Shown in pieces: positions 1 through 64,000 of a stretch of DNA of 64,000 nucleotides. How positions within the stretch are numbered: position 1 is the first letter of the stretch; every line of letters starts with the position of its first letter. The translations under genes were made by a program, and so were the position numbers. The DNA lies in contig DATGXO010000107.1 in NCBI GenBank assembly GCA_035298965.1, positions 38,860 to 102,859 on the forward strand, read 5' to 3'. The DNA comes from Opitutaceae bacterium. GTDB taxonomy: Bacteria > Verrucomicrobiota > Verrucomicrobiia > Opitutales > Opitutaceae. The notes beneath the pieces were generated by a model. That model made no database searches. It was not told the origin of the DNA and saw only the letters and a program-made list of their open reading frames with translations.

Positions 1-802
1 GCACGGAGTAGAGCGCGACGGCATCCAGCTCGGCGAGCGCGGCGGCCTGCTGTTGGGGGTTCGCGTAGCTGCCGTGATAGACGAGGCGCGGGAGGAAGGC
101 GAAGCGCTCGGGCGGGTAGTCCGGGCCGGCGCCGTGGATGTGCCACTCGATGTCGGCGCAGGCGGGATCGGTCGCGAGCGAGAGGATTGTTTCCACGCCC
201 TTGGTGCCGACGAGGCGGCCGAAGAAGCCGAAGCGCAGGGGAGCATCGGCGGGCGGCGTGGCGGAGGCGTCGAACTCGATGGCGGTCTCGGTGAGGTAGG
301 GGAGAAAAACGGCGTCGGCGCGGCCGGTGGCGCCGTTGAGCTGCGTGCCGGTGTAGAGGCTGCAGCCGACGAGTTCGCCGGCGCGCGCGAGCACCTTGCG
401 GAAACCTGGTGTCCAGGTGCGCTGCTCGGCTTCGTCGGCTGCGGTGTGGTGGTGGTGGATACGACGGCTGCGGCGGTTGGCGGCGAGCCAGACGAGGCGG
501 GCGAGGGCGCCTTGGCCGTTGGTGTAGACGGTGTGCCAACGGCGGCCGCGGAGCGCGATCGACTGACGGATGAGCCACCAGGCCTTGGCGCGGCCGCTGG
601 CGGTGCCGCGGGCGGCGGGCATCTCGCGCACCTCGGCGCCGGCGGCGAGCAGGCGCTGGCGCCATTGCGGCGCGAGCGAGTTGCTCGTGGTGAGGAGCAG
701 GGTGACGTGGCCCTCCTCGGCGAGTGCTTGGGTGACGAGGCAAAGGTGGCGCTCCATGCCGCCGTAGGCGGCGAGCTGGGGGGCGTAGACGAGGACGTTC
801 AC
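1..802 (-). CDS. Glycosyltransferase, GT-B fold (GT4-like); 3' end runs off the window
   Basis: Own translation of the minus strand from GTG at 802: VNVLVYAPQLAAYGGMERHLCLVTQALAEEGHVTLLLTT... continues in frame to position 1. This is a typical N-terminal half of a GT4-type enzyme. It is absent from the ORF track because the window edge truncates it. Confidence 0.65.
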   Translation of the reverse strand, partial: MNVLVYAPQLAAYGGMERHLCLVTQALAEEGHVTLLLTTSNSLAPQWRQRLLAAGAEVREMPAARGTASGRAKAWWLIRQSIALRGRRWHTVYTNGQGALARLVWLAANRRSRRIHHHHTAADEAEQRTWTPGFRKVLARAGELVGCSLYTGTQLNGATGRADAVFLPYLTETAIEFDASATPPADAPLRFGFFGRLVGTKGVETILSLATDPACADIEWHIHGAGPDYPPERFAFLPRLVYHGSYANPQQQAAALAELDAVALYSV

Positions 803-836
803 GATTTGCGATTGGCGATTGTCGATTTGCGATTTG
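802..836. repeat. Tandem heptamer repeat CGATTKG x5 (CAAATCG-type on the coding strand), directly abutting the GTG start at 802
   Basis: Read directly: cgatttg cgattgg cgattgt cgatttg cgatttg at 802-836. It is AT-richer than its surroundings. Confidence 0.85.
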
Positions 837-862
837 GCGCGAGCGCGGCGCGCTGGAGGGGC

Positions 863-2035
863 TTACGACTCCGAGCGGATAGCGGAGTTTCGGACGCCGG
901 AACCCGTCGTGAGGTCCTCGACAAAACGTTTTGCGATGCCGGGCAATCGCGGGGCCGGCGCGCGGCGGAGGGCGAGCATCGCGGCGAGATCGAGCGCGGC
1001 GCCGGCGGGCGTGTGGACGAGAAGCGGCTCGGTCGAGGGCGGCACGGCGATGCGGCCGCGCGGCTGCCAGTCGTCGCGCGAGACGAGCACGGGCAGGCCA
1101 TGGTCGAGGCAGGCGGCCACGGTGCCGGATTTCGGCGCGAGTGCGATGGGGTTCGGCGTGAGCGCGAGATCGAGCGCGCCGAGCACCTGACTCGCGTCGG
1201 CGGGCGAAGTTTCGCCGAGCTCGATGACGACCGTGTCGCGCGGCGGATTGCGCCGGAGGGCGGCGAGCAACGCGGCGCCACCGAAACCGGTGCGGCCGAG
1301 CGAAACCAGCACCAGCGGGCGGCCGGCCTCCTGTGCTGCGGCGGCGAGGCGGGCGACGACTTCGGGGCCGTTCCACTCGGGATGCACGGTGCCGAACCAG
1401 CCGGCGAACAACGCGGTGTGCGGATCGAGGCCGGGGGCGTGTTGCTCGAGCAGATGGCGGCGCGTGGCGGCGCGATCGCCGGGCTCGACGGGCACGTTGC
1501 CGAAGAGCGGCAGGCGTTTCGCGACGATGCCCTCGGCGGCGAGCGTGGCGACGTAGGCGGGCGTCTGCGTGTGCACGAGCTGAGGCGCGAACGCGCGGTG
1601 GAGGCGCAGGATGGCGTGGCGCTGGAGCACGCCGTGGAGGCGGTTCACCACGCGGTCGTGGCGGTTCAGGCCAACCCAGAGCTCGTGAAACATGAGGTGC
1701 CGGCGGCGGCCGCCAAGGAGCGGATCGAGGCGCTCGGCGAGCCCGAAAGCGTATCCGCGTGGATGCCACGCGTAGGCGACGAACTGCAGGCTGATCCAGT
1801 CGGGCGCGAAGGCCGCGATGGCGGCGCGGGCGTGCTGGGTGCGCTGGGCCCACGGGCGACGCCGCGCGAGGCGGACGACGGGGTCGCGGTCGTCGAGGGC
1901 GTCCTCGGTGTCGGCGAGGCCGATCGCGAGCGCGGAGTGGCCCTGGCGCGCGAGTTCGGCGGAGAGGCACCGGATGTAGTCGCCCACGCCGTTGCGGCCG
2001 GGGGCGAGCGAGGAGCCGAGGAAGACGAAGCGCAT
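863..2035 (-). CDS. Glycosyltransferase, GT-B fold (GT1/GT4-like)
   Basis: 390-aa ORF with ATG at 2035. N-terminus MRFVFLGSSLAPGRNGVGDYIRCLSAELARQGH is a typical GT-B N-terminus, and the C-terminal half has the nucleotide-sugar-binding layout. Confidence 0.7.
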   Translation of the reverse strand: MRFVFLGSSLAPGRNGVGDYIRCLSAELARQGHSALAIGLADTEDALDDRDPVVRLARRRPWAQRTQHARAAIAAFAPDWISLQFVAYAWHPRGYAFGLAERLDPLLGGRRRHLMFHELWVGLNRHDRVVNRLHGVLQRHAILRLHRAFAPQLVHTQTPAYVATLAAEGIVAKRLPLFGNVPVEPGDRAATRRHLLEQHAPGLDPHTALFAGWFGTVHPEWNGPEVVARLAAAAQEAGRPLVLVSLGRTGFGGAALLAALRRNPPRDTVVIELGETSPADASQVLGALDLALTPNPIALAPKSGTVAACLDHGLPVLVSRDDWQPRGRIAVPPSTEPLLVHTPAGAALDLAAMLALRRAPAPRLPGIAKRFVEDLTTGSGVRNSAIRSES

Positions 2036-2044
2036 CGGAGAGGA

Positions 2045-2074
2045 GGCGAGAGGAGTGAGGCGAGAGGCTGGAGG
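2045..2074. repeat. Purine-rich leader motif copy (GGCGAGAGG ... GGCGAGAGGCTGGAGG)
   Basis: Near-copy of the 16-mer GGCGAGAGGCTAGAGG, in the spacer just upstream of the ATG at 2035. Confidence 0.75.
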
Positions 2075-2095
2075 ACGGAGGGCCGAGGGTGGTCC

Positions 2096-2117
2096 GCGCC
2101 GTTCTCGCGCGCGGCGC
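2096..2117. repeat. REP-like GC hairpin (GCGCCG-ttctcgcgcg-CGGCGC)
   Basis: Inverted repeat read directly. Related to the copies at 3141, 3287, 4330 and 53683. Confidence 0.6.
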
Positions 2118-2158
2118 CATGAAGGGCGAAACGCTTACGCGTTCCGCTACGGGAGCGT

Positions 2159-3088
2159 TCAGCTGCGGCGATAGAAGCGGCCGAGGAGGGCGCCGAGTTT
2201 GATCGCGCGGCGGCGGGCGCGCACGGTCGCGGCGGGGAAGAGCGGCAGCGGGCCGTCGGCATATTCCCAGAACCAGCGGTCGGGGCGGCTGGGCGGCTGG
2301 CCGCGGAGAGCCTCGAGCACGTAACGTTTCTTCCACGGCTTCGGCTTGTCGACGGCGTGGCTCATCATCGGGCGGCCGGCGCTGGGGAGGAAGTCCATGC
2401 CGTTGGGGCCGTAGATCGCGACCGGGTGCGGCGTGATCATGGCGGCGAGGTTCATCGTATCCTGATTGGCGCTCCAGAAACGATGCGTGCGGTCGAGGCT
2501 GCGCCAGCCCTTGAGGCTGCCGCTCTCGGGTTCGACGGCCTGCACGAGCTCGGCCCAATCGGAGAGGAACGAGCGGTGCTCGCGGCGCACGCCCTGGAAA
2601 CCGCCGTTGCAGAAACGGTGCAGCGTGTGCACGACTTCGCGGCCGCGTTCGCGGGCGAACTTCGCCCACGCGTGGCGGAGCGGATGGTGCGGGCCGACGT
2701 GGTAGTGGTTGTCCTCGCAGAGCGCGATGCCGTAGCCGGCCCACTCTTCGTAGTAGCTCCAGCGCGAGCAGACGACGATGTCGGGGTCGAAGTAGAAGAC
2801 GGCGTCGGCGCCGGGCTCGTGGGTGTCGAGGACTTCCTGCATCCACCACGGCTTGTAGTGCGTGAAGTGGATGTCGGTCGGGTGCGGGAACAGCACGATC
2901 TCGACGGAGCCGGCGGCGATGTGGCGTGTGCCGTCGGCGGCGGGGGCGACGTCGGCCCAGGTCGGGAGCGCGCCGCGGTAGGCGGTCCAGAGGCGGCCGG
3001 TGTAGCCGTTGCGCGCGAGCGAGTTGGCGAGGGCGGCGACGCCGTAGTGATAGTCGCCTTCGAAAAGGGTGGTGACGACGCTGGGCAT
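2159..3088 (-). CDS. GT8-like (glycogenin/LgtC-like GT-A) glycosyltransferase, paralog 1
   Basis: Start chosen at ATG 3088 (MPSVVTTLFEGDYHYG...); the ORF track extends to 3169 through the repeat-containing leader. GT8-style motifs are present: YFDPDIVV (DxD), CNGGFQGV, NQDTMNL, HAVDKPKPW. Confidence 0.6.
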   Translation of the reverse strand: MPSVVTTLFEGDYHYGVAALANSLARNGYTGRLWTAYRGALPTWADVAPAADGTRHIAAGSVEIVLFPHPTDIHFTHYKPWWMQEVLDTHEPGADAVFYFDPDIVVCSRWSYYEEWAGYGIALCEDNHYHVGPHHPLRHAWAKFARERGREVVHTLHRFCNGGFQGVRREHRSFLSDWAELVQAVEPESGSLKGWRSLDRTHRFWSANQDTMNLAAMITPHPVAIYGPNGMDFLPSAGRPMMSHAVDKPKPWKKRYVLEALRGQPPSRPDRWFWEYADGPLPLFPAATVRARRRAIKLGALLGRFYRRS

Positions 3089-3095
3089 GGAGGGA

Positions 3096-3132
3096 GGCGA
3101 GAGGCTAGAGGGAAGAGGCGAGAGAGCGGAGG
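3096..3132. repeat. Purine-rich leader motif: exact GGCGAGAGGCTAGAGG at 3096-3111 plus a degenerate second unit
   Basis: Read directly, immediately upstream of the ATG at 3088 on the opposite strand. Confidence 0.85.
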
Positions 3133-3140
3133 CGGATCGC

Positions 3141-3171
3141 GGAATCGCCGCTCTCGCGAGCGGCGCCACAG
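3141..3171. repeat. REP-like element GGAATCGCCGCTCTCGCGAGCGGCGCCACAG
   Basis: Stem GCCGC/GCGGC around a TCTCGCGA core. A near-identical copy lies at 3287-3317. Confidence 0.75.
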
Positions 3172-3286
3172 AGGGAGGCGAGAGGAGGACGGCGTGCTGT
3201 GGGGCGGGGGTTTATCCCGACTGGATTGGAAGAGTCGGGCGTAAAGCCCGACCGACTGGTGGATCGCGTGAAGCTCGATCTACAGG

Positions 3287-3317
3287 GGAATCGCTGCTCT
3301 CGCGAGCAACGCCACAG
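3287..3317. repeat. REP-like element GGAATCGCTGCTCTCGCGAGCAACGCCACAG (diverged copy)
   Basis: Aligns base-for-base with 3141-3171 apart from 3 substitutions. Confidence 0.75.
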
Positions 3318-3326
3318 CGGGCAGGG

Positions 3327-4259
3327 TCAGGCGCGGCAGTAGAAGCGGTTGAGGAACGACGCGGCGGCGAGATCGAGTTTCTTCCAACGCACGCGACCGG
3401 CGGAGAAGGCCGGGATCGGGCCGGCGGCATGCGCCCAGAAGAAGCGGTCGGCGGCGGCGAGCGGGATGCCGGAGAACGCGCGGCCGAGGTAGAAACGCAG
3501 CCATGGTTTCGGGCGGCCCATGGCGTGCGAGAGCTGCGTGCCGCCGGGGAAGAAATCCATGCCCGAGGGCCCGACTGTGCTCAGCCCGAGCGGCGAGACC
3601 ATAGTGGCCATGTTGAGAAAATCCTGGTCGGCGAACCTGAAGTACGGATACTGTTTCATCCGCTGCGAGGCGGTCTGAGGCGTGAAGCCGGCGGACTGGC
3701 CGGCCTCGATGAGCCGGTGCCAGAGCTCGACGAACGACGCGTCGCGGCGGTGCACGCCGACGAAGCCGCCGTTGTAGTAGGCGTTGCGCGTCTGCGCGGG
3801 CGGGAAGCCGGCGCTGCGGAGGAAACGCGCCCACGCCTGCCGCACGGGATGGTCGTTGGGCATGACGGGGTTCACGTCCTCGACGAGGGCGACGCCGCAG
3901 TCGGCCCAGTCCTCGAAGTAGAGCCACTCGCGTTTCACGACGACATCGGGGTCGAGGTAGAAGAGGCGCTCGGCGGCGGGCACGATCTCGCGCCAGAGGC
4001 GCTGGAAGAACGCCGGCTTGTGATTGGTGAGATGCCACTCGGTGTCGACGGCGACGCATTCGACGTGGAACCCGTCCGGGCCGTCCCAACGCGGGCGGCC
4101 CTCGGGGCTGCGCGCCGTGCACCATGGCGGCGGCGGGCCGCGGTGGCCGATGATGCACTTGCCGCGGAAACCGGCCGCGTGGAGCGAGTTGAACAGGACG
4201 GCGGCGCCGAGGTGGTAGTGGCCTTCGAGAAGGGTGAAGACGACGGAGCGATTGGGCAT
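3327..4259 (-). CDS. GT8-like glycosyltransferase, paralog 2
   Basis: 310-aa ORF, ATG at 4259. Colinear with 2159-3088: VVFTLLEGHYHLG, YLDPDVVV, YNGGFVGV, DQDFLNM, HAMGRPKPW. Confidence 0.6.
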   Translation of the reverse strand: MPNRSVVFTLLEGHYHLGAAVLFNSLHAAGFRGKCIIGHRGPPPPWCTARSPEGRPRWDGPDGFHVECVAVDTEWHLTNHKPAFFQRLWREIVPAAERLFYLDPDVVVKREWLYFEDWADCGVALVEDVNPVMPNDHPVRQAWARFLRSAGFPPAQTRNAYYNGGFVGVHRRDASFVELWHRLIEAGQSAGFTPQTASQRMKQYPYFRFADQDFLNMATMVSPLGLSTVGPSGMDFFPGGTQLSHAMGRPKPWLRFYLGRAFSGIPLAAADRFFWAHAAGPIPAFSAGRVRWKKLDLAAASFLNRFYCRA

Positions 4260-4274
4260 CGTTGTCGGAAGACG

Positions 4275-4320
4275 GAGGCTAGAGAACAGAGGCTAGAGGC
4301 GAGAGCTGAGAGGCTGGAGG
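4275..4320. repeat. Purine-rich leader motif, three degenerate units (GAGGCTAGAG / GAGGCTAGAGGCGAGAG / GAGAGGCTGGAGG)
   Basis: Read directly in the spacer upstream of the ATG at 4259. Confidence 0.8.
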
Positions 4321-4329
4321 GGCGAGGAC

Positions 4330-4359
4330 GATCGCCGCTCTCGGGAGCGGCGCCACTGG
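4330..4359. repeat. REP-like element GATCGCCGCTCTCGGGAGCGGCGCCACTGG
   Basis: Same core as 3141-3171. Confidence 0.7.
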
Positions 4360-4372
4360 ATTCGCGGTGCGA

Positions 4373-5296
4373 TCAGCCATTGGCGGCGGGCGCGGCGGAG
4401 AGGCGTTGTGTGAGGAGTTCGAGGATGCGGGCGTCGACGGCGGTGTCGAACTTGCGCGCGAAGAGCGCACCGCGGGCGGCAGCAGACGTCAGCACCGGAA
4501 GATCGGCGGCGCGGAAATTCTGCGGGCTGGCGAGGCCGCCCTGCCAGTTGATGCAGCGCAGGTGGTCGTTTTCCACGGGGCCGCAGGCGAGGTTGCGCAC
4601 GATGGTCTGGAAAACGCTCTCCTCGGGAAACGCCGTGCCGCGGAACCACTCGGCGATGCGCCAGCCTTGGCGCGAGACGGTCTGTTCGGCGGCGGTGCGC
4701 GAGAGCACGACCCAGTTGTCGCCACCGTACCATTTGAACCACGGCGTCTCGCGTGGGCGGCGGCGCGGCAGCGAGGGGATCGCGCTGGCGCCGCCGAAGA
4801 ACCGGCGCAGGCGCCGGCCGAGGCCGGGGAGGCGCAGCCACCACTCGAGCACGGGGCTGTCGAGGCGATCGCGCTCGAGGCGGCCGGCGGCGTCGCGCCA
4901 GTCGGAATCGGGGCCGAGCGGATCGAAGTGGCGGACGAAGCTGGTGTCGCCCGTGGCGGCGAGTCGCGTGGCGATCTCAGCGGGCGCGTGGAGCGGGAAG
5001 CATTGGCCGCTGAGGTTCACCCAATGCGTCCAAGGCTGCGGCTGGCGCAAGGCGAGTTCGAGGCCGACGAGTTGTGCCCGGATCAGGCTGAAACGGCCCC
5101 AGAGCACGGCGGTGGGCGGCTGGACGACGATGTTGGGCCGCGTAGCGGCGAGCGCGGACACGGCGCGGTGTTCGCCCGCCGGACGGCGGCGGTCGTAATG
5201 GACAACGTAGACGTTGTCGGGCGACCAGAGCGCATCGATCAGGCGCCCGAGTTGCGCGGGGTCCTTGTGGGCGAGGAGGTGGAAGGCTACGGCCAT
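4373..5296 (-). CDS. GT14 family (Core-2/I-branching-type) beta-glycosyltransferase
   Basis: 307 aa. MAVAFHLLAHKDPAQLGRLIDAL...VVHYDRR...LWGRFSLIRAQL...GDNWVVLSR...PEESVFQT matches the conserved layout of the Branch domain. Confidence 0.65.
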   Translation of the reverse strand: MAVAFHLLAHKDPAQLGRLIDALWSPDNVYVVHYDRRRPAGEHRAVSALAATRPNIVVQPPTAVLWGRFSLIRAQLVGLELALRQPQPWTHWVNLSGQCFPLHAPAEIATRLAATGDTSFVRHFDPLGPDSDWRDAAGRLERDRLDSPVLEWWLRLPGLGRRLRRFFGGASAIPSLPRRRPRETPWFKWYGGDNWVVLSRTAAEQTVSRQGWRIAEWFRGTAFPEESVFQTIVRNLACGPVENDHLRCINWQGGLASPQNFRAADLPVLTSAAARGALFARKFDTAVDARILELLTQRLSAAPAANG

Positions 5297-6483
5297 GCGA
5301 CGCTGAGGGGTGCGGCGGTCTCGGCGGCGGGCGCGGTGTGGCGCCTCAGCCAGTCGAAGAATCGCGCGCGGGTCTGCGGCAGCTCGAGGTGCTCGCGGGC
5401 GAAGGCGACCGCGGTCTCCGCGATTTTACGACGTTCGGTGCGTTCATCGTGCAGGCGCAGCAACGCGCGCTCCACGTCGGCACTGGTCGACGCGAAGTGC
5501 GCGATCCCGGCTGGGAGCCCGGCGAGGAAGTTCTCCGTCGCAGTGCCCGGGCAGGTGGGCGCGACGATCGGCAGGCCGGCGGCGAGATAATCGGCCAGCC
5601 GGCCGGGCACGGAGAAACGCCAGCGGCTCGTCGCCTCGTGCCGGACCGGCAGCACGCCTACGGAGGCGCTGGCCAACAATTGCGAGAATTCGGCGGCGGG
5701 CCGGCGGCCGAGTTCCCGCACATGGCGGCGCGCGGCGGGCGAGAGTTTGTGCGCCTCGGTCCCGATGTAGAGCAGCTCGGCGGCCGGGCGGCGGGCGGCG
5801 AACGCGAGCCAGCCGGGGAGGAACACCGTCTCGAAAAACGAATCGCGGCCGGCGTAGAGCGCACCGGTCGCGAGCGCGCGGAACGGCCCGAGGTGGCGAT
5901 CCGGCGGGAAGCCCGGGACGAAGCCGCAGGGCGGTTGCAACACGAGTTGCGGGGCGGAGACGTGCGGAGCGAAGACGGCGCTGAGCTGCTCGGAGACCGT
6001 GATCAGTGCCGTGGCGTCGCGCGCGAGCGCGAAGAGTTCCGGCAACGCGTCGGGGGTGACGGGGCCCTCGTCGAGCAGGTCCATCAACATGAGCACATAC
6101 CGCTCGACTCCGGCGTGGCGCAGGAGCACTCGAGCGCGGGCGGCGTGATCGTCGCTGTAGACGCAGACGAGCGCCGGGCCGGGGCTGCGTCGCCAGGCAT
6201 TGCGGACGCGGTGCAGCTGCGGCGAACTCGCCGCGAGCGCGGGCATCGCGATCTTCGGGAAGATGCGGCGGACGAAACGCGCGCCGCGGGCGAACGGCCA
6301 GGGCAGCTCGCTCGCGACATGGAGGCGGCGGAATTCCGCGGGCGGCGCGTGGCGGCCGCGCCGGAAAGTGAGGTGTAGCAGACGTCCAGCGCAGGGCTTG
6401 TAGAGGCGCCGGAGCATGACCGAGGTGCCGTCGGCTTCGCCGAGCGGCACGTGGTAGACGAGGAGATGGCGGGCGGAATTCAT
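5287..6483 (-). CDS. Hypothetical protein, possible GT-B-like glycosyltransferase
   Basis: 398-aa ORF in operon register, overlapping the next gene by 10 nt. The C-terminal segment GRLADYLAAGLPIVAPTCPG resembles GT-B donor-binding halves. No firm family call. Confidence 0.4.
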   Translation of the reverse strand: MNSARHLLVYHVPLGEADGTSVMLRRLYKPCAGRLLHLTFRRGRHAPPAEFRRLHVASELPWPFARGARFVRRIFPKIAMPALAASSPQLHRVRNAWRRSPGPALVCVYSDDHAARARVLLRHAGVERYVLMLMDLLDEGPVTPDALPELFALARDATALITVSEQLSAVFAPHVSAPQLVLQPPCGFVPGFPPDRHLGPFRALATGALYAGRDSFFETVFLPGWLAFAARRPAAELLYIGTEAHKLSPAARRHVRELGRRPAAEFSQLLASASVGVLPVRHEATSRWRFSVPGRLADYLAAGLPIVAPTCPGTATENFLAGLPAGIAHFASTSADVERALLRLHDERTERRKIAETAVAFAREHLELPQTRARFFDWLRRHTAPAAETAAPLSVAWP

Positions 6484-6492
6484 CGGCGCGGC

Positions 6493-7335
6493 TCAGAGCG
6501 GAAGCAGGGTTCGCGCCGCGCGGAGGGCGTAGCGGAGTGCGGTGCCGGAGCTGCCGGAGCGCGCGATGCGGGCGGCATCGAGGAGGCGGCGGCGGGCGGC
6601 GCGGCGGGCGTCGGCGGGCGAGCGACCGGGGAAATCGCGGGCGTTGGCGAGCAGGATCGTGGCGGTCTCGGCGATGAGCGCGGCGCTCTTGTTGGACATT
6701 GCCCCGGGGTGTTTGCGGTAGCGGAGCGTGAGGGCGCCGTTGTAGGCGAGGGCGACGCCGCGGCGGCAGCAGCGTAGCCAGTAGTCGAAGTCGTTGCAGA
6801 TCGGGTAGAGCGGATCGAAACCGCCCACGAGCGCGAAGGCGGCGCGATTGAACACGACCGCCGCGGGCTGGATCACGAGGCGGCCGTCGAACAGCGCACC
6901 GGGCAGGCCGCCGCGGAGATCGGCGGGGACTTCGCGACGGTTCACCTCGGCTCCGGTGTCCGAGTCGAACACCGAGCTGCCGCCAAAGACGAGCGCGGGC
7001 CCGCTGGCGGGCGCGGCGGCGAGACAGCGCGCGAGGTGGTCGGGCGTCCAGAGATCGTCGGCATCGAGGAGCGCGAGCCATTCACCGTGGGCGGCGGCGA
7101 GGCCGGTGTTGCGGGTGGCGGGCAGACCGCGGTTCACCTCGTGGCGTGTGTAGTGGACCGGCTGGGGCACGGAGGCGGCGAACGTGCGGACGATTTCCTC
7201 GGTGCGGTCGCGCGAGCCGTCTTCGGTGACGATCAATTCCCAGTCGGTGAACGTCTGCGCGCGGACGGACTCGAGGGTCTCGGCGAGGAAACGTTCGGCG
7301 CGATAGGCCGGCAGGCAGATGGAGATGAGAGGCAA
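6493..7335 (-). CDS. GT2 family glycosyltransferase
   Basis: ISICLPAYRAERFLAETLESVRAQTFTDWELIVTEDGSRDRT...LLDADD. Start set at the in-frame TTG 7335, just below the leader motif (approximate). The track ORF 6493-8520 is over-extended through the upstream gene. Confidence 0.75.
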   Translation of the reverse strand: MPLISICLPAYRAERFLAETLESVRAQTFTDWELIVTEDGSRDRTEEIVRTFAASVPQPVHYTRHEVNRGLPATRNTGLAAAHGEWLALLDADDLWTPDHLARCLAAAPASGPALVFGGSSVFDSDTGAEVNRREVPADLRGGLPGALFDGRLVIQPAAVVFNRAAFALVGGFDPLYPICNDFDYWLRCCRRGVALAYNGALTLRYRKHPGAMSNKSAALIAETATILLANARDFPGRSPADARRAARRRLLDAARIARSGSSGTALRYALRAARTLLPL

Positions 7336-7337
7336 GA

Positions 7338-7371
7338 GGCGAGAGAGGCTAGAGGGGCGAGGCGAGAGGGG
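7338..7371. repeat. Purine-rich leader motif (GGCGAGAGAGGCTAGAGGGGCGAGGCGAGAGGGG)
   Basis: Read directly. It fills the 50-nt spacer between the stop at 7386 and the start near 7335. Confidence 0.8.
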
Positions 7372-7385
7372 ACTGCTGAAGCGGC

Positions 7386-8402
7386 TCAGGCGGAGTCGTA
7401 GTGGCGGAAATGGCGGCGGTTCACGCGGGCGTAGAGGCGCTGGCCGGAGCGCGCGCCGGCGCGGAGCAGGTGCAGCAGACGGGGCGCGGCGGCGCGTTGG
7501 CGCGAGGGGAGGCGGACGGTGAGGAGTTCGTGCCAGACCCGGGCGGTGGCGGCGGGCGCGATCTCGGCGGCGCGTTCGCGGGCGCGGCGGCACATCGCGG
7601 AATAGAGCTTCGGGTCGTCGCGTAGGCGCTGGAGGGCGGCGAGCGCGGTGTCGGCGTCGTCGGCCTCGAGGTAGTCGAGCGCGTCGCGGTGGAGCGCGCG
7701 GTAGGCGGATTCGGGGCCGACGATGGCGGGGACGCCGGCGAGCCAAGCGTTGAGGAGCTTCGTCGGCGGTTTGTGATCGGCCCCTTGGTGCGCGGGATCG
7801 CGAAGGGCGATGACGACATCGATGCCGCTGTAGTCGTGCAGTTGCGAGAAATCGATGCCGGCTTCGACACTGGCATTGCCGGGCGTGACCCATTCGAGGC
7901 CGAGCGCGGCGAGACGACCCGGCCACTCGGGAGAACGAATCGCGGGCGGCAGGTGTTTGAACATGCCGAAATAGCCGACGCGGCGCACCGTGGTGCCGCG
8001 GCCGGGTTCGCGCGGGAGGAGCCCGGGTTGCGTCCAGTGGTTCACGTAGAACGCCCGGCGTCCGTCCGCCTGAAGCGGGTTCTGCACGATCTCGAAATCG
8101 GCGCGCCAGTGCGGGATGCGGTCGGCGCGGCAGACAACGGTCCAGAGGCGGGGCGACAGGAGCCGGCGATCGAGTTGCGCGTAGTCGTCGGCGTGGAGGA
8201 CGACCAGACCGGCGCGGGGGAGCTCGCGCGAGAGCACGGCGGGCAAGCCGGCCTGACGGAGGCGGGCCCACGTTTGCAGAATCCACGCGGGGCGACCGCC
8301 GTTGATCTGTCGGCGGAGAAACGCCTCGTCGGGCGTGAGGCCGGCCCAGGCTGGATCGGTGCCGGGGAGGAGGAAAACGGGCGGGCGGGAAACGGCGGTC
8401 AC
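7386..8402 (-). CDS. Hypothetical protein, polysaccharide-locus associated (possible GT-B-like)
   Basis: 338 aa. GTG start overlaps the upstream stop (GTGA). The segment KPPTKLLNAWLAGVPAIVGPES resembles a GT-B C-terminal motif. No confident family. Confidence 0.4.
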   Translation of the reverse strand: MTAVSRPPVFLLPGTDPAWAGLTPDEAFLRRQINGGRPAWILQTWARLRQAGLPAVLSRELPRAGLVVLHADDYAQLDRRLLSPRLWTVVCRADRIPHWRADFEIVQNPLQADGRRAFYVNHWTQPGLLPREPGRGTTVRRVGYFGMFKHLPPAIRSPEWPGRLAALGLEWVTPGNASVEAGIDFSQLHDYSGIDVVIALRDPAHQGADHKPPTKLLNAWLAGVPAIVGPESAYRALHRDALDYLEADDADTALAALQRLRDDPKLYSAMCRRARERAAEIAPAATARVWHELLTVRLPSRQRAAAPRLLHLLRAGARSGQRLYARVNRRHFRHYDSA

Positions 8403-9580
8403 GTGCCGGTGAGCTGGTGTTTGAGTCCGCGCGGGAGGCTGCGGCGGGCGGACTGGAGCATGCGGTCGGGCAGGGCGGCGGCGAGGCGCAGTGTCGCCGG
8501 GAAGCGGATGCCGCGCTCACGGGCGAGCTCGCGCACCTCGGTCCAGAGCGGGTCGGAGCTGCGGAGCATCTCGACGATGTAGCGCGAGCGCACGGCGGCG
8601 TAGGCCTTGAGGTCGAAGGCGTCGCGGAACGAGTCGAGCAGGCCGAGCACTTCGAAGCTGAGGAGCGTGCGCGCGCATTTCCAGCAGACGGAGCAGTTCC
8701 GCCGCTCGCTGCTGCGCACGCAGACGTGGAGATGGCGGCGGCTCGGAGCGAACCCGGCCACGCGCTCGATCTTCTGCACGCGGGAGTACTGGCAGCCGAC
8801 GGAGAGCACGCGGAGGCGTTCGGTGGAGAGTTGGGGCAGAAGGACCGGGTCCCAGGCGGCGAGATGGGAGCCGGGCGTACGCACGAAGCAGTCCTCGTAA
8901 CGGTAGCCGGAGGCGTAGAGGTAGGTGCCGATGAGTGACTGCACGACCAGCGCGGCGGCGGTGTTCCGGAACTGGTGCTCGATGTTGAACGTCTCGAGGC
9001 CGAGGAACTCGTCGAGATTCGAGTCCACCGCGATCACCGGCAGGCGGAGATCCTGCGCGCAGTCGATCACGCCTTCGTGGCGCCGGCGGAAGCCGGCCGC
9101 GCCGCGCGTGCCGAATGCGCCCACGTTGTTGAAAAGCAGATGCGTGAGCCGGTGGGCCGGCGGCACGGCGGGCCCGAGGTGGTCGCAGAGCACGCAGAAC
9201 GAATCGATGCCGCCGGAGAAGCCCACCGCGACGCCGCGGCTGTAGGGCGGCGGCGGGGCGTAGTCGACCGCCTGGGCGACGCGCACGCGGATCGGGCGGA
9301 AGCCCACGCCGGATTGCGCGACGATGGCCGGCACGGCGGTGTTGAGCGAAAACAACAGGCGGGCGGAGACGCGGCCGGCGGCGAACACGGAGTCGCCGTG
9401 GCGGAAGGCCAGCGACAGCGCGGCCATGACGAACGGATCGAGACACTCGGGGTCGAGATAGCGTGCCCATTCGGGCGCGACGGAGAACCAGACGGGGTGA
9501 GTCTGGCCCTGGCAGGTGATGTTGGTCGTGAGGGCGACGGAGTCGCCGCGATCAACGAGGGTAGGTTTGGCGATGTGCAT
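8399..9580 (-). CDS. PP-loop ATP pyrophosphatase superfamily protein (adenine nucleotide alpha-hydrolase-like) with C-terminal Cys cluster
   Basis: Start at ATG 9580 (MHIAKPTLV...). Canonical PP-loop VAVGFSGGIDSF. Cys cluster C-x14-CSVCWKC near the C-terminus, similar to QueC-type zinc sites. The track ORF to 10132 is over-extended. Confidence 0.5.
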   Translation of the reverse strand: MHIAKPTLVDRGDSVALTTNITCQGQTHPVWFSVAPEWARYLDPECLDPFVMAALSLAFRHGDSVFAAGRVSARLLFSLNTAVPAIVAQSGVGFRPIRVRVAQAVDYAPPPPYSRGVAVGFSGGIDSFCVLCDHLGPAVPPAHRLTHLLFNNVGAFGTRGAAGFRRRHEGVIDCAQDLRLPVIAVDSNLDEFLGLETFNIEHQFRNTAAALVVQSLIGTYLYASGYRYEDCFVRTPGSHLAAWDPVLLPQLSTERLRVLSVGCQYSRVQKIERVAGFAPSRRHLHVCVRSSERRNCSVCWKCARTLLSFEVLGLLDSFRDAFDLKAYAAVRSRYIVEMLRSSDPLWTEVRELARERGIRFPATLRLAAALPDRMLQSARRSLPRGLKHQLTGT

Positions 9581-9636
9581 GGCCGTGCGGGGTTGGCACG
9601 CGCGCAGTGGGACGAACGTGGGCGGGAGCCGGGGGT

Positions 9637-10518
9637 TTAGGGGTGAGAAAGGGCAGCGGCGCGGAGCGACTCGAGGCCGCGCACGAGGCGATCGGTGCGT
9701 TCGCGGGCGACGGAATCCGCGCTGAGAAACGGCGTGAGTTCGCGCCGGGCGAGTTGGCGGCGCAGGCGGGAGAGGTTGCGCTGGAGCGGGACGAGCTGGA
9801 GGGCGAGGGCGCCGGCGTTGACGACGCGGCGCGCGAACGCCACCGGGGCGGAGTCGCCCGCGCGGTGCGGCGCGACGCGGCGGAGAGATGCGATGCGCTG
9901 CGGCCGGTACTCGAGCTCGACCGAGAGCAGCCAGTCGCGCCATTTGAAATCGAGGATGTGGCCGCCGGTCACCACGGGGATCCAGGGCACACGGCAGGCG
10001 TCGGCCACGATTGCGCCGTGCATCGCCTCGGCGATGAGGCATTCGCAACCGCGGATCGCGGCGAGGCAGTCGTCGACTGGCAGGAGGGGATCGATGTAGC
10101 GCAGGCCGGCACGTTCGCAGAGGCGGCGCCAAGGCGTGTGCGGCATCGCGCGGAAATGCGGCATGAAGCCGATCGCCGGTCCCGGGCTAGGATCCGGCAG
10201 TCGCACGGTGCGCAGGAGATAGGCGGCATCGGTCGCGGCACGTTCGGCGGGAAGACCGAGGGCCTGCGCGGTGAGCGGGCCGCGGACGGCGTGGATGTGC
10301 CAGCGGGAGTCGAGCCGGGGCGCGTCGTGGTAGCCGGCGCCGGAACCGAGCACGTGATAGGTTTCCGCCGCCGGAATGCGGTTGGTGAGGATCGTGCCGA
10401 TGCCGAGCAGGAGCGTGGACGAATCGTCGTCGAGCACGTCGCCGAGCAGCTGCGGCCAGAGCCAGGGGTTGAGTGCGTCGCCGAAGTTCGGGGCGTCGGT
10501 GAAATAGTGGAGCTTCAT
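9637..10518 (-). CDS. Polysaccharide pyruvyl transferase (ExoV/CsaB-like)
   Basis: MKLHYFTDAPNFGDALNPWLWPQLLG... N-terminus and overall layout typical of the PS_pyruv_trans family. ATGA overlap with the upstream gene. Confidence 0.7.
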   Translation of the reverse strand: MKLHYFTDAPNFGDALNPWLWPQLLGDVLDDDSSTLLLGIGTILTNRIPAAETYHVLGSGAGYHDAPRLDSRWHIHAVRGPLTAQALGLPAERAATDAAYLLRTVRLPDPSPGPAIGFMPHFRAMPHTPWRRLCERAGLRYIDPLLPVDDCLAAIRGCECLIAEAMHGAIVADACRVPWIPVVTGGHILDFKWRDWLLSVELEYRPQRIASLRRVAPHRAGDSAPVAFARRVVNAGALALQLVPLQRNLSRLRRQLARRELTPFLSADSVARERTDRLVRGLESLRAAALSHP

Positions 10519-11348
10519 GCGGCGAGCAGATGGCGGACCTCGGCGTCGAGTTCGGCGGAGGGGACGGTAAGGCGTTCGCGGGCGAGGGCGAAGTTGGCGG
10601 TGGCGGTCGCCTCATCCCAGATAAGCGAGCGGGCGTCGTCGGCAAACGTGCGGAACTGGAAGCCGGCGTAGGCGCCGCAGGGTTCCTCGACGATCGGAAT
10701 CGCGCCGCAGAGCACGGCTTCAAAAAAACGGTACGACCAGACGAAGTCGCCGCTGGGGCAGAGCACGAACTCCGAGCGGGCGAGAAGTTGGAAGTAGTCC
10801 TCGTCCCAGGCCTTCCAGGGGAAAACGCGCCCGCGCTCGGAGGACCAGAGCAGGAGGTCGCCGAAGCGGCACGAGGAGCCGGCGGGTGGCACGCCGAGCC
10901 GGACGCGGAGCTTCTCCCACGCCTGCCGGGTGCGGCCGGGAACGGGAAACGGCGTGTGCGCGTGCGCGGGGAAGTTGCGCGCGATCCAGTCGCGCAGGAG
11001 GCGCCCACGCCGGTCGGTGACGAGGCCCGCGAACGCGAAACGCGTCTCGCGCGGCGAGCGCCAGAGGTTGCGGCAGTGGTCGACGATGGCGTGTGGAAAG
11101 ATGAGCGGGCGCACGATGCGGCCGATGCGGGTCTCGGGCAGCGGGTGCGTGAGGCCGAGGCCGTGGAGCGGCCGGGTGCCCTGGTCGACCGGCGCGAACC
11201 GCGCGCCGAACTTCCGGCTGAGGAGGCGGAGGCGCGCGCGTTGATTGGCCGGCAACGCGACGGGAATGGAACCTTCGGCAAGAGCGTGCACGAGGCGCAG
11301 GCCTTGGATGTAGTGAACCGGTACGGCCGGCTCGATCGTGGGTGTCAT
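10515..11348 (-). CDS. Exostosin-like (GT47-like) glycosyltransferase
   Basis: FVLCPSGDFVWSYRFFEAVLCGAIPIV matches the exostosin C-terminal signature. ATG 11348 is preferred over the TTG 11390 used by the track. Confidence 0.55.
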   Translation of the reverse strand: MTPTIEPAVPVHYIQGLRLVHALAEGSIPVALPANQRARLRLLSRKFGARFAPVDQGTRPLHGLGLTHPLPETRIGRIVRPLIFPHAIVDHCRNLWRSPRETRFAFAGLVTDRRGRLLRDWIARNFPAHAHTPFPVPGRTRQAWEKLRVRLGVPPAGSSCRFGDLLLWSSERGRVFPWKAWDEDYFQLLARSEFVLCPSGDFVWSYRFFEAVLCGAIPIVEEPCGAYAGFQFRTFADDARSLIWDEATATANFALARERLTVPSAELDAEVRHLLAA

Positions 11349-11430
11349 CGGCGGATGGTTGGCGCGGTCGCGGACGACCGGCGTGGGCAACCGGGTGGAT
11401 TGAAACGACGGAAAGGCGGGCGCGGACGGC

Positions 11431-12324
11431 TCAGCGCCGGCGGCGAAGAAGCTGCGCGGCGAGGCACCACGCGAGCAGGTGTGGACGCCAAGGTGTGGCG
11501 CGCCACGCTTGCCAACCGAGGGCGATCGCCTCGGCGGAATCGGACTCGCGGAGCAACCGGGCGAGTGTCCAACGCGAGTCGGCGAGGAGGCGGTCGCGCA
11601 GGCGCGCCGGGATGTCCTCGGCGCGGGAGTGTTTCTCGTAGAAACGGACGGTGTCCTCGGCGACGCGGAGCGTGCGCGTCATGCTGCTGCCGTCGTGCTT
11701 GTTGTAGCGGCAGGTTACGGACTGCGTGCAACCGAGCGTGCCGCCGCCGGCGAGGGCGCGGAACCAGTAGTCGCGGTCCTCACCGATGCGCAGCGCCTCG
11801 TCGAAGAGCCCGACGCGGCGCACGGTTGCGCGCGGGAGCGCGACGCAGGACGAAGTCTGGATGAACGAGCGGAGGAAGAGCCCGCGGCGCGGCGCGGCGA
11901 CGAGGTCGGCGTGCGGAATGTGCTCGCCGACGCTGCGGCCGAGGAGCGCGTCCCAGATCTCGATGCCGGTGAACGCGAGCGCGTGGCCGCCGCGGGCGAG
12001 GCAATTGACGAGCGTGGCGAGGTGACCGGGTTGCCAGCGGTCGTCGGCGTCGAGGAAGGCGATGTAGTCGCCCTGCGCGAGCTGGAGGAGGCGGTTGCGG
12101 GCGGCGGCGACGCCGCGATTCGTGCCGAGGTTGGTGTACCGGATCGGCTGCGACATCTCGGCGGCGAAGTCGCGGACGAGGAGATCGGTGCCGTCGTTCG
12201 AGCCGTCCTCGACGACGATCAGCTCCCAGGTGCGGTGCGTCTGTGCGCGCAGGGACTGGAGCGCATCCGGCAGGAAGCGCGCGGCGTTGAAGGCGGGGAT
12301 GAGAACGCTGACGGTCGCGGCCAT
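11431..12324 (-). CDS. GT2 family glycosyltransferase
   Basis: ATG 12324: MAATVSVLIPAFNAARFLPDALQSLRAQTHRTWELIVVEDGSNDGT...FLDADD...GEDRDYW. Confidence 0.8.
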   Translation of the reverse strand: MAATVSVLIPAFNAARFLPDALQSLRAQTHRTWELIVVEDGSNDGTDLLVRDFAAEMSQPIRYTNLGTNRGVAAARNRLLQLAQGDYIAFLDADDRWQPGHLATLVNCLARGGHALAFTGIEIWDALLGRSVGEHIPHADLVAAPRRGLFLRSFIQTSSCVALPRATVRRVGLFDEALRIGEDRDYWFRALAGGGTLGCTQSVTCRYNKHDGSSMTRTLRVAEDTVRFYEKHSRAEDIPARLRDRLLADSRWTLARLLRESDSAEAIALGWQAWRATPWRPHLLAWCLAAQLLRRRR

Positions 12325-12326
12325 GT

Positions 12327-13460
12327 TCAGCTGCGGGAAGTCGTAGCGCCGATACCGGCGAAGTCGAGCCAGCCGAGGCTGCGGGCGAGCCCGTCGCGGA
12401 ATGCGACGGGAGGCCGGTAACCGAGGATGCGCTCGGCCTTCGCGTGCGGCAGTTTCCAGCGGCACTGCTGGAGCAACGCGAGTTCGGCGGTGAGGCGCGG
12501 GGCGGAGCGCGGGTTGCGCAGCGTCCACGAATCGCGGCGCGGCGCGGGCGAGGGCCAGGCGGCGGCGAGCGCCTTCACGAGACGTTTGGCACGGGCGGGC
12601 ACGAGCGAACCGAGGCGCGCGTAGGCGGGCGAGGTCGTGAGCGCGGCGAGGCGGTTTTCCCGCTCGGGGATGATGCGCGGCGGCGGCACGGGGTGGAACG
12701 CCGCGCGGTCGTGGCCGAGGTGCGCGGCGATCGGCAGGAGGAACTCGGCCCAGGTGACGGTCTCGGTGTCGCCGACGAGGAACGTTTCGCCGGCGGCGGC
12801 GGGCACGGTGGCGGCGAGGCGGATCGCTTCGACCAGGTTGTCGATGTAGATGGAGTTGCAGACGCCGCGGCCGTCGTCGATCCAGGCGGCGCGGTCGGCG
12901 GCGAGATCGGCGGCGACATCGGCGAGCCAACGCGAACGCGGGCCGAATACGACCCCCGGGCGCAGCATGACGACCTCGACGCGGCGGTCGCGCGCGAGCT
13001 CGGTGAGGCGGCGCTCGGCGCGGACTTTGGCGTTGTTGTAGACGAGCGGATGGCGCTCGTGGAGCGGCGCGGATTCGTCCGAACCGACGGGGCAGTCCTG
13101 GCCGTGGACGGAGGCGCTGCTCAACCAGACGAGGCGGCGCACGCCGGCGACGGCGCAGGCCTCGTAGGTCGCGGCGGCCATGCGCACGATCTGGCCGGCG
13201 TCGCCGATGGCGGCGTGGATACAGATCGAGCAACCATGAAGGGCGGCGGCGAGCGGCGCGGGCGCGAGCAGGTCGGCGATGCGCCAGTCGAGACGCTGGC
13301 GCGCGAGCACCGCGAGGCTCGATGCGGCGCGCACGACGGGGCGCACAGTGCAGTCGCCGCGCGCGGTGAGCAGCTCGACGGTGCGCAGGCCGACGAAGCC
13401 GCTGGCGCCGATCACGGCGAAAACGGGAAGTGCGGAGGAAGCGGCGGGAACGTTCGACAT
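12327..13460 (-). CDS. NAD-dependent epimerase/dehydratase (extended SDR)
   Basis: VIGASGFVGLRTVELL (GxxGxxG) and YNNAK (YxxxK). ATG 13460 is preferred over TTG 13469. Confidence 0.75.
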   Translation of the reverse strand: MSNVPAASSALPVFAVIGASGFVGLRTVELLTARGDCTVRPVVRAASSLAVLARQRLDWRIADLLAPAPLAAALHGCSICIHAAIGDAGQIVRMAAATYEACAVAGVRRLVWLSSASVHGQDCPVGSDESAPLHERHPLVYNNAKVRAERRLTELARDRRVEVVMLRPGVVFGPRSRWLADVAADLAADRAAWIDDGRGVCNSIYIDNLVEAIRLAATVPAAAGETFLVGDTETVTWAEFLLPIAAHLGHDRAAFHPVPPPRIIPERENRLAALTTSPAYARLGSLVPARAKRLVKALAAAWPSPAPRRDSWTLRNPRSAPRLTAELALLQQCRWKLPHAKAERILGYRPPVAFRDGLARSLGWLDFAGIGATTSRS

Positions 13461-13470
13461 GGTTGCCAAC

Positions 13471-14604
13471 TCAGGTGGTGGCCGGAAGCAGGCGAGGAAG
13501 GGCGGTGCGCTCGACGTGTTTGCCGACGTTGATCGAGGGCAGTTCGAGCGCGCGGTAGAGCAGCCACGCGACGGCCTGCATGACGGCGAACGTGAGCGCG
13601 AAGCCGATGGTCCAGAGCGCCCACGACGGGATCGTGGCGATGGACGGACGGAGCAGGCCGCGCAGGAGCCAAAGCATCGGGTTGTGGAAGAGGTAGAGCG
13701 AGAAGCTGCTCAGGCCGACGGCGGCGACGGCGCGTTCGAGGGCGTTGAGCGGACGGACGTCGGCGCAGGCGGCCTGGAGTGCGGCGGCGAAGGCCAGCGG
13801 CGCGGCGAGCCAGCCGAGCGGCGACCATGCCCCACCGCGCAGGAGCGCGAAGGCGGCGACCGGGAGCAGCGCGGCGGTGAGCAGGCGTGCCCGCGGGATG
13901 GCGACACGGCCGTGCGCGAGCAACTCGGCGATCCAGAAGCCGAGGCACCACTCGAACCACCAGCGGAACGGCAGGTGGAGGATGGCCCAGTTCGCGGTGA
14001 GGTGCGGCAGGCCGTAGTGCCAGAACGCGGCGGTGGCGGCGGTGATCGCGATTGTGGCGCCGGCGCCGTAGCGGCGGTTCAGCCAGAGCACGAGCGGGTA
14101 CACGAGGTAGAGCTGCCACTCGACGGCGATCGACCAGAACGCCGGGTTGATGTTGAAGTAGAACGGCTCGGAAAGCGTGTGGAGCAGCGAGGCGCCGAAG
14201 GCCAGGTGGCGCAGCGCGCGCAGGTCGAAGTCGGGCCAGTAGGTGATCGCGAAGGCGAGCAACAGCGCGACGGCGTAGGGCGGGTAGATGCGCCAGAAAC
14301 GCCGGTTGATGTAGTTCAGCAGAAAGCCGTTCACCGTCGGCGCGGCGGTGCGGCGGCGCCAGCCGAGGTACGAGTTGTGGATGCAGAAACCGGAGATGAC
14401 GAAGAACAACTTCACGCCGAGGTAGCCGAGTTCGTGCGGAAGGAAGAACCAGTGGTTGGCGGCGCCGAGCGCGGGCGTGAGTTCGGCCGGCACGCCCATC
14501 GGCGTGAATGTCAGCAGAAAGTGGTGCATGACTACCACCGCGATCGCGAGGCCGCGGAGCAGATCGAGGCGCGGGAAGCGCTCGGGTTTGTCAGGCTTGG
14601 TCAT
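13471..14604 (-). CDS. Membrane acyltransferase family 3 (O-acetyltransferase, OafA-like)
   Basis: RFPRLDLLRGLAIAVVVMHH start motif, and roughly 10 hydrophobic segments through 377 aa. Confidence 0.75.
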   Translation of the reverse strand: MTKPDKPERFPRLDLLRGLAIAVVVMHHFLLTFTPMGVPAELTPALGAANHWFFLPHELGYLGVKLFFVISGFCIHNSYLGWRRRTAAPTVNGFLLNYINRRFWRIYPPYAVALLLAFAITYWPDFDLRALRHLAFGASLLHTLSEPFYFNINPAFWSIAVEWQLYLVYPLVLWLNRRYGAGATIAITAATAAFWHYGLPHLTANWAILHLPFRWWFEWCLGFWIAELLAHGRVAIPRARLLTAALLPVAAFALLRGGAWSPLGWLAAPLAFAAALQAACADVRPLNALERAVAAVGLSSFSLYLFHNPMLWLLRGLLRPSIATIPSWALWTIGFALTFAVMQAVAWLLYRALELPSINVGKHVERTALPRLLPATT

Positions 14605-15703
14605 CGGCGGGCGTTTGCCACGGTTCGGCGAGCGGTTGGCGGCGGGCGTAGCAGGCCTCTATCCAGCGCACGGCGGCGGCGGCGCTGGTGCCCGTGACGA
14701 ACGGCGGGCGGCGCTCGCGCACGGCGGCGCAGACATCGACGAGCTGGGCGATGAAGGCCTGGGCGTTGGTCTCGAGCGCCGCGGTGGGCGCGGCGGCGCG
14801 CGGCGGCAGCGGATCGCGGAGCTCGGCGGCGAAAGTCATCGGCAGGCCGTCGAGCGTGAGCTCGAGGTGGTTGGAGGCGTTCACGCGGCAGTGCACGGTG
14901 GCGCGCTCGAAGCGGAAGACGTAGGTGTTCGCCGTTTTCCAGTCGCGGCTCAGGCGGACCTCGGCGCGCACGCCGGAGGCGTAGCGGGCGGTGAGCAGGC
15001 AGTTCGCTTCGAGGCCATCGCGGGCGTCGTCGGCGTAGGCGAACTCGGCGGGTTCGCCGAGCCACCAGAGCAGGAGATCCAGGACGTGGACACCGATGTC
15101 GAGCAGCACGCCGCCGGGAGTCTGTTCGCGGCGGAAGAAGGAGTCGGTGGCGGCGGGCCAGGAGAACTTGCCGCCCTCGGCGATGGCGACGGAGCGCAAT
15201 GGGCCGAAGGTGCCGTGCTCGATCAGGTGGCGCAGCGCGCGGTGCGCCGGCATGAAGCGCTTGTAGTGGCCGGCGGCGAGCAGGCGGCCCGTGCGCACGG
15301 CGGCGGCGGCGATGGCGCCGGCCTCGGCGGCGGTGGGCGCGAGCGGTTTCTCGCAGAGGACATCGAAGCCCGCGGCGAAACACGCCTCGGCCTGCTCGCG
15401 GTGGAAACGCGGCGGGGTGGCGAGCACGGCGAGTTCGCCGCCGGCGGCGAGCGCGGAAGGAAGATCGGCGAAGGCGCGGGCGCCGAGGGCGGCGGCGAGT
15501 TCGTCGCGCGCGGCGGCGACGGGATCGACGACGGCGACGGTGCGCGCGAGGCCGTGGCGCGCGATCTCGCGCAGCGCCGGCAGGTAGAAGAGGCGCGAAA
15601 CGGCGCCGCAGCCGACGAGGACGAGCGACACGGGGCCGGTCTGCGCGGCGGGGGCCGCGGCGGCCGGGAGCGGTTGCGAGGCGGTTGGTGCGGAGTCGAT
15701 CAC
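14591..15703 (-). CDS. Gfo/Idh/MocA family sugar oxidoreductase
   Basis: VSLVLVGCGAVSRLFYLPAL Rossmann start, EKPLA motif, GGVLLDIGVHVLD. GTG 15703 forms a GTGA overlap with the upstream stop (start approximate). Confidence 0.75.
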   Translation of the reverse strand: MIDSAPTASQPLPAAAAPAAQTGPVSLVLVGCGAVSRLFYLPALREIARHGLARTVAVVDPVAAARDELAAALGARAFADLPSALAAGGELAVLATPPRFHREQAEACFAAGFDVLCEKPLAPTAAEAGAIAAAAVRTGRLLAAGHYKRFMPAHRALRHLIEHGTFGPLRSVAIAEGGKFSWPAATDSFFRREQTPGGVLLDIGVHVLDLLLWWLGEPAEFAYADDARDGLEANCLLTARYASGVRAEVRLSRDWKTANTYVFRFERATVHCRVNASNHLELTLDGLPMTFAAELRDPLPPRAAAPTAALETNAQAFIAQLVDVCAAVRERRPPFVTGTSAAAAVRWIEACYARRQPLAEPWQTPADDQA

Positions 15704-16647
15704 GAGGAGACGGAGGTGGCCCGCGGTGTGGCGGGCGTGGCGGCGGCGGTGCCGGCGCGCAGGCGGGCGAGCAGCCGGTAGGCCAGCGCGCGGGGCGAGA
15801 AACGGGAGACGCGGGTGAGCCGGTCGAGTGCGGCGAGGGCGCGCTGCGGTTGGCGGCGCCAGGTCATGCGGGCGACGTTGAGGAGCATCTCGCGCAGCAG
15901 ACGCAGGCAGATGCGGCGGTCGACGAGCGGGTTGCCGAGGTGTTTCTCGAAGACGGCGGAGAATTCCTCGGGGAAACGCACGGGGTCGGCGGTGGTGCTG
16001 ACCGGGTGTTTGCGGTAGTTCAGCGTGGTGCGCTGCGAGAACGACGGGCGGAAACCGGCGCGCGCGAACTCGATGCAGAGGTCGAGGTCCTCGCCGATGC
16101 GCAGCGCGGGATCGAAACGGATGCCGCTGGCGAACACCGCGGCACGCGCGACGATGCCGGAGGTGAGGATGAAGTTGTGCTCGAGCAGGCGCGTGGGGAG
16201 TGCGGCGAGCTCGGTGGGCGGCGGGAGGAGATCGCGGCGGGTGACGCGGCCGGCGGGATCGATGAGGTTCAGGCCGGCGATGGACCACGCCGTATCCTCG
16301 GAACGGAGCAACGAGAGCGAGTGCGCGAGGTGGTCGGGCTCCCAGAGATCGTCGGCATCGAGAAAGGCGATGAACGCGCCGCGGGCGGCATCGATGAGGG
16401 CGTTGCGGGCGCGGGAGACGCCGCGGTTGGTCTCGGCGCGCAGGAGCTGGACGCGGTTCTGCGTCCGCGCGGCGAAAGCGCGCACGATCACGGCGGTGTC
16501 ATCGAACTTGCCGTCTTCGTAGACGAGGATCTCCCAGTGGGGCCACGTCTGCGCGGCGACGGATTCGAGCGTGGCGCCGAGGTAGGCGCCGGCGCGATGG
16601 GCCGGGATGAGGACCGAGACGAGCTCGGCGGTGGCGGGGGCGACCAT
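15700..16647 (-). CDS. GT2 family glycosyltransferase
   Basis: VSVLIPAHRAGAYLGATLESVAAQTWPHWEILVYEDG...FLDADD...GEDLDL. Confidence 0.8.
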   Translation of the reverse strand: MVAPATAELVSVLIPAHRAGAYLGATLESVAAQTWPHWEILVYEDGKFDDTAVIVRAFAARTQNRVQLLRAETNRGVSRARNALIDAARGAFIAFLDADDLWEPDHLAHSLSLLRSEDTAWSIAGLNLIDPAGRVTRRDLLPPPTELAALPTRLLEHNFILTSGIVARAAVFASGIRFDPALRIGEDLDLCIEFARAGFRPSFSQRTTLNYRKHPVSTTADPVRFPEEFSAVFEKHLGNPLVDRRICLRLLREMLLNVARMTWRRQPQRALAALDRLTRVSRFSPRALAYRLLARLRAGTAAATPATPRATSVSS

Positions 16648-16650
16648 CGA

Positions 16651-17574
16651 TCAGGCGGCGGAGCGGAGGCGGAGAAACGCGCGGCGGCGGCCGCGGAGCT
16701 CGGCGGCGTAGAAGCGGCCCTGCTGGTCGGGCAGACGCGCCGCGCGGAAGCGGGCGACGAGGTATCGCCACAGGCTGCTGGCCTCGGCGGGCGCGGTGCC
16801 GCCGCGGAGTGCTTCAACGACGACGGTGGCGAACGAAATGCTTTCGACGAGTCTCAGCAGCGATGGCTCCTCGAGGCGCGAGGCGGGCATGATGTGCGTG
16901 AGCACGAGATCACGGAAGCGCGCGGCGCCGAGGCCGAGGTCGAAGGTGCAGAGCGCGATGTCGGTGTCCTGACCGGAAATACGCTCCGAGCCGCGCAGGC
17001 CGAGAATGAGGTGGCGGGTGTCGGTCTCGACGCAGGCGAGGTAACGTTCCCAGACGCCGCGGCGGATGAACTCGCCGGCGGTGGGCGGGATCGCCTCGTA
17101 GTCGCGCGGGCTCGCGGCCTGGAGATCGCGCTCGAGCGGGCGGATCGCGAGATAGCTCCACCAGCGGCGGGTCCACTCGGCGGGCGGGCGCTCGAACTCG
17201 GGGACGAGTTGGCCGCCCCAGACGCCGAGATCGGGGCGGTTCGTGGCGTAGTCGAGGCCGCGCGTGATGTAGTCGGGCGCGAGAAGGTTGTCGTCGTCGA
17301 CGAAGAGGATGAGGTCGCTGCGCGCTTCGCGCATGGCGCGCATGCGGGCGGCGGCGATGCCGAGCGTGTCCTCGCGCACGTGGCGGCCGTGCGGGTGCCA
17401 GGAGAGGTCGTACGCGGCGGAGAGCGGCGCGGTGGAGGCGTTGTCGAGGAGGACGAGTTCCCAGCGGGCGAAGTCGGCCTGTTGGCGGCGCAGGGCCTCG
17501 AGCGTGCGCTCGAGGAAGACGCGGCGCGGATTGTGGGTGCAGACGACGACGGAGAGTTCGTGGGTGGTCGGCAT
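16651..17574 (-). CDS. GT2 family glycosyltransferase
   Basis: ATG 17574: MPTTHELSVVVCTHNPRRVFLERTLEALRRQ...LLDNAST...FVDDDN. Confidence 0.75.
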   Translation of the reverse strand: MPTTHELSVVVCTHNPRRVFLERTLEALRRQQADFARWELVLLDNASTAPLSAAYDLSWHPHGRHVREDTLGIAAARMRAMREARSDLILFVDDDNLLAPDYITRGLDYATNRPDLGVWGGQLVPEFERPPAEWTRRWWSYLAIRPLERDLQAASPRDYEAIPPTAGEFIRRGVWERYLACVETDTRHLILGLRGSERISGQDTDIALCTFDLGLGAARFRDLVLTHIMPASRLEEPSLLRLVESISFATVVVEALRGGTAPAEASSLWRYLVARFRAARLPDQQGRFYAAELRGRRRAFLRLRSAA

Positions 17575-17582
17575 CGGAAAGG

Positions 17583-18167
17583 TTAGGACGGGAAAGGGAC
17601 GGAGCCGCGGCGGAAGGGGTCGTCGCAACGCACGGTGCCGACGACGCGCGCAGGATTGCCGACGACGATGGCGCGGGCGGGCACATCGCGCGTGACGACG
17701 GCGCCTGCACCGATCACGGCGTGGTCGCCGATCGTCACGCCGCGCAGGACGGTGGCGCGGTTGCCCAACCAGACGTTGCGGCCGATGGCGACGGGCGCGA
17801 CGGCGATCGGCGCGTCGGCATGGACGGGGTGGAAATCGGTGTCGAGCACTGAGACCCACTCGCCAAGCAGGCAGTTTTCGCCGATGCGGACGGATTGTGC
17901 GGCGGCGAGGGCGGCACCGCGGTTGATGAATGTGCCGCGGCCGATCGTGAGCGTGCCGCCGGCGAGCGCGGTGAGGCGCACGGGAAAGAGCCGGCTGTCG
18001 ATGGAAACGTGGTCCGCGATCTTCACCTGCCCGCCGCCGGAGACGACCGGTGCGGCGCCGAGGAGACGCAGACCGCGGCCGGCTTGCACGCCGGCGCGAC
18101 GGCGGAAGCGCCACACGCGGAATGTGGCGGCGAACTGGCGCAGGCGGTGGGAGAACGAGGCGGACAT
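17583..18167 (-). CDS. Hexapeptide-repeat (LbH) sugar O/N-acetyltransferase
   Basis: Repeated [LIV]-G-x4 units: IGENCLLGEWVSV, IGRNVWLGNRATV, IGDHAVIGAGAVV, then VVGNPARV. Confidence 0.75.
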   Translation of the reverse strand: MSASFSHRLRQFAATFRVWRFRRRAGVQAGRGLRLLGAAPVVSGGGQVKIADHVSIDSRLFPVRLTALAGGTLTIGRGTFINRGAALAAAQSVRIGENCLLGEWVSVLDTDFHPVHADAPIAVAPVAIGRNVWLGNRATVLRGVTIGDHAVIGAGAVVTRDVPARAIVVGNPARVVGTVRCDDPFRRGSVPFPS

Positions 18168-18176
18168 TGCGAGGGC

Positions 18177-19589
18177 TCAGTCGGCGGCGGAGTCGTAGAC
18201 GCAGATGATGCGTTCGAGACGTTCGTCGGTCACCCGGATCCAATCGCGCGGTGGACGGCCGAACCAGCTGAGAATCTTGGGTTCATCGATGGGATCCTGC
18301 TGGTGGTAGTGGCACATGCCGGCGGGCCAGCGGTACGGGACCGAGGCGATGACGGTGCGTCCGGTGGCGAGGAGCTTGCGCGCGAAGGCGGCCGGATCGG
18401 AGAGGTGCTCCAGCACCTGGAGACAGAGCACGAGGTCGAAGCGGCGGCCCGGATCATAGACGAAGAAGTCGCCCTGCACGCCGCGCACGCCGGGAATCTC
18501 GGGCTTGAGCGCGATGTCGATCGCGGTCTTGTCGGGGATCCACTCGAGGCGGCGCAGGAAGGCGGTGTTGCGCGGGCCAACCTCGAGGACGGACCCGGCG
18601 GTGGCGGCGTGCTCGGTGGCGAGGCGGCGGACCTCGAGGTAGTAGTTCATCTCGCGCCGATGCTCCCAGTATTCGGAGGAGTCGCGGCGGAGCAGGCGCG
18701 GGAGCACGAGGCGGGCGGCGCGGAGGTTTTCGCGGGAGAAGGGGCGGTGGACGAAGGCGCCGCCGAGGTGGCGGAGAGCGGCGCGGCGCTGGTGGTGCGC
18801 GGAGGCGTAGAGCGCCCATTCGCGCTGGGTCGCGGCGGCGTCGCGCTCGTGGAGGAGCGGGCGGACGGGCGGGGGGACGAACGCCACGCCGCGGCGCGCG
18901 GCGGTGCGGCGCAGGATGCCTTCCTTGAGCTCCCGTTTCTTCGTGCCGTGGGTGAAGTTGGAACTGCCCGGGTGCAAACGGTAACGGAGGAGCGGAGACA
19001 GAAGATTGGCGAGGCGGCCGACTTCGGCGAGGCGCAGGAAGATGTCGAGGTCCTGCGAGTAGGGCAGCTCCTCGTTGTAGCCGCCGACTGCGAGCAGGGC
19101 GTCGCGGCGGAAGACGAGCGTGGGATGGATCATCGCGCCGCCGTTGCCGGTGAGGAGCTCGCGGTCGATGGCCTCGTGGAGGGCGGGCGGATCATAGCGG
19201 TTCACCGGCGCGCCGTGGTCATCGATGCTGTGGACGGAGGTGCCGAGCGCGACGACCGCGGGATGCGACTCCAGATAACGGAGCTGCTGCGTGAGGCGGT
19301 CGGGCTCGGCGAGATCGTCGGCATCCATGCGGGCGACGAAGGGCGCGGTGGCGAGGGCGAGGCCGCGGTTGAGCGAGCGGGTGATGCCGCGGTTCTCCTG
19401 GTCGATGCAGTGGAGGCGCGGATCGGCGGCGGCGAAAGCGCGGCAACGTTCGCCGCTGCCGTCGGTGGAGCCGTCGTTGACGAGGATGAGACGGAAGTCG
19501 GCGAGCGTCTGCCGCTGGAGGCTGCGGACGGCGTCGTCGAGGTAGCGGCCGGCATTGAAGACCGGCATGACGATGTCAACGAGCGGCAT
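18177..19589 (-). CDS. Fusion protein: N-terminal GT2 glycosyltransferase plus C-terminal class-I methyltransferase-like domain
   Basis: N-terminus VDIVMPVFNAGRYLDDAVRSLQRQTLADFRLILVNDGSTDGS...MDADD. C-terminus FDLVLCLQVLEHLSDPAAFARKLL is Methyltransf_11/23-like, but motif I reads VLEVGPRNT instead of GxGxG. Confidence 0.7.
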   Translation of the reverse strand: MPLVDIVMPVFNAGRYLDDAVRSLQRQTLADFRLILVNDGSTDGSGERCRAFAAADPRLHCIDQENRGITRSLNRGLALATAPFVARMDADDLAEPDRLTQQLRYLESHPAVVALGTSVHSIDDHGAPVNRYDPPALHEAIDRELLTGNGGAMIHPTLVFRRDALLAVGGYNEELPYSQDLDIFLRLAEVGRLANLLSPLLRYRLHPGSSNFTHGTKKRELKEGILRRTAARRGVAFVPPPVRPLLHERDAAATQREWALYASAHHQRRAALRHLGGAFVHRPFSRENLRAARLVLPRLLRRDSSEYWEHRREMNYYLEVRRLATEHAATAGSVLEVGPRNTAFLRRLEWIPDKTAIDIALKPEIPGVRGVQGDFFVYDPGRRFDLVLCLQVLEHLSDPAAFARKLLATGRTVIASVPYRWPAGMCHYHQQDPIDEPKILSWFGRPPRDWIRVTDERLERIICVYDSAAD

Positions 19590-20841
19590 GGGCGTGAGGG
19601 CGGCCGGTGATCGCGGCGAGGAGCGGGCCGTAGCAGCGCTCCGGCGAAAAACGGGAGAGCGCGAGGTCGCGGCCCTGTTTGGCGCGGGCGGCGCGGGCGG
19701 CGGGATTGCGGAGGAGCGCGACGATCTGGGCGGCGAAGTCGACGGGGGTGTCGGCGGGCGGGAGCGTTTCCGAGAGGAAGCCGAGGCCTTGGAGACCGGT
19801 CGAGGTGGTGACGACGGCCTTCCCGTGGGAGAGCCCTTCGAGGAGTTTGATCTTCACGCCGCCGCCGTGGTGGAGCGGGACGAGCACGAGCGCGGACGCT
19901 CCGTAATGGACATCCGGCGACTCGATGAAACCGAGGTTCTCGACGCTGGGATCGAGGCCGGTGAGGCCTTCGCCGACGCGGCCGCAGATGCGCAGGCGTG
20001 CGGCGGGGTGGTCGCGCAGCACGCGGGGCCAGACCTCGGCGAGCAGCCAGGCGAGGCCGGCCCGGTTGGAGGGGTTGTGGCTGCCGAGGTAGAGGCAGAG
20101 GTCGGGGTTCTCGGTGCCGGGCGCCTGCTCGGCGGTGACGGCCTTCGGCACGAGGATGATCCGTTCCGGCGGGACGAGCTCGGTGTAGGCGGCGTAGTCG
20201 TCGTCCGAGATGGCGACCACGCGGTCGGCGACGGACAACATGGCGGACTCGGTACGGGCGGTGAGGTAGTCGAGGCTGCCGGGGGCGAGCAGCGCGGCGG
20301 TCGAGCGAGCCTTCTGATGCCAGACGTTGTGGCTGAGCATGATCGTCGTGGCGCCGTTGGCGACGGTGCAGGCGCTGCCGAGCCACGGGTAGTTCACGAG
20401 GAGGGCGTTGGGCCGGAGGCGGCGCACGAGGCGGGCGACGAAGGCGAGCTCGGACTGGTCAAGCGGGCGGTACCAGCGCGGCACTCCGTTGGGGATGCCG
20501 GCGAAGGGCACGATCTCGTTGGGGGAGGCCGGCTCGGGTTGGAGGCGCGAGCCGAGGCGGCGGGCGGTGCGACCACCGAGGGGCAGGCGCTCGGGGAAGA
20601 AGTGCGTGCCCGCAACGTGGACACTGCGGCGGAAGTGCAGACGGCAGACGGAGGCGAGCTCGGCGGGTGTGCGCCAGCGCCAGGAGTTGGCGACTTCCGC
20701 GGGTTGCTCGAGCCAGGCGACGTGGCACCGCACGCCGTGCTCGGTGAGGAAGCCCATCATCTCGTGGAGCAAGGCGCTGGCGCCATCGTCCTGCGGGCGC
20801 GGGCTGTGGCGCGTGACGAAGAGGGCAAGTGGGGCTGCCAT
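19576..20841 (-). CDS. Glycosyltransferase GT-B (GT4-like)
   Basis: ATG 20841: MAAPLALFVTRHSPRPQDDGASALLHEMMGFL... C-terminus GGGVKIKLLEGLSHGKAVVTT is typical of GT4. The track ORF to 21108 is over-extended. Confidence 0.7.
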   Translation of the reverse strand: MAAPLALFVTRHSPRPQDDGASALLHEMMGFLTEHGVRCHVAWLEQPAEVANSWRWRTPAELASVCRLHFRRSVHVAGTHFFPERLPLGGRTARRLGSRLQPEPASPNEIVPFAGIPNGVPRWYRPLDQSELAFVARLVRRLRPNALLVNYPWLGSACTVANGATTIMLSHNVWHQKARSTAALLAPGSLDYLTARTESAMLSVADRVVAISDDDYAAYTELVPPERIILVPKAVTAEQAPGTENPDLCLYLGSHNPSNRAGLAWLLAEVWPRVLRDHPAARLRICGRVGEGLTGLDPSVENLGFIESPDVHYGASALVLVPLHHGGGVKIKLLEGLSHGKAVVTTSTGLQGLGFLSETLPPADTPVDFAAQIVALLRNPAARAARAKQGRDLALSRFSPERCYGPLLAAITGRPHAHAAR

Positions 20842-20863
20842 CGGAGCGGGAGCGCGGCGCGGG

Positions 20864-22111
20864 TCAGGCGGAGCTGATGGCGAAGGCGGGCTCGATGCGG
20901 CAGCCGCCGAACGAGCGGTCGCTCTCGTGGTCGTGCACGCTGGTGACGACCTCCCAGAGGGCGAGGGAGCCGATGCTGTCGTAGTAGTGGCGGCCGGAGC
21001 CGATGGCGGCGCTGATCTGGTAGGCGCCGGGGTGGAGCGGCAGGCGCGGGAGTTCGAGGCGGATGCGGCTGGTGCCGGCGGGCAGGGTGAAGGTGCGGCC
21101 GCCGCCATCCGAATCCAGGGTGAGGATGCGCTGGCCGTCGACGGTGCGGAAGCCCAGGCCGAGCATCATGTTCTCAAGGGTTTCGCGCGCCTCGACGACG
21201 AACTCGATCGCGAAGGGCTGGTTGAAGCGCAGGCCGCCGGGGGAGACGACGGCGACCTCCTTGAAGCGTGCGGTGCGGGCCTCGGCGCCGGGGCTGCGTT
21301 TGGCGGCGGTGAGGTCGAGTGTGAGCGCGGAGGCGCCGGAGCCTTGGGCGTAGTGCTCGATCGCGGTGTCGACATCCATCGGGCCGCTGGAGCGGCCGCC
21401 ATCGAGGAGGACGCAGCGTTTGCAGAGGCGGCGGATGGCCGTCATGTGATGGCTGACAAAGAGGACGGTGCGGCCGGAGCGCTCGGAGACATCGGCCATC
21501 TTGCCGAGGCATTTGCGCTGGAACTGCTGGTCGCCGACGGCGAGGACCTCGTCGACGATGAGGATGTCGGGCTCGAGGTGGGCGGCGACGGCGAAGGCGA
21601 GGCGGACGTACATGCCGCTCGAGTAGCGTTTGACCGGCGTGTCGAGGAAGCGCTCGACCTCGGAGAAGGCGACGATCTCGTCGAACTTCCGGGCGACTTC
21701 GGCGCGGGTCATGCCGAGGATGGCGCCTTTGAGGAAGATGTTGTCGCGGCCGGAGAGCTCGGGGTGGAAACCGGTGCCGACCTCGAGGAGGCTGCCGACG
21801 CGGCCGCGCAGGCGGATCTCGCCGGAGGTGGGCTCGGTGATGCGGGAGAGGACCTTGAGAAGGGTGCTTTTGCCGGCGCCGTTGCGGCCGATGATGCCGA
21901 GGGCTTCGCCGGGCTGGACATCGAAGGAGACGTCGCGGAGCGCCCAGAAGTCGCGTTTGTCCTCGCGAGGTGCGGCGGCGGGTTTGCCGCCGGCGAGCGA
22001 GCGGCACCAGCGGCCGAGACGTTCGACATCATCGCGGAGCGAGGTCATGCCGATGTGGCCGAGTCGGTACTTCTTGGAGACTCCGCGGATTTGGATGATG
22101 GGACGGGACAT
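20864..22111 (-). CDS. wzt: Polysaccharide ABC exporter ATP-binding protein with C-terminal glycan-binding-type domain (Wzt/TagH-like)
   Basis: Walker [10 protein letters not shown], signature YSSGM, Walker B ILIVDE. An extra roughly 160-aa C-terminal beta-rich domain follows, as in Wzt proteins that read a chain terminator. Confidence 0.85.
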
Positions 22112-22121
22112 GCGGGAAAGA

Positions 22122-22150
22122 GGCGAGAGGCTAGAGGGAAGAGGCGAGGG
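22122..22150. repeat. Purine-rich leader motif: exact GGCGAGAGGCTAGAGG at 22122-22137 plus GAAGAGGCGAGGGG
   Basis: Read directly in the 51-nt wzm-wzt spacer. Confidence 0.85.
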
Positions 22151-22162
22151 GACGGAGCGGGC

Positions 22163-23029
22163 TCAGACGGTGTCGACGAAGGTGCGGGCGGCGCGCTGGT
22201 AGGCGAAGATGCCGACGAGGAAGACGAGGATGGAGAGCGCGACGGATTGGGCGTACTGCGTCGCGTCGACGTGGCCGACGCCGAGGAAGAGGCGACGGGT
22301 GGCCTCGACGATCGCGGTCATCGGATTGAGTTGGGAAACCCAGCGCCACTTCTCCGGCACGCGGGAGAGCGGATAGATGATCGGCGTGGCATACATCCAG
22401 AGCTGGATGATGAACGCCTGGATGTGGTGCAGGTCGCGGTATTTTGCGGTGAGCGTCGAGAGGATGAGTCCGATGCCGAGGGCGAGCACGGCCATGTGCA
22501 GGACGATGGCTGGGTACGCGAGCCAGACCAGCGACGGGCCGGCGACGGCGGGGTTGTGCGCGAACCAGTGTTCGCGGACGAAGAACGTGAAGAACGTGAG
22601 CAGCTGGATGCTCAGGGCGATCAGACACGAGACGGCGAGCGCGAACGGCGGGATCAGGCGCGGGAAATAGACCTTCGAAAAGAGCGCGGCGGAGCCGGCG
22701 AGGGAGTTGCCCGTCGCGCCGAGCACGGCGGCGAAGTACGTCCAGCCGAGCATGCCGCAGAGGTAGAAGAGCATCGGCGGGACGCCGTCAGTCGGGACGC
22801 CGATGACCTTGTTGAAGATCAGGGTGAACGTGAAGGTCGTGATGAGCGGGTTCAGGAAGAACCACGCGGGCCCGAGGATCGTCTGCTTGTACTTCGCGGT
22901 GAAGTCGCGGAGCACGAGTTGGCGCAGGAGATCGCGGTATTCGATCAGGCCGCGCCAGTCGAAGACGAACCAGGCGGTCGTGGGCTTGATGACGATCTCG
23001 GTTTCCGAGGACGGTGGCAGTGTGCTCAT
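22163..23029 (-). CDS. wzm: ABC-2 type polysaccharide exporter permease (Wzm-like)
   Basis: ATG 23029: MSTLPPSSETEIVIKPTTAWF...LVLRDFTAKYKQTILGPAWFFLNPL, the ABC-2 signature region, and 6 hydrophobic spans. Confidence 0.85.
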   Translation of the reverse strand: MSTLPPSSETEIVIKPTTAWFVFDWRGLIEYRDLLRQLVLRDFTAKYKQTILGPAWFFLNPLITTFTFTLIFNKVIGVPTDGVPPMLFYLCGMLGWTYFAAVLGATGNSLAGSAALFSKVYFPRLIPPFALAVSCLIALSIQLLTFFTFFVREHWFAHNPAVAGPSLVWLAYPAIVLHMAVLALGIGLILSTLTAKYRDLHHIQAFIIQLWMYATPIIYPLSRVPEKWRWVSQLNPMTAIVEATRRLFLGVGHVDATQYAQSVALSILVFLVGIFAYQRAARTFVDTV

Positions 23030-24615
23030 GCGGAAGGTAGGCGTGGATGGAGGCGGGCGGCGGCGGTGGGCAGCTCGTCGGTATGGGTCGACGTGAAGGC
23101 GGATTCCAGCGATTCGCGTGCCGGGGCGGCACGCACGATCGCGAGGGCGAGAAGGGCGGCGACGGAGGCGAGGCCGAGCACGGCGGGATTGCGTAGGACG
23201 AAATCGATCCAGCCGTGCGCGAGCACGAACGCGGCGCCGGTGGCGAGCAGCGCGGCGGCGGGCACGAAACTCCACGCGCGGCGGAGCGCGGCGAGCCAGA
23301 CCAGCCACGGGGCGGCGAAGAGCGCGGTGCCGACGAAGCCGAACTCGGCGCTGAACTCGACCCAGTCGCCGTCGGCGTGGACGTGCACGGGGCGATTCCA
23401 GTTCGGTTGAAAACGGCGCACGGCTGCGGCGAAGGTGGGCACGCGTTGCTGGTACTCAGGGAAGAGGATCACGTAGCTGCCGGCGCCGTGGCCGAGCCAT
23501 GGGCGGTCGAGCGTCATCTGCCAGGCGATGTCGTGGAGGATGCGCCGATACGAGCCGCCGACGAGAAGATCGCCCGGCTCGCGCGCGAGTTCGGCGACGC
23601 GGTGCAGCGTCGCGCGGACCGGCGGCAGCAGCGCGAGGCCGGCGGCGAAGACGAGCGCCGCGGCTGCGCCGACCGTGAGGAGGCGCGGGCGGGAGAACCA
23701 GCGGTCACGCAACGGCCAGAGCACGAAGGCGGCGGCGGATGCTGCGAGTACCGCGGCGCCGGCGAGGCCGGCGCGGGAGCGGGTCGTGACGGTGCCGAGG
23801 AAGACGAGCGCGACGAGCAGACCACACCAGAGATTGCGTCGGCGCAGGAGCGGCCACGGGCGCAGCGGCGTGGGCGCGAACCAGGCGGCGAGCGCGAGCG
23901 CGAGCAGCACGACCTGATAGGCGGCCTGCTGGTTCTTGTACGGGAACTGCGGCGCGCCGAGGTGGAACGCGGCGTCGGACACCAGCCAGAGCACGGCGTG
24001 CGAACCGGAGAGGTTGTGGGCGAACGCGAACGCGGAGAATGCCGCGGCGTGGAGCGCGAGCAGGCCGAGCACGGCGGAGAGGAAGGGTACGCGGCGGCGC
24101 AGCGCGGCGAAGGCGGCGAGCGGCAGACCGGCGGCGGCGGCGACGAGCAGTTGGCGCCAGGCGTTGGCAAAATCGAGGAAGTCGCCCGGCAGGCGGTCGA
24201 AGGGGCCGGCGATACCGGTCGGCAGCCAGGCGCGATGCGCGAGCGGCACGATCGCGCCGACGGGACGGCGATCCGGAATCAGGAGACGGTCGGGGTTGAT
24301 CGCCTGACAGAGCAGGAGTCCGGCGAAGGCGAGCGCGCAGAACACGACGAAGGGCGAGAAGAGCGGCGCGGCATCCGCGCGCACGGTGCCCGCGCGATCG
24401 CCGTCGCCGGTGGGCCACGCCACGAGCCGGCGACGGGCGGCGAGCCGGGCGAGCACGAACGCGATGCCGCCCACCGCGGCGGCGAGCGTCTGGCCGCCGA
24501 CGGTCGACGCGCCCAGCCACCATGCCGGCGCGATCCACGCCACGGCCAGCGCGCAGAGCACGACGCGCTCCGCGGAGGAGAGCGTGTCGGACGGCGCGTT
24601 GGTGGCGGCGGTCAT
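23026..24615 (-). CDS. Wzy_C-domain membrane protein (O-antigen ligase / O-oligosaccharyltransferase-like)
   Basis: 529 aa, at least 10 hydrophobic spans, TTRSRAGLAG loop motif, GHGAGSY segment. ATGA overlap with wzm. Confidence 0.65.
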   Translation of the reverse strand: MTAATNAPSDTLSSAERVVLCALAVAWIAPAWWLGASTVGGQTLAAAVGGIAFVLARLAARRRLVAWPTGDGDRAGTVRADAAPLFSPFVVFCALAFAGLLLCQAINPDRLLIPDRRPVGAIVPLAHRAWLPTGIAGPFDRLPGDFLDFANAWRQLLVAAAAGLPLAAFAALRRRVPFLSAVLGLLALHAAAFSAFAFAHNLSGSHAVLWLVSDAAFHLGAPQFPYKNQQAAYQVVLLALALAAWFAPTPLRPWPLLRRRNLWCGLLVALVFLGTVTTRSRAGLAGAAVLAASAAAFVLWPLRDRWFSRPRLLTVGAAAALVFAAGLALLPPVRATLHRVAELAREPGDLLVGGSYRRILHDIAWQMTLDRPWLGHGAGSYVILFPEYQQRVPTFAAAVRRFQPNWNRPVHVHADGDWVEFSAEFGFVGTALFAAPWLVWLAALRRAWSFVPAAALLATGAAFVLAHGWIDFVLRNPAVLGLASVAALLALAIVRAAPARESLESAFTSTHTDELPTAAARLHPRLPSA

Positions 24616-24659
24616 GGAGGTTGGTTGTTGCGGGCCAAGTCGGCGACCTGGCCTACAGG

Positions 24660-25940
24660 TCAGAACGTGCAGGAGACGAAGCCGGCGATGACGTGGCGGT
24701 CGTAGTCGAGCAGGTTGTTGTTCGAGCGGGAATTCGTGTAGGTGTAGTCGGCGCCGGCGGCCCAGGTGCGGTTGATCGAGTAGGAGAGATTCAGGCCGGC
24801 GCGGGTGCGCTCATCGTTGCGGCTGGTACTCGGGAAGTCGGCCCATTCCTCGGCGAGGCTGAGCGAGGCGCGGGTGCGTTGTCCGATGCGTTGGGTGACG
24901 CCGAGGCGGAGGGACGAGCTGACGGTCGAAAGGTTGTCGGCGCTGAGGCCCTGCTGGCGGCTGGCGTTGACCGATACGACGGTGCGCTCGCGGGCGTGCC
25001 AGGAGAGGGAGAGATTGCCGACGAGGGTGGCGCGACCGTGGTCGTTGAGGCCGACGGCCTCGCCCTGTTCGTAGCCGATGGAGAACGAGCTTTCGAGCTT
25101 CGGGAAGCGGGTCGGAGGGAGGAACGGTCCGGTGAGGCGGAGGCCGAAGGTCATGCTGCTGTCGTCCTTGTTGCGGTCGAGGGTCTCGTCCTGACCGCGT
25201 TTGAGCCAGCGGTAGCCGACATCGGCAGAGGCGCGGAGGCCGCTGATGAACTTGTAGAAGAGGCCGCTGCTGAGGGAGTGCGACTGTTGGTCGATGGAGC
25301 CGGCGGCGCCGTTGGAGTTGCTCACCGTATCCGTATAGCGGTAGTCGGCGCCGAGGCCGAAGCCGCCGAGGAAGTCGTTGTAATCGAAACCGGCGCCGGC
25401 GTTCCACTGGGTGCGGTCGGTGAAGACGTCGCGGGAGGTCTCGGTGTAGGCGAGGTTGGTGCGGAGATCGACGCGCGGGCCGGCGCGGTAGGTGCCGGAG
25501 AAACGGCCGCCCCAAGTCGTCGCGCGGACGCGGGCGCCGACGGTCTCGTCGACATCGGTCGTGTCGGAATAGTTGGCGGAGAACACGCCCTCCTGGCGCG
25601 CGCCCTCGGGGGTGGGCAGGTCGACGCGGAGGGAGGCGTGGTAGCCTTCGTTATCGAGGTTGGTGAAGTCGGCGTAGCGGTTGATGGAGACGCCGGCGGA
25701 GGCATCGATCGTGCCCAGGCCGGCGGCGCGGCGGTAGGCGAAGGTGGGCGCGAGGGTGTAGATCGTGTCGTCGAGTTCGCTGGAGTTGCCGAGGAGGTTG
25801 GTGTCGTAGGAAATGCGGCCGATCGTGGTGAGCGTGAGGGAGCCGCGGGCGAACTCCGCGAGGGCGTGGGCGGTGGCGGGGAGGACGAGGGTCGCGAGCA
25901 GCGCGGCCGGGAGCAGGGCGGTTTTTGGGGCGGTATTCAT
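24660..25940 (-). CDS. Outer-membrane beta-barrel protein, polysaccharide/PEP-CTERM-locus type
   Basis: Signal peptide (LLATLVLPATAHA), alternating-residue strands rich in Y/G/S/T/N, and a C-terminal aromatic residue (…GFVSCTF). Confidence 0.6.
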   Translation of the reverse strand: MNTAPKTALLPAALLATLVLPATAHALAEFARGSLTLTTIGRISYDTNLLGNSSELDDTIYTLAPTFAYRRAAGLGTIDASAGVSINRYADFTNLDNEGYHASLRVDLPTPEGARQEGVFSANYSDTTDVDETVGARVRATTWGGRFSGTYRAGPRVDLRTNLAYTETSRDVFTDRTQWNAGAGFDYNDFLGGFGLGADYRYTDTVSNSNGAAGSIDQQSHSLSSGLFYKFISGLRASADVGYRWLKRGQDETLDRNKDDSSMTFGLRLTGPFLPPTRFPKLESSFSIGYEQGEAVGLNDHGRATLVGNLSLSWHARERTVVSVNASRQQGLSADNLSTVSSSLRLGVTQRIGQRTRASLSLAEEWADFPSTSRNDERTRAGLNLSYSINRTWAAGADYTYTNSRSNNNLLDYDRHVIAGFVSCTF

Positions 25941-27538
25941 GGTGTAACGCTTTCGAAACGGACGAGCTGGGGAAGGGCCGCGCGCAGGGCGGCGACGGCG
26001 GAGTCGTAATCGTAGACGGCGCCGGAGAGGGTGATGCCGAGCACGCGTTGGCCGAGGTTGCGGTTACCGGCGAGGACGGAGGCGAGGCGTTCGTCGGCGG
26101 CGACCTGGCGGTAGTCGAGATGTTCGCCGCTGACGGAGGGGCGTTCCTCGACGAGGCCGTGGAAGACGTAGAAGCGCTGGCCGGCGCGCTCGAAGATGTA
26201 TGTGCGGAACGGGATCGTGAGCGTGCCGACGGTGAGGGGCAGCACGTCGCGGTTTTCGACGAGCTCGAGGCCGGAGGCGGGGAAGCAGACGGTCGGGTAA
26301 TGCGAGCCGGCGAGAAACTTGGAGACGCGGCCCGGATCCCAGCGCAGGAAGAACGCCTGCCAGCGGATGCCGTCGGCATCGGTCCACGAGCCGCGGGCAC
26401 CGTCGTTGTGCTTGAGGAGCTTGACGGTGCGGTCGTCGAACGGCGTGGACTTGTAGTCGGCGGCGGCGGTGGGCCAGGCGATGTCCCAGCGCAACGGCGC
26501 GGGCAGGCGGCTCTCATGGTAGCCGTACCAGGCGCGCGTGGTGACCTCGCCGGTGAGCAGCCCGACGAGCAGGACGACGAAGGGCGTGATTGCGACGCGC
26601 GGGGTGGCGAGCAACGACGTGCCCGGACCGCCGGCGAGGGCGCGCGGACGGTTGCCGCGGGCGACGAGGGCTGCGAGCGCCCACAGCCCGGCGATGCAGC
26701 CGATCATGACGAAGTTGCCCATCGGATCGTGCCAGCGGTGCAGGGCCTCGGTGCCGTCGCGGCCGGCGACGTAGGTGAGGGTGACGGTGCGGGCGGTGTT
26801 GAGGAGGAAGGCGACGACGAAGCTCGAGAGGACGAGCACGATCCGGCGGACGAAGCGGAGGCGGTAGAATTCGCCGAGGAAGAGCGACATCATGAACGCA
26901 GTCTGGAGCGAGCGGATACCGCTGCACGCCTCCTCGACATCGACGAGCGACTGGCCGATCGCGATGGTGTTGCCTTGCGCGAGCGCGGGGATGCCGCAGA
27001 GGGAGAGGCCTTCGGCGCTGATCTGGGTGTTGAGCTGCATGAGGCCCTGCGTGAAGGCCTCCTCGGCCCAGACCGGCCAGGGCAGCGCGGTGAGCGTGAA
27101 GAACACCGGGAAGGCGAAGTGCCAGGTCCAGCGCCAGCCGCCCCAGGCGGTGAGCACGGCGAAGGTGGAGCCGAGCGCGGCGACGGCCATGAGCCAGTTG
27201 ATGCGCACCCAGTCGGGGTTCGCCTCGTGGATGACGCGCAGCGGCACGAGGGCGAGCGCGACGAGCGTGAGGACGAGGGCGGGGAGCCAGTTCGCGGCGC
27301 GGGCGAGCGGCGCGGCGGCATCGCGGAGGCGTTCGAAGACGAGATAGCCGGCGAGTGCCGGGATGGCCCAGCCGTACGAATACAGCGGGTTGACCCGCCA
27401 CTCGAGGCTCTGTTGCGACCAGACGGCCAGCCAGAGCGCGCCCAGGCCGAGCGCGACGGCGACGAGATCTCCACGGAAGGCCAGCGGGCGACTGGTCGAA
27501 CTGGCCGTGGCGGGCGCGGACGAGGCGGCGGTGGGCAT
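25937..27538 (-). CDS. Exosortase fused to a C-terminal EpsI-family domain
   Basis: ATG 27538. Multi-pass N-terminal half carries the exosortase catalytic motifs EEACSGIRS and LLNTARTVTL. A soluble C-terminal domain of roughly 200 aa has EpsI layout. Confidence 0.8.
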   Translation of the reverse strand: MPTAASSAPATASSTSRPLAFRGDLVAVALGLGALWLAVWSQQSLEWRVNPLYSYGWAIPALAGYLVFERLRDAAAPLARAANWLPALVLTLVALALVPLRVIHEANPDWVRINWLMAVAALGSTFAVLTAWGGWRWTWHFAFPVFFTLTALPWPVWAEEAFTQGLMQLNTQISAEGLSLCGIPALAQGNTIAIGQSLVDVEEACSGIRSLQTAFMMSLFLGEFYRLRFVRRIVLVLSSFVVAFLLNTARTVTLTYVAGRDGTEALHRWHDPMGNFVMIGCIAGLWALAALVARGNRPRALAGGPGTSLLATPRVAITPFVVLLVGLLTGEVTTRAWYGYHESRLPAPLRWDIAWPTAAADYKSTPFDDRTVKLLKHNDGARGSWTDADGIRWQAFFLRWDPGRVSKFLAGSHYPTVCFPASGLELVENRDVLPLTVGTLTIPFRTYIFERAGQRFYVFHGLVEERPSVSGEHLDYRQVAADERLASVLAGNRNLGQRVLGITLSGAVYDYDSAVAALRAALPQLVRFESVTP

Positions 27539-27542
27539 GGGA

Positions 27543-27572
27543 GGCGAGAGGCTAGAGGCGAGAGGTGAGAGG
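27543..27572. repeat. Purine-rich leader motif: exact GGCGAGAGGCTAGAGG at 27543-27558 plus CGAGAGGTGAGAGG
   Basis: Read directly in the 44-nt spacer between the wzc-like stop and the exosortase start. Confidence 0.85.
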
Positions 27573-27582
27573 ACTGAGAGCG

Positions 27583-29790
27583 TCAGGCCTTCGTGGACTC
27601 CTTCTCGCCGTAGGCTTGGTAGTAGTCCTTCCCGTAGGCGCCGTAGCCATCGTAGTCGTAGCTGAGCACGCGCGAGCGGGGGAGTTGGTTGAGGACGACG
27701 CCGAGCACGTACGCGCCGGTCTCGTCGAATTTCGCGAGGGTTTTCTTCACGATGGCCCGGCGGACGGTCTTGAACTTGGTGACGTAGATGACCTCGGCGG
27801 CGTGGCGGGCGAGCAGCAGCGCATCGGGGAAGACGGCGGAGGGCGGCGTGTCGAGGATGACGATGTCGAACGAGCGCTTGAGGCGATCGAAGAGCGGGGA
27901 GACGGCGAGGCGCTCGATGATCTCGGTGGGTTTCTTCACGGCGCCGCCGGCGCTGAGGAGGTGGAGGTTGGGCGAGAGCAGGCGGATGCCGAGATCCTCC
28001 TCCTCGGCGGTGGCGAGATCGGGGAGGCGGTGGTCCTGCGCCCAGCGGAGGACGCCGCGGTCGTTGGGCACGCCGAAGAGGCGGTGCTGCGAGGGGCGGC
28101 GGAAATCGCAGTCGACGATGAGGGTGCGGCGGCCGTGGGCGGCGAAGACGGCGGCGAGGTTGGCGGAGGTCACGCTCTTGCCTTCGCCGGGGACGGAGCT
28201 GGCGACGAGGAGGACCTTCGGGGTGGGGATGTCGCTGCGGAGCTCGATCTCGCTGTAGAGGCCGCGGTAGCACTCGACGAGGGCTTCATCGGTGCCGTCG
28301 CGGAAGACGGTGGCGTGCTGCTGGGTGGGGATGTTCTTGAAGAGGCGCACGCCGGCGAGCAGGTGGGTCTGGAGTTTGTCCTCGATGTCGGAGGCGGACT
28401 TAATGCGCGTATCGAGGAAGCCGAGGCCGAGGGGGAGGCTGAAGAGGAGGAGCACGCCGAGGGCGCCGGCCTTGGCGGCGATCTGGCCCTTGCCGCGGTT
28501 GATGGGGGAGCTGGGGATGTAGGCGCGGTCGAAAACCTTGATGTTGGTGTTCTCCATCTGCGCGGAGATGTTGGCGTCGTTGAGCCGGTTCATGATCGCG
28601 CGGTAGGTGTCCTGCTTGGTGCGCGCGAACTGCTCGAGGAATTTGTAGTCGACGGAGATCTTATCGAGGGCCCGGGCGTCGTTCTCGGCGGAGACGAGCT
28701 CGGTCTTGAGCTTGGAGACGTAGGAGGCGGCGAAGGCGGTGCGGGTGCGGAGGTCGGCGATGGCGAGGTCGATGTCGGCGGCGAGGTGCTTGCGGGCGTT
28801 GTCGAGAGCGAGGGCGTTGTCCTTCATCTTCGGGTGCTCCTCGAGGTAGCGTTCCTCGAGGTGGCGGCGGGCGGCGAGCAGGCCGTCGATCTGGCCGCGG
28901 GTGGAGGCGATGCCGCCGAAGCCGTTGATGTAGGAGATCTCCTGGAGGTCGCGTTTCTCGCGGAGGTAGGTCTCCACCTTGTCGAGCTGCTCCTGGAGGC
29001 TGACGAGGTTGAGCTGGGCGCCGACGAGGGATTCGCCGAGGGAGGCGACCTTCTTGAGGACGACGTTCTGGTTCTCGCCGAGGGCGGCCATGTTGTACTT
29101 CGCGCGGTACTGCTGGAGATTGCGCTCGGCCTCCTCGACCTCCTTGCGCGTGTCCTCGGCCTGGTTACGGAGGAAGACGATGGCGGAGTTGGTGCCGGTC
29201 ATCGCGAGGTCGATGTTGAAATCGATGTACTTGCGGGCGTAGCGGTTGGCGATGAGGGCGGCGGCCTCGGGATCGCGGTGGAAGACGGAGATGCCGAGGA
29301 TGGTGGTGCCTTTGCGGGCGTAGACCTTCACGCGCGGGCCGAGGATCGCGGCGAGCGAGGGCGGGGGCGCATCGGGGCGCTCGGGGTCGCGATAGGGACG
29401 CTGGATCTTCTCGATTTCCTCGGCGGTGAAGGAGGCTTGGAGGGCTTCGAAGAACGTCTGGCTGCGGATCTGCTCGAGATGGACGTTGAGCTCGGCGTCG
29501 CGGGTGATGGTGGTGTCGACGACGGCCTGGACCGGGAGCACGCGGTTGGCGCGGGTCTCGAAGAGGAGGGAGGCCTCGGTCTGGTAGACGATCTCGGGCT
29601 TGGGCTGGAGGACGATGAACGCGACCACGGCGGGCACGGCGACGAGGGCGCCGATCCACCAGCGTTCGAGGAACATCCGCCAGAGGTCGCGCGGGTGGAC
29701 CGAGAAACCGGCCGGGGCGGCGGCGGCCTTCGTGGCGGCGCCGGAGCGTTTGGGTGTGGAGCGGGACGCTTGGTTAGGCGAGGTGGACAC
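27583..29790 (-). CDS. wzc: Polysaccharide co-polymerase / BY-kinase (Wzc/GumC-type PCP-2a)
   Basis: Two TM segments flank a long coiled-coil periplasmic region. Walker A SSVPGEGKS, A' LIVDCDFRRP, B IVILDTPP. Tyr-rich tail SYDYDGYGAYGKDYYQAYG. GTG start. Confidence 0.85.
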   Translation of the reverse strand: MSTSPNQASRSTPKRSGAATKAAAAPAGFSVHPRDLWRMFLERWWIGALVAVPAVVAFIVLQPKPEIVYQTEASLLFETRANRVLPVQAVVDTTITRDAELNVHLEQIRSQTFFEALQASFTAEEIEKIQRPYRDPERPDAPPPSLAAILGPRVKVYARKGTTILGISVFHRDPEAAALIANRYARKYIDFNIDLAMTGTNSAIVFLRNQAEDTRKEVEEAERNLQQYRAKYNMAALGENQNVVLKKVASLGESLVGAQLNLVSLQEQLDKVETYLREKRDLQEISYINGFGGIASTRGQIDGLLAARRHLEERYLEEHPKMKDNALALDNARKHLAADIDLAIADLRTRTAFAASYVSKLKTELVSAENDARALDKISVDYKFLEQFARTKQDTYRAIMNRLNDANISAQMENTNIKVFDRAYIPSSPINRGKGQIAAKAGALGVLLLFSLPLGLGFLDTRIKSASDIEDKLQTHLLAGVRLFKNIPTQQHATVFRDGTDEALVECYRGLYSEIELRSDIPTPKVLLVASSVPGEGKSVTSANLAAVFAAHGRRTLIVDCDFRRPSQHRLFGVPNDRGVLRWAQDHRLPDLATAEEEDLGIRLLSPNLHLLSAGGAVKKPTEIIERLAVSPLFDRLKRSFDIVILDTPPSAVFPDALLLARHAAEVIYVTKFKTVRRAIVKKTLAKFDETGAYVLGVVLNQLPRSRVLSYDYDGYGAYGKDYYQAYGEKESTKA

Positions 29791-29868
29791 GTTGCGAAAG
29801 GGCTCGAGGTTGCGTGGCAGGGCGCGGGCTCCCGGCGGCGGTGAGCGCGTCGGGAGCAGGGCGGTGGT

Positions 29869-30558
29869 TCAGAAGAGGCGTTCGGGGATCCAGATCCGGT
29901 CGCCGGGGATGATGGCGAACTCCTTGGGCGTGTCGGGGCCGGCGCCACGGCGGGTGAGCATGGCCTCCACGTTGATCTCGGTGGTCGTCTCGCGGCCGTC
30001 GGCGCCGAGGCGGGTGACGCGGACCGAATCGGAGCGGGCGGTGGGGAGGAAGCCGCCGGCGCGCGTGATGACATCGGTGATGTCGAGCGTGCTCTTCTCG
30101 GGCGGGAACGCCATCTTGCCCGGGCCGCGCACGGCGCCGAGGATCGAGATGTCGCGCACGGCGTACGCTTGAACCGAGATGTTCACCATCGGGCTCTTCA
30201 GGATGCGACGATCGACGTAGAGCTTCTCGATGAGTGTCTCGGATTCGCGTACGGAGCGGCCGGCGAGTTCGATGTCGCCGACGAGGGCGAGGCGGATGCG
30301 GCCGCGGGAGTCGATCTTCTGGGCGAGGGAGAGTTCGCCTTCGCCGTAGACGTTGATCGAAACGAGGTCGCCGTTGACGAATTTGTACGCGGGATCGGGC
30401 ACCTCGCCGACGGGGGCGACCGCGGCGGGCGCGGTGTTGGCTGGCGTGGTGGTGGCGGCGGGCGCCTGGGCGTGGGCCGCGAGGGCGGCGGAGCCGAGGA
30501 GGGCGGCGAGGAGCAGGAGGCGGAGCGCGCGGTGCATGGCGGAGAGGCCGGAGTTCAC
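29869..30558 (-). CDS. wza: Short outer-membrane polysaccharide export (OPX, Wza-like) protein
   Basis: Signal peptide, Poly_export-type segment YKFVNGDLVSINVYGEGELS, and one SLBB-like domain. At about 229 aa it lacks the C-terminal helix of group-1 Wza. The GTG 30558 overlaps the vapC stop; ATG 30537 is an alternative start. Confidence 0.75.
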   Translation of the reverse strand: MNSGLSAMHRALRLLLLAALLGSAALAAHAQAPAATTTPANTAPAAVAPVGEVPDPAYKFVNGDLVSINVYGEGELSLAQKIDSRGRIRLALVGDIELAGRSVRESETLIEKLYVDRRILKSPMVNISVQAYAVRDISILGAVRGPGKMAFPPEKSTLDITDVITRAGGFLPTARSDSVRVTRLGADGRETTTEINVEAMLTRRGAGPDTPKEFAIIPGDRIWIPERLF

Positions 30559-30968
30559 GTTTCGAGGGGCAGGGCGAATTGTTGGACGAGATCGCCCGGG
30601 ATGCGGGCGAGGGCGGGATCGCGATGGACGAGCACGGCGCCCTCATGGCGGGCGGTGGCGGCGACGAAGGCGGCGGAAACGGGGAGCTGGCCGCCGGCGC
30701 GTTCGAGGATGCGCTCGGCGTCGGCTACGACCTCGCGGGTGACGGGAAGGGCGGCGATGAGTTCCTCGGCGTAGAGGCGGTAGGCGCGGCGCGCTTCGGC
30801 GGGGTCGGGCACGGCGGAGGCGAGGCGCGACTTGAGATCGATGAGGGCGGTGGCGGGAAGGCCGATCTCGACGGAGTTGTCGGCGAGGAGGGCGTTCACC
30901 TGCTCGGCGCCGGGCTCCTGGAAGTAATGCGCCAAGATCGCGGAGGGATCGAAAACGTGGGTGATCAT
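30555..30968 (-). CDS. vapC: PIN-domain toxin (VapC)
   Basis: ATG 30968: MITHVFDPSAILAHYFQEPGAEQV... with acidic PIN residues. The late motif is AVLVHRDPALARI. ATGA overlap with vapB. Confidence 0.8.
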   Translation of the reverse strand: MITHVFDPSAILAHYFQEPGAEQVNALLADNSVEIGLPATALIDLKSRLASAVPDPAEARRAYRLYAEELIAALPVTREVVADAERILERAGGQLPVSAAFVAATARHEGAVLVHRDPALARIPGDLVQQFALPLET

Positions 30969-31186
30969 CGGGACGACTTGGACGCAGCGACGGCGCCGAG
31001 GTAGGCGCGGCCGGCACCGAGCAGGCCGTTGGCGATGGCCTTGCGATCGGGGAGGACGCGCACGCGGATGACCGCGGGCTGATTGGTGGGCTGCCATTCG
31101 AGGCGGCTGCCGGGCACGATACCCATCGCGGTGGCGAGCTTCGCGGGAATCGTGATCTGATGTTTGCCGGTGACCGTGGTGATCAT
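30965..31186 (-). CDS. vapB: AbrB/SpoVT-fold antitoxin (VapB)
   Basis: ATG 31186: MITTVTGKHQITIPAKLATAMGIVPGSRLEW, the looped-hinge-helix signature. 73 aa. Confidence 0.75.
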   Translation of the reverse strand: MITTVTGKHQITIPAKLATAMGIVPGSRLEWQPTNQPAVIRVRVLPDRKAIANGLLGAGRAYLGAVAASKSSR

Positions 31187-31236
31187 GTTGGAACGTGGGG
31201 GACGAGGCGGCGGGAAAAGTGTTGGGCGGATCAAGA

Positions 31237-31248
31237 CAAGCTACCGCC
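31237..31248 (-). promoter_or_regulatory. ops-like element GGCGGTAGCTTG (matches GGCGGTAGnnTG)
   Basis: The plus strand reads caagctaccgcc at 31237-31248. The site lies between the RfaH-like gene's stop and the vapB start, on the non-template strand of the operon. Confidence 0.5.
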
Positions 31249-31350
31249 CTTGGCGGAGGCCGTGGTGGACGGCTCAACCGCGAGCGAACCCCGTTGTGGC
31301 GAGGGGTGGCGGAACATGAGCGAGTGTCCGCGACTCGGCTCCCGCAGCGG

Positions 31351-31905
31351 TCAGCCGCAGGAAGCCAGGAGTTGCGGAGGAAAATCGAGCGAAGCCGGGC
31401 CCGTGCGACGGAGCGCGGCGGCGGGAAGGTCGATGCGCAGTTCCTGCCCGAGCAGTGCGAGCAGCACGCAGGCGCGGCTCCGGCCGGAATCGAAGGTGAC
31501 GATGCGCCCCTCGCTGCCCGCGAGGCACCCGGACAGCACCTGGATCCAATCGCCCGGAGCGAGCACGGGCGCGCAGGGTTGCACTCCGGAGGCGTGGGCG
31601 CGCAGCAACTCGATGAGCGAGCCGGGCACGGCCGGCGTGTGAGCGCCGAGCCGCACGAGGCCGGTCACATCGGGAGTGCTGGCGACGAAGCGGGAATCGG
31701 CTTCGAGGTCGAAACGCGCAAAAAGGTAACCCGGGAAAAGCGCCTCCGTGCGCACGGCGACGGCCCCGCCGCGCAGAGGCCGACGAACGGCCAACCGCGG
31801 CGCGAATGCCTCGATCCCGGTGCGGTCGGCCAGCTGCCGCGCGGCGAAGTGTTCACGCTTCGGGCAGGCGCGCAGGCAGTACCACTGGAGACGGGAGGTG
31901 TTCAT
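31351..31905 (-). CDS. RfaH-like NusG paralog (operon-specific transcription antiterminator)
   Basis: ATG 31905: MNTSRLQWYCLRACPKREH...EALFPGYLFARFD...GLVRLGAHTPAVPGSLIELL...PGDWIQVLSGCLAGSEGRIVTFD...ACVLLALLG. It is colinear with the E. coli RfaH NGN and KOW domains. The track ORF adds 59 implausible N-terminal residues. Confidence 0.75.
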   Translation of the reverse strand: MNTSRLQWYCLRACPKREHFAARQLADRTGIEAFAPRLAVRRPLRGGAVAVRTEALFPGYLFARFDLEADSRFVASTPDVTGLVRLGAHTPAVPGSLIELLRAHASGVQPCAPVLAPGDWIQVLSGCLAGSEGRIVTFDSGRSRACVLLALLGQELRIDLPAAALRRTGPASLDFPPQLLASCG

Positions 31906-32840
31906 GAGCGACGGGCAGGAAAGGCCGCGGGCGAACCGAATCCGGCAACTCCGGACACCGCCGTGGAACTTGGGCGGTGCAGGCGGGCTGGGCGGCTGGA
32001 TCGGCGGTGCGTCATGGAAAAACTCAAAATCAAGGAATTCGCGGCTGGAGCTGTGCAAAACGCCACCCCTCGATCGGGGCAAACGGCGAAGCGGGCTTTC
32101 CGTCGTGCTTGACGTTTTTTTTACGACCTGATGCCCGAAAACCCGATCATGGAAATGGGGGAAACTCTTAGGCTTCGTCGGGGTTGCTGGTAGCCGCGCG
32201 AGTATGCCGCGGATTCATGGAGGAGGGCGGTTTCGGGGAATACCCGATGGCGCGGCCTGCTCACCGGTTCGCTGCGCCCCAAAAGCAGGCCGCCTCCGCA
32301 GCGGTGCACTGTTGCGTGCCCGGTTCAGCCAGGTCGCAGAGACGGAATGCGAACCCAGGAAGATTCCCGGGGGAGCGAGGGCGTGGTGCAGGCGCTCACC
32401 CAGATGACGTGCGGGTTCTCCGATGTTCTTCGGTCCGAAGGCGCCGCAGGTTCTTCCACGTGGCAGAATGCTCTCTTGCCGTATCTCCGTGTCCCCCGGG
32501 GCCGACTGCTTCGTTTGGGGTGGGTGAAGCCGGTGTGAGCTGCAGGTACCTCTGCGGCGGACAGTGGAGGAGAACTCCCACGCGAGCTCCGCCTCGGCAG
32601 CAGCGACGAGTCGGGTGTGCGAATTACGTGCGGGGCGAGCTGCCGACCGGATCGATGCGTGGGCACTGGAGCGAGACGGATTCGGTCGACGCAACGCCGG
32701 CGTGGAGCGCTGCGGCTGTCAGCCGACCCCGAGGCCGTTGTGGCTCTGGTTGGCGGGGTACGTTGTACCGCTGCGGCGGTATGAGGTCGGCGGTGGTGCC
32801 GGCGAGTGGACGGCGCGAAGCGAGGTGACGCTCGGCCGCC

Positions 32841-33713
32841 TCAGCTTTGCGCGAGGCGCCACGCTTTGAGCGTGTTCTTCATGAGCATCGCGACGGTCAT
32901 CGGGCCGACACCGCCGGGCACGGGCGTGATCTTCGAGCAGAGCGGCGAAACGGTCGGGAAGTGCACGTCTCCCGTGAGCCGGTAACCGGTTTTCTTGGTC
33001 GAATCGGGCACGCGGTTGATGCCGACATCGATCACGACGGCGCCGGGTTTGACCATCTCGGTCGTGACGAACTCCGGTTTGCCGATCGCGGCGATGAGCA
33101 CATCGGCTTGGCGGGTGATCGAGGGAAGGTCGGCGGTCTGCGAGTGGCAGACGGTGACGGTGGCGTTGGCGAAGGGTTTGCGCTGCATCGCGAGGAGCGC
33201 GATGGGCTTGCCGACGATGAGGCTGCGGCCGAGCACGACGACGTGTTTGCCGGAGAGTTTCACGCCGGAGCGCACGATGAGCTCCATGATGCCGGCGGGG
33301 GTGCAGGCGACGAAGCCGGTATCGTCCTCCTGGGCGACTTTGCCGAGATTGAGGGTGTGGAAGCCATCGACGTCCTTCCGGGGCGAGACGCGGCGGAAGA
33401 CGGTGAGTTCGTCGATATGTTTGGGCAGCGGCGACTGGACGAGGATGCCATCGACGGAGAGATCGGCGTTGAGCTGGTCGATGAGGGCGAGGAGCTCGGC
33501 CTGGGTGGTCGTGATGGGCGGCAACACGACGCGGCTGGTGATCCCGATCTCGGCGGCGGTCTGGTCCTTTTTCTTCACGTAGGACACGGAGGCCGGGTCG
33601 TCGCCCACGCGCACGAGCGCGAGACAGGGTTTGCGACCGGGAATGGTCGCGACCTCGGCTTTGAGTTCGGCGACGATCTGGGCCGCGATTTTGTTGCCGT
33701 CGATGAGTTCCAT
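32841..33713 (-). CDS. folD: Bifunctional 5,10-methylene-THF dehydrogenase/cyclohydrolase
   Basis: ATG 33713: [13 protein letters not shown]...[14 protein letters not shown]...[11 protein letters not shown]...DVDGFH...[12 protein letters not shown]...[12 protein letters not shown]. Confidence 0.9.
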
Positions 33714-34479
33714 GGGTTCGGCGATGAGAAGACGGCCGGGCGCGCCAGCGCAAGGCGGATGGCGTGATGGGCGCGCCGGAAGCGGGGGCGCAGGGTTTTT
33801 GCCGGAGCCCAAGTCGTAGGGGCCGGGCGGCGAAACGTGGGTGGTTCACCCCGGGACGGCCGCAAGCAAACGTCAAAAAGGCCGCGGACGGGAAATCCTG
33901 CTTCAACTGTGGGATGTTGGCGCCGAGAAGAGGCCAGTTATCCCCCCGCATGTTGCACGCACGGCACACCAACGCTTTTCACGCCGAGGCTTCGCGCTTC
34001 GCGTTGTGGGTGCATGTGGCCGGTGTGCTTGCAAGCATCCTCGCGATGCGGCTGGCGCGGGTTTGCCGCCGCGGTTGAGGTCCGCCGGCGGCTACGGCGT
34101 CGCGGGCGGCCGCGGAGGGCCCAATCATGGAAACGCCTCAACTTGCTGTGCCTTTCGGGAGAGGCGACGGTGCGCCGTGGTCTAGGGAGAACTCCCGGGG
34201 TGGCGACGTTAAAGAACCCCGGCGGCGAGCCGAGGTTGTGTTAGTCTCACACGCTTGTGAACCTCACCGCATGAGAACTGCTCCCCATCCCTTCGTGGCA
34301 CGTGAACTCAGGAAGCCGGCTGTCGCCCGGCGATGCCTGACGATATCCGTCCCTGTGCAGCGCGGATAGGGTCACGATTGCGGGAGTCCGCGGCCGAGCG
34401 GCCGCCGGTTCCGGTCCCGACTTCACGTCGAGGCGGAGCCGATCGGAGCTCCGCGCGACGCCCCCAGCTTTTCCCAACG

Positions 34480-36948
34480 ATGCCGCGCGCCTATCCCACC
34501 ACCGAGCCTTCGACCGTCGAAGTCTTCGACCGGTTGCTGCTGTGGTTTTCTCCGGTGGCGCTTGCGGGGATCGTGGTGGCTTGGCCCTCGAACGCGCGAC
34601 TGGGGACCGCCTGGGTCTGCGTCGTGCTCGGCGCGGAGCTGGGCATCGGCGTGCTCGTGTCGTTGCTGCGGCGGCACCTGCGACCGTCGCTGCGGCTCGC
34701 GACCTACAGTCTGTGCTTCGTGTTGGCGGGAGCGGCCGAGGCCTTCGCGGTCGGGGTGTTGGGCGCGGGGCTGCTGTTCACGTTTCTCGGGATCCTGCTC
34801 GCCTCGGTCGCGCGTTGCAACTGGGTGCGCTGGCTGACGATTACCGCGGCTGCGGTGCTCCTGGGCGCCGCGACGGTGTTGCACGGCTTCGGCTGGTTGG
34901 TGACGCGGGACATAGCGCAGTACGCCGCTTCCCCTTGGACCGGCGCCAGCGCGCTGCTGTTGCTGGCCTTCGCCGGTATGGTGGTGGTCTTCTGGAGCCG
35001 ACTGAGCGACGGCCTGTTCCGCGCCAACGAGGATCGGCGCCTCGCGGAGGAGCATTTTCAAATGATCTTCGAGATCGCCGGCGACGCCGCGCTCATCTTC
35101 GAAGAAGGCCGGCTGGTCGCGGCGAATGCGCAGGCGGAGGTCGCATTCGGCCATGGCGCCGACGAACTACGCGGGCTCGCCTGGGAGTTGCTCAGCCCCG
35201 ATCGCCAGGCCAACGGCCGCAGCTCCGTCGACGAATCACGCCGGATCTTCGCTGCGGCCTCCGAGGGGACGCAACATTTCCGCTGGTTGCACCGCCGCCG
35301 CGACGGCCGCCTCTTCGAGGCTGAGGTCGCGCTCAGCAGCGCGTTGTTCGGCCAACGGCGCATTCATCTCGCCATCGTGCACGACCTCTCCGACTACCGG
35401 ATCGTCGAACGCGAAAACCGCCTGCTTGCGACCGCCCTCAGTCACGCGAGCGAGGCCGTCGCGATCACCGACGCGGCCGGGCAGGTCGTCTACGTGAACC
35501 GTGCCTTCGAGGTGATCACCGGCTACTCGCGCCACGAGGTGCACGGGCGCAACCTCCGCCTGCTCAAGAGCGGCCGGCACGACGCCGCGTTCTACCGCGA
35601 ACTCTGGACGACGATCACCGCCGGCCAGGTGTGGCGCGGCCGGCTCGAAAACCGGCGCAAGGACGGCACCTTCTTCACGGAGACCACGTGCATCACGCCG
35701 CTGCGCGACGAGCGCGGAGTGATCTCGCACTTCGTCGCGGTCAAACGCGACATCTCGCACGAGCTCGAACTCGAGGACCAGCTCGTGCAGTCCCGCAAGA
35801 TGGAAGCCGTCGGCCGCCTTGCCGGCGGCATCGCCCACGACTTCAACAACATCCTCCAGGTGATCACCGGCAACGTCGCCATGGCCGCGCTGGATGCCCC
35901 CGCCGGACATCCCGTGCACGCCTCGCTCGACGAGATTGCGCGCGCCAGCGACCGGGCGGTCAATCTCGTGCAACAACTGCTCGCCTTCAGCCGCCGGGAG
36001 ACGCTCAAGCTGCGCCCCGTCGAGCTCGGCGGCCTGATCGGCGAGGCCAGCCGCATGCTCCGGCGGTTGATCGGCGAGGACATCGCCCTCGCGGTGCAGA
36101 CGGGCGGGAAACCCCTGCACGTGCTCGCAGATCCGGTACGCGTCGAGCAGATCCTCCTCAACCTCTGCGTGAACTCCCGCGATGCCATGCCCGACGGCGG
36201 TCGGATCACCATCGAGGCCGAGGCGCTCGAGATCGACGACGCGTTTTGCGCCAATCGCCCCGAGGCCAAGCCGGGCAGCTACATCGCGGTCGCCGTGACC
36301 GACGACGGCTGCGGCATCCCGAAGGAGATTCAGCACCGCATTTTCGAGCCGTTCTTCTCCACAAAGGAAGTCGGCCGCGGCACCGGCCTCGGCTTGGCGA
36401 CGGTCTACGCGATCGTGCGGCAGCACGGCGGCTTCATCAACCTGTACTCGGAAGTCGGGCTCGGGACGACGTTCCGGTTCTACCTTCCGGCGGCGCCCGC
36501 GCCGGAGGCTGTCGCCCCGGCCGCCGCGCAAACCGATGTCGCGGCGCTCCACAGCCGCGGCGAGACGATCCTCATCGCGGAAGATGACGAGCAGGTGCTG
36601 GCGATTGCGCACCGCGTCCTGGCTCAGGCCGGCTACCGGGTGCTCACCGCGAAAAGCGGCGACGAGGCGCTGGCGCTGCACGAGGGTCGCGACGGGCCGA
36701 TCCACCTCGCGATCCTCGATGTCGTCATGCCGCACCGCAACGGCCGCCTCACCCACGACGAGCTCCGCCGCCGCGATCCGGCGCTACCGGTCCTTTTCGC
36801 CACGGGCTACAGCTACCACCATCTGCAGGACGGACTCATCGAGCAGGAGCAGGTGCTGCGAAAGCCGTTCACGCATCGCGAGCTCCTCGTCCGCGTGCGC
36901 TCCGCGATCGACGGTAAACCCGAAGGCATGGTCGCCACCGCGACGTGA
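34480..36948 (+). CDS. Hybrid sensor histidine kinase (membrane domain, 2 PAS, HisKA, HATPase_c, receiver)
   Basis: H-box GGIAHDFNNIL, G2 box GTGLGLATV, receiver ILIAEDDE...LDVVMP, and PAS cores (ITGYSRHEVHGRNLRLL). ATG 34480 is preferred over the track start at 34333. Confidence 0.85.
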   Translation: MPRAYPTTEPSTVEVFDRLLLWFSPVALAGIVVAWPSNARLGTAWVCVVLGAELGIGVLVSLLRRHLRPSLRLATYSLCFVLAGAAEAFAVGVLGAGLLFTFLGILLASVARCNWVRWLTITAAAVLLGAATVLHGFGWLVTRDIAQYAASPWTGASALLLLAFAGMVVVFWSRLSDGLFRANEDRRLAEEHFQMIFEIAGDAALIFEEGRLVAANAQAEVAFGHGADELRGLAWELLSPDRQANGRSSVDESRRIFAAASEGTQHFRWLHRRRDGRLFEAEVALSSALFGQRRIHLAIVHDLSDYRIVERENRLLATALSHASEAVAITDAAGQVVYVNRAFEVITGYSRHEVHGRNLRLLKSGRHDAAFYRELWTTITAGQVWRGRLENRRKDGTFFTETTCITPLRDERGVISHFVAVKRDISHELELEDQLVQSRKMEAVGRLAGGIAHDFNNILQVITGNVAMAALDAPAGHPVHASLDEIARASDRAVNLVQQLLAFSRRETLKLRPVELGGLIGEASRMLRRLIGEDIALAVQTGGKPLHVLADPVRVEQILLNLCVNSRDAMPDGGRITIEAEALEIDDAFCANRPEAKPGSYIAVAVTDDGCGIPKEIQHRIFEPFFSTKEVGRGTGLGLATVYAIVRQHGGFINLYSEVGLGTTFRFYLPAAPAPEAVAPAAAQTDVAALHSRGETILIAEDDEQVLAIAHRVLAQAGYRVLTAKSGDEALALHEGRDGPIHLAILDVVMPHRNGRLTHDELRRRDPALPVLFATGYSYHHLQDGLIEQEQVLRKPFTHRELLVRVRSAIDGKPEGMVATAT

Positions 36949-36957
36949 GCCGCGTTT

Positions 36958-36982
36958 CGCCCGCGCCGCTCGGGCGCGGGCG
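36958..36982. terminator. GC-rich hairpin between convergent genes (possible bidirectional terminator)
   Basis: CGCCCGCGCC-gctcg-GGCGCGGGCG, a 10-bp perfect stem, sits 10 nt after the kinase stop and 22 nt after the GH31 stop. No clear U-tract. Confidence 0.35.
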
Positions 36983-37003
36983 ACGGTTGCCGGCCCACTG
37001 CAA

Positions 37004-39646
37004 TCAGGGCCGCGTGGAGGAGTTTCCGCCCTGCGGCCGCGGCAGCTCCAAGGGCTGGCCTGCAAAGTCGATCGATGCGTCGGGCGCGGCGGTGGTTTCG
37101 TCACCGACTCCACAACCCGGACGCACCCAGACGATGCGAAAGGTCCGCTTCACCGACATTTCGGGGAAACTGCCCGCGCGGGCGCCGAAGGTGAGCGTCT
37201 GCTTCCGTTCGTCCCAATGCAGCGAAACGGTGGCGCGAGCGCCTTCCGTGTAGGCGTTGGAAACGCCGTCGTCTTCGTAGAGCGTGTAGTCGGCGTCGGC
37301 GCCGGGGTAGATCCGCAGATCGATCGGCCCGTCGAGTTTTTCGTCGCTGAACTGCTGGACCGGGCCGAGCGGCAGGATCGAGCCGCCGCGCACGAAGAGC
37401 GGGATGCGGCTCAGCGGAGCCGCGGCTGAGACAGTGCGGCCGCCGATGTGGCGCTCGCCGGTCCAGAAGTCGAACCAGCCGCCCGCGTCCTGCGGCAGAT
37501 AGACCGGCCACTGTTCGACGCCTGGCGCGAGGACCGGCGCGACGAGCAGAGCGGGGCCGAACATGAATTCGCCGGTCTGGTCGAGCGCGGTCGTGTCGTC
37601 CGGAAAATCGAGCACGAGCGGGCGCATGAGCGTCGAACCCGCGAAGCTCACGCGCGCGGTTTCGCTGTAGAGGTAGGGCAGGAGCCGGTAGCGCAGCTTG
37701 AGCCAGCGGCGGCTCTCGGCTTCGACTTGCGGGCCGTAGCGCCAGAATTCGGTGTCGGTCTGATAGCCATGCACGCGGAGCAACGGTGTGAAGAGCGAGA
37801 ACTGCAACCAGCGTAGGAAACGTTCGTGGTAATCGGCGTCGGTGAACTGGCCCGCGCCGGGGCGGAAGAAACCGCCGGTGTCGGTCGTCCACCACGGCAG
37901 GCCGGTGACGACGTAGCCGAGGCCCGCGGTGACTTGCCGGCGCAGCGTCTCCCAGTCGTTGCCGATGTCCCCGGACCAGGTCGCCGCCGCGTAACGCTGT
38001 TGGCCGGCGAACGCGCAGCGGGTGAGGATGAGCGGCCGGCGTGCGGAGTCGTCGCGCCGCAGGCCTTCATAGACGGTGCGGTTCACGAGCAGCGGGTAAA
38101 CGTTACGCATCCGCTCGCCCAGGCCGGCGTGCGTGCGCCGGTCCGCGAGATCGTCGTTTTCCGGCTCGGTGGCATCCTGCCACCACGCGTCGATGCCGAG
38201 CGGGAGCAGGCGCGAACGCACGTTTTCCCAATAGAAAGCGGTGGCACTGGGATTGAAGAAATCGACCCAGTCCGTGCCGGGAATCAGGTAACCGCGGGCG
38301 ACAAACTCGCGGCCGACCTCGGACTGCGGATCGATCTTCGACCACACGGAGAGCATGAATCGCGTGTGCTGCGCGTGCAGCTGCGCGATCATCGCGCCGG
38401 GATCGGGGTAGTCCGCCTCGTCGAACCGCATGGCGTTCCAGCCATGGCGGCCCCAGTACTGCCAATCCTGCACGATCACATCGATTGGGAGCCCGCGCGC
38501 GCGGAACTCGGCGGCGTTGGCCAGCAACTCGGCCTGCGCCTTGAAACGCTCGCGACAATGGATGTAGCCGAGCGCCCAGCGCGGCATGAGCGGTGCCGGT
38601 CCGGTGAGCTGGCGATAGGCCGCGGTGATCTCGTCGCCGTGCCCGGCCACCACCACGTAGTCGAGCGCATCGGCGACCGGAGAGCGAAATTCCGTGACGG
38701 CCCGCGCGGGCCGGAAACTCAGCACGGGTGCATCGTCCTTCTCGCCCACGACCACCGCTTCGTGTTCGCCGGCGTCGAGTTGGGCGAAGCATCCCGCGAA
38801 GGGAGGCAGCCAATGGTTGCTGAAGTCGACGATCGGCTTGCCGTCGATCTCCACACGCCAGCGGCGCGCCATCTTCCGGCCGACATCGAGGGCGAAGGTG
38901 TAGCGGCCGGGCGTCGTCACCAGGAAACGGCCGACGAACGCGCGGTCCTGCCGCGTTTCCTTCTTCGTGCCCTCGGTGGTCGTCACGTCCACCGCCGACG
39001 CGACGCCGCTGGCATCGCGGGCGGTGAGCGCGATCTGCGCGTCGGCGGGGTTGAACTCGGTGAGTCCGTAGTTGTGCCACAGCAGACCGAAACCGCGGCT
39101 CGAAACGATGAACGGGATCGCGATCTGGGTGTTCACCTGCGCAAGCCGGCGGGGCAGATCGCGGATGTTGAGGAAACCGTCCTGAAACTGCCCGGTCCCG
39201 AACAGCCGCTCGTCCGCCGGCGAATCGAAGGACTGGGCGACGGTCCACGTCGGCTCGCCATGGATGGTCGAGGCCTCGACTCGGCGCGTACCGGGCTGCT
39301 CGCGCAGGAACACGCGCCCGCTGGCGTCGCGAAACGTGATCGTGCCGGTGGTCCGATCGACGCTGGCGCTCAGGCACGCCAGCTCCAGGTCGATCGCGTC
39401 GGCCTTCTCCCGCACTTCGAACCTCGGCGTGGGGACATCCTCCGTGAGAATCAGGCTGTCGCTCTCGACACTGGCGCCGCGGACGAAGCGCACGCGCAGC
39501 GCATTGTCGAGGAGCGGCCGGAGCACCAGCCGGCCGCCGCCGATCTCGATGCTCCATTCGCGCGGGGTGGCGGGCGCCGCGGGTTGCGCGGGCAATTGGG
39601 CCGTCAAAACCAAGGCGAAGGCGGAGAGCAACAACGTGCGACGCAT
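37004..39646 (-). CDS. GH31 glycoside hydrolase with PA14-like insertion (alpha-xylosidase-type)
   Basis: ATG 39646 with signal peptide. GIDAWWQDATEPE catalytic region, WSGDIG, and an inserted beta-domain between the N-terminal and catalytic domains. Confidence 0.8.
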   Translation of the reverse strand: MRRTLLLSAFALVLTAQLPAQPAAPATPREWSIEIGGGRLVLRPLLDNALRVRFVRGASVESDSLILTEDVPTPRFEVREKADAIDLELACLSASVDRTTGTITFRDASGRVFLREQPGTRRVEASTIHGEPTWTVAQSFDSPADERLFGTGQFQDGFLNIRDLPRRLAQVNTQIAIPFIVSSRGFGLLWHNYGLTEFNPADAQIALTARDASGVASAVDVTTTEGTKKETRQDRAFVGRFLVTTPGRYTFALDVGRKMARRWRVEIDGKPIVDFSNHWLPPFAGCFAQLDAGEHEAVVVGEKDDAPVLSFRPARAVTEFRSPVADALDYVVVAGHGDEITAAYRQLTGPAPLMPRWALGYIHCRERFKAQAELLANAAEFRARGLPIDVIVQDWQYWGRHGWNAMRFDEADYPDPGAMIAQLHAQHTRFMLSVWSKIDPQSEVGREFVARGYLIPGTDWVDFFNPSATAFYWENVRSRLLPLGIDAWWQDATEPENDDLADRRTHAGLGERMRNVYPLLVNRTVYEGLRRDDSARRPLILTRCAFAGQQRYAAATWSGDIGNDWETLRRQVTAGLGYVVTGLPWWTTDTGGFFRPGAGQFTDADYHERFLRWLQFSLFTPLLRVHGYQTDTEFWRYGPQVEAESRRWLKLRYRLLPYLYSETARVSFAGSTLMRPLVLDFPDDTTALDQTGEFMFGPALLVAPVLAPGVEQWPVYLPQDAGGWFDFWTGERHIGGRTVSAAAPLSRIPLFVRGGSILPLGPVQQFSDEKLDGPIDLRIYPGADADYTLYEDDGVSNAYTEGARATVSLHWDERKQTLTFGARAGSFPEMSVKRTFRIVWVRPGCGVGDETTAAPDASIDFAGQPLELPRPQGGNSSTRP

Positions 39647-39647
39647 G

Positions 39648-42299
39648 TTAACGAAGAGCGCTGGTGAGTGTGACTTCCTTTGCCTCGAGTCCCTCCGCTT
39701 CGGCTCGGAGCACGAGCGTACCCGCAGTTCCGGCACGGCTGCGAACGATGACGATCGCACGGCCGTTGAAGGCTTTGCGCTCGGGTGTTTGGAAGGATTC
39801 GAAGCTGATCGGGTTGCCGTTGTCGGTCGCGATGATCTCGCCGGGGCCTTGCAGCGAGAAACGCACGAGGTTGTTCGCGCGCGGCGCGAGCACGCCGGCG
39901 GCGTCGAGGAGGTCGACCGTGACGTAGACGAGGTCGGTGCCGTCGGCGCGGAACGTCGCACGATCGGGGGTGAGCGCGATCTTCGCGGGTGCGCCGGCGG
40001 TGCGTTGCGTGTCCTCGGTCCAGTGTTGGCCGTTCTTGTACGCGACCACCTTGATTTCGCCGGGCGCATAGCGCACGTCATCCCAGCGCAGGCGGTAGTC
40101 GTGCGGGCCGCGTTTCTTGCGACCGAGCGATTTGCCGTTGAGGAAGAGCTCGGCTTCGTCGCCGCTGGTGTAGACGTGCACGGGCGTGATCTCGCCGGTG
40201 CGCTCCGGCCAGGTCCAGTGCGGGAGGAGGTGCGCCATCGGGTGATCCGGGCGCCAGCGCGCCTGGTAGAGGAAGAAGCGGTCCTTCGGCAGGCCGGCGA
40301 GGTCGAGGATGCCGAAATAGGAGCTGCGCGCCGGCACCGGGATGCGACCGCGCTCCGCGAGTTCCTTCGCCATGCGCTCGCGCGCGGCGGGATCGGAGAA
40401 GTTGAGGAGGATGGTCGCGTCGCTGAGGTACGGTTGCGGCTCGCCCAGATAGTCGAAGCCGGTCCAGACGAACTCGCCGGCGTAACCGGTGATCGCATCG
40501 GAGGCGCGCCACTCGGGCTCCGTGCCCGAGGCCCACGACTCGGCGGTGTAGTCGTACGAGCTGACCTGGAAATTCACGCGCGCACCGCGATCGAGCCGGT
40601 CTTCGCTCACGGGGAAGAAATACTCGCCGCGCGAGCTGATCGTGGAGGCCGTCTCGGAACCGTAGAGCGGGATGGCGGGATTCTCGGCGCGGAAACGCGC
40701 GTACGTCTCGATGCGGTAGTTGAGGCCGGTTGCGTCGAACGCGTGCTGGACGCCGTTGAAGCCCATCTCACCGGAGTGGTTGGCGTTGCTCACGGGCCGG
40801 GTGCGGTCCTCCTCGCGCACGATGGCGGCGAGGTGCGCGGCGAGTTTCCACGCCTCGTGGCTGTCCTCGCCCCACTGCTCGACGACTTCGTTGCCGACGC
40901 TCCACATGAACACGCTCGGGTGGTTGCGGTCGCGGCGGACGAGGGCGCGGAGATCCGCCTCGTGCCAGTCGGCGAAGAAACGGTGGTAGTCGTTGCGACC
41001 TTTGCCCTTTGCCCAGCAATCGAAAGCTTCGTCGTAGACGAGGAAGCCGAGGCGGTCGCAGGCGTCGAGAAATTCGGGCGCGGGCGGATTGTGCGAGGTG
41101 CGGATGGCGTTGCAGCCGAGCGTGCGGAGAATCTCGAGCTGGCGTTCGATGGCGCGCGGGTTGATCGCGGCGCCAAGGGCGCCGAGATCGTGGTGCAGGC
41201 ACACGCCCTGGAGGCGCACCACTTCGCCGTTGAGCAGGAAGCCGCGCTCGGCGTCGAACGCGACCGTGCGGATGCCGAACGTTGTCTCGACGCGGTCGAT
41301 GATCTCGTCGCTGCGTTTGATCGTGCTGACGGCGACGTAGCGGTGCGGCGCGGTGATGCTCCAGAGCTTGGGGGAGGCGACCTTCAGCGTCTGCGTGGTG
41401 GACGACTCGCGGTGCGACGGCGCGCGCAGTTTGACCGGCTGGCCGCTCGCGACGGCGCCGGCGCCGTTTTTCGAGCCGGCGGCGTCGAGGGCGAAAAGCT
41501 CCGTGTTGATCGTGAGCTCGGCGGCCTCACCGGTGTCGTTCATCGTGCGGACCTCGACCGACACGAGGGCGGAATCGGCGCTGACGCGCGGCGTGGTGAC
41601 GAACGTGCCCCATTGCGCGACGTGAATCGGAGCCGTCTTGGTGAGCCACACGTTGCGGTAGAGTCCGGCTCCCGGATACCAGCGCGAGGACTCGTAGAGG
41701 TTGTCGAGACGAACCGCGAGGACGTTGTCCCCACCGGGCTTGGCGTAAGGCGTGAGGTCGAGCTGGAACGACGTGTAGCCGTAGGCCCAGCCGCCGACGA
41801 ACTGGCCGTTGAGCCAGACGAGCGGGCAGGACAACGCACCGTCGATCTCGAGGGTGAGCCGGCGGCCGGCGTCGGTGGCGGGCAGCGTGAAACGCTTCCG
41901 GTACCAACCGGGCGTGCCGAAGGGCAGCTTGCCGGTGTCGCCGGGCAGATCCTGTTGAAACGGCCCTTCGATGGCCCAGTCGTGCGGCAGGTCGAGCGAG
42001 CGCCACGCGCTGTCGTCGTAACCGGGCTGTACGCACGAAATACCGCTGCCGAGATTCCCGGAGGGGCGGGCGGGCTTGGTCGTGCCGGAGCCGAGGAGCG
42101 GCGCGCTGCTCGGCAGCAGCCACGTGCGCACGGTCGGGTAATCGAGCTCGGACGCGACCCATTGCGGATCGCCCTTGTAGAAGCGCCAGCCGCTGTTGAG
42201 CGAGAGGCGTTCACGGGGTGGTGCTTCGTCCGCACGGAGAACCGCCGAGGAGCCGAAGCAGAGCGCGACGGCGACGATGATGGGGAATGCGCGTTTCAT
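39648..42299 (-). CDS. GH2 glycoside hydrolase (beta-galactosidase-type)
   Basis: ATG 42299 with signal peptide. LNGQFVGGW sugar-binding domain, NAIRTSHNPP, MWSVGNE (acid/base), and a C-terminal Ig-like domain. Confidence 0.85.
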   Translation of the reverse strand: MKRAFPIIVAVALCFGSSAVLRADEAPPRERLSLNSGWRFYKGDPQWVASELDYPTVRTWLLPSSAPLLGSGTTKPARPSGNLGSGISCVQPGYDDSAWRSLDLPHDWAIEGPFQQDLPGDTGKLPFGTPGWYRKRFTLPATDAGRRLTLEIDGALSCPLVWLNGQFVGGWAYGYTSFQLDLTPYAKPGGDNVLAVRLDNLYESSRWYPGAGLYRNVWLTKTAPIHVAQWGTFVTTPRVSADSALVSVEVRTMNDTGEAAELTINTELFALDAAGSKNGAGAVASGQPVKLRAPSHRESSTTQTLKVASPKLWSITAPHRYVAVSTIKRSDEIIDRVETTFGIRTVAFDAERGFLLNGEVVRLQGVCLHHDLGALGAAINPRAIERQLEILRTLGCNAIRTSHNPPAPEFLDACDRLGFLVYDEAFDCWAKGKGRNDYHRFFADWHEADLRALVRRDRNHPSVFMWSVGNEVVEQWGEDSHEAWKLAAHLAAIVREEDRTRPVSNANHSGEMGFNGVQHAFDATGLNYRIETYARFRAENPAIPLYGSETASTISSRGEYFFPVSEDRLDRGARVNFQVSSYDYTAESWASGTEPEWRASDAITGYAGEFVWTGFDYLGEPQPYLSDATILLNFSDPAARERMAKELAERGRIPVPARSSYFGILDLAGLPKDRFFLYQARWRPDHPMAHLLPHWTWPERTGEITPVHVYTSGDEAELFLNGKSLGRKKRGPHDYRLRWDDVRYAPGEIKVVAYKNGQHWTEDTQRTAGAPAKIALTPDRATFRADGTDLVYVTVDLLDAAGVLAPRANNLVRFSLQGPGEIIATDNGNPISFESFQTPERKAFNGRAIVIVRSRAGTAGTLVLRAEAEGLEAKEVTLTSALR

Positions 42300-42321
42300 G
42301 CAGAACGGACCGTAACGGCGC

Positions 42322-43149
42322 TCACCGGCCGCGCGATGTCGAATCGTCGTTGGTGGTTTCCGGCTTCGCCGCACCGCGCCGCTCGATCGCCACGTGGTAG
42401 TCGGCCACCTCGAGACTCGCGTCGCCCGGGCTGGAGAAGACCTCGGTGCCAAACTGGATGCTCGAAAGCTGTTTGGTCGCGGGCATGAGGCCCTGCGCGA
42501 CCAGGTGGTCGATGAAGGCCTTCACGTCGACCCGCCACGCCGTGGTCGTCTCTTCGCGCACGAACGAGAAGACCTTCCAGCCGATGTCGCCCACGTAGAG
42601 GCTCCACTCGGCGCCGTCGATGCGGACTTTCGCACGAAGTTCGCCGAGCGGGCCCGCGCCGCCGTAGCGGCCCATCCAGATCATCAACTCGTCCGAGGGT
42701 TTGTCTTCGCTGCGTACGGGCGCCGCAGCGTGGAACCAGAGGTCGTAGGCGAGATTCTGCACGCCGGGATTCACGACTTTGACCGAGGCGCTGCTCACGG
42801 CCTGCGCGAGTTCGGAGACGGGCATGGGCAGCCTCCCATCGGTCGACCATGCGCCCCATTGCCAGCCGGTCACGACGCTCGGGTAGCACTTCACGCCGTG
42901 GGGATTGGTCCCGGCGGGCCAGTTGTAGCGGACGCGCCACGTGAGCTTCTCGCCGGGTTGGATCACATCGACGAGTTGCCAGCCGGCGGGCGAAGTGTCT
43001 TTCCCCCAGACGTTGTTGTTCAGGAGGTATCCCGAGACGACGAGCGTCTCCTTTTCCTGGATCGTCTTCTCGCCGGCTGAGGCTGGCGGCATGGACACGC
43101 AGAGAGCGCCCAGACAAAGGGCGCCGAGGCGGAGATGTAGTTTGGTCAT
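42322..43149 (-). CDS. GH12 endo-beta-1,4-glucanase / xyloglucanase
   Basis: ATG 43149 with signal peptide. GH12 motifs NNNVWG, SDELMIWMGRYGGAGPLG and IQFGTEVF. Confidence 0.8.
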   Translation of the reverse strand: MTKLHLRLGALCLGALCVSMPPASAGEKTIQEKETLVVSGYLLNNNVWGKDTSPAGWQLVDVIQPGEKLTWRVRYNWPAGTNPHGVKCYPSVVTGWQWGAWSTDGRLPMPVSELAQAVSSASVKVVNPGVQNLAYDLWFHAAAPVRSEDKPSDELMIWMGRYGGAGPLGELRAKVRIDGAEWSLYVGDIGWKVFSFVREETTTAWRVDVKAFIDHLVAQGLMPATKQLSSIQFGTEVFSSPGDASLEVADYHVAIERRGAAKPETTNDDSTSRGR

Positions 43150-43195
43150 GGAAAAGTCGGCGGTTCCCGCCGCCCGAGCCGAACGCGCTCCCGCG

Positions 43196-45136
43196 TTACT
43201 CGGAATCGGTCGCGAAGGGCGACGCGGGCAGGCCGGCGCGGTTGAACAGATTGCCATCGGCGACGTTGGCCCAGGCGTAACGCACGGCGGTCGGAGCGGG
43301 CACCTCGTCGGCGACGATCTCGATCGCATCGTCGACAATCGTCGCGCGGGCCGGATGGAAAACTCCATCGCCGCCCGCGACGACGAAGCCCCGCAGCTCG
43401 CCGTCCTTTGCCACGAGTCCGCCGCCAAGATGGTCGAACGCCAGGATGGCGCGTCGGCCGTCGACGCGGATCGAGCGGAACGCCGGTCCCGAGTATTCCA
43501 GGTGCTCGCCGTACGCGAGCGCACGAGCGGCGAGAGCGAGGCGTTCGCCCACGGGCTTTTTGTCCGCGGGGTGGATGTCATCGGGGTCGCCCACATCGAG
43601 CGTCACGGCCATCGCGGAGTTGGGGATCGCGGTGAGCGAGAGCCGTTGCGCCTCGCGGATCTCAGGGGGCATCTCGCGGAACGGGGCGATCTGGACGTAC
43701 AAGAACGGGAAGCTGCCCTGGCCCCACGCGCGTCGCCAATCGGCGACGAGATTGGGGAAGAGGCGGCGGTAGAACTGGGGCCGGGTGGCGTTGGTTTCAC
43801 CTTGGTACCAGATTACGCCGCGGATCGCGTAAGGCTGCAGCGGGGCGATCATGCCGTTGTAGAGCACGGTCGGCGTGCCTTGGGCGATCGCGGGATCGAT
43901 CGGCGGCGGCGGGGCGTTGCGCGACGAGACCGAAATCTTGTAGTTCCAGTCGCCGTCCAAGGGGATCGTGAGGGCGGGGTCGTCGGTGCGCGTGAGCCGC
44001 AGCGTGTCGCCGCCCCAGATGCCGCCGCCGCCGCCGGTATCGAGGACGCGGATAGCGATGACGTTGCGGCCCGGCTTCAGCGTGCCGGCGGGCAACTGGT
44101 AAACGCGTGGCTCGCTCCATCTCGTGTGGCAGCCGACGAAGCGGTCGTTGATCCAGGTGGCATCGATGTCGTCGACCGCCCCGAGGTGGAGCTCGACTTC
44201 CCGTCCGATCCACGAGGCCGGCACGTCAAACTCCCGTCGGAACCAGACCACGCCGTCGAGATCGGGCAACCCGGCACTCTCCCAAAACACCGGCAGGCGC
44301 ATCACCGGCCACGCGCTGGTATCGAGCGTCTCCGCGCACCATGGCGGGTTGGAGGCGGAGCCCGGATCGTTCATCTCGAACCAACGCGCGAGGTTGCGTT
44401 CGAAATCGGTGCGAGCTCCGGCGGGATCGCGACGGATCCGGTCGAGGCGTGCGGAGACATCGCTCAGCTCGGGGAGGCGGGAGGCGCCGTCGCGGCTGGT
44501 CCACGCCTCGGCGGGCGTGCCGCCCCACGAGCTGTGGATCAGGCCGATAGGCGTGCCCCGGGCGAGATGCAGCGCGCGGCCGAAGAAGAAGCCGACCGCG
44601 GAGAATTCGGGCGCGGTCTGCGGTGTGCAGACAAGCCATCGGCCCTCGACGTGGGCTTGCGGCTCCAGCGCCATGCGTTGGGCGACACCGAAGTGCCGGA
44701 TCTGAGGGAAATCCGCGGCGGCGGCCTCGGCCTGCCAGTCCTTGATCGGCTTCTGCCACTGCCGCGGGCCGAGCTGCCGTTCCATATTCGACTGGCCACC
44801 ACACACCCAGACTTCGCCGATCAACACATCCGAGACATCGACCCGGTTCTTGCCTTCGATCGTGAGGAGGTGCGGGCCGCCGGCCGGCAACGGCTCCAAC
44901 CGTACGATCCACCGGCCGCCGCGCGCCTGGGTCGTCACGGTCTGTCCCGCGAGCGTTACGGTGATCTTCTCGCCTTCATCCGCCGTGCCCCAGACGGGGA
45001 GCGGCGCGCCTTGTTGGAGCACTGCGTGATCACAAAACAGGGGCGAGGGCACCACGTCGGCCCGCGACAGTGCAGCGGCGGCGATGCAGCCGAGTACCAG
45101 CGCGAGGAGTGGAGTCGTTTTTCGATGCGACTTCAT
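43196..45136 (-). CDS. SASA/DUF303-type carbohydrate O-acetylesterase
   Basis: Signal peptide, VWVCGGQSNME (GQSN catalytic Ser block), and SWGGTPAEAW. Confidence 0.8.
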   Translation of the reverse strand: MKSHRKTTPLLALVLGCIAAAALSRADVVPSPLFCDHAVLQQGAPLPVWGTADEGEKITVTLAGQTVTTQARGGRWIVRLEPLPAGGPHLLTIEGKNRVDVSDVLIGEVWVCGGQSNMERQLGPRQWQKPIKDWQAEAAAADFPQIRHFGVAQRMALEPQAHVEGRWLVCTPQTAPEFSAVGFFFGRALHLARGTPIGLIHSSWGGTPAEAWTSRDGASRLPELSDVSARLDRIRRDPAGARTDFERNLARWFEMNDPGSASNPPWCAETLDTSAWPVMRLPVFWESAGLPDLDGVVWFRREFDVPASWIGREVELHLGAVDDIDATWINDRFVGCHTRWSEPRVYQLPAGTLKPGRNVIAIRVLDTGGGGGIWGGDTLRLTRTDDPALTIPLDGDWNYKISVSSRNAPPPPIDPAIAQGTPTVLYNGMIAPLQPYAIRGVIWYQGETNATRPQFYRRLFPNLVADWRRAWGQGSFPFLYVQIAPFREMPPEIREAQRLSLTAIPNSAMAVTLDVGDPDDIHPADKKPVGERLALAARALAYGEHLEYSGPAFRSIRVDGRRAILAFDHLGGGLVAKDGELRGFVVAGGDGVFHPARATIVDDAIEIVADEVPAPTAVRYAWANVADGNLFNRAGLPASPFATDSE

Positions 45137-45817
45137 CGTTCAGCGGCGGGCCGGGGACGTAAGCCGAAGGAGCGCCAACTGGTGAGGAAGCTGGCTTGTG
45201 AGTGCGGTCGCGTTGGGGGCGCGCGGGGGCGTCTGCGCGTGACATCTGTCGCTCTCAAGAACGATCCAGCAGGAGAACCGGTGACGGGTGGGAACGAGGC
45301 GCGGGAACATGGTCGGGTGGGGGTGCGATGCGAGCGGGCTCGCAGGCGCGCGGAGCTGAGGCAACGAACCGAACGGTCGAGCTGTCGGTCGCCGACAGTG
45401 CCGGCGGCAGCGCTGCCGTTGGGATCGGCGTCGAGCCACGCCCCCGCGAGGGTGCTGAAGCCACAGACCCTAGCACGATCCCGCTCGCGGAAGTTATCAA
45501 AAACCGTCCGGAGACTGTCCCCTATTCGTGTTACGCACCGCCGCGCTTCGCTGCGGCATCCCGCAAGTCCGCGCTGGCCCCCTGCTCTCACCCGCGCGGG
45601 GAACACGGATGCGGGGCGCTGGCGCGAAGTCGCCGGACTCGCGCGCCGCCACGGCGGACGAAAGCCATGACGTCGCGCGCCATGGGGAGAAATCCGGACG
45701 GGCGTTTCCGGCAACGCGTGCCGGCGGGGCAAAACTGCACCCGCAACGCCACTCGTCTCTCCGGCGGCAAACAACGCCGCGGTGCGCGATGGGCGCACGC
45801 GCGGGCGTCGCGGCACA

Positions 45818-47521
45818 TCACCGGCGCGGAGTGATTTTGAACACGACGGCGATTGGGTTGGGGACGTTCCGGGGCTTCTCGATCGTCAGGGCCTCGGCGC
45901 TTTGTTGCCACGCGATCGTTTCCTTGCTGCCGAGGAGTTCGATGGAGCCGATGGGGGTTCCGAGGAAGCCGGCGGCGGTGCCGAGCGATTGGATGGCCAC
46001 GGCGCTCGTCGGTGCGCCCATCACGAAGGCGTAGAGCGTATCGCCTTTCATCGTGAAGCGCACGTCCTCGGCGGTGAAGGGCTTCGCCTTGTCCTCGTTG
46101 AAACCTTGATCTTGGAGCGGTTGGACGCTGGCCATTTGCGGACCTTCGCCGAGCACCTTCCACGGGCGCGTGTCGTGGATCGCCTCCTGGTTCACCTGCA
46201 TCCAGTCAGCGATGCCTTCGACGATCGCGAGGGCGTCGGCATCCGGTGTGCCGTCGCCGCGGAGCGGGACGTTGAGCAGGAGATTGCCGTTCTTGCTGAC
46301 GACATCGATGAGCAGGTGCACGACGGTCTTCGCCGTCTTGTAGCCGTGGCGCTCGAAGAGACTCAGTTCGTAGTGCCAGTTGCCGAGGCAGGTGTCGGTC
46401 TGGAAGGGCTGCGGCTCGATCGCGGCGCCGACGCCGCGCTCGATGTTCCACGCCATGGTCCGGCGCTGTTCGGCGTCGAGGATCTTGTTGAACATCACGC
46501 CGTCGCTGCCGTGCCACTGGTCGTTGCGGTTGTAGAAGTGGGCGGCGATCTTCAGGCCGGCGTCGCTCACCGGCCAGAGGGGGAGCGCCGTGTCGTCGAA
46601 GTAGATGAGGTCGGGCTGGTATTTCTCAATGAGGTCGATCGTGCGGTTGTAGAAACGTTCACAATACGCCTGATCGGGCGGAGTGACACCGTTGTCCCAG
46701 TTCCAGCGCGAGTGGATCAGCTTCGGGTCGTCGAAATTGGGGCTCGGCGTATGGCGCTGCTCGTAGAGATCTTGCGGATCGAGGCCTTCCCACCACGTGC
46801 CCTTGCCGTCCTCCTTGGTGAGCTTGCCGTCGTACGGCACACCGGCGAACGGGCCTTTCTTGTCGGCGCCTTGCGCGGGTTCATACCAGCTCCAGGCGTG
46901 CGCGGCATGGACGCTGACGCCGAACTTGAGTCCGTTGGCGCGGGCGGCCTTGGCCCAGCCGCCGACGAGGTCCTTCTGCGGGCCGAGTCGCACCGAGTTC
47001 CACGCCTGATATTTGGAGTCCCAGAGGTCGAAGTTGTCGTGATGGTTGGCGAGCACGAAGAAGTACCGCGCACCGGCGCGCTTGTAGAGTGCGACGAGTT
47101 TGTCCGGGTCCCAGTTTTCGGCCTTCCACCGGTGGATGACCTCCTTGAAGCCCGCCTTCGACGGGTGACCGTAGGTTTCGCGATGGAAGGCTGTGACGTT
47201 CCCGAACCAAGTCGGACCACCGTTTTCGAAATACAAATTGCGCGCATACCAGTCGCCGCGCTCGGGTTGGCACTGCGGCCCCCAGTGCGCCCAGATGCCG
47301 AACTTCGCGTCGCGGAACCATTCCGGAACCTCGTACTGTTTCAGTGACTCCCACGTGGGCTGGAATTTGCCGGCGGCCATCGGCTCGGTGGCGGTGCTGA
47401 CAATCACCGTCGGCGTGGCGGAGGACGGAATCTGCGCGTGGGAATTCGATGTGACGGCGAGAAGGAGCGCGCCGGCGGACAAGGTGAGCCGCCCCAGGCG
47501 GCCGGAGATTTCGGAGGGCAT
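45818..47521 (-). CDS. GH29 alpha-L-fucosidase, paralog 1
   Basis: ATG 47521. EWFRDAKFGIWAHWGPQ, YFFVLANHHDNFDLWDS, DLIYFDD. Confidence 0.85.
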   Translation of the reverse strand: MPSEISGRLGRLTLSAGALLLAVTSNSHAQIPSSATPTVIVSTATEPMAAGKFQPTWESLKQYEVPEWFRDAKFGIWAHWGPQCQPERGDWYARNLYFENGGPTWFGNVTAFHRETYGHPSKAGFKEVIHRWKAENWDPDKLVALYKRAGARYFFVLANHHDNFDLWDSKYQAWNSVRLGPQKDLVGGWAKAARANGLKFGVSVHAAHAWSWYEPAQGADKKGPFAGVPYDGKLTKEDGKGTWWEGLDPQDLYEQRHTPSPNFDDPKLIHSRWNWDNGVTPPDQAYCERFYNRTIDLIEKYQPDLIYFDDTALPLWPVSDAGLKIAAHFYNRNDQWHGSDGVMFNKILDAEQRRTMAWNIERGVGAAIEPQPFQTDTCLGNWHYELSLFERHGYKTAKTVVHLLIDVVSKNGNLLLNVPLRGDGTPDADALAIVEGIADWMQVNQEAIHDTRPWKVLGEGPQMASVQPLQDQGFNEDKAKPFTAEDVRFTMKGDTLYAFVMGAPTSAVAIQSLGTAAGFLGTPIGSIELLGSKETIAWQQSAEALTIEKPRNVPNPIAVVFKITPRR

Positions 47522-47651
47522 GATTTCGGAGGTGCGATGGTGTGACGCAGGACGTGGCGACTGCTTACGGCGTTTTCGGCTGATCTCGAATCGACACGCG
47601 CGACTTGGTTGCGGGTGAACTAGCAGTACCCCCGTAGGATCCGAGGGCACT

Positions 47652-47678
47652 GTCTCATTCAGAATGTCTGAATGAGAC
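47652..47678. promoter_or_regulatory. Perfect 12-3-12 palindrome GTCTCATTCAGA-atg-TCTGAATGAGAC (operator or RNA hairpin)
   Basis: Read directly. It is AT-rich relative to its surroundings and lies between the GH2 stop (47864) and the GH29 start (47521). Confidence 0.6.
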
Positions 47679-47863
47679 GCGGTAAAGGAAATTCTGCCGC
47701 CCGCGGTTGCAGGAACGTCCGCTCTCGTTGTTCGCCAGGCGGGCGCCGGGCCCGCGAAGGCCGGCGCGGCGCCCGCGAGTGAGCGTGTGCCCCGCTGCGG
47801 TCCGACTCCTCTCCCGCTCGGGAGTTCTTGTGGCCGGGAGTCAGGCGATCACGCGAGCGGCCG

Positions 47864-50494
47864 CTAGTTCGAATTGATCGTGCCGGTCACGGACACATCG
47901 CCGAGGCCCGGGGTGGTGCCAGCCGGCCAGCTCAGGAGTGTGATGCGTACGTAGCGGCCGCTCAGCGGCGCACCTTCGACGGTGTAGGTCGTCCACTGGT
48001 TGGCCGCGTCCGTTTTCTCCTCTGCGAAGGTGCGCCAATCGCGCTCGCCGTCCGGGGAGATTTCGATGCGGTAGCGCCAGAGCCCCGTCGCGGGAAACAA
48101 TATGCGAAGCGCGGATACCGAGACGACGCGTTCGAGGTCGATGCGCAGCCACGGTGCGGTGTCGCCGGGGGCGGCGAGCCAGGACGTGAGGAAGCTGCCG
48201 TCGTTGCCGTGGCGGCCAGTGTTGCCGGGCGTCTCGCTGCTGGCGCGGGTCGGATTCTCGAGGCCGAACTTGTGCCACCTGCCGCTCGTGGGCGCGTCGG
48301 AAAAACGCCGGTACGGTCGTGGCGCGGCGGCCGGAGTGACGCCAGGGACGAACCGTGGTTCACCGAGCGAGGTGAGTCGAAGGGTCGCGTCGGCCAAGCC
48401 GGGTGAGGTTGCGCGGATGAACGTTTCGCCGGCGTGGTAGCAGTGGAACTCGATGGCGGCGGCGCCGTCGCGGATGGGGATGTCGGAATCCGCCGCGAAC
48501 GTGATGCTCGGGCCGGTGGGGAACTCGCCGGGGCCGGACTCGATCGTGAGCGTGACGGTCGGGCAGTTGCTGAGCGGTGTGCCGTCCTTGTCGACGACGG
48601 TCACGGTGAGGTGCGCATCGTCGGTGCCGTCGACGGCGCGGAGCGTCGTCTTGTCGGCCGTCAGCCGGAGGGCTGTGGCTTTGCCGGGCTGCGGCCAGGT
48701 GGGCGCAGGGATGCCGCGGTGCTCGTTGCGGTACCAATACCACTGGCGCTTCGGCAGACGGAAATAGTCCAGCATGCCCATGCCGCCGAAGGTGCGGCCG
48801 GCGATACTGCCGTGGTCGAAGCCGCACCAGATGACCTCGCCGCTGCGCCACGGCAGGCGCCAGCCGTACGGCTGATTTTGGTCGGCCCCGGGTGTGAGCG
48901 GGAGGTCGCCGAACCCCGGCTCGTGGAGCCCGGGACGGTCGACCATCATCGAGCCGTATTCGGAGACTACGTTCGCGATTCCGGGATTGGGGAAAAGTCG
49001 GGCGCCGTCGCCGTTGTAGCCGGCGATGTCGCCGAGCTTGTCGATTTCGCCGCGCTGGGCACCGCCGATGGCGGCGGGACGCGTGGGATCGAGCTCGTGC
49101 GAGTAGGCGACGAGCTCTCGCAGGAAACGCCGGACCTGCGGCATGACCTTCGGATCGCTGAAGAACGGCTCGTTGGACATGCTCCACACGACGATGCTCG
49201 GGTGGTTGCGGTGGATGCGGATCATGTCGCGCAGACTGGCGCGCACGCTCGCCTCGAACTCCGCCTCGTCGGCCGAGTCTGTCGGATACGCGCTGCCGCC
49301 CCAGGCGTTGTCGGCGCCGCCCGTGCCCCAGAAACAGTTCTCGGACCAGAAGAGGACGCCGATGCGATCGCAGGCCGCGGAGAACGCCGGCGCGTGCGGG
49401 TAATGGGAGCCGCGGATGAAATCGAAACCGGCATTTTTGATGAGTTGCACGTCGCGATGGAAGCCGTTGTTCGGCACGGCGTCGCCCCAGCCCGCGTGGT
49501 CCTGATGGACGTTGGCGCCGCGGAAATAGCGGTGTTCGCCGTTGAGGAAGAATCCGCGATCGGCGGTGAACTCGAACCAGCGGAAGCCGAGCGGCGAAAC
49601 GAAGTCGTCGGCCGGCCGCTCGCCGTCGAGCACGGTGGTCTTCACCGAATAGAGCGTGGGCTGCTCGGGCGACCAGAGTTGCGGGCGTGCGATCGCTGCG
49701 CTGGTCTGGTCGAACACCGCGGTGACGCCGGGCGCGAGACGCTGGCTCGAGCTCATCGTAGAGACGACGCGGCCCGCGGGATCGAGCACCTCGGTGCGCA
49801 CGGTGCAGTCTTTCGGCGCAGGCGATTGGTTCACGACCTCGGTCTTCACGTTCACGGTCCCCTCGGTGGTGGAGACCTGCGGCGTGGTGACCGCGGTGCC
49901 GTACCACGCGACGTGCAACGGATCGGTGGCGACAAGCCAGACGTTGCGGTAGATGCCGCCGCTGAACTGGTGTTCGCCGGCGCGCGGGGCGAGACGGGGA
50001 TTCCAGCGGTTGTTGAGGCGCACGGCGACGAGGTTGCGGCCGGAGACGGCCGCGTCGGTGATCTCGATTTCGAAGCCGGTGTAGCCGCCCTGATGCGCGC
50101 CGACTTTCCGGCCGTTGACGAAGATCTCGGCGTCCTGAAACGCACCATCGAAGTGGAGGAACAGGCGTTTGCCCTGCCACGCCGCCGGCACATCGAAGGT
50201 TTTCCGGTACCAGCCAAAGCCGACGTAGAACGAGTTCGTTGCGGCGAAATACGGCGTGCTGAAACTATGCGGCAGGCCGACGTGTTCCCACTTCGCGTCG
50301 TCGAACGTCGCGGCCTCCGCGCCGGGGTGGTCGCCGAGCTGGAACGACCACTCGCGGTTGAAGTTCAGCGTCTCGCGCAGCGGGGAGGTGTCGCCCGCCA
50401 AGGCGGGCACGCTCGTGCACGCACTGAGAACCAGCGAGAGAAGCAGTGCGCAGATCGAGGCGTGCGTGCGGCGTGTGGTGTTGGTCGATCTCAT
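47864..50494 (-). CDS. GH2 glycoside hydrolase with C-terminal F5/8 type C (discoidin) domain
   Basis: ATG 50494 with lipoprotein-like signal (LSLVLSAC). FIRGSHYPH, VWSMSNEP. The C-terminus ...APWLRIDLERVVSVSALRILF...RYVRITLL is discoidin-like. Confidence 0.8.
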   Translation of the reverse strand: MRSTNTTRRTHASICALLLSLVLSACTSVPALAGDTSPLRETLNFNREWSFQLGDHPGAEAATFDDAKWEHVGLPHSFSTPYFAATNSFYVGFGWYRKTFDVPAAWQGKRLFLHFDGAFQDAEIFVNGRKVGAHQGGYTGFEIEITDAAVSGRNLVAVRLNNRWNPRLAPRAGEHQFSGGIYRNVWLVATDPLHVAWYGTAVTTPQVSTTEGTVNVKTEVVNQSPAPKDCTVRTEVLDPAGRVVSTMSSSQRLAPGVTAVFDQTSAAIARPQLWSPEQPTLYSVKTTVLDGERPADDFVSPLGFRWFEFTADRGFFLNGEHRYFRGANVHQDHAGWGDAVPNNGFHRDVQLIKNAGFDFIRGSHYPHAPAFSAACDRIGVLFWSENCFWGTGGADNAWGGSAYPTDSADEAEFEASVRASLRDMIRIHRNHPSIVVWSMSNEPFFSDPKVMPQVRRFLRELVAYSHELDPTRPAAIGGAQRGEIDKLGDIAGYNGDGARLFPNPGIANVVSEYGSMMVDRPGLHEPGFGDLPLTPGADQNQPYGWRLPWRSGEVIWCGFDHGSIAGRTFGGMGMLDYFRLPKRQWYWYRNEHRGIPAPTWPQPGKATALRLTADKTTLRAVDGTDDAHLTVTVVDKDGTPLSNCPTVTLTIESGPGEFPTGPSITFAADSDIPIRDGAAAIEFHCYHAGETFIRATSPGLADATLRLTSLGEPRFVPGVTPAAAPRPYRRFSDAPTSGRWHKFGLENPTRASSETPGNTGRHGNDGSFLTSWLAAPGDTAPWLRIDLERVVSVSALRILFPATGLWRYRIEISPDGERDWRTFAEEKTDAANQWTTYTVEGAPLSGRYVRITLLSWPAGTTPGLGDVSVTGTINSN

Positions 50495-50565
50495 GAAGGT
50501 GCGGAGGGTCGTGGCTGAGGTGCGTAGCGGCGGCGCTCGCCGGCGCCCCTGCGGCGGAGGAGGGT

Positions 50566-52239
50566 TTAGCGACGCGGGGTGATCTGGAAGACGAGGGCGA
50601 TGGCGTTGGGGATGGTCTTCGGCGCTTCGATGGTCAGCGCTTCGGCGGTTTGCGACCACGTGAGTTTCTCGTCGCTGCCGAGGAGCGTGACGTTGCCGAT
50701 GGCGCCGTCGTAGAGCTTGGCGGCGGTGCCGAGCGACTTGATGACCACCTGGGTTTTCGGCGCGCCCATGACGATGGCGTTGAGCGTGGCGCCCTTGGTG
50801 GTGAAGCGGACGTCCTCGGCGGTGAAGGGTTTCACTTTGTCCTCGTTGAAGTTCGAACCGCTGTTCGCTTCGGTGGCGGCCATCTGCGGGCCTTCGCCCA
50901 TGACTTTCCACGGGCGCGTGCCGTGGATCGCTTCCTGGTTGATCTGCATCCAGCCGGCGATGCCTTCGACGATGGCGATCTCGTCCTCGTCGGGCGTGCC
51001 GTCGCCGCGGAGCGGGACGTTGAGGAGGAGGTTGCCGTTCTTGCTGACGACATCGATGAGCGTGTGCACGACGGTCGGCGCGGACTTATAGCCGTGGCGC
51101 TCAAGCACGCCGATATTGTAGTGCCAGTCGCCGAGGCAGGTGTCGGTCTGCCAGGGGAGCGGTTCGATGATGTTGCTGCGGCCACGCTCGATATCGAGGG
51201 CCATGCACTCCTTCTGGTCGGGCGTGAGGACTTTGCCGAAGAGCACGCCGTCGTTGCCGCGCCACTGGTTGTTACGGTTGTAGAAGTGGGCGGCGAGTTT
51301 CAGGCCGGCGTCGCTGACGGGCCAGAGGGGGAGGGCGGTGTCGTCGAAGTAGATGAGGTCGGGTTGGTATTTCTCGATGAGGTCGACGGTGCGGTTGTAG
51401 AAGCGTTCGCAGAACTGCTGGTCGGGCGGGGTGAGGCCGTTGTTCCAATCCCAGCGGCCCCAGATGCTGGTCGGGCCCTCGAAGCCGGGGGCGGGCTTGT
51501 GGCGTTGTTCGTAGAGATCCTGCGGGTCGTAGCCTTCCCACCAGGTGCCTTTGCCGTCCTCCTTGGTGAGTTTGCCGTCGTAGGGCACGCCGGCGAGCGG
51601 GCCGGTCTGGTCGGCGCCTTGGGCGGTCTCGTACCAGCTCCATGAATGCGCGGCGTGGACGCTGACGCCGAACTTCATGCCGTGTTTGCGGGCGGCGGTG
51701 GCCCAGCCGGCTATGAGGTTCTGCTTCGGCCCCAGGTTGACCGAGTTCCACGGCTGGTACTTGGAGTCCCAGAGGTCGAGGTTGTCGTGGTGGTTGGCGA
51801 GGGCGAAGAAGTACTTCGCGCCGGCGCGGGCGTAGAGATCGAGGAGTTTTTCGGCATCCCATTTTTCCGCCTTCCAGGTGTGGATGACGTCCTTGAATCC
51901 GAATTTGGACGGGTGGCCGTAGAGCGCGTTGTGCTGCTCATATTGCCAGTGGCCCTGGCAATACATGTTGCGTGCGTACCAGTCGCTGCGCTCGGGCTGG
52001 CACTGCGGACCCCAGTGGGCCCAGATGCCGAACTTCGCGTCGCGGAACCACTCGGGCACTTCGTATTGCTGGAGCGATTGCCAGGTGGGTGCGAACTTGC
52101 CCGGCGCCATTGGCTCGGCGGCGGTGCTGACGATGACTGTCGGCGTCGCGTCGCTGGGGATGGAGGCTTGCGCGACCGAGGCCGTGGCGGCGATGGCGAC
52201 CAAGCTGGTCGCGATGAGGAGGGCGGGGGGGATGTTCAT
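50566..52239 (-). CDS. GH29 alpha-L-fucosidase, paralog 2
   Basis: 557 aa, colinear with and highly similar to 45818-47521 (EWFRDAKFGIWAHWGPQCQPER..., DLIYFDDTALPLWPVSDAGLK). Confidence 0.85.
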   Translation of the reverse strand: MNIPPALLIATSLVAIAATASVAQASIPSDATPTVIVSTAAEPMAPGKFAPTWQSLQQYEVPEWFRDAKFGIWAHWGPQCQPERSDWYARNMYCQGHWQYEQHNALYGHPSKFGFKDVIHTWKAEKWDAEKLLDLYARAGAKYFFALANHHDNLDLWDSKYQPWNSVNLGPKQNLIAGWATAARKHGMKFGVSVHAAHSWSWYETAQGADQTGPLAGVPYDGKLTKEDGKGTWWEGYDPQDLYEQRHKPAPGFEGPTSIWGRWDWNNGLTPPDQQFCERFYNRTVDLIEKYQPDLIYFDDTALPLWPVSDAGLKLAAHFYNRNNQWRGNDGVLFGKVLTPDQKECMALDIERGRSNIIEPLPWQTDTCLGDWHYNIGVLERHGYKSAPTVVHTLIDVVSKNGNLLLNVPLRGDGTPDEDEIAIVEGIAGWMQINQEAIHGTRPWKVMGEGPQMAATEANSGSNFNEDKVKPFTAEDVRFTTKGATLNAIVMGAPKTQVVIKSLGTAAKLYDGAIGNVTLLGSDEKLTWSQTAEALTIEAPKTIPNAIALVFQITPRR

Positions 52240-52251
52240 AGTTTCGGAAAA

Positions 52252-52259
52252 GGGGGGGA
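52252..52259. repeat. G8 tract (C8 on the coding strand), 13-20 nt upstream of the GH29 paralog-2 ATG
   Basis: Read directly: aaaaggggggggaag. Confidence 0.8.
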
Positions 52260-52426
52260 AGTGAGGCGCGGGTGTAGGTTATTGTTCGCTCGCGGTCGCC
52301 GCGAATCCACCGACGGCGCGGTCCGTCTCAATGGCGATGCTGGTGTCGATCACATCGCGGGCAGCGATCGGAGCGGAGCACTCGCGCACAGCAGGGAGCG
52401 CCGACCGCCGCGCGAGCGCGGGATGG

Positions 52427-53359
52427 TCAGCGGAAGAGGCGTTGGGCGAAGTGGTGGAGGTTGTTGGCCCATGTCTCGCGGTCGTGGCCGCAACCGTCGA
52501 CGTTCCACACGTGGGGAACGCCGCGCTCGGCGAGGAATCGGTGCAGGTTCTGGGAGGCATTGATCAGGCCGTCTTTGTTGCCGCAGGAGAGATAGAGGAG
52601 ACGCAGACTCGCCTGCGTCGTCGCCGGGTCCGGAATCAACTCGGCGGGCGGGCGGATGGTGGGCGCCGAGGAGAATCCGCCGACCCACGCAAACGTGCCG
52701 AGGTGCGCCAATCCGAAATTCAGCGCCTGCCCGCCACCCATCGAGAGGCCGGCGAGCGCGCGATGCTCGCGGTCGGCGAGGGTGGCATATTTCGCGTCGA
52801 CGGCGGGGATGAGCGAGTCGAGCAGATCGCCCTCGAACTTTGCGAAACCGATCGTGTTTTCCGGTGTGAAGAGTTTCTCGGGCGGCGGCGGGCGATCGTC
52901 GGCCAGGGCGCGGCCGTTGGGCATGACGACGATCATCGGCACCGCCTGGCCGGCGGAGATGAGGTTGTCGAGCACCGCGTCGGCGCGCACATAGCCGGTC
53001 CATTCGTGCTCGTTCCCCGCGATGCCGTGGAGCAGGTAGAGTACGGGATAGCGGCGGTCGGGGGAGTAGCCGGTGGGGAGATAAACGCGTGCTTTGCGCA
53101 CGGTGCCGGTCACTTGCGAACGGTACTCGAACTGCTCGAGCGTGCCGTGCGTGGCGGCGGGTTGGGCGGTGTCGAAGCCCGGTTCGGCGTCCGGGATGGT
53201 CCGCACATCGTCTGCGGCCAACGTGATCGGGCGGGCGAAGTTTGCGCGGGCGTTTTCGGGCGACGTCTCCGTTGTCGCACCACGGGCGTGGAGTGCGCAC
53301 GCAGCGCAAACGAGGAACACGATGCCGCGGCGGCGGAGGGGCGGGGGATTGGCAGGCAT
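52427..53359 (-). CDS. Secreted alpha/beta-hydrolase esterase (CE1-like, esterase D/feruloyl-acetyl esterase type)
   Basis: Signal peptide, YPVLYLLHG, nucleophile elbow GLSMGG, and a C-terminal H in GCGHD. Confidence 0.75.
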   Translation of the reverse strand: MPANPPPLRRRGIVFLVCAACALHARGATTETSPENARANFARPITLAADDVRTIPDAEPGFDTAQPAATHGTLEQFEYRSQVTGTVRKARVYLPTGYSPDRRYPVLYLLHGIAGNEHEWTGYVRADAVLDNLISAGQAVPMIVVMPNGRALADDRPPPPEKLFTPENTIGFAKFEGDLLDSLIPAVDAKYATLADREHRALAGLSMGGGQALNFGLAHLGTFAWVGGFSSAPTIRPPAELIPDPATTQASLRLLYLSCGNKDGLINASQNLHRFLAERGVPHVWNVDGCGHDRETWANNLHHFAQRLFR

Positions 53360-53682
53360 TCGCCTACAAGAAGCAGGCCCGCAGCGCGGGGCGTCAAGCG
53401 GCCGGCCGTGATGAAAATAAGGGACACTCGTGCGGCGGCGCTTCGCGCGACTGCCGAGTACGAGAGACGAGAGTTGGCGATTCGCGCCGCGGCTCGGTTA
53501 CGCGCGTGGCGGATTCCCGAAGGTGCAGTCGCGCACACGACGGCGCGGCAAGGGGCCAAATCGCCGCCGTGGCATGGGCGTCCCGCCAATGTCGGTGCTC
53601 CTCACGGACGGGACGTCCGTGCCACGGCGCAAGCGTCTTCATAATAGACGGAGCCGTTGGACACAGCGGGGCACAGAGGCGT

Positions 53683-53700
53683 CGCCGCGCGAGAGCGGCG
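53683..53700. repeat. REP-like hairpin CGCCGC-gcgaga-GCGGCG (reverse orientation relative to the copies at 3141 and 4330)
   Basis: The minus strand reads CGCCGCTCTCGCGCGGCG. Located 11 nt past the response-regulator stop. Confidence 0.55.
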
Positions 53701-53710
53701 GGGCGGTGTT

Positions 53711-54379
53711 TTACCGCGCCAGATTCGTGTAGCGCGCGACCGCTTGGGCGCGGGAGTGCACGTGCAGCTTCTCGTAAATGCGGCGGATGTACGTGTTCAC
53801 CGTCTCGACGCCGATGCCGAGGGTGTCGGCGATCTCCTTGTAGAGGTAACCTTGGGCGAGCAGCGCGAGCACTTCGTTTTCCCGCTTCGAGAGATCCTCG
53901 GCCGGTGTCGCCGCGGGCTTCTTCTGGTGGAGCGATTGTACGACTTTCCGGGCGATATTGCCGCTCATCGGCGAGCCGCCGCCGTGCACTTCGAGCAGTG
54001 CTGCGACCAGCGCCTCGCGCGAGGTGGTCTTGATCAGATACCCGGTCGCTCCGGCGGAGAGGGCATCGAAGATGTGGCCGGAGTCCTCGTAGACCGTGAG
54101 CATCACGAACTGCGTGTTCGGCGTGAGCAGTTTGGCGCGGCGCACGCATTCTACGCCGCTGAGACCGGGAAGGTTGATATCGACGATCGCCACATCGGGT
54201 TTGTCGCGGGTGATCTGCGGAATCGCGCTCTCGACATCCGGAAACACGCCGAGGCAAGTGAACGCTTCCTCCTCCTTGATCCACGCCTCGAGAATGCTCC
54301 GCACCGACCTGTCGTCTTCCACGATCATGACCGAGATGGGGGCGGACGGATTCTGCTGGGGCGGAGGATTAGGGTTCAT
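53711..54379 (-). CDS. NarL/FixJ-type response regulator (REC + LuxR HTH)
   Basis: ATG 54379. VMIVEDD, DVAIVDINLPGLSG, LSKRENEVLALLAQGYLYKEIADTLGIGVETVNTYIRRIYEKL. Confidence 0.85.
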   Translation of the reverse strand: MNPNPPPQQNPSAPISVMIVEDDRSVRSILEAWIKEEEAFTCLGVFPDVESAIPQITRDKPDVAIVDINLPGLSGVECVRRAKLLTPNTQFVMLTVYEDSGHIFDALSAGATGYLIKTTSREALVAALLEVHGGGSPMSGNIARKVVQSLHQKKPAATPAEDLSKRENEVLALLAQGYLYKEIADTLGIGVETVNTYIRRIYEKLHVHSRAQAVARYTNLAR

Positions 54380-57300
54380 CAGAGAGCGCGGAGGAGTGGG
54401 TGACTGCGTTTGCGTCGGAGGCAAGCTCGCCCTTGACGGCGACGATGAGCGTGACGGTCGTGCCTTCGTTGCTGCTGGAGACCTCGCAGCGACCGCCGAT
54501 GCGGCGGAGTCGCTCGTGCAGGTTGGCCATGCCATGGCCCGAGCAGAGGCGGTCGGGCGATGGGGGCCGATCGGCGGTCGCGAAGCCGCGGCCGTTGTCG
54601 CTGATCTCGAGCGCGAATGAGTCGGGCAAGAGCCGGAAGGCCACGCGCATTTCACTCGCGGTGGCGTGCTTCACCGCGTTGTTGAGCGTTTCCTTGAACG
54701 CGAGGAAGAGGTTGTGGCGAGTCTCGGCCGTCAGCGGCCAGGCGGGGACCGTAACGGGAAGATCGAGGCGGCACCGCAGATCCGCGGTGGCGAGGTACGC
54801 CTGCGCATAACGCGCCATGTAGTCGACGAGGCTGTCGAGCGTGTCGTGGCGAGGGTCGACGGCCCAGACGATTTCGTCCAGCGACCGGATCACCTCCCGC
54901 GCGGTCGAGTATATGCCCGACAACATGGTGGCGGTGCGCGCCGGGTCCTTGAGGTCGTTGCGCCCGGGTTGGCTGAGCATGGCGATGCGCGAGAGGCTGG
55001 CGCCGACATCGTCGTGGATATCCTGCGCGATGCGGGTGCGCTCACGTTCGATCTCGTGCTGGCGTTGCACCTGCTCGATGCGTTTCTGCATCCGCCGACG
55101 CGTGAAGAAGCGGGCGAGCCACGCGATGCCTGCGGCGGCGGCGAGCAGGCAGATCGCGACGAACCACCACGTTTGCCAGAAGAACGGAGCGACCGTGAAT
55201 ACCAGCGTGGCGCCCTCGGTGTTCCAGAGGCCGTCGTTGTTGCAGGCGATGACGCGGAACTGGTAGTTGCCGGCGGGAAGGCGGCTGTAGAACGCGGTGC
55301 GTTTCGCGCCGGCGTCGATCCAATCGCGATCGATGCCGATCAACCGGTATTTGAAGCGGACCTTGTCCGGCGCGACGAAACTCAGGCCGCTGTACCGGAA
55401 CTCGAGCCGACGATGATCCGGCGCCAACTGCTCCGTAGCGACGCCGCGGATGGAGGCGTTCGCGCGGCCGTCGACAACAAACGAGCCGAGCACCACGGGC
55501 GGCGTGATCGGGTTCGGCGTGATGCGCGCGGGGTCGACACAGAGGACACCTTTGCTGTTGGCAAACCACAGCCGGCCATCGGCCGTCTTGCAGCCGGCGG
55601 CTTGCAGGCCGCCGGTGAAGTCGATCGTCGGCAACCCGTCGGTCTGGTCGTAGATCTGGCTCTCGACGGTGCGCACATCGCCATCGGCGCAGCGATTCAG
55701 CTCCTGCTTCGCGACGCGCTGCAAACCATGGTGTGTGCTCAACCAGAGATAGCCGAGACCGTCGTCGAGGATGTAGGCGACGAACTTGCTCAACAGCCCC
55801 TGCTCGATCCCGAGGTTGACGAAGCGACCGTCTTTGAAACGGCTCAGACCGCCATCGGCGGTTCCGATCCACAACGTGCCGTCGGGATCGGCCCGGAGGC
55901 ATTGGACCGACTCGCTGTCGAGACCATCCTTCCGCCCGAAAAACGCCGTCTTCCCTTCCTTGTGTCGCGCGAGGCCTCCTTGCGAGTAGCCGCCCCAGAT
56001 CGCGCCTTCGCGATCGATCGCGATCGCACACACGGAGCCCTTGATGCCCGGGGGCGTTTTCACCAGCCAAGTCGCGGTGTCGCCGTGGAGCCGCCGCAGG
56101 CCGTCGCTGTTGCCGACGAGGACATCGTCGGTCCCGGGCACGGGGAGGAGCGCGTGCGCTGGATTCGAAGCCGGATCCACGCTGGCGGGGCGAACGAATC
56201 GGTCTTGCTCGAGCCGGTACGGCGCGCCCCACCAGTTGTCGCCGACCCAGATCTCGCCACCCGGGGTCTCGGCCACCGCCGGGATGTGCCAGTTGAGGAG
56301 TCCTTCGCTCTCGCCGTAGTGCCGCCACTCGCCGGCCGAGTACCGGTGCAGTCCTGCGCCATCGGTGCCGATCCACAGGTCGCCGCTCCGCCCGGAGCCG
56401 ATCGAAAGCACGGAGCAACCCTGCCATTGTTCGCGCGACGCGAGCGATGAGAACGGCGTGGGTCGGATCGAGACGAGACCGGCGCTGCCGGTGCCCACCC
56501 AAAGGCTTCCTTCGCGGTCCTCGAACAGGAATCGTACCCAGTTCTGCGGGATTCCGCTGCGGTGGTCCAAATGCACCGGAGTGCGACCGTCCTTGAAGAT
56601 CAGATAGAGACCAGAGTGGACAGTGCCGACCGCCAGCGTGCCGTCGCGCAGCTCCAGGCAACAGGTCATCGGCATGGGCGTCCACGGATCGCCGCCGCGG
56701 TCCTCGCTCCAGCGGGATCCGTTCCATTTGCGGACCCGGGTGTCGCACAAAACCCAGACCCCTCCGTCCGCCGCCGCGCCCACGGTCTGCGCGTAGTTGG
56801 TGAGGCGCGGACTTGGAAACGACTGCCGCACGAGTTTCCCGTTTTCCAAGTGAGCCACCCGGCCATTTCCGGACATCCAGATCGCTCCGCCGGCGCTCCG
56901 CGACCACGACATGACGCCCGGACGTTCGCCCTCGATCAACGAGGGCAGCCGGGTGCCCGTGTCCAAAGAGTCCACCGAGCCATCGATTCGCATCGCCCAG
57001 AGGTGGCCTTGTTCGTCGCTGCCGATGCCGTACACACGCTCCGCCCGCGGCGCGGAGGCGAATGCGAACCGTTCGAAACGACCCTCCCGGTAACGCGAGA
57101 TGCCTCCGGTATCATCGCCGATCCAGAGCGTCCCATCGCCAGCTTCGAAGAGGCACGAAATCAGGCCGTTCTCCAGTCCCGGAGTGGTCGAAGGGTCGAA
57201 GACCTCGAACCGCTCGCCATCGAACCGCGTCAACCCGCTGTGGGTGCCGAACCAGAGGTAGCTGTCCCGAGTTTGGATCGCTGAAGTGACCAAATTCTGC

Positions 57301-57431
57301 GGCAGCCCGTCCTCCGTCTGCCACACTCGGATGACATAGCCATCGGCGAGAAAAGTGGCGGCCGAGCAGCACGTCGCGCACACGAGCTTCACCAGCGGAA
57401 GTAGGGCGAGCAGGCGGAATGCTTTGGGCAT
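54369..57431 (-). CDS. Sensor histidine kinase with periplasmic two-component-regulator propeller repeats and Y_Y_Y domain (HisKA_3/HATPase_c)
   Basis: Repeated ...DGxLWxGTxxGLxRF... blades, a TM segment (WWFVAICLLAAAAGIAWL), and H-box ERTRIAQDIHDDVGASL. Confidence 0.85.
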   Translation of the reverse strand: MPKAFRLLALLPLVKLVCATCCSAATFLADGYVIRVWQTEDGLPQNLVTSAIQTRDSYLWFGTHSGLTRFDGERFEVFDPSTTPGLENGLISCLFEAGDGTLWIGDDTGGISRYREGRFERFAFASAPRAERVYGIGSDEQGHLWAMRIDGSVDSLDTGTRLPSLIEGERPGVMSWSRSAGGAIWMSGNGRVAHLENGKLVRQSFPSPRLTNYAQTVGAAADGGVWVLCDTRVRKWNGSRWSEDRGGDPWTPMPMTCCLELRDGTLAVGTVHSGLYLIFKDGRTPVHLDHRSGIPQNWVRFLFEDREGSLWVGTGSAGLVSIRPTPFSSLASREQWQGCSVLSIGSGRSGDLWIGTDGAGLHRYSAGEWRHYGESEGLLNWHIPAVAETPGGEIWVGDNWWGAPYRLEQDRFVRPASVDPASNPAHALLPVPGTDDVLVGNSDGLRRLHGDTATWLVKTPPGIKGSVCAIAIDREGAIWGGYSQGGLARHKEGKTAFFGRKDGLDSESVQCLRADPDGTLWIGTADGGLSRFKDGRFVNLGIEQGLLSKFVAYILDDGLGYLWLSTHHGLQRVAKQELNRCADGDVRTVESQIYDQTDGLPTIDFTGGLQAAGCKTADGRLWFANSKGVLCVDPARITPNPITPPVVLGSFVVDGRANASIRGVATEQLAPDHRRLEFRYSGLSFVAPDKVRFKYRLIGIDRDWIDAGAKRTAFYSRLPAGNYQFRVIACNNDGLWNTEGATLVFTVAPFFWQTWWFVAICLLAAAAGIAWLARFFTRRRMQKRIEQVQRQHEIERERTRIAQDIHDDVGASLSRIAMLSQPGRNDLKDPARTATMLSGIYSTAREVIRSLDEIVWAVDPRHDTLDSLVDYMARYAQAYLATADLRCRLDLPVTVPAWPLTAETRHNLFLAFKETLNNAVKHATASEMRVAFRLLPDSFALEISDNGRGFATADRPPSPDRLCSGHGMANLHERLRRIGGRCEVSSSNEGTTVTLIVAVKGELASDANAVTHSSALSDEP

Positions 57432-57677
57432 ACTGCGGTACGCGTTGGGGGTGGGTGGGGCGGAGAACGGAAAGGCCGATGGCAGCGGACGGCAAGCGCC
57501 GTTCTCGCGCAGAGGCTAAGTCATGGGGAGTCGATCTGATGGCGGGGCGTGGTGACGCGCCGTATTCTGGCGCAAGCGGCCGGCGCGACGTGAGCGCGCT
57601 GCGTTTGCGAACGACCCCGAGGAGCCCGCTGATCCGCACTGCGCGGCACCGTACCGAACCGGGTGTGCTGCTCGGGT

Positions 57678-57686
57678 CCCCCCCCC
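57678..57686. repeat. C9 homopolymer tract in the sensor-kinase/GH5 divergent spacer
   Basis: Read directly: gggtcccccccccggc. Confidence 0.8.
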
Positions 57687-57914
57687 GGCACCAATACGCC
57701 GGAGGAATCTGCTCCCATCAGGCCCACTCGCGCTCCGCTGCGAACAGGCTCGCGGGCCCGCAGAGGTCGTTCGAAAGGGCGGGGGATGAGGGCGCGCCGC
57801 GCTGTTTCGAAAGGCGTTTCACTCGTGGGCGGTCCCGCATTTTCGGGACAGGCGTGAACCGAGCGAATCTGTTAACGTTTCAGCACCCCGGCAGCCAGTC
57901 GGGTCCCCCACAGT

Positions 57915-57924
57915 CCCCCCCCCC
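57915..57924. repeat. C10 homopolymer tract about 50 nt upstream of the GH5 ATG
   Basis: Read directly: cagtcccccccccctaag. Confidence 0.8.
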
Positions 57925-57974
57925 TAAGCACAGTACCATCAACCAGGGCGGCACGTCCGAGTGTCGCATTGCCT

Positions 57975-60443
57975 ATGTTCGCCCCCCGAAAACTACTTAC
58001 CCTCGCAGGCGCCCTTCTGAGCGCGTTGCTGATCACCAGTTCCCCCGCGGCCGTGAAGTCGGAGATGCAGACCTATGTCGAGGCGATGCAGCCCGGCTGG
58101 AATTTGGGCAACTCGTTCGACGCTCCCGGCTCCGAAACCGGTTGGGGCAACCCGGTCGTGACACAGGAGTTCATCCAGCAAATCGCCGCCCAAGGCTTCA
58201 AGAGTATCCGCATCCCGGTGAGCTGGAGCGATCACACGGGCGCTGCGCCGACCTATACGGTCGACACCGCCTGGCTGGATCGCGTGGAACAGGTCGTCAA
58301 TTGGTCCCTCGATGCCGGTCTCCACGTGATGCTCAACATGCACCACGACTCGTACTGGATCCGGGAGATGCCGGCCGACTATATCGCCAGGTATACGGCG
58401 GTGTGGCAGCAGATCGCCCCGCGCTTCCGCGACCATCCTCGCGAGCTCATGCTCGAGACCATCAACGAGCCGGACTTCCTCAATGTCGACGACGCGACGA
58501 AGATCACTCTGGTCAACGAGCTGAACACGATCGCGTACGACGTGATCCGCGGCACCGGCGGTGGCAATGCCACGCGCCCGATTGTGATGCCGACCGTCGT
58601 CACCAACGCCAGCCAGATGTTCCTCGATGGCCTCAAGGCCAAGATGGTCGAACTGAACGACTCCAACCTGATCGCGACCATTCACTTCTACGGCTACTGG
58701 CCCTTCAGCACGAACATCGCCGGTGTGACGACCGTCGACGCCTCGGTGCTCAACGACATCAACACCTCGCTCAATGGCGCCTACGACACGTTCGTGGCCG
58801 CCGGTATCCCGGTGGTCGTCGGCGAACTCGGCCTGCTCGCGTACGACGCCGACATTAATGCGATCGAGCGCGGTGAGTTGCTGAAATTCTTTGAGATTTT
58901 CACCGCCACCGCCCAGTCAAAGGGCATCACCTGGCAGTGGTGGGACAATGGGAAATTCATCAACCGCGCCACCTACCAGTGGCGTGACCCCGAGCTCTAT
59001 GGCTACTTGATGCGGAGCGTTGCCGGCCGCACGACCACCGGCAGCACCGATCTCGTCTTCCTCAAGAAGGGCCTCCCGGTTCAGGACACGGTTGTTCAGC
59101 TGAACCTCAATGGAAACACCTTCGTCTCCCTCAAGGATGGCGCCACCACGCTGCAGTCGGGATTGGATTATACCCTGAGCGGCGAGAAGTTGACGCTCAA
59201 GGCGCGCGCGCTGTCGAAGTACGCCACCGGCTCATTTGGCGAGAAGGCGGTCTTCACGGTCAACATGACCTCCGGCCTTCCGTGGAAACTGCACGTGCGC
59301 TATGTCGATACCCCGGTTGCCTCTTCGGTCGATACCGAGACCGGCGCCGACATTCCCGTGCCGCTCGCCTTCAACGGCGACCTGCTCAAGACGGTCGAAG
59401 CCAAGTACTCGGACGGCACTGGCATCGAGCCGCACGCGTGGACGTCCTTCAAGCAGTGGCGCGATACGTACACGCCCGACTACGCGAACAACCAGATCAC
59501 CTTCAAGAAGGCGCTCTTCGACAAGGCCAAGCCGGGCCTCCTGAACTTCGCCTTCTATTTCTGGAGCGGGAAAGTCGTTCGCTACCAGATGTCGATCGTC
59601 GATCGCGCCGGCCAGGTCGGCACCGAACTCCAGATCTACGGCGACGGCCTCGCTGCGGGTTGGAACGACTGGACGAGTTGGGCGACGCACGACTTGGCCA
59701 GCACGGACCAAGCGCACTCCGGCACGCGGTCGATTTCGGTGACTCCCGGCGCTTACGGTGCTGTTGGTCTTTCGAATGGCGGCGCGGCTATCGATACGTC
59801 GATTTACCATACATTGGTGTTCTGGATTCATGGCGGATCCGTCGGCGGCCAGAGCATCGGCGTCGGCGCCGTGCGTGGCGACGATTGGAGTTCCCCCTGG
59901 ACCGGTATTCCGGCTCCGGTGGCGAATACTTGGCAAAAAGTGGAAGTTTCGCTCAGAAGCCTCGGCGTCGACGGAAGCTCCAATATCAGCCGGGTCCTCT
60001 TCCAGGACTGGTCGGGCGGGGATGCTCCGACCTTCTATATCGACGACATCGTCCTGACGACCGCCAAGGCCTCGACATCGATGGATGTCTACGCCGATCC
60101 GGCCGTGAACATGACACCGCAGGTCCAGATCACGAAGGGCGGCTATGTGCTCAATCGTCGCACGAATCGCTACGTCCAGACCGTCGTCGTTAAGAATACC
60201 GGATCCACTCCGGTGACGGGGCCGGTCTATCTCGTCCTGGATTCGCTGTCCGCCAACACGACGCTGTCGAACTCGTCCGGCAAGACCAACGTCGAGCTCC
60301 CGACCGGTAGCCCGTACGTGCAGGTCACTTCCGGCGCCCTCGCCGCCAATACCCAGGTGAGTGTCTCCCTCGAGTTCACCGTTCCTGCCTCCGGTGGCAT
60401 CACCTACGACGCGCGCCTCCTGACCGACGGTGCGACTCCCTGA
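57975..60443 (+). CDS. Multidomain GH5 endo-beta-1,4-glucanase (xyloglucanase-type) with C-terminal accessory/binding domains
   Basis: ATG 57975 (the track uses TTG 57969). Signal peptide, acid/base LETINEP, nucleophile VVGELG, followed by about 480 aa of beta-rich modules. Confidence 0.8.
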   Translation: MFAPRKLLTLAGALLSALLITSSPAAVKSEMQTYVEAMQPGWNLGNSFDAPGSETGWGNPVVTQEFIQQIAAQGFKSIRIPVSWSDHTGAAPTYTVDTAWLDRVEQVVNWSLDAGLHVMLNMHHDSYWIREMPADYIARYTAVWQQIAPRFRDHPRELMLETINEPDFLNVDDATKITLVNELNTIAYDVIRGTGGGNATRPIVMPTVVTNASQMFLDGLKAKMVELNDSNLIATIHFYGYWPFSTNIAGVTTVDASVLNDINTSLNGAYDTFVAAGIPVVVGELGLLAYDADINAIERGELLKFFEIFTATAQSKGITWQWWDNGKFINRATYQWRDPELYGYLMRSVAGRTTTGSTDLVFLKKGLPVQDTVVQLNLNGNTFVSLKDGATTLQSGLDYTLSGEKLTLKARALSKYATGSFGEKAVFTVNMTSGLPWKLHVRYVDTPVASSVDTETGADIPVPLAFNGDLLKTVEAKYSDGTGIEPHAWTSFKQWRDTYTPDYANNQITFKKALFDKAKPGLLNFAFYFWSGKVVRYQMSIVDRAGQVGTELQIYGDGLAAGWNDWTSWATHDLASTDQAHSGTRSISVTPGAYGAVGLSNGGAAIDTSIYHTLVFWIHGGSVGGQSIGVGAVRGDDWSSPWTGIPAPVANTWQKVEVSLRSLGVDGSSNISRVLFQDWSGGDAPTFYIDDIVLTTAKASTSMDVYADPAVNMTPQVQITKGGYVLNRRTNRYVQTVVVKNTGSTPVTGPVYLVLDSLSANTTLSNSSGKTNVELPTGSPYVQVTSGALAANTQVSVSLEFTVPASGGITYDARLLTDGATP

Positions 60444-60475
60444 GCGGCTTCGATAAACGCAACCACTATTTAGCC

Positions 60476-61117
60476 ATGAATCTTCTGCGCAATTCGACTC
60501 TCGCCGCTCTGCTCGCTCTGGCGGCAACCGCTGCCGCCAACGCTCAGGTTACCTACAACATCTCGCTCGACACCAGTTCGCTGCTCTCCAGTTCATCCGC
60601 GCCGTTCTCGCTGGATTTCCAGTTCAGCGACGGCTCGGGCGTCGGTTCCGGCCTGAACTGGGCGACGTTGAGCAACTTCCAGTTCGGCGGTGGTTCCGCT
60701 GTCGGCACCCCGACGTTGTGGGGCGATGCCACCGGTGATCTTGGGTCCACAGTCACGCTGGGGACCTCCGATGCGATGCTGAACGAGTTCTACCAGGAGT
60801 TTGCTCCGGGTACGTTCCTTTCGTTCAACCTCACGTTGACGACCAACACCCCGTGGTCGGGGGCGACGGATCTGTTCTCGTTCTCAATCCTGGATGGTAG
60901 CTTGGCGAGCCTCTTGACGGACTCCCCCAACGGGGCCCTCGTCGAAGTGAGTCTCAGCGATCTCGGCGCCGCCACCGCGACTTTCGGCAGCTCCGACAAC
61001 GGCCTCTCCGCGCCATCGATCACCGCCATCCCGGAACCCGCGACCTACGGCCTGTTCTTGGGCGCCGGACTTCTGGTGGCTGTTGTTGTCCGACGAGTGA
61101 CTACAAAACGCGCCTAG
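60476..61117 (+). CDS. Small secreted PEP-CTERM sorting-domain protein
   Basis: Signal peptide, then a Ser/Thr/Gly-rich body. The C-terminus is IPEPATYGLFLGAGLLVAVVVRR: a PEP motif, a TM helix, then a basic tail. Confidence 0.85.
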   Translation: MNLLRNSTLAALLALAATAAANAQVTYNISLDTSSLLSSSSAPFSLDFQFSDGSGVGSGLNWATLSNFQFGGGSAVGTPTLWGDATGDLGSTVTLGTSDAMLNEFYQEFAPGTFLSFNLTLTTNTPWSGATDLFSFSILDGSLASLLTDSPNGALVEVSLSDLGAATATFGSSDNGLSAPSITAIPEPATYGLFLGAGLLVAVVVRRVTTKRA

Positions 61118-61136
61118 TCCCGACCCCAGTCTCCAT

Positions 61137-61168
61137 CGAACAAGTTATATTCGGATAGAACTTGTTCG
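61137..61168. promoter_or_regulatory. 10-bp inverted repeat CGAACAAGTT-n12-AACTTGTTCG (terminator hairpin or operator)
   Basis: Read directly, 20 nt after the PEP-CTERM gene's stop and about 130 nt before the TonB-dependent receptor's ATG. AT-rich. Confidence 0.5.
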
Positions 61169-61296
61169 CCGAGCGCCGGCGCGAAGCAACGACCGGCGCA
61201 TTCTATATACAACGCTTGGTAGCACTGCCTCCAGCCAAGCACAGATTTCGACAGTTTCCCCAGGTGCAAGCCTGCAAACCAACCCCCGAAAGTAAA

Positions 61297-64000
61297 ATGA
61301 AGAACCTAGGTACTAGATCTGCTCTGACACTATTGTCGGCGCTTTCTCTCGGCACCGGAACGATCTGGGCGCAAGCAGCGGCCAGTGAGAAACCGGCACC
61401 AGCGGACGTTGAGACCGAAGACGAAGCTGTTGTGCTCTCTCCGTTCGTCGTGACGGCGGAAGAAGACACCGGCTATCTGGCGAATGCGACCGCCGTCGGT
61501 GGCCGCGTCCGTACGGACCTCAAGGACATCGCCTCCGCGATCTCGGTCGTGACGGCCCAGTTCCTCACTGACACGAAGGCGAAGGACAACCAGACCCTGC
61601 TGCAATACACGACCAACACCGAAGTCGGTGGTGTTTACGGCAACTATGCAGGCGTCGGCAACACGTTCGTTCGCGGCAGTGGCGAAACCGACGTCAACAT
61701 GCTGCGCCCGAACGGCAATACCCGCGTGCGTGGTCTCGATTCGGCCGACAACACCCGCAATCTCGTCAAGACTGACATCCCGTGGAACGGTTTCAATGTC
61801 GGCCGCGTCGATTTTCAGCGCGGTCCGAATTCGATCCTTTTCGGTCACGGCAGCCCGGCCGGCATCATCAATGCCACCACGAATGAGGCCGGATTCAAAA
61901 CCGGCGGCAGCGTCGAGACTCAGATTGGCAGCTTCCAAAGCTTCCGCTCCACGCTTGATTACACCCATGTCCTGATCGAGGACACCCTTTCGGTCCGTCT
62001 AGATGCGGCCTACGACAATCAGAAATACCGCCAAAAGCCGGCCTTCAACAAGAACCAATCGATCTATGGCGCGATGCGCTGGGATCCGAAGCTCTTCGGG
62101 AAGGACAGCAAAGCCCGCACCTCCATCAAGGCGAGCTACGAGCATGGGAAAGTGACGGCGAATCGTCCGCACTCCCTGCCTCCGACCGACCGGATCACCC
62201 CATTCTTTGATCCCAATGCGCTGAACCAGCGCTTGATCGACGTGGGAGTCGACTATCAGACGGGTCTCTATCCGTGGAAGTCCGGAACCGCTGCTGGCGC
62301 TCCGTTCGCCCAGCAGGCGAACAGCTGGTTGAGCAGCGGTGTCGGCGGCCAGAATCCGATGCTCTTCCACAACAACAGCACGACTCCGTACCGCGCGACG
62401 GCTGTTTCTGCCAACAGCCAATTCTCGCCGTTCGGCTCGATCGGCGGGTTCATCTTCTCCGTTCCCGCAGGCGTTGCCGGTTACGGTGAATATGTCAGCA
62501 ACATCATCAAATACGGGCAGCAGAACGGTGTGCCGTTGAGCGAGATCAACAAATACGGCAAAGCCGGCGGCGACTTCGACAGAGGCTTCTGGAAAGACAA
62601 GTCGCTCACCGATCCGAGCATCTTCGATTTCTACAACAACCTGATCCACGGCCCGACCAAGAAGGAATGGCAGGGCTGGCAGGCCTACAACATCACCCTG
62701 GAGCAGACGCTTCTGGATAACCGGCTCGCCTTCCAGGCGGTCTATGATCGCCAGTCCTATAACGATGGCGGTCAAAGCATCCTCGGTTGGAATCCTTCGC
62801 TCACCATCGACAACAACCTCTACACGTCGGACTGGCAGTCGGGTTACACACCCTTGGCGCAGCTCAACCCGGATGCGGGTCGTGCGTATGTGACTGGTCA
62901 AGGCGGTGGGACCGGTCGTTGGACCGAGCGTGAAAACGTGATTGTCACGGCCACTGGCGAATTGCGCGCAGCCGATTTCCTCGATCGCAAGTCGCTTCTG
63001 GCCCGAATCCTCGGTCACCATACCATCACGCTCGCCTACCACGAGGAGACGGTGAAGCAGGAGGACCGCAGCTGGGCGCTCTACGCGGCGACAGGTCACT
63101 GGTCGGACCTGATCGGTACGGGTTATGGACTGTCTTATGACGGCAAGCCCGGCACCAAGACCGGCGGATTGAAGAACGGTGACACGATCGTAAGCAGCAC
63201 GATCTACCTCAGCCCCAGCTTGCTCGGCAAGAACGGCACCAATCTCAACATTTCGCCGATCCGGAACGATGTGGCGCCTCCGAGTTCGCTCGAGGTACGC
63301 TATTTCGATTCGCACTGGCTGTGGCCGCTCGATCCTGCCAACCCGCTGTATGTCGACCCACAGGCGCCTTGGCAAAACGTGGGTTACATGGACGGCATGG
63401 GCAACACGAAGACCGACAAGCAGAAGGACAATCCCTTCAACTATGTCGGTTGGGTAAGCGAGACCCTGCCGATCATGAGCGCCGACCGCGGCGACATCGA
63501 TCAGCTGTATCGCCGCGGCAGCAAGTTGCGGAACAAGACCGTTTCGAAGGGCGCCACTTGGCAGGCCTATTTCTTCGACGAGACTGTTGTTGCCACGGCG
63601 GGCTATCGCAAGGATCGGCTGAAAACCCGTGCGGGCCAAGCCGAGCAGGATTCCACCGGCGTCGCCATGATCCACAGCTACGGACTCGAGCCCCAGAATG
63701 CGAGTGGGATCAACGACGACTCCAGCATCTCCTGGGGCGTCGTCGCACGCCTGCCGAAGTTCTTGCGTGGCAAGTTGCCGCTGGGTGCGGATATCGCGCT
63801 CGGCTATAGCAACGGCAAAAATAGCCGCGTCGAAAACCGCTACGGTTTCAGCGCCAATCGCCTGCCGAATTCCACCGGGCGCACCGAGGACATCAGCTTG
63901 GCGGTTACAATGCTCGAGAATCGCTTAAGCTTCAAGGTCACTCATTACGATACCACCAACAAGGATGCCAACATCTCCTCGGTGGGCGGCCAGAATGCCA
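61297..64000 (+). CDS. TonB-dependent outer-membrane receptor; 3' end runs off the window
   Basis: Own translation from ATG 61297: MKNLGTRSALTLLSALSLGTGTIWAQAA...AVVLSPFVVTAEED (TonB box region)...NTRVRGLD...VDFQRGPNSILFGHGSPAGIINATT (plug). The frame stays open to the window end. Confidence 0.85.
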   Translation, partial: MKNLGTRSALTLLSALSLGTGTIWAQAAASEKPAPADVETEDEAVVLSPFVVTAEEDTGYLANATAVGGRVRTDLKDIASAISVVTAQFLTDTKAKDNQTLLQYTTNTEVGGVYGNYAGVGNTFVRGSGETDVNMLRPNGNTRVRGLDSADNTRNLVKTDIPWNGFNVGRVDFQRGPNSILFGHGSPAGIINATTNEAGFKTGGSVETQIGSFQSFRSTLDYTHVLIEDTLSVRLDAAYDNQKYRQKPAFNKNQSIYGAMRWDPKLFGKDSKARTSIKASYEHGKVTANRPHSLPPTDRITPFFDPNALNQRLIDVGVDYQTGLYPWKSGTAAGAPFAQQANSWLSSGVGGQNPMLFHNNSTTPYRATAVSANSQFSPFGSIGGFIFSVPAGVAGYGEYVSNIIKYGQQNGVPLSEINKYGKAGGDFDRGFWKDKSLTDPSIFDFYNNLIHGPTKKEWQGWQAYNITLEQTLLDNRLAFQAVYDRQSYNDGGQSILGWNPSLTIDNNLYTSDWQSGYTPLAQLNPDAGRAYVTGQGGGTGRWTERENVIVTATGELRAADFLDRKSLLARILGHHTITLAYHEETVKQEDRSWALYAATGHWSDLIGTGYGLSYDGKPGTKTGGLKNGDTIVSSTIYLSPSLLGKNGTNLNISPIRNDVAPPSSLEVRYFDSHWLWPLDPANPLYVDPQAPWQNVGYMDGMGNTKTDKQKDNPFNYVGWVSETLPIMSADRGDIDQLYRRGSKLRNKTVSKGATWQAYFFDETVVATAGYRKDRLKTRAGQAEQDSTGVAMIHSYGLEPQNASGINDDSSISWGVVARLPKFLRGKLPLGADIALGYSNGKNSRVENRYGFSANRLPNSTGRTEDISLAVTMLENRLSFKVTHYDTTNKDANISSVGGQNA

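What the first reader, a model, noticed from the sequence alone, without database searches (positions are those of the whole stretch)
37004..64000. SusD-less CAZyme locus whose enzyme set matches complete fucogalacto-xyloglucan saccharification
The locus encodes two endo-acting backbone enzymes (GH5 at 57975-60443 and GH12 at 42322-43149). It also encodes a GH31 with a PA14-like insert (alpha-xylosidase type), two GH2 (beta-galactosidase type, one with a discoidin domain), two GH29 alpha-L-fucosidases, a SASA-type O-acetylesterase and a CE1-like esterase. Regulation and uptake are covered by a propeller/Y_Y_Y sensor kinase with a NarL-type regulator, and a TonB-dependent receptor. These activities correspond one-to-one to the linkages of acetylated Fuc-Gal-Xyl-decorated xyloglucan, based on established knowledge of Bacteroides and Cellvibrio xyloglucan loci. 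It differs from Bacteroidota PULs in three ways. There is no SusD partner in the window. The sensor is split from its regulator. A PEP-CTERM protein sits between the endoglucanase and the receptor. No GH3 or GH1 beta-glucosidase is seen in the window.
Basis: inference. Interest (0 to 1): 0.6.

Follow-up and report, generated by a model that had tools for sequence, protein, structure and literature searches.

The report
Opitutaceae xyloglucan locus, PEP-CTERM-partnered endoglucanases
An uncultured Opitutaceae (Verrucomicrobiota) genome carries a SusD-free gene cluster built around a TonB-dependent receptor that very probably digests plant xyloglucan; the enzyme set is of a known kind, but each backbone-cutting enzyme ends in an unannotated domain and sits next to its own small PEP-CTERM surface protein, a pairing that recurs widely and is unexplained.

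Summary
All the named genes are present, in frame, and carry signal peptides. The best solved relatives are the characterised xyloglucan enzymes: BoGH31A, XacXyl31 and CjXyl31A; the B. licheniformis GH12 xyloglucanase; the BhCel5B-type GH5-X2-CBM46; and the Xanthomonas xyloglucan acetylesterase XacXaeA (CE20). Xyloglucan is therefore the most likely substrate (about 0.75). The fucose step by GH29, the role of the second GH2 and the role of CE1 are inferred.

"SusD-less" is a trait of the whole genome, not of this locus. The same design (TonB receptor, beta-glucosidase elsewhere, MFS porter) is published for Xanthomonas and Cellvibrio. The locus runs 15 kb past the window, where it holds a second GH5/PEP-CTERM cassette. 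Another contig holds a third cassette with CE20, GH29, GH2 and GH31.

The unusual part is the pairing. All three GH5 enzymes end in an unannotated domain of about 110 aa, and each is followed by an NF038129 PEP-CTERM gene. In the nearest relatives recovered, this C-terminal domain sits on other cargo and is still next to an NF038129 gene: 27 of 37 metagenome loci are directly adjacent, and so are 3 other Opitutales genomes. This scan noted the same pairing before in a Massilia-type genome. I rate it a new variant of a known kind, with moderate interest.

The parts
37004..39646 (-). GH31 alpha-xylosidase with a PA14-like insert and a signal peptide
   Evidence: Pfam GH31 domains. Best solved relatives are BoGH31A 6e-147, XacXyl31 3e-144 and CjXyl31A 8e-135, with the WW.D..EP and WSGDI motifs aligned. 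Start fixed by the signal peptide, 1 nt after the GH2 stop.
39648..42299 (-). GH2 beta-galactosidase (GalB type)
   Evidence: Pfam GH2 N, Ig and TIM domains plus DUF4982 and C5. NCBIfam GalB scores 1119 bits against a cut-off of 900. Matches B. uniformis GH2A 5t98 at 1e-201.
42322..43149 (-). GH12 endo-beta-1,4-glucanase, xyloglucanase-like
   Evidence: Pfam GH12. Best solved relative is 2jem/2jen at 2e-33. The ELMIW and GTE catalytic motifs are present.
43196..45136 (-). CE20 O-acetylesterase (XacXaeA family): SGNH domain split by a beta-sandwich insert
   Evidence: Full-length matches to 9h4u 8e-136, 7kmm (XacXaeA) 3e-131 and 9ega. Ser116 in GQSNM and Asp520-x-His522 align with the catalytic residues of Fl8CE20.
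45137..45817 (.). 681-nt spacer, apparently non-coding, inside the gene run
   Evidence: No codon periodicity. The only ORF is an Arg/Pro-rich artefact. No Rfam match.
45818..47521 (-). GH29 alpha-L-fucosidase family enzyme, copy a
   Evidence: Pfam Alpha_L_fucos and Fucosidase_C. Solved relatives 7snk/7ljj at 1e-76 and 4ni3 at 1e-52. Homologues 73-80% identical, some named Opitutaceae or Lacunisphaera.
47652..47678 (.). Perfect 12-3-12 palindrome upstream of GH29a
   Evidence: Read. It is the only such site in the genome. Function unknown.
47864..50494 (-). GH2 with a C-terminal F5/8 type C (discoidin) domain and a lipobox-like signal (LSAC)
   Evidence: Pfam. Below every NCBIfam cut-off. Solved relatives are a mix of beta-galactosidases and beta-glucuronidases at about 1e-75. 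N-terminus read.
50566..52239 (-). GH29, copy b
   Evidence: Pfam. 71% identical to copy a and 81% to the C121 copy.
52427..53359 (-). CE1-like (PF00756) esterase with a signal peptide
   Evidence: Pfam. NCBIfam matches the feruloyl-esterase half of a xylanase/esterase at 4e-34, below cut-off.
53711..54379 (-). NarL/LuxR-type response regulator
   Evidence: Pfam Response_reg and GerE.
54369..57431 (-). Sensor kinase: beta-propeller repeats, Y_Y_Y, HisKA_3, HATPase
   Evidence: Pfam. The genome holds 8 paralogues of the sensor part.
57975..60443 (+). Secreted endoglucanase: GH5 (subfamily-4 type), X2, CBM46, CBM8-like module, C-terminal domain
   Evidence: Pfam. Solved relatives 5xrc, 5e09 and 4v2x at 1e-141 to 1e-143 over residues 22-546. 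The middle module folds like CBM8 7t7y, E 2e-11, 34% identity.
60078..60440 (+). Unannotated C-terminal domain (about 110 aa, all-beta) of the GH5 enzyme
   Evidence: No Pfam or NCBIfam family. In this genome it occurs only in the three GH5 enzymes. 2012 representatives in the protein library, nearly all at the extreme C-terminus, on cargo spanning 65 Pfam families.
60476..61117 (+). NF038129-family PEP-CTERM protein, partner of the GH5 enzyme
   Evidence: NCBIfam NF038129 scores 113.8 bits against a cut-off of 65. Pfam PEP-CTERM. Beta-sandwich model, pLDDT 88. Gene pairing shown.
61162..64000 (+). TonB-dependent receptor (1298 aa; continues about 1.06 kb past the window)
   Evidence: Plug domain. 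68% identical to the receptor of the C121 cassette.
26669..27448 (-). Exosortase domain, the likely processing enzyme for PEP-CTERM proteins (one of four in the genome)
   Evidence: PF09721 match at C107:65528-66307. Its link to this locus is inferred only.

Best explanation
This is a xyloglucan utilisation locus of the TonB-dependent-transporter type (no SusD) in an uncultured Opitutaceae bacterium.

Inferred working order:
1. The secreted GH5 subfamily-4-type enzyme (GH5-X2-CBM46-CBM8-like) and the small GH12 cut the beta-1,4-glucan backbone outside the cell.
2. The 1298-aa TonB-dependent receptor takes up the oligosaccharides.
3. In the periplasm, CE20 removes O-acetyl groups, GH29 removes terminal alpha-L-fucose (or alpha-L-galactose), GH2 removes beta-galactose, and the PA14-bearing GH31 removes alpha-xylose.
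4. A GH3 encoded elsewhere removes the exposed glucose.
5. A XylE-like MFS porter just past the window imports monosaccharides.
6. The propeller/Y_Y_Y kinase senses oligosaccharides and, through its NarL-type regulator, switches the genes on.

Each endoglucanase also carries an unannotated C-terminal domain of about 110 aa and is co-encoded with its own NF038129 PEP-CTERM protein. I read these as a cognate pair that handles the secreted enzyme at the cell surface, most likely by tethering it through an anchor sorted by exosortase.

Shown here: gene content, family assignments, catalytic motifs, signal peptides, duplication of the module, and the gene pairing. Inferred: substrate, compartments, order of steps, regulation, and any physical contact between the C-terminal domain and the partner.
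For: Closest characterised relatives are xyloglucan enzymes:
- GH31 matches BoGH31A, XacXyl31 and CjXyl31A, including the PA14 region and catalytic motifs.
- GH12 matches 2jem/2jen.
- GH5-X2-CBM46 matches 5e09, 4v2x and 4yzp.
- The esterase matches XacXaeA (7kmm) over its full length, with Ser and Asp-x-His conserved.
- GH2a passes the GalB equivalog cut-off.

Other support:
- All the enzymes have signal peptides.
- The combination recurs. Contig C121 has GH5, NF038129 and 2 TonB receptors lying divergent to CE20, GH29, GH2 and GH31. Three of the genome's four GH29 genes lie in these loci.
- Metagenome relatives keep GH5 and NF038129 next to GH2 genes.
- Published analyses assign the same family mix (GH5_4/GH12, GH31_4, GH2, GH29, CE20) to xyloglucan.
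- SusD-free xyloglucan loci with TonB receptors, an MFS porter and an unlinked beta-glucosidase are characterised in Xanthomonas and Cellvibrio.

Pairing of the C-terminal domain (CTD) with NF038129:
- 3 of 3 cases in this genome.
- G197, G147 and G241, where the cargo is not a GH5.
- 27 of 37 metagenome loci are directly adjacent on the same strand, with gaps of 17-282 nt.
Against: - No expression or activity data exist.
- GH5 subfamily 4 also holds cellulases and mixed-linkage glucanases.
- The characterised bacterial xyloglucan fucosidases are GH95, not GH29. The GH29s' best solved relative is an alpha-L-galactosidase, and two GH95 genes lie elsewhere in the genome.
- The specificity of GH2b is open.
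- CE1, the BT4151-like GH2, DUF5107-TPR and an AraC regulator suggest a mixed locus.
- Long spacers and three regulators argue against a single operon.
- The full gene set is not conserved in the two same-genus genomes. They keep GH31 (70-76% identity), with CE1 or GH29 beside it, but lack the GH5-CTD enzyme. GH12 is found in only 6 of 101 family genomes.
- The NF038129 body has no clear structural relative, so its role is not established.
Confidence: 0.75

Rival explanations
1. The stretch is a composite of several units for different plant cell-wall glycans. A xyloglucan core (GH31, GH12, GH5, CE20) sits beside genes for other fucosylated or galactosylated polymers, such as arabinogalactan proteins, pectic galactan/RG-I side chains or esterified xylan fragments. 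The two GH29s, GH2b, CE1 and the BT4151-like GH2 would serve those polymers rather than xyloglucan.
For: - Three regulators (two kinase/NarL pairs and one AraC) and spacers of 681, 342 and 351 nt.
- The downstream GH2 resembles the RG-I exo-beta-1,4-galactosidase BT4151, at 692 bits, which is below cut-off.
- CE1 resembles feruloyl esterase domains.
- GH2b sits between galactosidases and glucuronidases.
- In G241 the CTD/NF038129 pair sits beside a PL9 pectate lyase.
Against: - CE20, GH29, GH2 and GH31 recur together next to a GH5 cassette on C121.
- GH31 and GH29 are adjacent in same-genus genome G290.
- Published neighbourhoods with the same mix were read as xyloglucan.
Confidence: 0.15
2. 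The endoglucanases target unbranched or mixed-linkage beta-glucans (cellulose, cereal or lichen beta-glucan), and the debranching enzymes are incidental neighbours.
For: GH5 subfamily 4 and GH12 include cellulases and mixed-linkage glucanases. The CBM8-like, CBM11-like and CBM29-like fold of the extra module is known from beta-glucan binders.
Against: The PA14-type GH31 and the XacXaeA-type CE20 have no role on unbranched glucans. The gene set is duplicated as a unit. No GH3, GH1 or cellobiose phosphorylase was seen in the locus.
Confidence: 0.05
3. The NF038129 protein is a free-standing surface glycan-binding protein (a functional stand-in for SusD or SGBP) that hands xyloglucan to the receptor. 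Its adjacency to the enzyme is co-regulation only, with no contact to the C-terminal domain.
For: It lies between the endoglucanase and the TonB receptor in two of three cassettes. Its beta-sandwich body has a weak jelly-roll resemblance, Z 7.7 to a GH16 glucanase.
Against: The partner gene follows the C-terminal domain, not the substrate. The same pairing holds for cargo with no glycan link, such as phosphoesterases, beta-propellers and cadherin-like repeats, and mostly without a neighbouring TonB receptor. The structural match is within the noise range stated by the tool.
Confidence: 0.15

Closest known systems
Xanthomonas citri xyloglucan utilisation locus (Vieira et al. 2021, PMC8245568)
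   Same: SusD-free. It combines TonB-dependent transporters, a GH31 alpha-xylosidase with PA14 (XacXyl31, E 3e-144 to ours), the CE20 acetylesterase XacXaeA (E 3e-131, full length) and an adjacent MFS porter, with periplasmic debranching.
   Different: Xanthomonas uses GH74, GH35 and GH95. Here the corresponding steps fall to GH5 subfamily-4 type plus GH12, GH2 and GH29. Regulation here is by a propeller/Y_Y_Y kinase with a NarL regulator. Here the endoglucanase has a C-terminal domain and a PEP-CTERM partner, and the module is present three times.
Cellvibrio japonicus xyloglucan system (Larsbrink 2014; Attia et al. 2018, PMC5816542)
   Same: A TonB transporter with GH31 in one cluster. GH5_4 enzymes are the key endo-xyloglucanases. 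The beta-glucosidase (Bgl3D) is encoded elsewhere, as the GH3 genes are here.
   Different: In Cellvibrio the GH5_4 genes are unlinked from the cluster, which uses GH35 and GH95 and has no esterase. There is no PEP-CTERM partner.
Bacteroides ovatus XyGUL (Larsbrink 2014; Hemsworth 2016, PMC4967831)
   Same: Homologues of BoGH31A (E 6e-147) and of the GH5_4 endo-xyloglucanase BoGH5A (3zmr). The logic is the same: a surface endo-enzyme, outer-membrane import, then periplasmic exo-enzymes.
   Different: There is no SusC/SusD pair, no SGBP lipoproteins and no hybrid two-component sensor. SusD is absent from the whole genome.
CE20-centred gene neighbourhoods predicted to target xyloglucans (PMC12313940: Sinomicrobium pectinilyticum, Pseudoxanthomonas wuyuanensis)
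   Same: The same family mix is already listed there: GH2, GH29, GH31_4 and GH5_4 or GH74 with CE20.
   Different: Those are Bacteroidota and Pseudomonadota, and they were only listed, not dissected. GH12 and the PEP-CTERM partner are not reported there.
TonB-dependent carbohydrate utilisation (CUT) loci of Verrucomicrobia MAGs (He et al. 2017, PMC5615132)
   Same: The concept of clusters of glycoside hydrolases, TonB receptors and inner-membrane transporters without SusD in this phylum.
   Different: No xyloglucan locus and no enzyme/PEP-CTERM pairing are described in the passages I read.
PEP-CTERM/exosortase sorting (Haft et al. 2006); cohesin-dockerin and T9SS C-terminal domains as functional analogies (my own knowledge, not tested here)
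   Same: NF038129 has the PEP motif, a transmembrane helix and a basic tail, and exosortases are encoded in the genome. The promiscuous extreme-C-terminal module on diverse secreted cargo resembles a dockerin or a T9SS CTD in its distribution.
   Different: The cargo itself has no PEP-CTERM signal. Instead, a separate small PEP-CTERM protein is encoded one-to-one beside it. There is no sequence or clear fold relation to cohesin, dockerin or the T9SS CTD.

Membership tests
Bacteroidota-type PUL (SusC/SusD paradigm) | Adjacent susC-like and susD-like gene pair | tested here: not met
   PF07980 finds nothing in the whole genome, which is 95.7% complete, while the control rings in B. thetaiotaomicron.
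TonB-transporter-type xyloglucan utilisation locus (Xanthomonas/Cellvibrio kind) | A TonB-dependent transporter clustered with a xyloglucan-type GH31 alpha-xylosidase and side-chain exo-glycosidases | tested here: met
   Receptor at 61162 onward. GH31, 2 GH2 and 2 GH29 lie within 25 kb.
TonB-transporter-type xyloglucan utilisation locus (Xanthomonas/Cellvibrio kind) | Induction by xyloglucan, and growth on it dependent on the locus | not testable with these tools
   The genome is an uncultured MAG with no expression data.
GH31 xyloglucan alpha-xylosidase (BoGH31A/CjXyl31A type) | GH31 catalytic motifs plus a PA14 insert in the N-terminal domain | tested here: met
   The WW.D..EP and WSGDI motifs align. 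Residues about 229-321 align to the PA14 region of 7kmp and 2xvg. Pfam PA14 itself gave no hit.
GH5 subfamily 4 with X2 and CBM46 (BhCel5B/BlCel5B type) | GH5 domain closest to subfamily-4 members, followed by X2 and CBM46; catalytic NEP and GE motifs | tested here: met
   Pfam Cellulase, CBM_X2 and CBM46. Matches 5e09, 4v2x and 4yzp, and 2jep, 3zmr and 5oyc are also hit. The motifs are read in the sequence. No dbCAN subfamily call was available, so the subfamily rests on the nearest neighbours.
GH12 | GH12 fold with ELMIW (nucleophile) and GTE (acid/base) motifs | tested here: met
   Pfam 6e-28. Both motifs are present. The nearest solved relative is 2jem.
CE20 (XacXaeA family) | SGNH domain split by a beta-sandwich ancillary domain; Ser nucleophile and Asp-x-His | tested here: met
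   Full-length alignment to 9h4u, 7kmm and 9ega. Ser116 and Asp520/His522 align with S112 and D513/H515. A GH2_N-like insert lies at residues 279-366.
GH29 alpha-1,2-fucosidase acting on xyloglucan | Activity on XXFG/XLFG side chains | not testable with these tools
   Family membership is clear. The nearest solved relatives are an alpha-L-galactosidase and the fungal fucosidase 4ni3. Linkage specificity cannot be read from this.
GH2 beta-galactosidase | Score above a curated equivalog cut-off | tested here: met
   This holds for GH2a only: GalB scores 1119 bits against a cut-off of 900. GH2b (47864-50494) stays below every cut-off, so for that protein the result is inconclusive.
PEP-CTERM / exosortase substrates | C-terminal PEP motif, transmembrane helix and basic cluster; an exosortase encoded in the genome | tested here: met
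   PF07589 and NF038129 hits. The tail is read. Four exosortase genes are present, one of them in the window. Processing itself was not tested.

The most novel reading that the evidence does not exclude
The unannotated C-terminal domain of about 110 aa and the NF038129 PEP-CTERM protein form a cognate two-gene docking system. Exosortase fixes the small protein at the cell surface, and that protein holds the secreted enzyme through the enzyme's C-terminal domain. In this locus the system would keep the endo-xyloglucanase next to the TonB receptor. It would then do, in bacteria that bear exosortases, the job that lipoprotein anchoring and SusD/SGBP do in Bacteroidota. The same system would serve many unrelated secreted enzymes across phyla.
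Probability: 0.3. Interest if true: 0.75.

Novelty: new variant of a known kind. Interest (0 to 1): 0.5.

Why it matters
Xyloglucan is a major root-derived and litter-derived polymer, and Opitutaceae are common in soils and sediments. A single-organism pathway in this phylum gives concrete enzymes to test. One recent enrichment study I read found no MAG that expressed both backbone-cleaving and side-chain enzymes.

The wider point is the enzyme/PEP-CTERM partner pairing. If it is a surface-docking device, it would explain how bacteria without SusD or lipoprotein-anchored enzymes keep endo-enzymes near their transporters. It would also assign a function to a widespread PEP-CTERM family and to an unannotated domain with more than 2000 representatives.

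Tried and rejected
- A scan of genome contigs with the GH5 protein returned almost only Actinomycetota GH5-X2-CBM46 genes at 45-49% identity, so it gave no synteny information for relatives.
- The ORF at 45133-45816 that fills the CE20/GH29 gap is an Arg/Pro-rich artefact with no family.
- An Rfam scan of 34000-64000 found nothing.
- The promoter and terminator scan was no better than shuffled sequence.
- The 27-bp palindrome has no second copy in the genome, so no regulon could be inferred.
- A broad 15-sequence alignment of the C-terminal domain was too divergent for the metagenome scan. A narrower one worked, but it samples only the closer relatives.
- Foldseek and VIA searches of the NF038129 model gave only generic beta-sandwich matches: best E 0.01 and best Z 7.7, which is within the noise range the tool states.
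- I considered fucoidan, mucin or algal glycans as substrates and rejected them. No sulfatase family appeared among the Pfam hits of the ORFs I scanned, and the GH31, GH12, GH5 and CE20 relatives are plant xyloglucan enzymes.
- I did not resolve whether GH2b is a galactosidase or a uronidase.


Full report
**Where the window lies.** The window is G000:C107:38860-102859, on a 118.6-kb contig of a 4.56-Mb assembly with 67% GC, 253 contigs and 95.7% completeness. Named homologues of one locus protein at 73-78% identity come from Opitutaceae, Opitutae and Lacunisphaera MAGs and from isolate EW11. This agrees with earlier notes of this scan that place the genome in Opitutaceae. I could not run a marker-gene phylogeny.

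**Observation.** N-terminal reading corrects four over-long ORFs and shows signal peptides on all enzymes. The minus-strand run, read in its direction of transcription, is:
- the propeller/Y_Y_Y/HisKA_3 kinase
- the NarL regulator
- the CE1-like esterase
- GH29b
- GH2b, which carries a discoidin domain and a lipobox-like LSAC
- GH29a
- CE20
- GH12
- GH2a
- GH31

The last four genes are packed 1-46 nt apart. Spacers of 681, 342, 187 and 351 nt break the rest of the run. Divergent from the kinase lie GH5-X2-CBM46, the PEP-CTERM gene and a 1298-aa TonB-dependent receptor.

**What the enzymes resemble.**
- GH31 matches the three structurally characterised xyloglucan alpha-xylosidases (BoGH31A, XacXyl31, CjXyl31A) at E 1e-135 to 1e-147. 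The match includes their PA14 region and the catalytic motifs.
- The best solved relative of GH12 is 2jem/2jen. From my own knowledge this is the B. licheniformis GH12 xyloglucanase of Gloster et al. 2007, a reference also listed. Both catalytic motifs are present.
- GH5 matches the trimodular GH5-X2-CBM46 enzymes 5e09, 4v2x and 4yzp. Known GH5_4 xyloglucanases (2jep, 3zmr, 5oyc) are also hit.
- The "SASA" esterase is a full-length CE20. It matches XacXaeA, the Xanthomonas xyloglucan acetylesterase, at E 3e-131, and the Ser and Asp-x-His residues are conserved.
- GH2a passes the NCBIfam GalB cut-off.
- The GH29 pair is less clear. The nearest solved relatives are the P. plebeius alpha-L-galactosidase and then 4ni3. 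All bacterial xyloglucan fucosidases in the review I read are GH95, and the genome has two GH95 genes elsewhere.
- GH2b and CE1 remain unassigned.

**Extent and repetition.** Past the window the contig encodes, in order:
- an AraC regulator
- a XylE-like MFS porter
- a DUF5107-TPR protein
- a BT4151-like GH2
- a second GH5-X2-CBM46, 52% identical to the first
- a second NF038129 PEP-CTERM gene, 50% identical to the first
- a second NarL/Y_Y_Y kinase pair, cut by the contig end

Contig C121 holds a third cassette: GH5 at 63% identity, NF038129 at 63%, a TonB receptor at 68%, and a second receptor. Divergent from it lie CE20 (74%), GH29 (81%), GH2, GH31 and another CE20. Three of the genome's four GH29 genes lie in these loci. 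This internal repetition is the best in-silico evidence that the families work together.

The genome has no SusD. Its 10 GH3 matches and 1 GH1 match lie on other contigs.

**Conservation.**
- The two same-genus genomes keep GH31 (70-76% identity), with CE1 or GH29 beside it, but have no GH5 with the C-terminal domain.
- GH12 occurs in 6 of 101 family genomes.
- Metagenome contigs carry full-length GH5 orthologues (49-53% identity) followed by NF038129 and flanked by GH2 genes. One of those GH2 genes is 75% identical to GH2b.

The locus is therefore a recent assembly of modules, not an old conserved operon.

**The PEP-CTERM partner.** The GH5 enzymes extend about 280 aa beyond CBM46. This extension consists of a module that folds like CBM8 (Foldseek E 2e-11, 34% identity to 7t7y) and an all-beta C-terminal domain of about 110 aa with no Pfam or NCBIfam family.

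In this genome the C-terminal domain occurs only in the three GH5 enzymes. The only three NF038129 genes above cut-off follow exactly those genes.

Both features are rare in the 201 genomes sampled from the order, and they coincide:
- In G197 and G147 (one genus) an NF038129 gene precedes a non-GH5 protein of about 550 aa that ends in the domain.
- In G241 a 637-aa protein with the domain is followed by NF038129 and then a PL9 lyase.

In the 1.8-billion-protein representative library the domain has 2012 hits at E<=1e-3. Nearly all sit at the extreme C-terminus of proteins of 100-2800 aa. Sixty long hits carry 65 different Pfam families.

A metagenome scan with the domain gave 37 loci. A local HMM of five NF038129 proteins, applied to those loci, gave these results:
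- 20 loci have a same-strand partner directly downstream, 17-119 nt away.
- 7 have it directly upstream of the cargo gene.
- 3 have it within 1.5-2.6 kb. In one of these (L115) it lies next to a second domain-bearing gene.
- 1 has a partner cut off by the contig end.
- 3 lack a partner although flank is available on both sides.
- 3 have too little flank on one side to judge.

These loci are the closer relatives of one domain and are not independent samples.

The NF038129 body models confidently as a beta-sandwich (pLDDT 88) but has no clear solved relative. The family is commonest in Acidobacteriota and Pseudomonadota. Four exosortases are encoded in the genome, one of them in the window.

An earlier follow-up in this scan reported the same pairing in a Massilia-type genome, so the scan has found this before on other DNA. 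I found no paper describing it.

**Comparison with known systems and verdict.** SusD-free xyloglucan loci with TonB transporters, periplasmic debranching, an MFS porter and an unlinked beta-glucosidase are established in Xanthomonas and Cellvibrio. The same family mix around CE20 has been read as xyloglucan-directed. TonB-linked carbohydrate loci are described for Verrucomicrobia.

The locus is therefore a new member of a known kind in its enzymology. Its surface end makes it a new variant: endoglucanases with a dedicated PEP-CTERM partner, present three times. I put xyloglucan as the substrate at about 0.75. Surface docking by the partner pair is a hypothesis, at about 0.3.

Noticed in passing
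window 45137-45817: A 681-nt stretch between the GH29a stop and the CE20 start shows no codon periodicity, no credible ORF and no Rfam match. That is unusually long for a spacer inside a same-strand gene run.
   Followed up: partly
window 47652-47678: A perfect 12-3-12 AT-rich palindrome lies upstream of GH29a. No second copy or half-site cluster exists anywhere in the genome.
   Followed up: partly
window about 57679-57688 and 57917-57928: Two homopolymeric C runs (about 8-10 nt each) lie in the divergent spacer between the sensor kinase and the GH5 gene. They could be slippage-prone, but this was not examined.
   Followed up: no
L003 (G000:C121:1-20000) and L089: A second xyloglucan-type locus: two TonB receptors, NF038129 and GH5 on one strand; CE20, GH29, GH2, GH31 and another CE20 on the other. 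It is cut by the contig end.
   Followed up: partly
L001 6652-10002 (just past the window): A 1116-aa DUF5107 plus TPR protein sits between the XylE-like porter and a BT4151-like GH2. Its function is unknown.
   Followed up: no
L004 (DATGWU010000289.1): A 1.7-kb contig binned into a 'Rhizobium sp.' soil MAG carries the GH5 C-terminus (82% identity) and NF038129 (91% identity). It is probably misbinned Opitutaceae DNA.
   Followed up: no
L095/L096 (G290:C16) and G215:C36: The same-genus GH31 orthologue is split into two frames near residue 624. The closest GH12 orthologue (62% identity) has an in-frame TAG.
   Followed up: no
L100, L101, L123: Other cargo proteins with the same C-terminal domain carry the CBM8-like module in tandem copies.
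   Followed up: no
G000:C88:976-10895: The fourth, divergent GH29 of the genome lies beside a GH2 and a GH3. This may be another side-chain-trimming locus.
   Followed up: no
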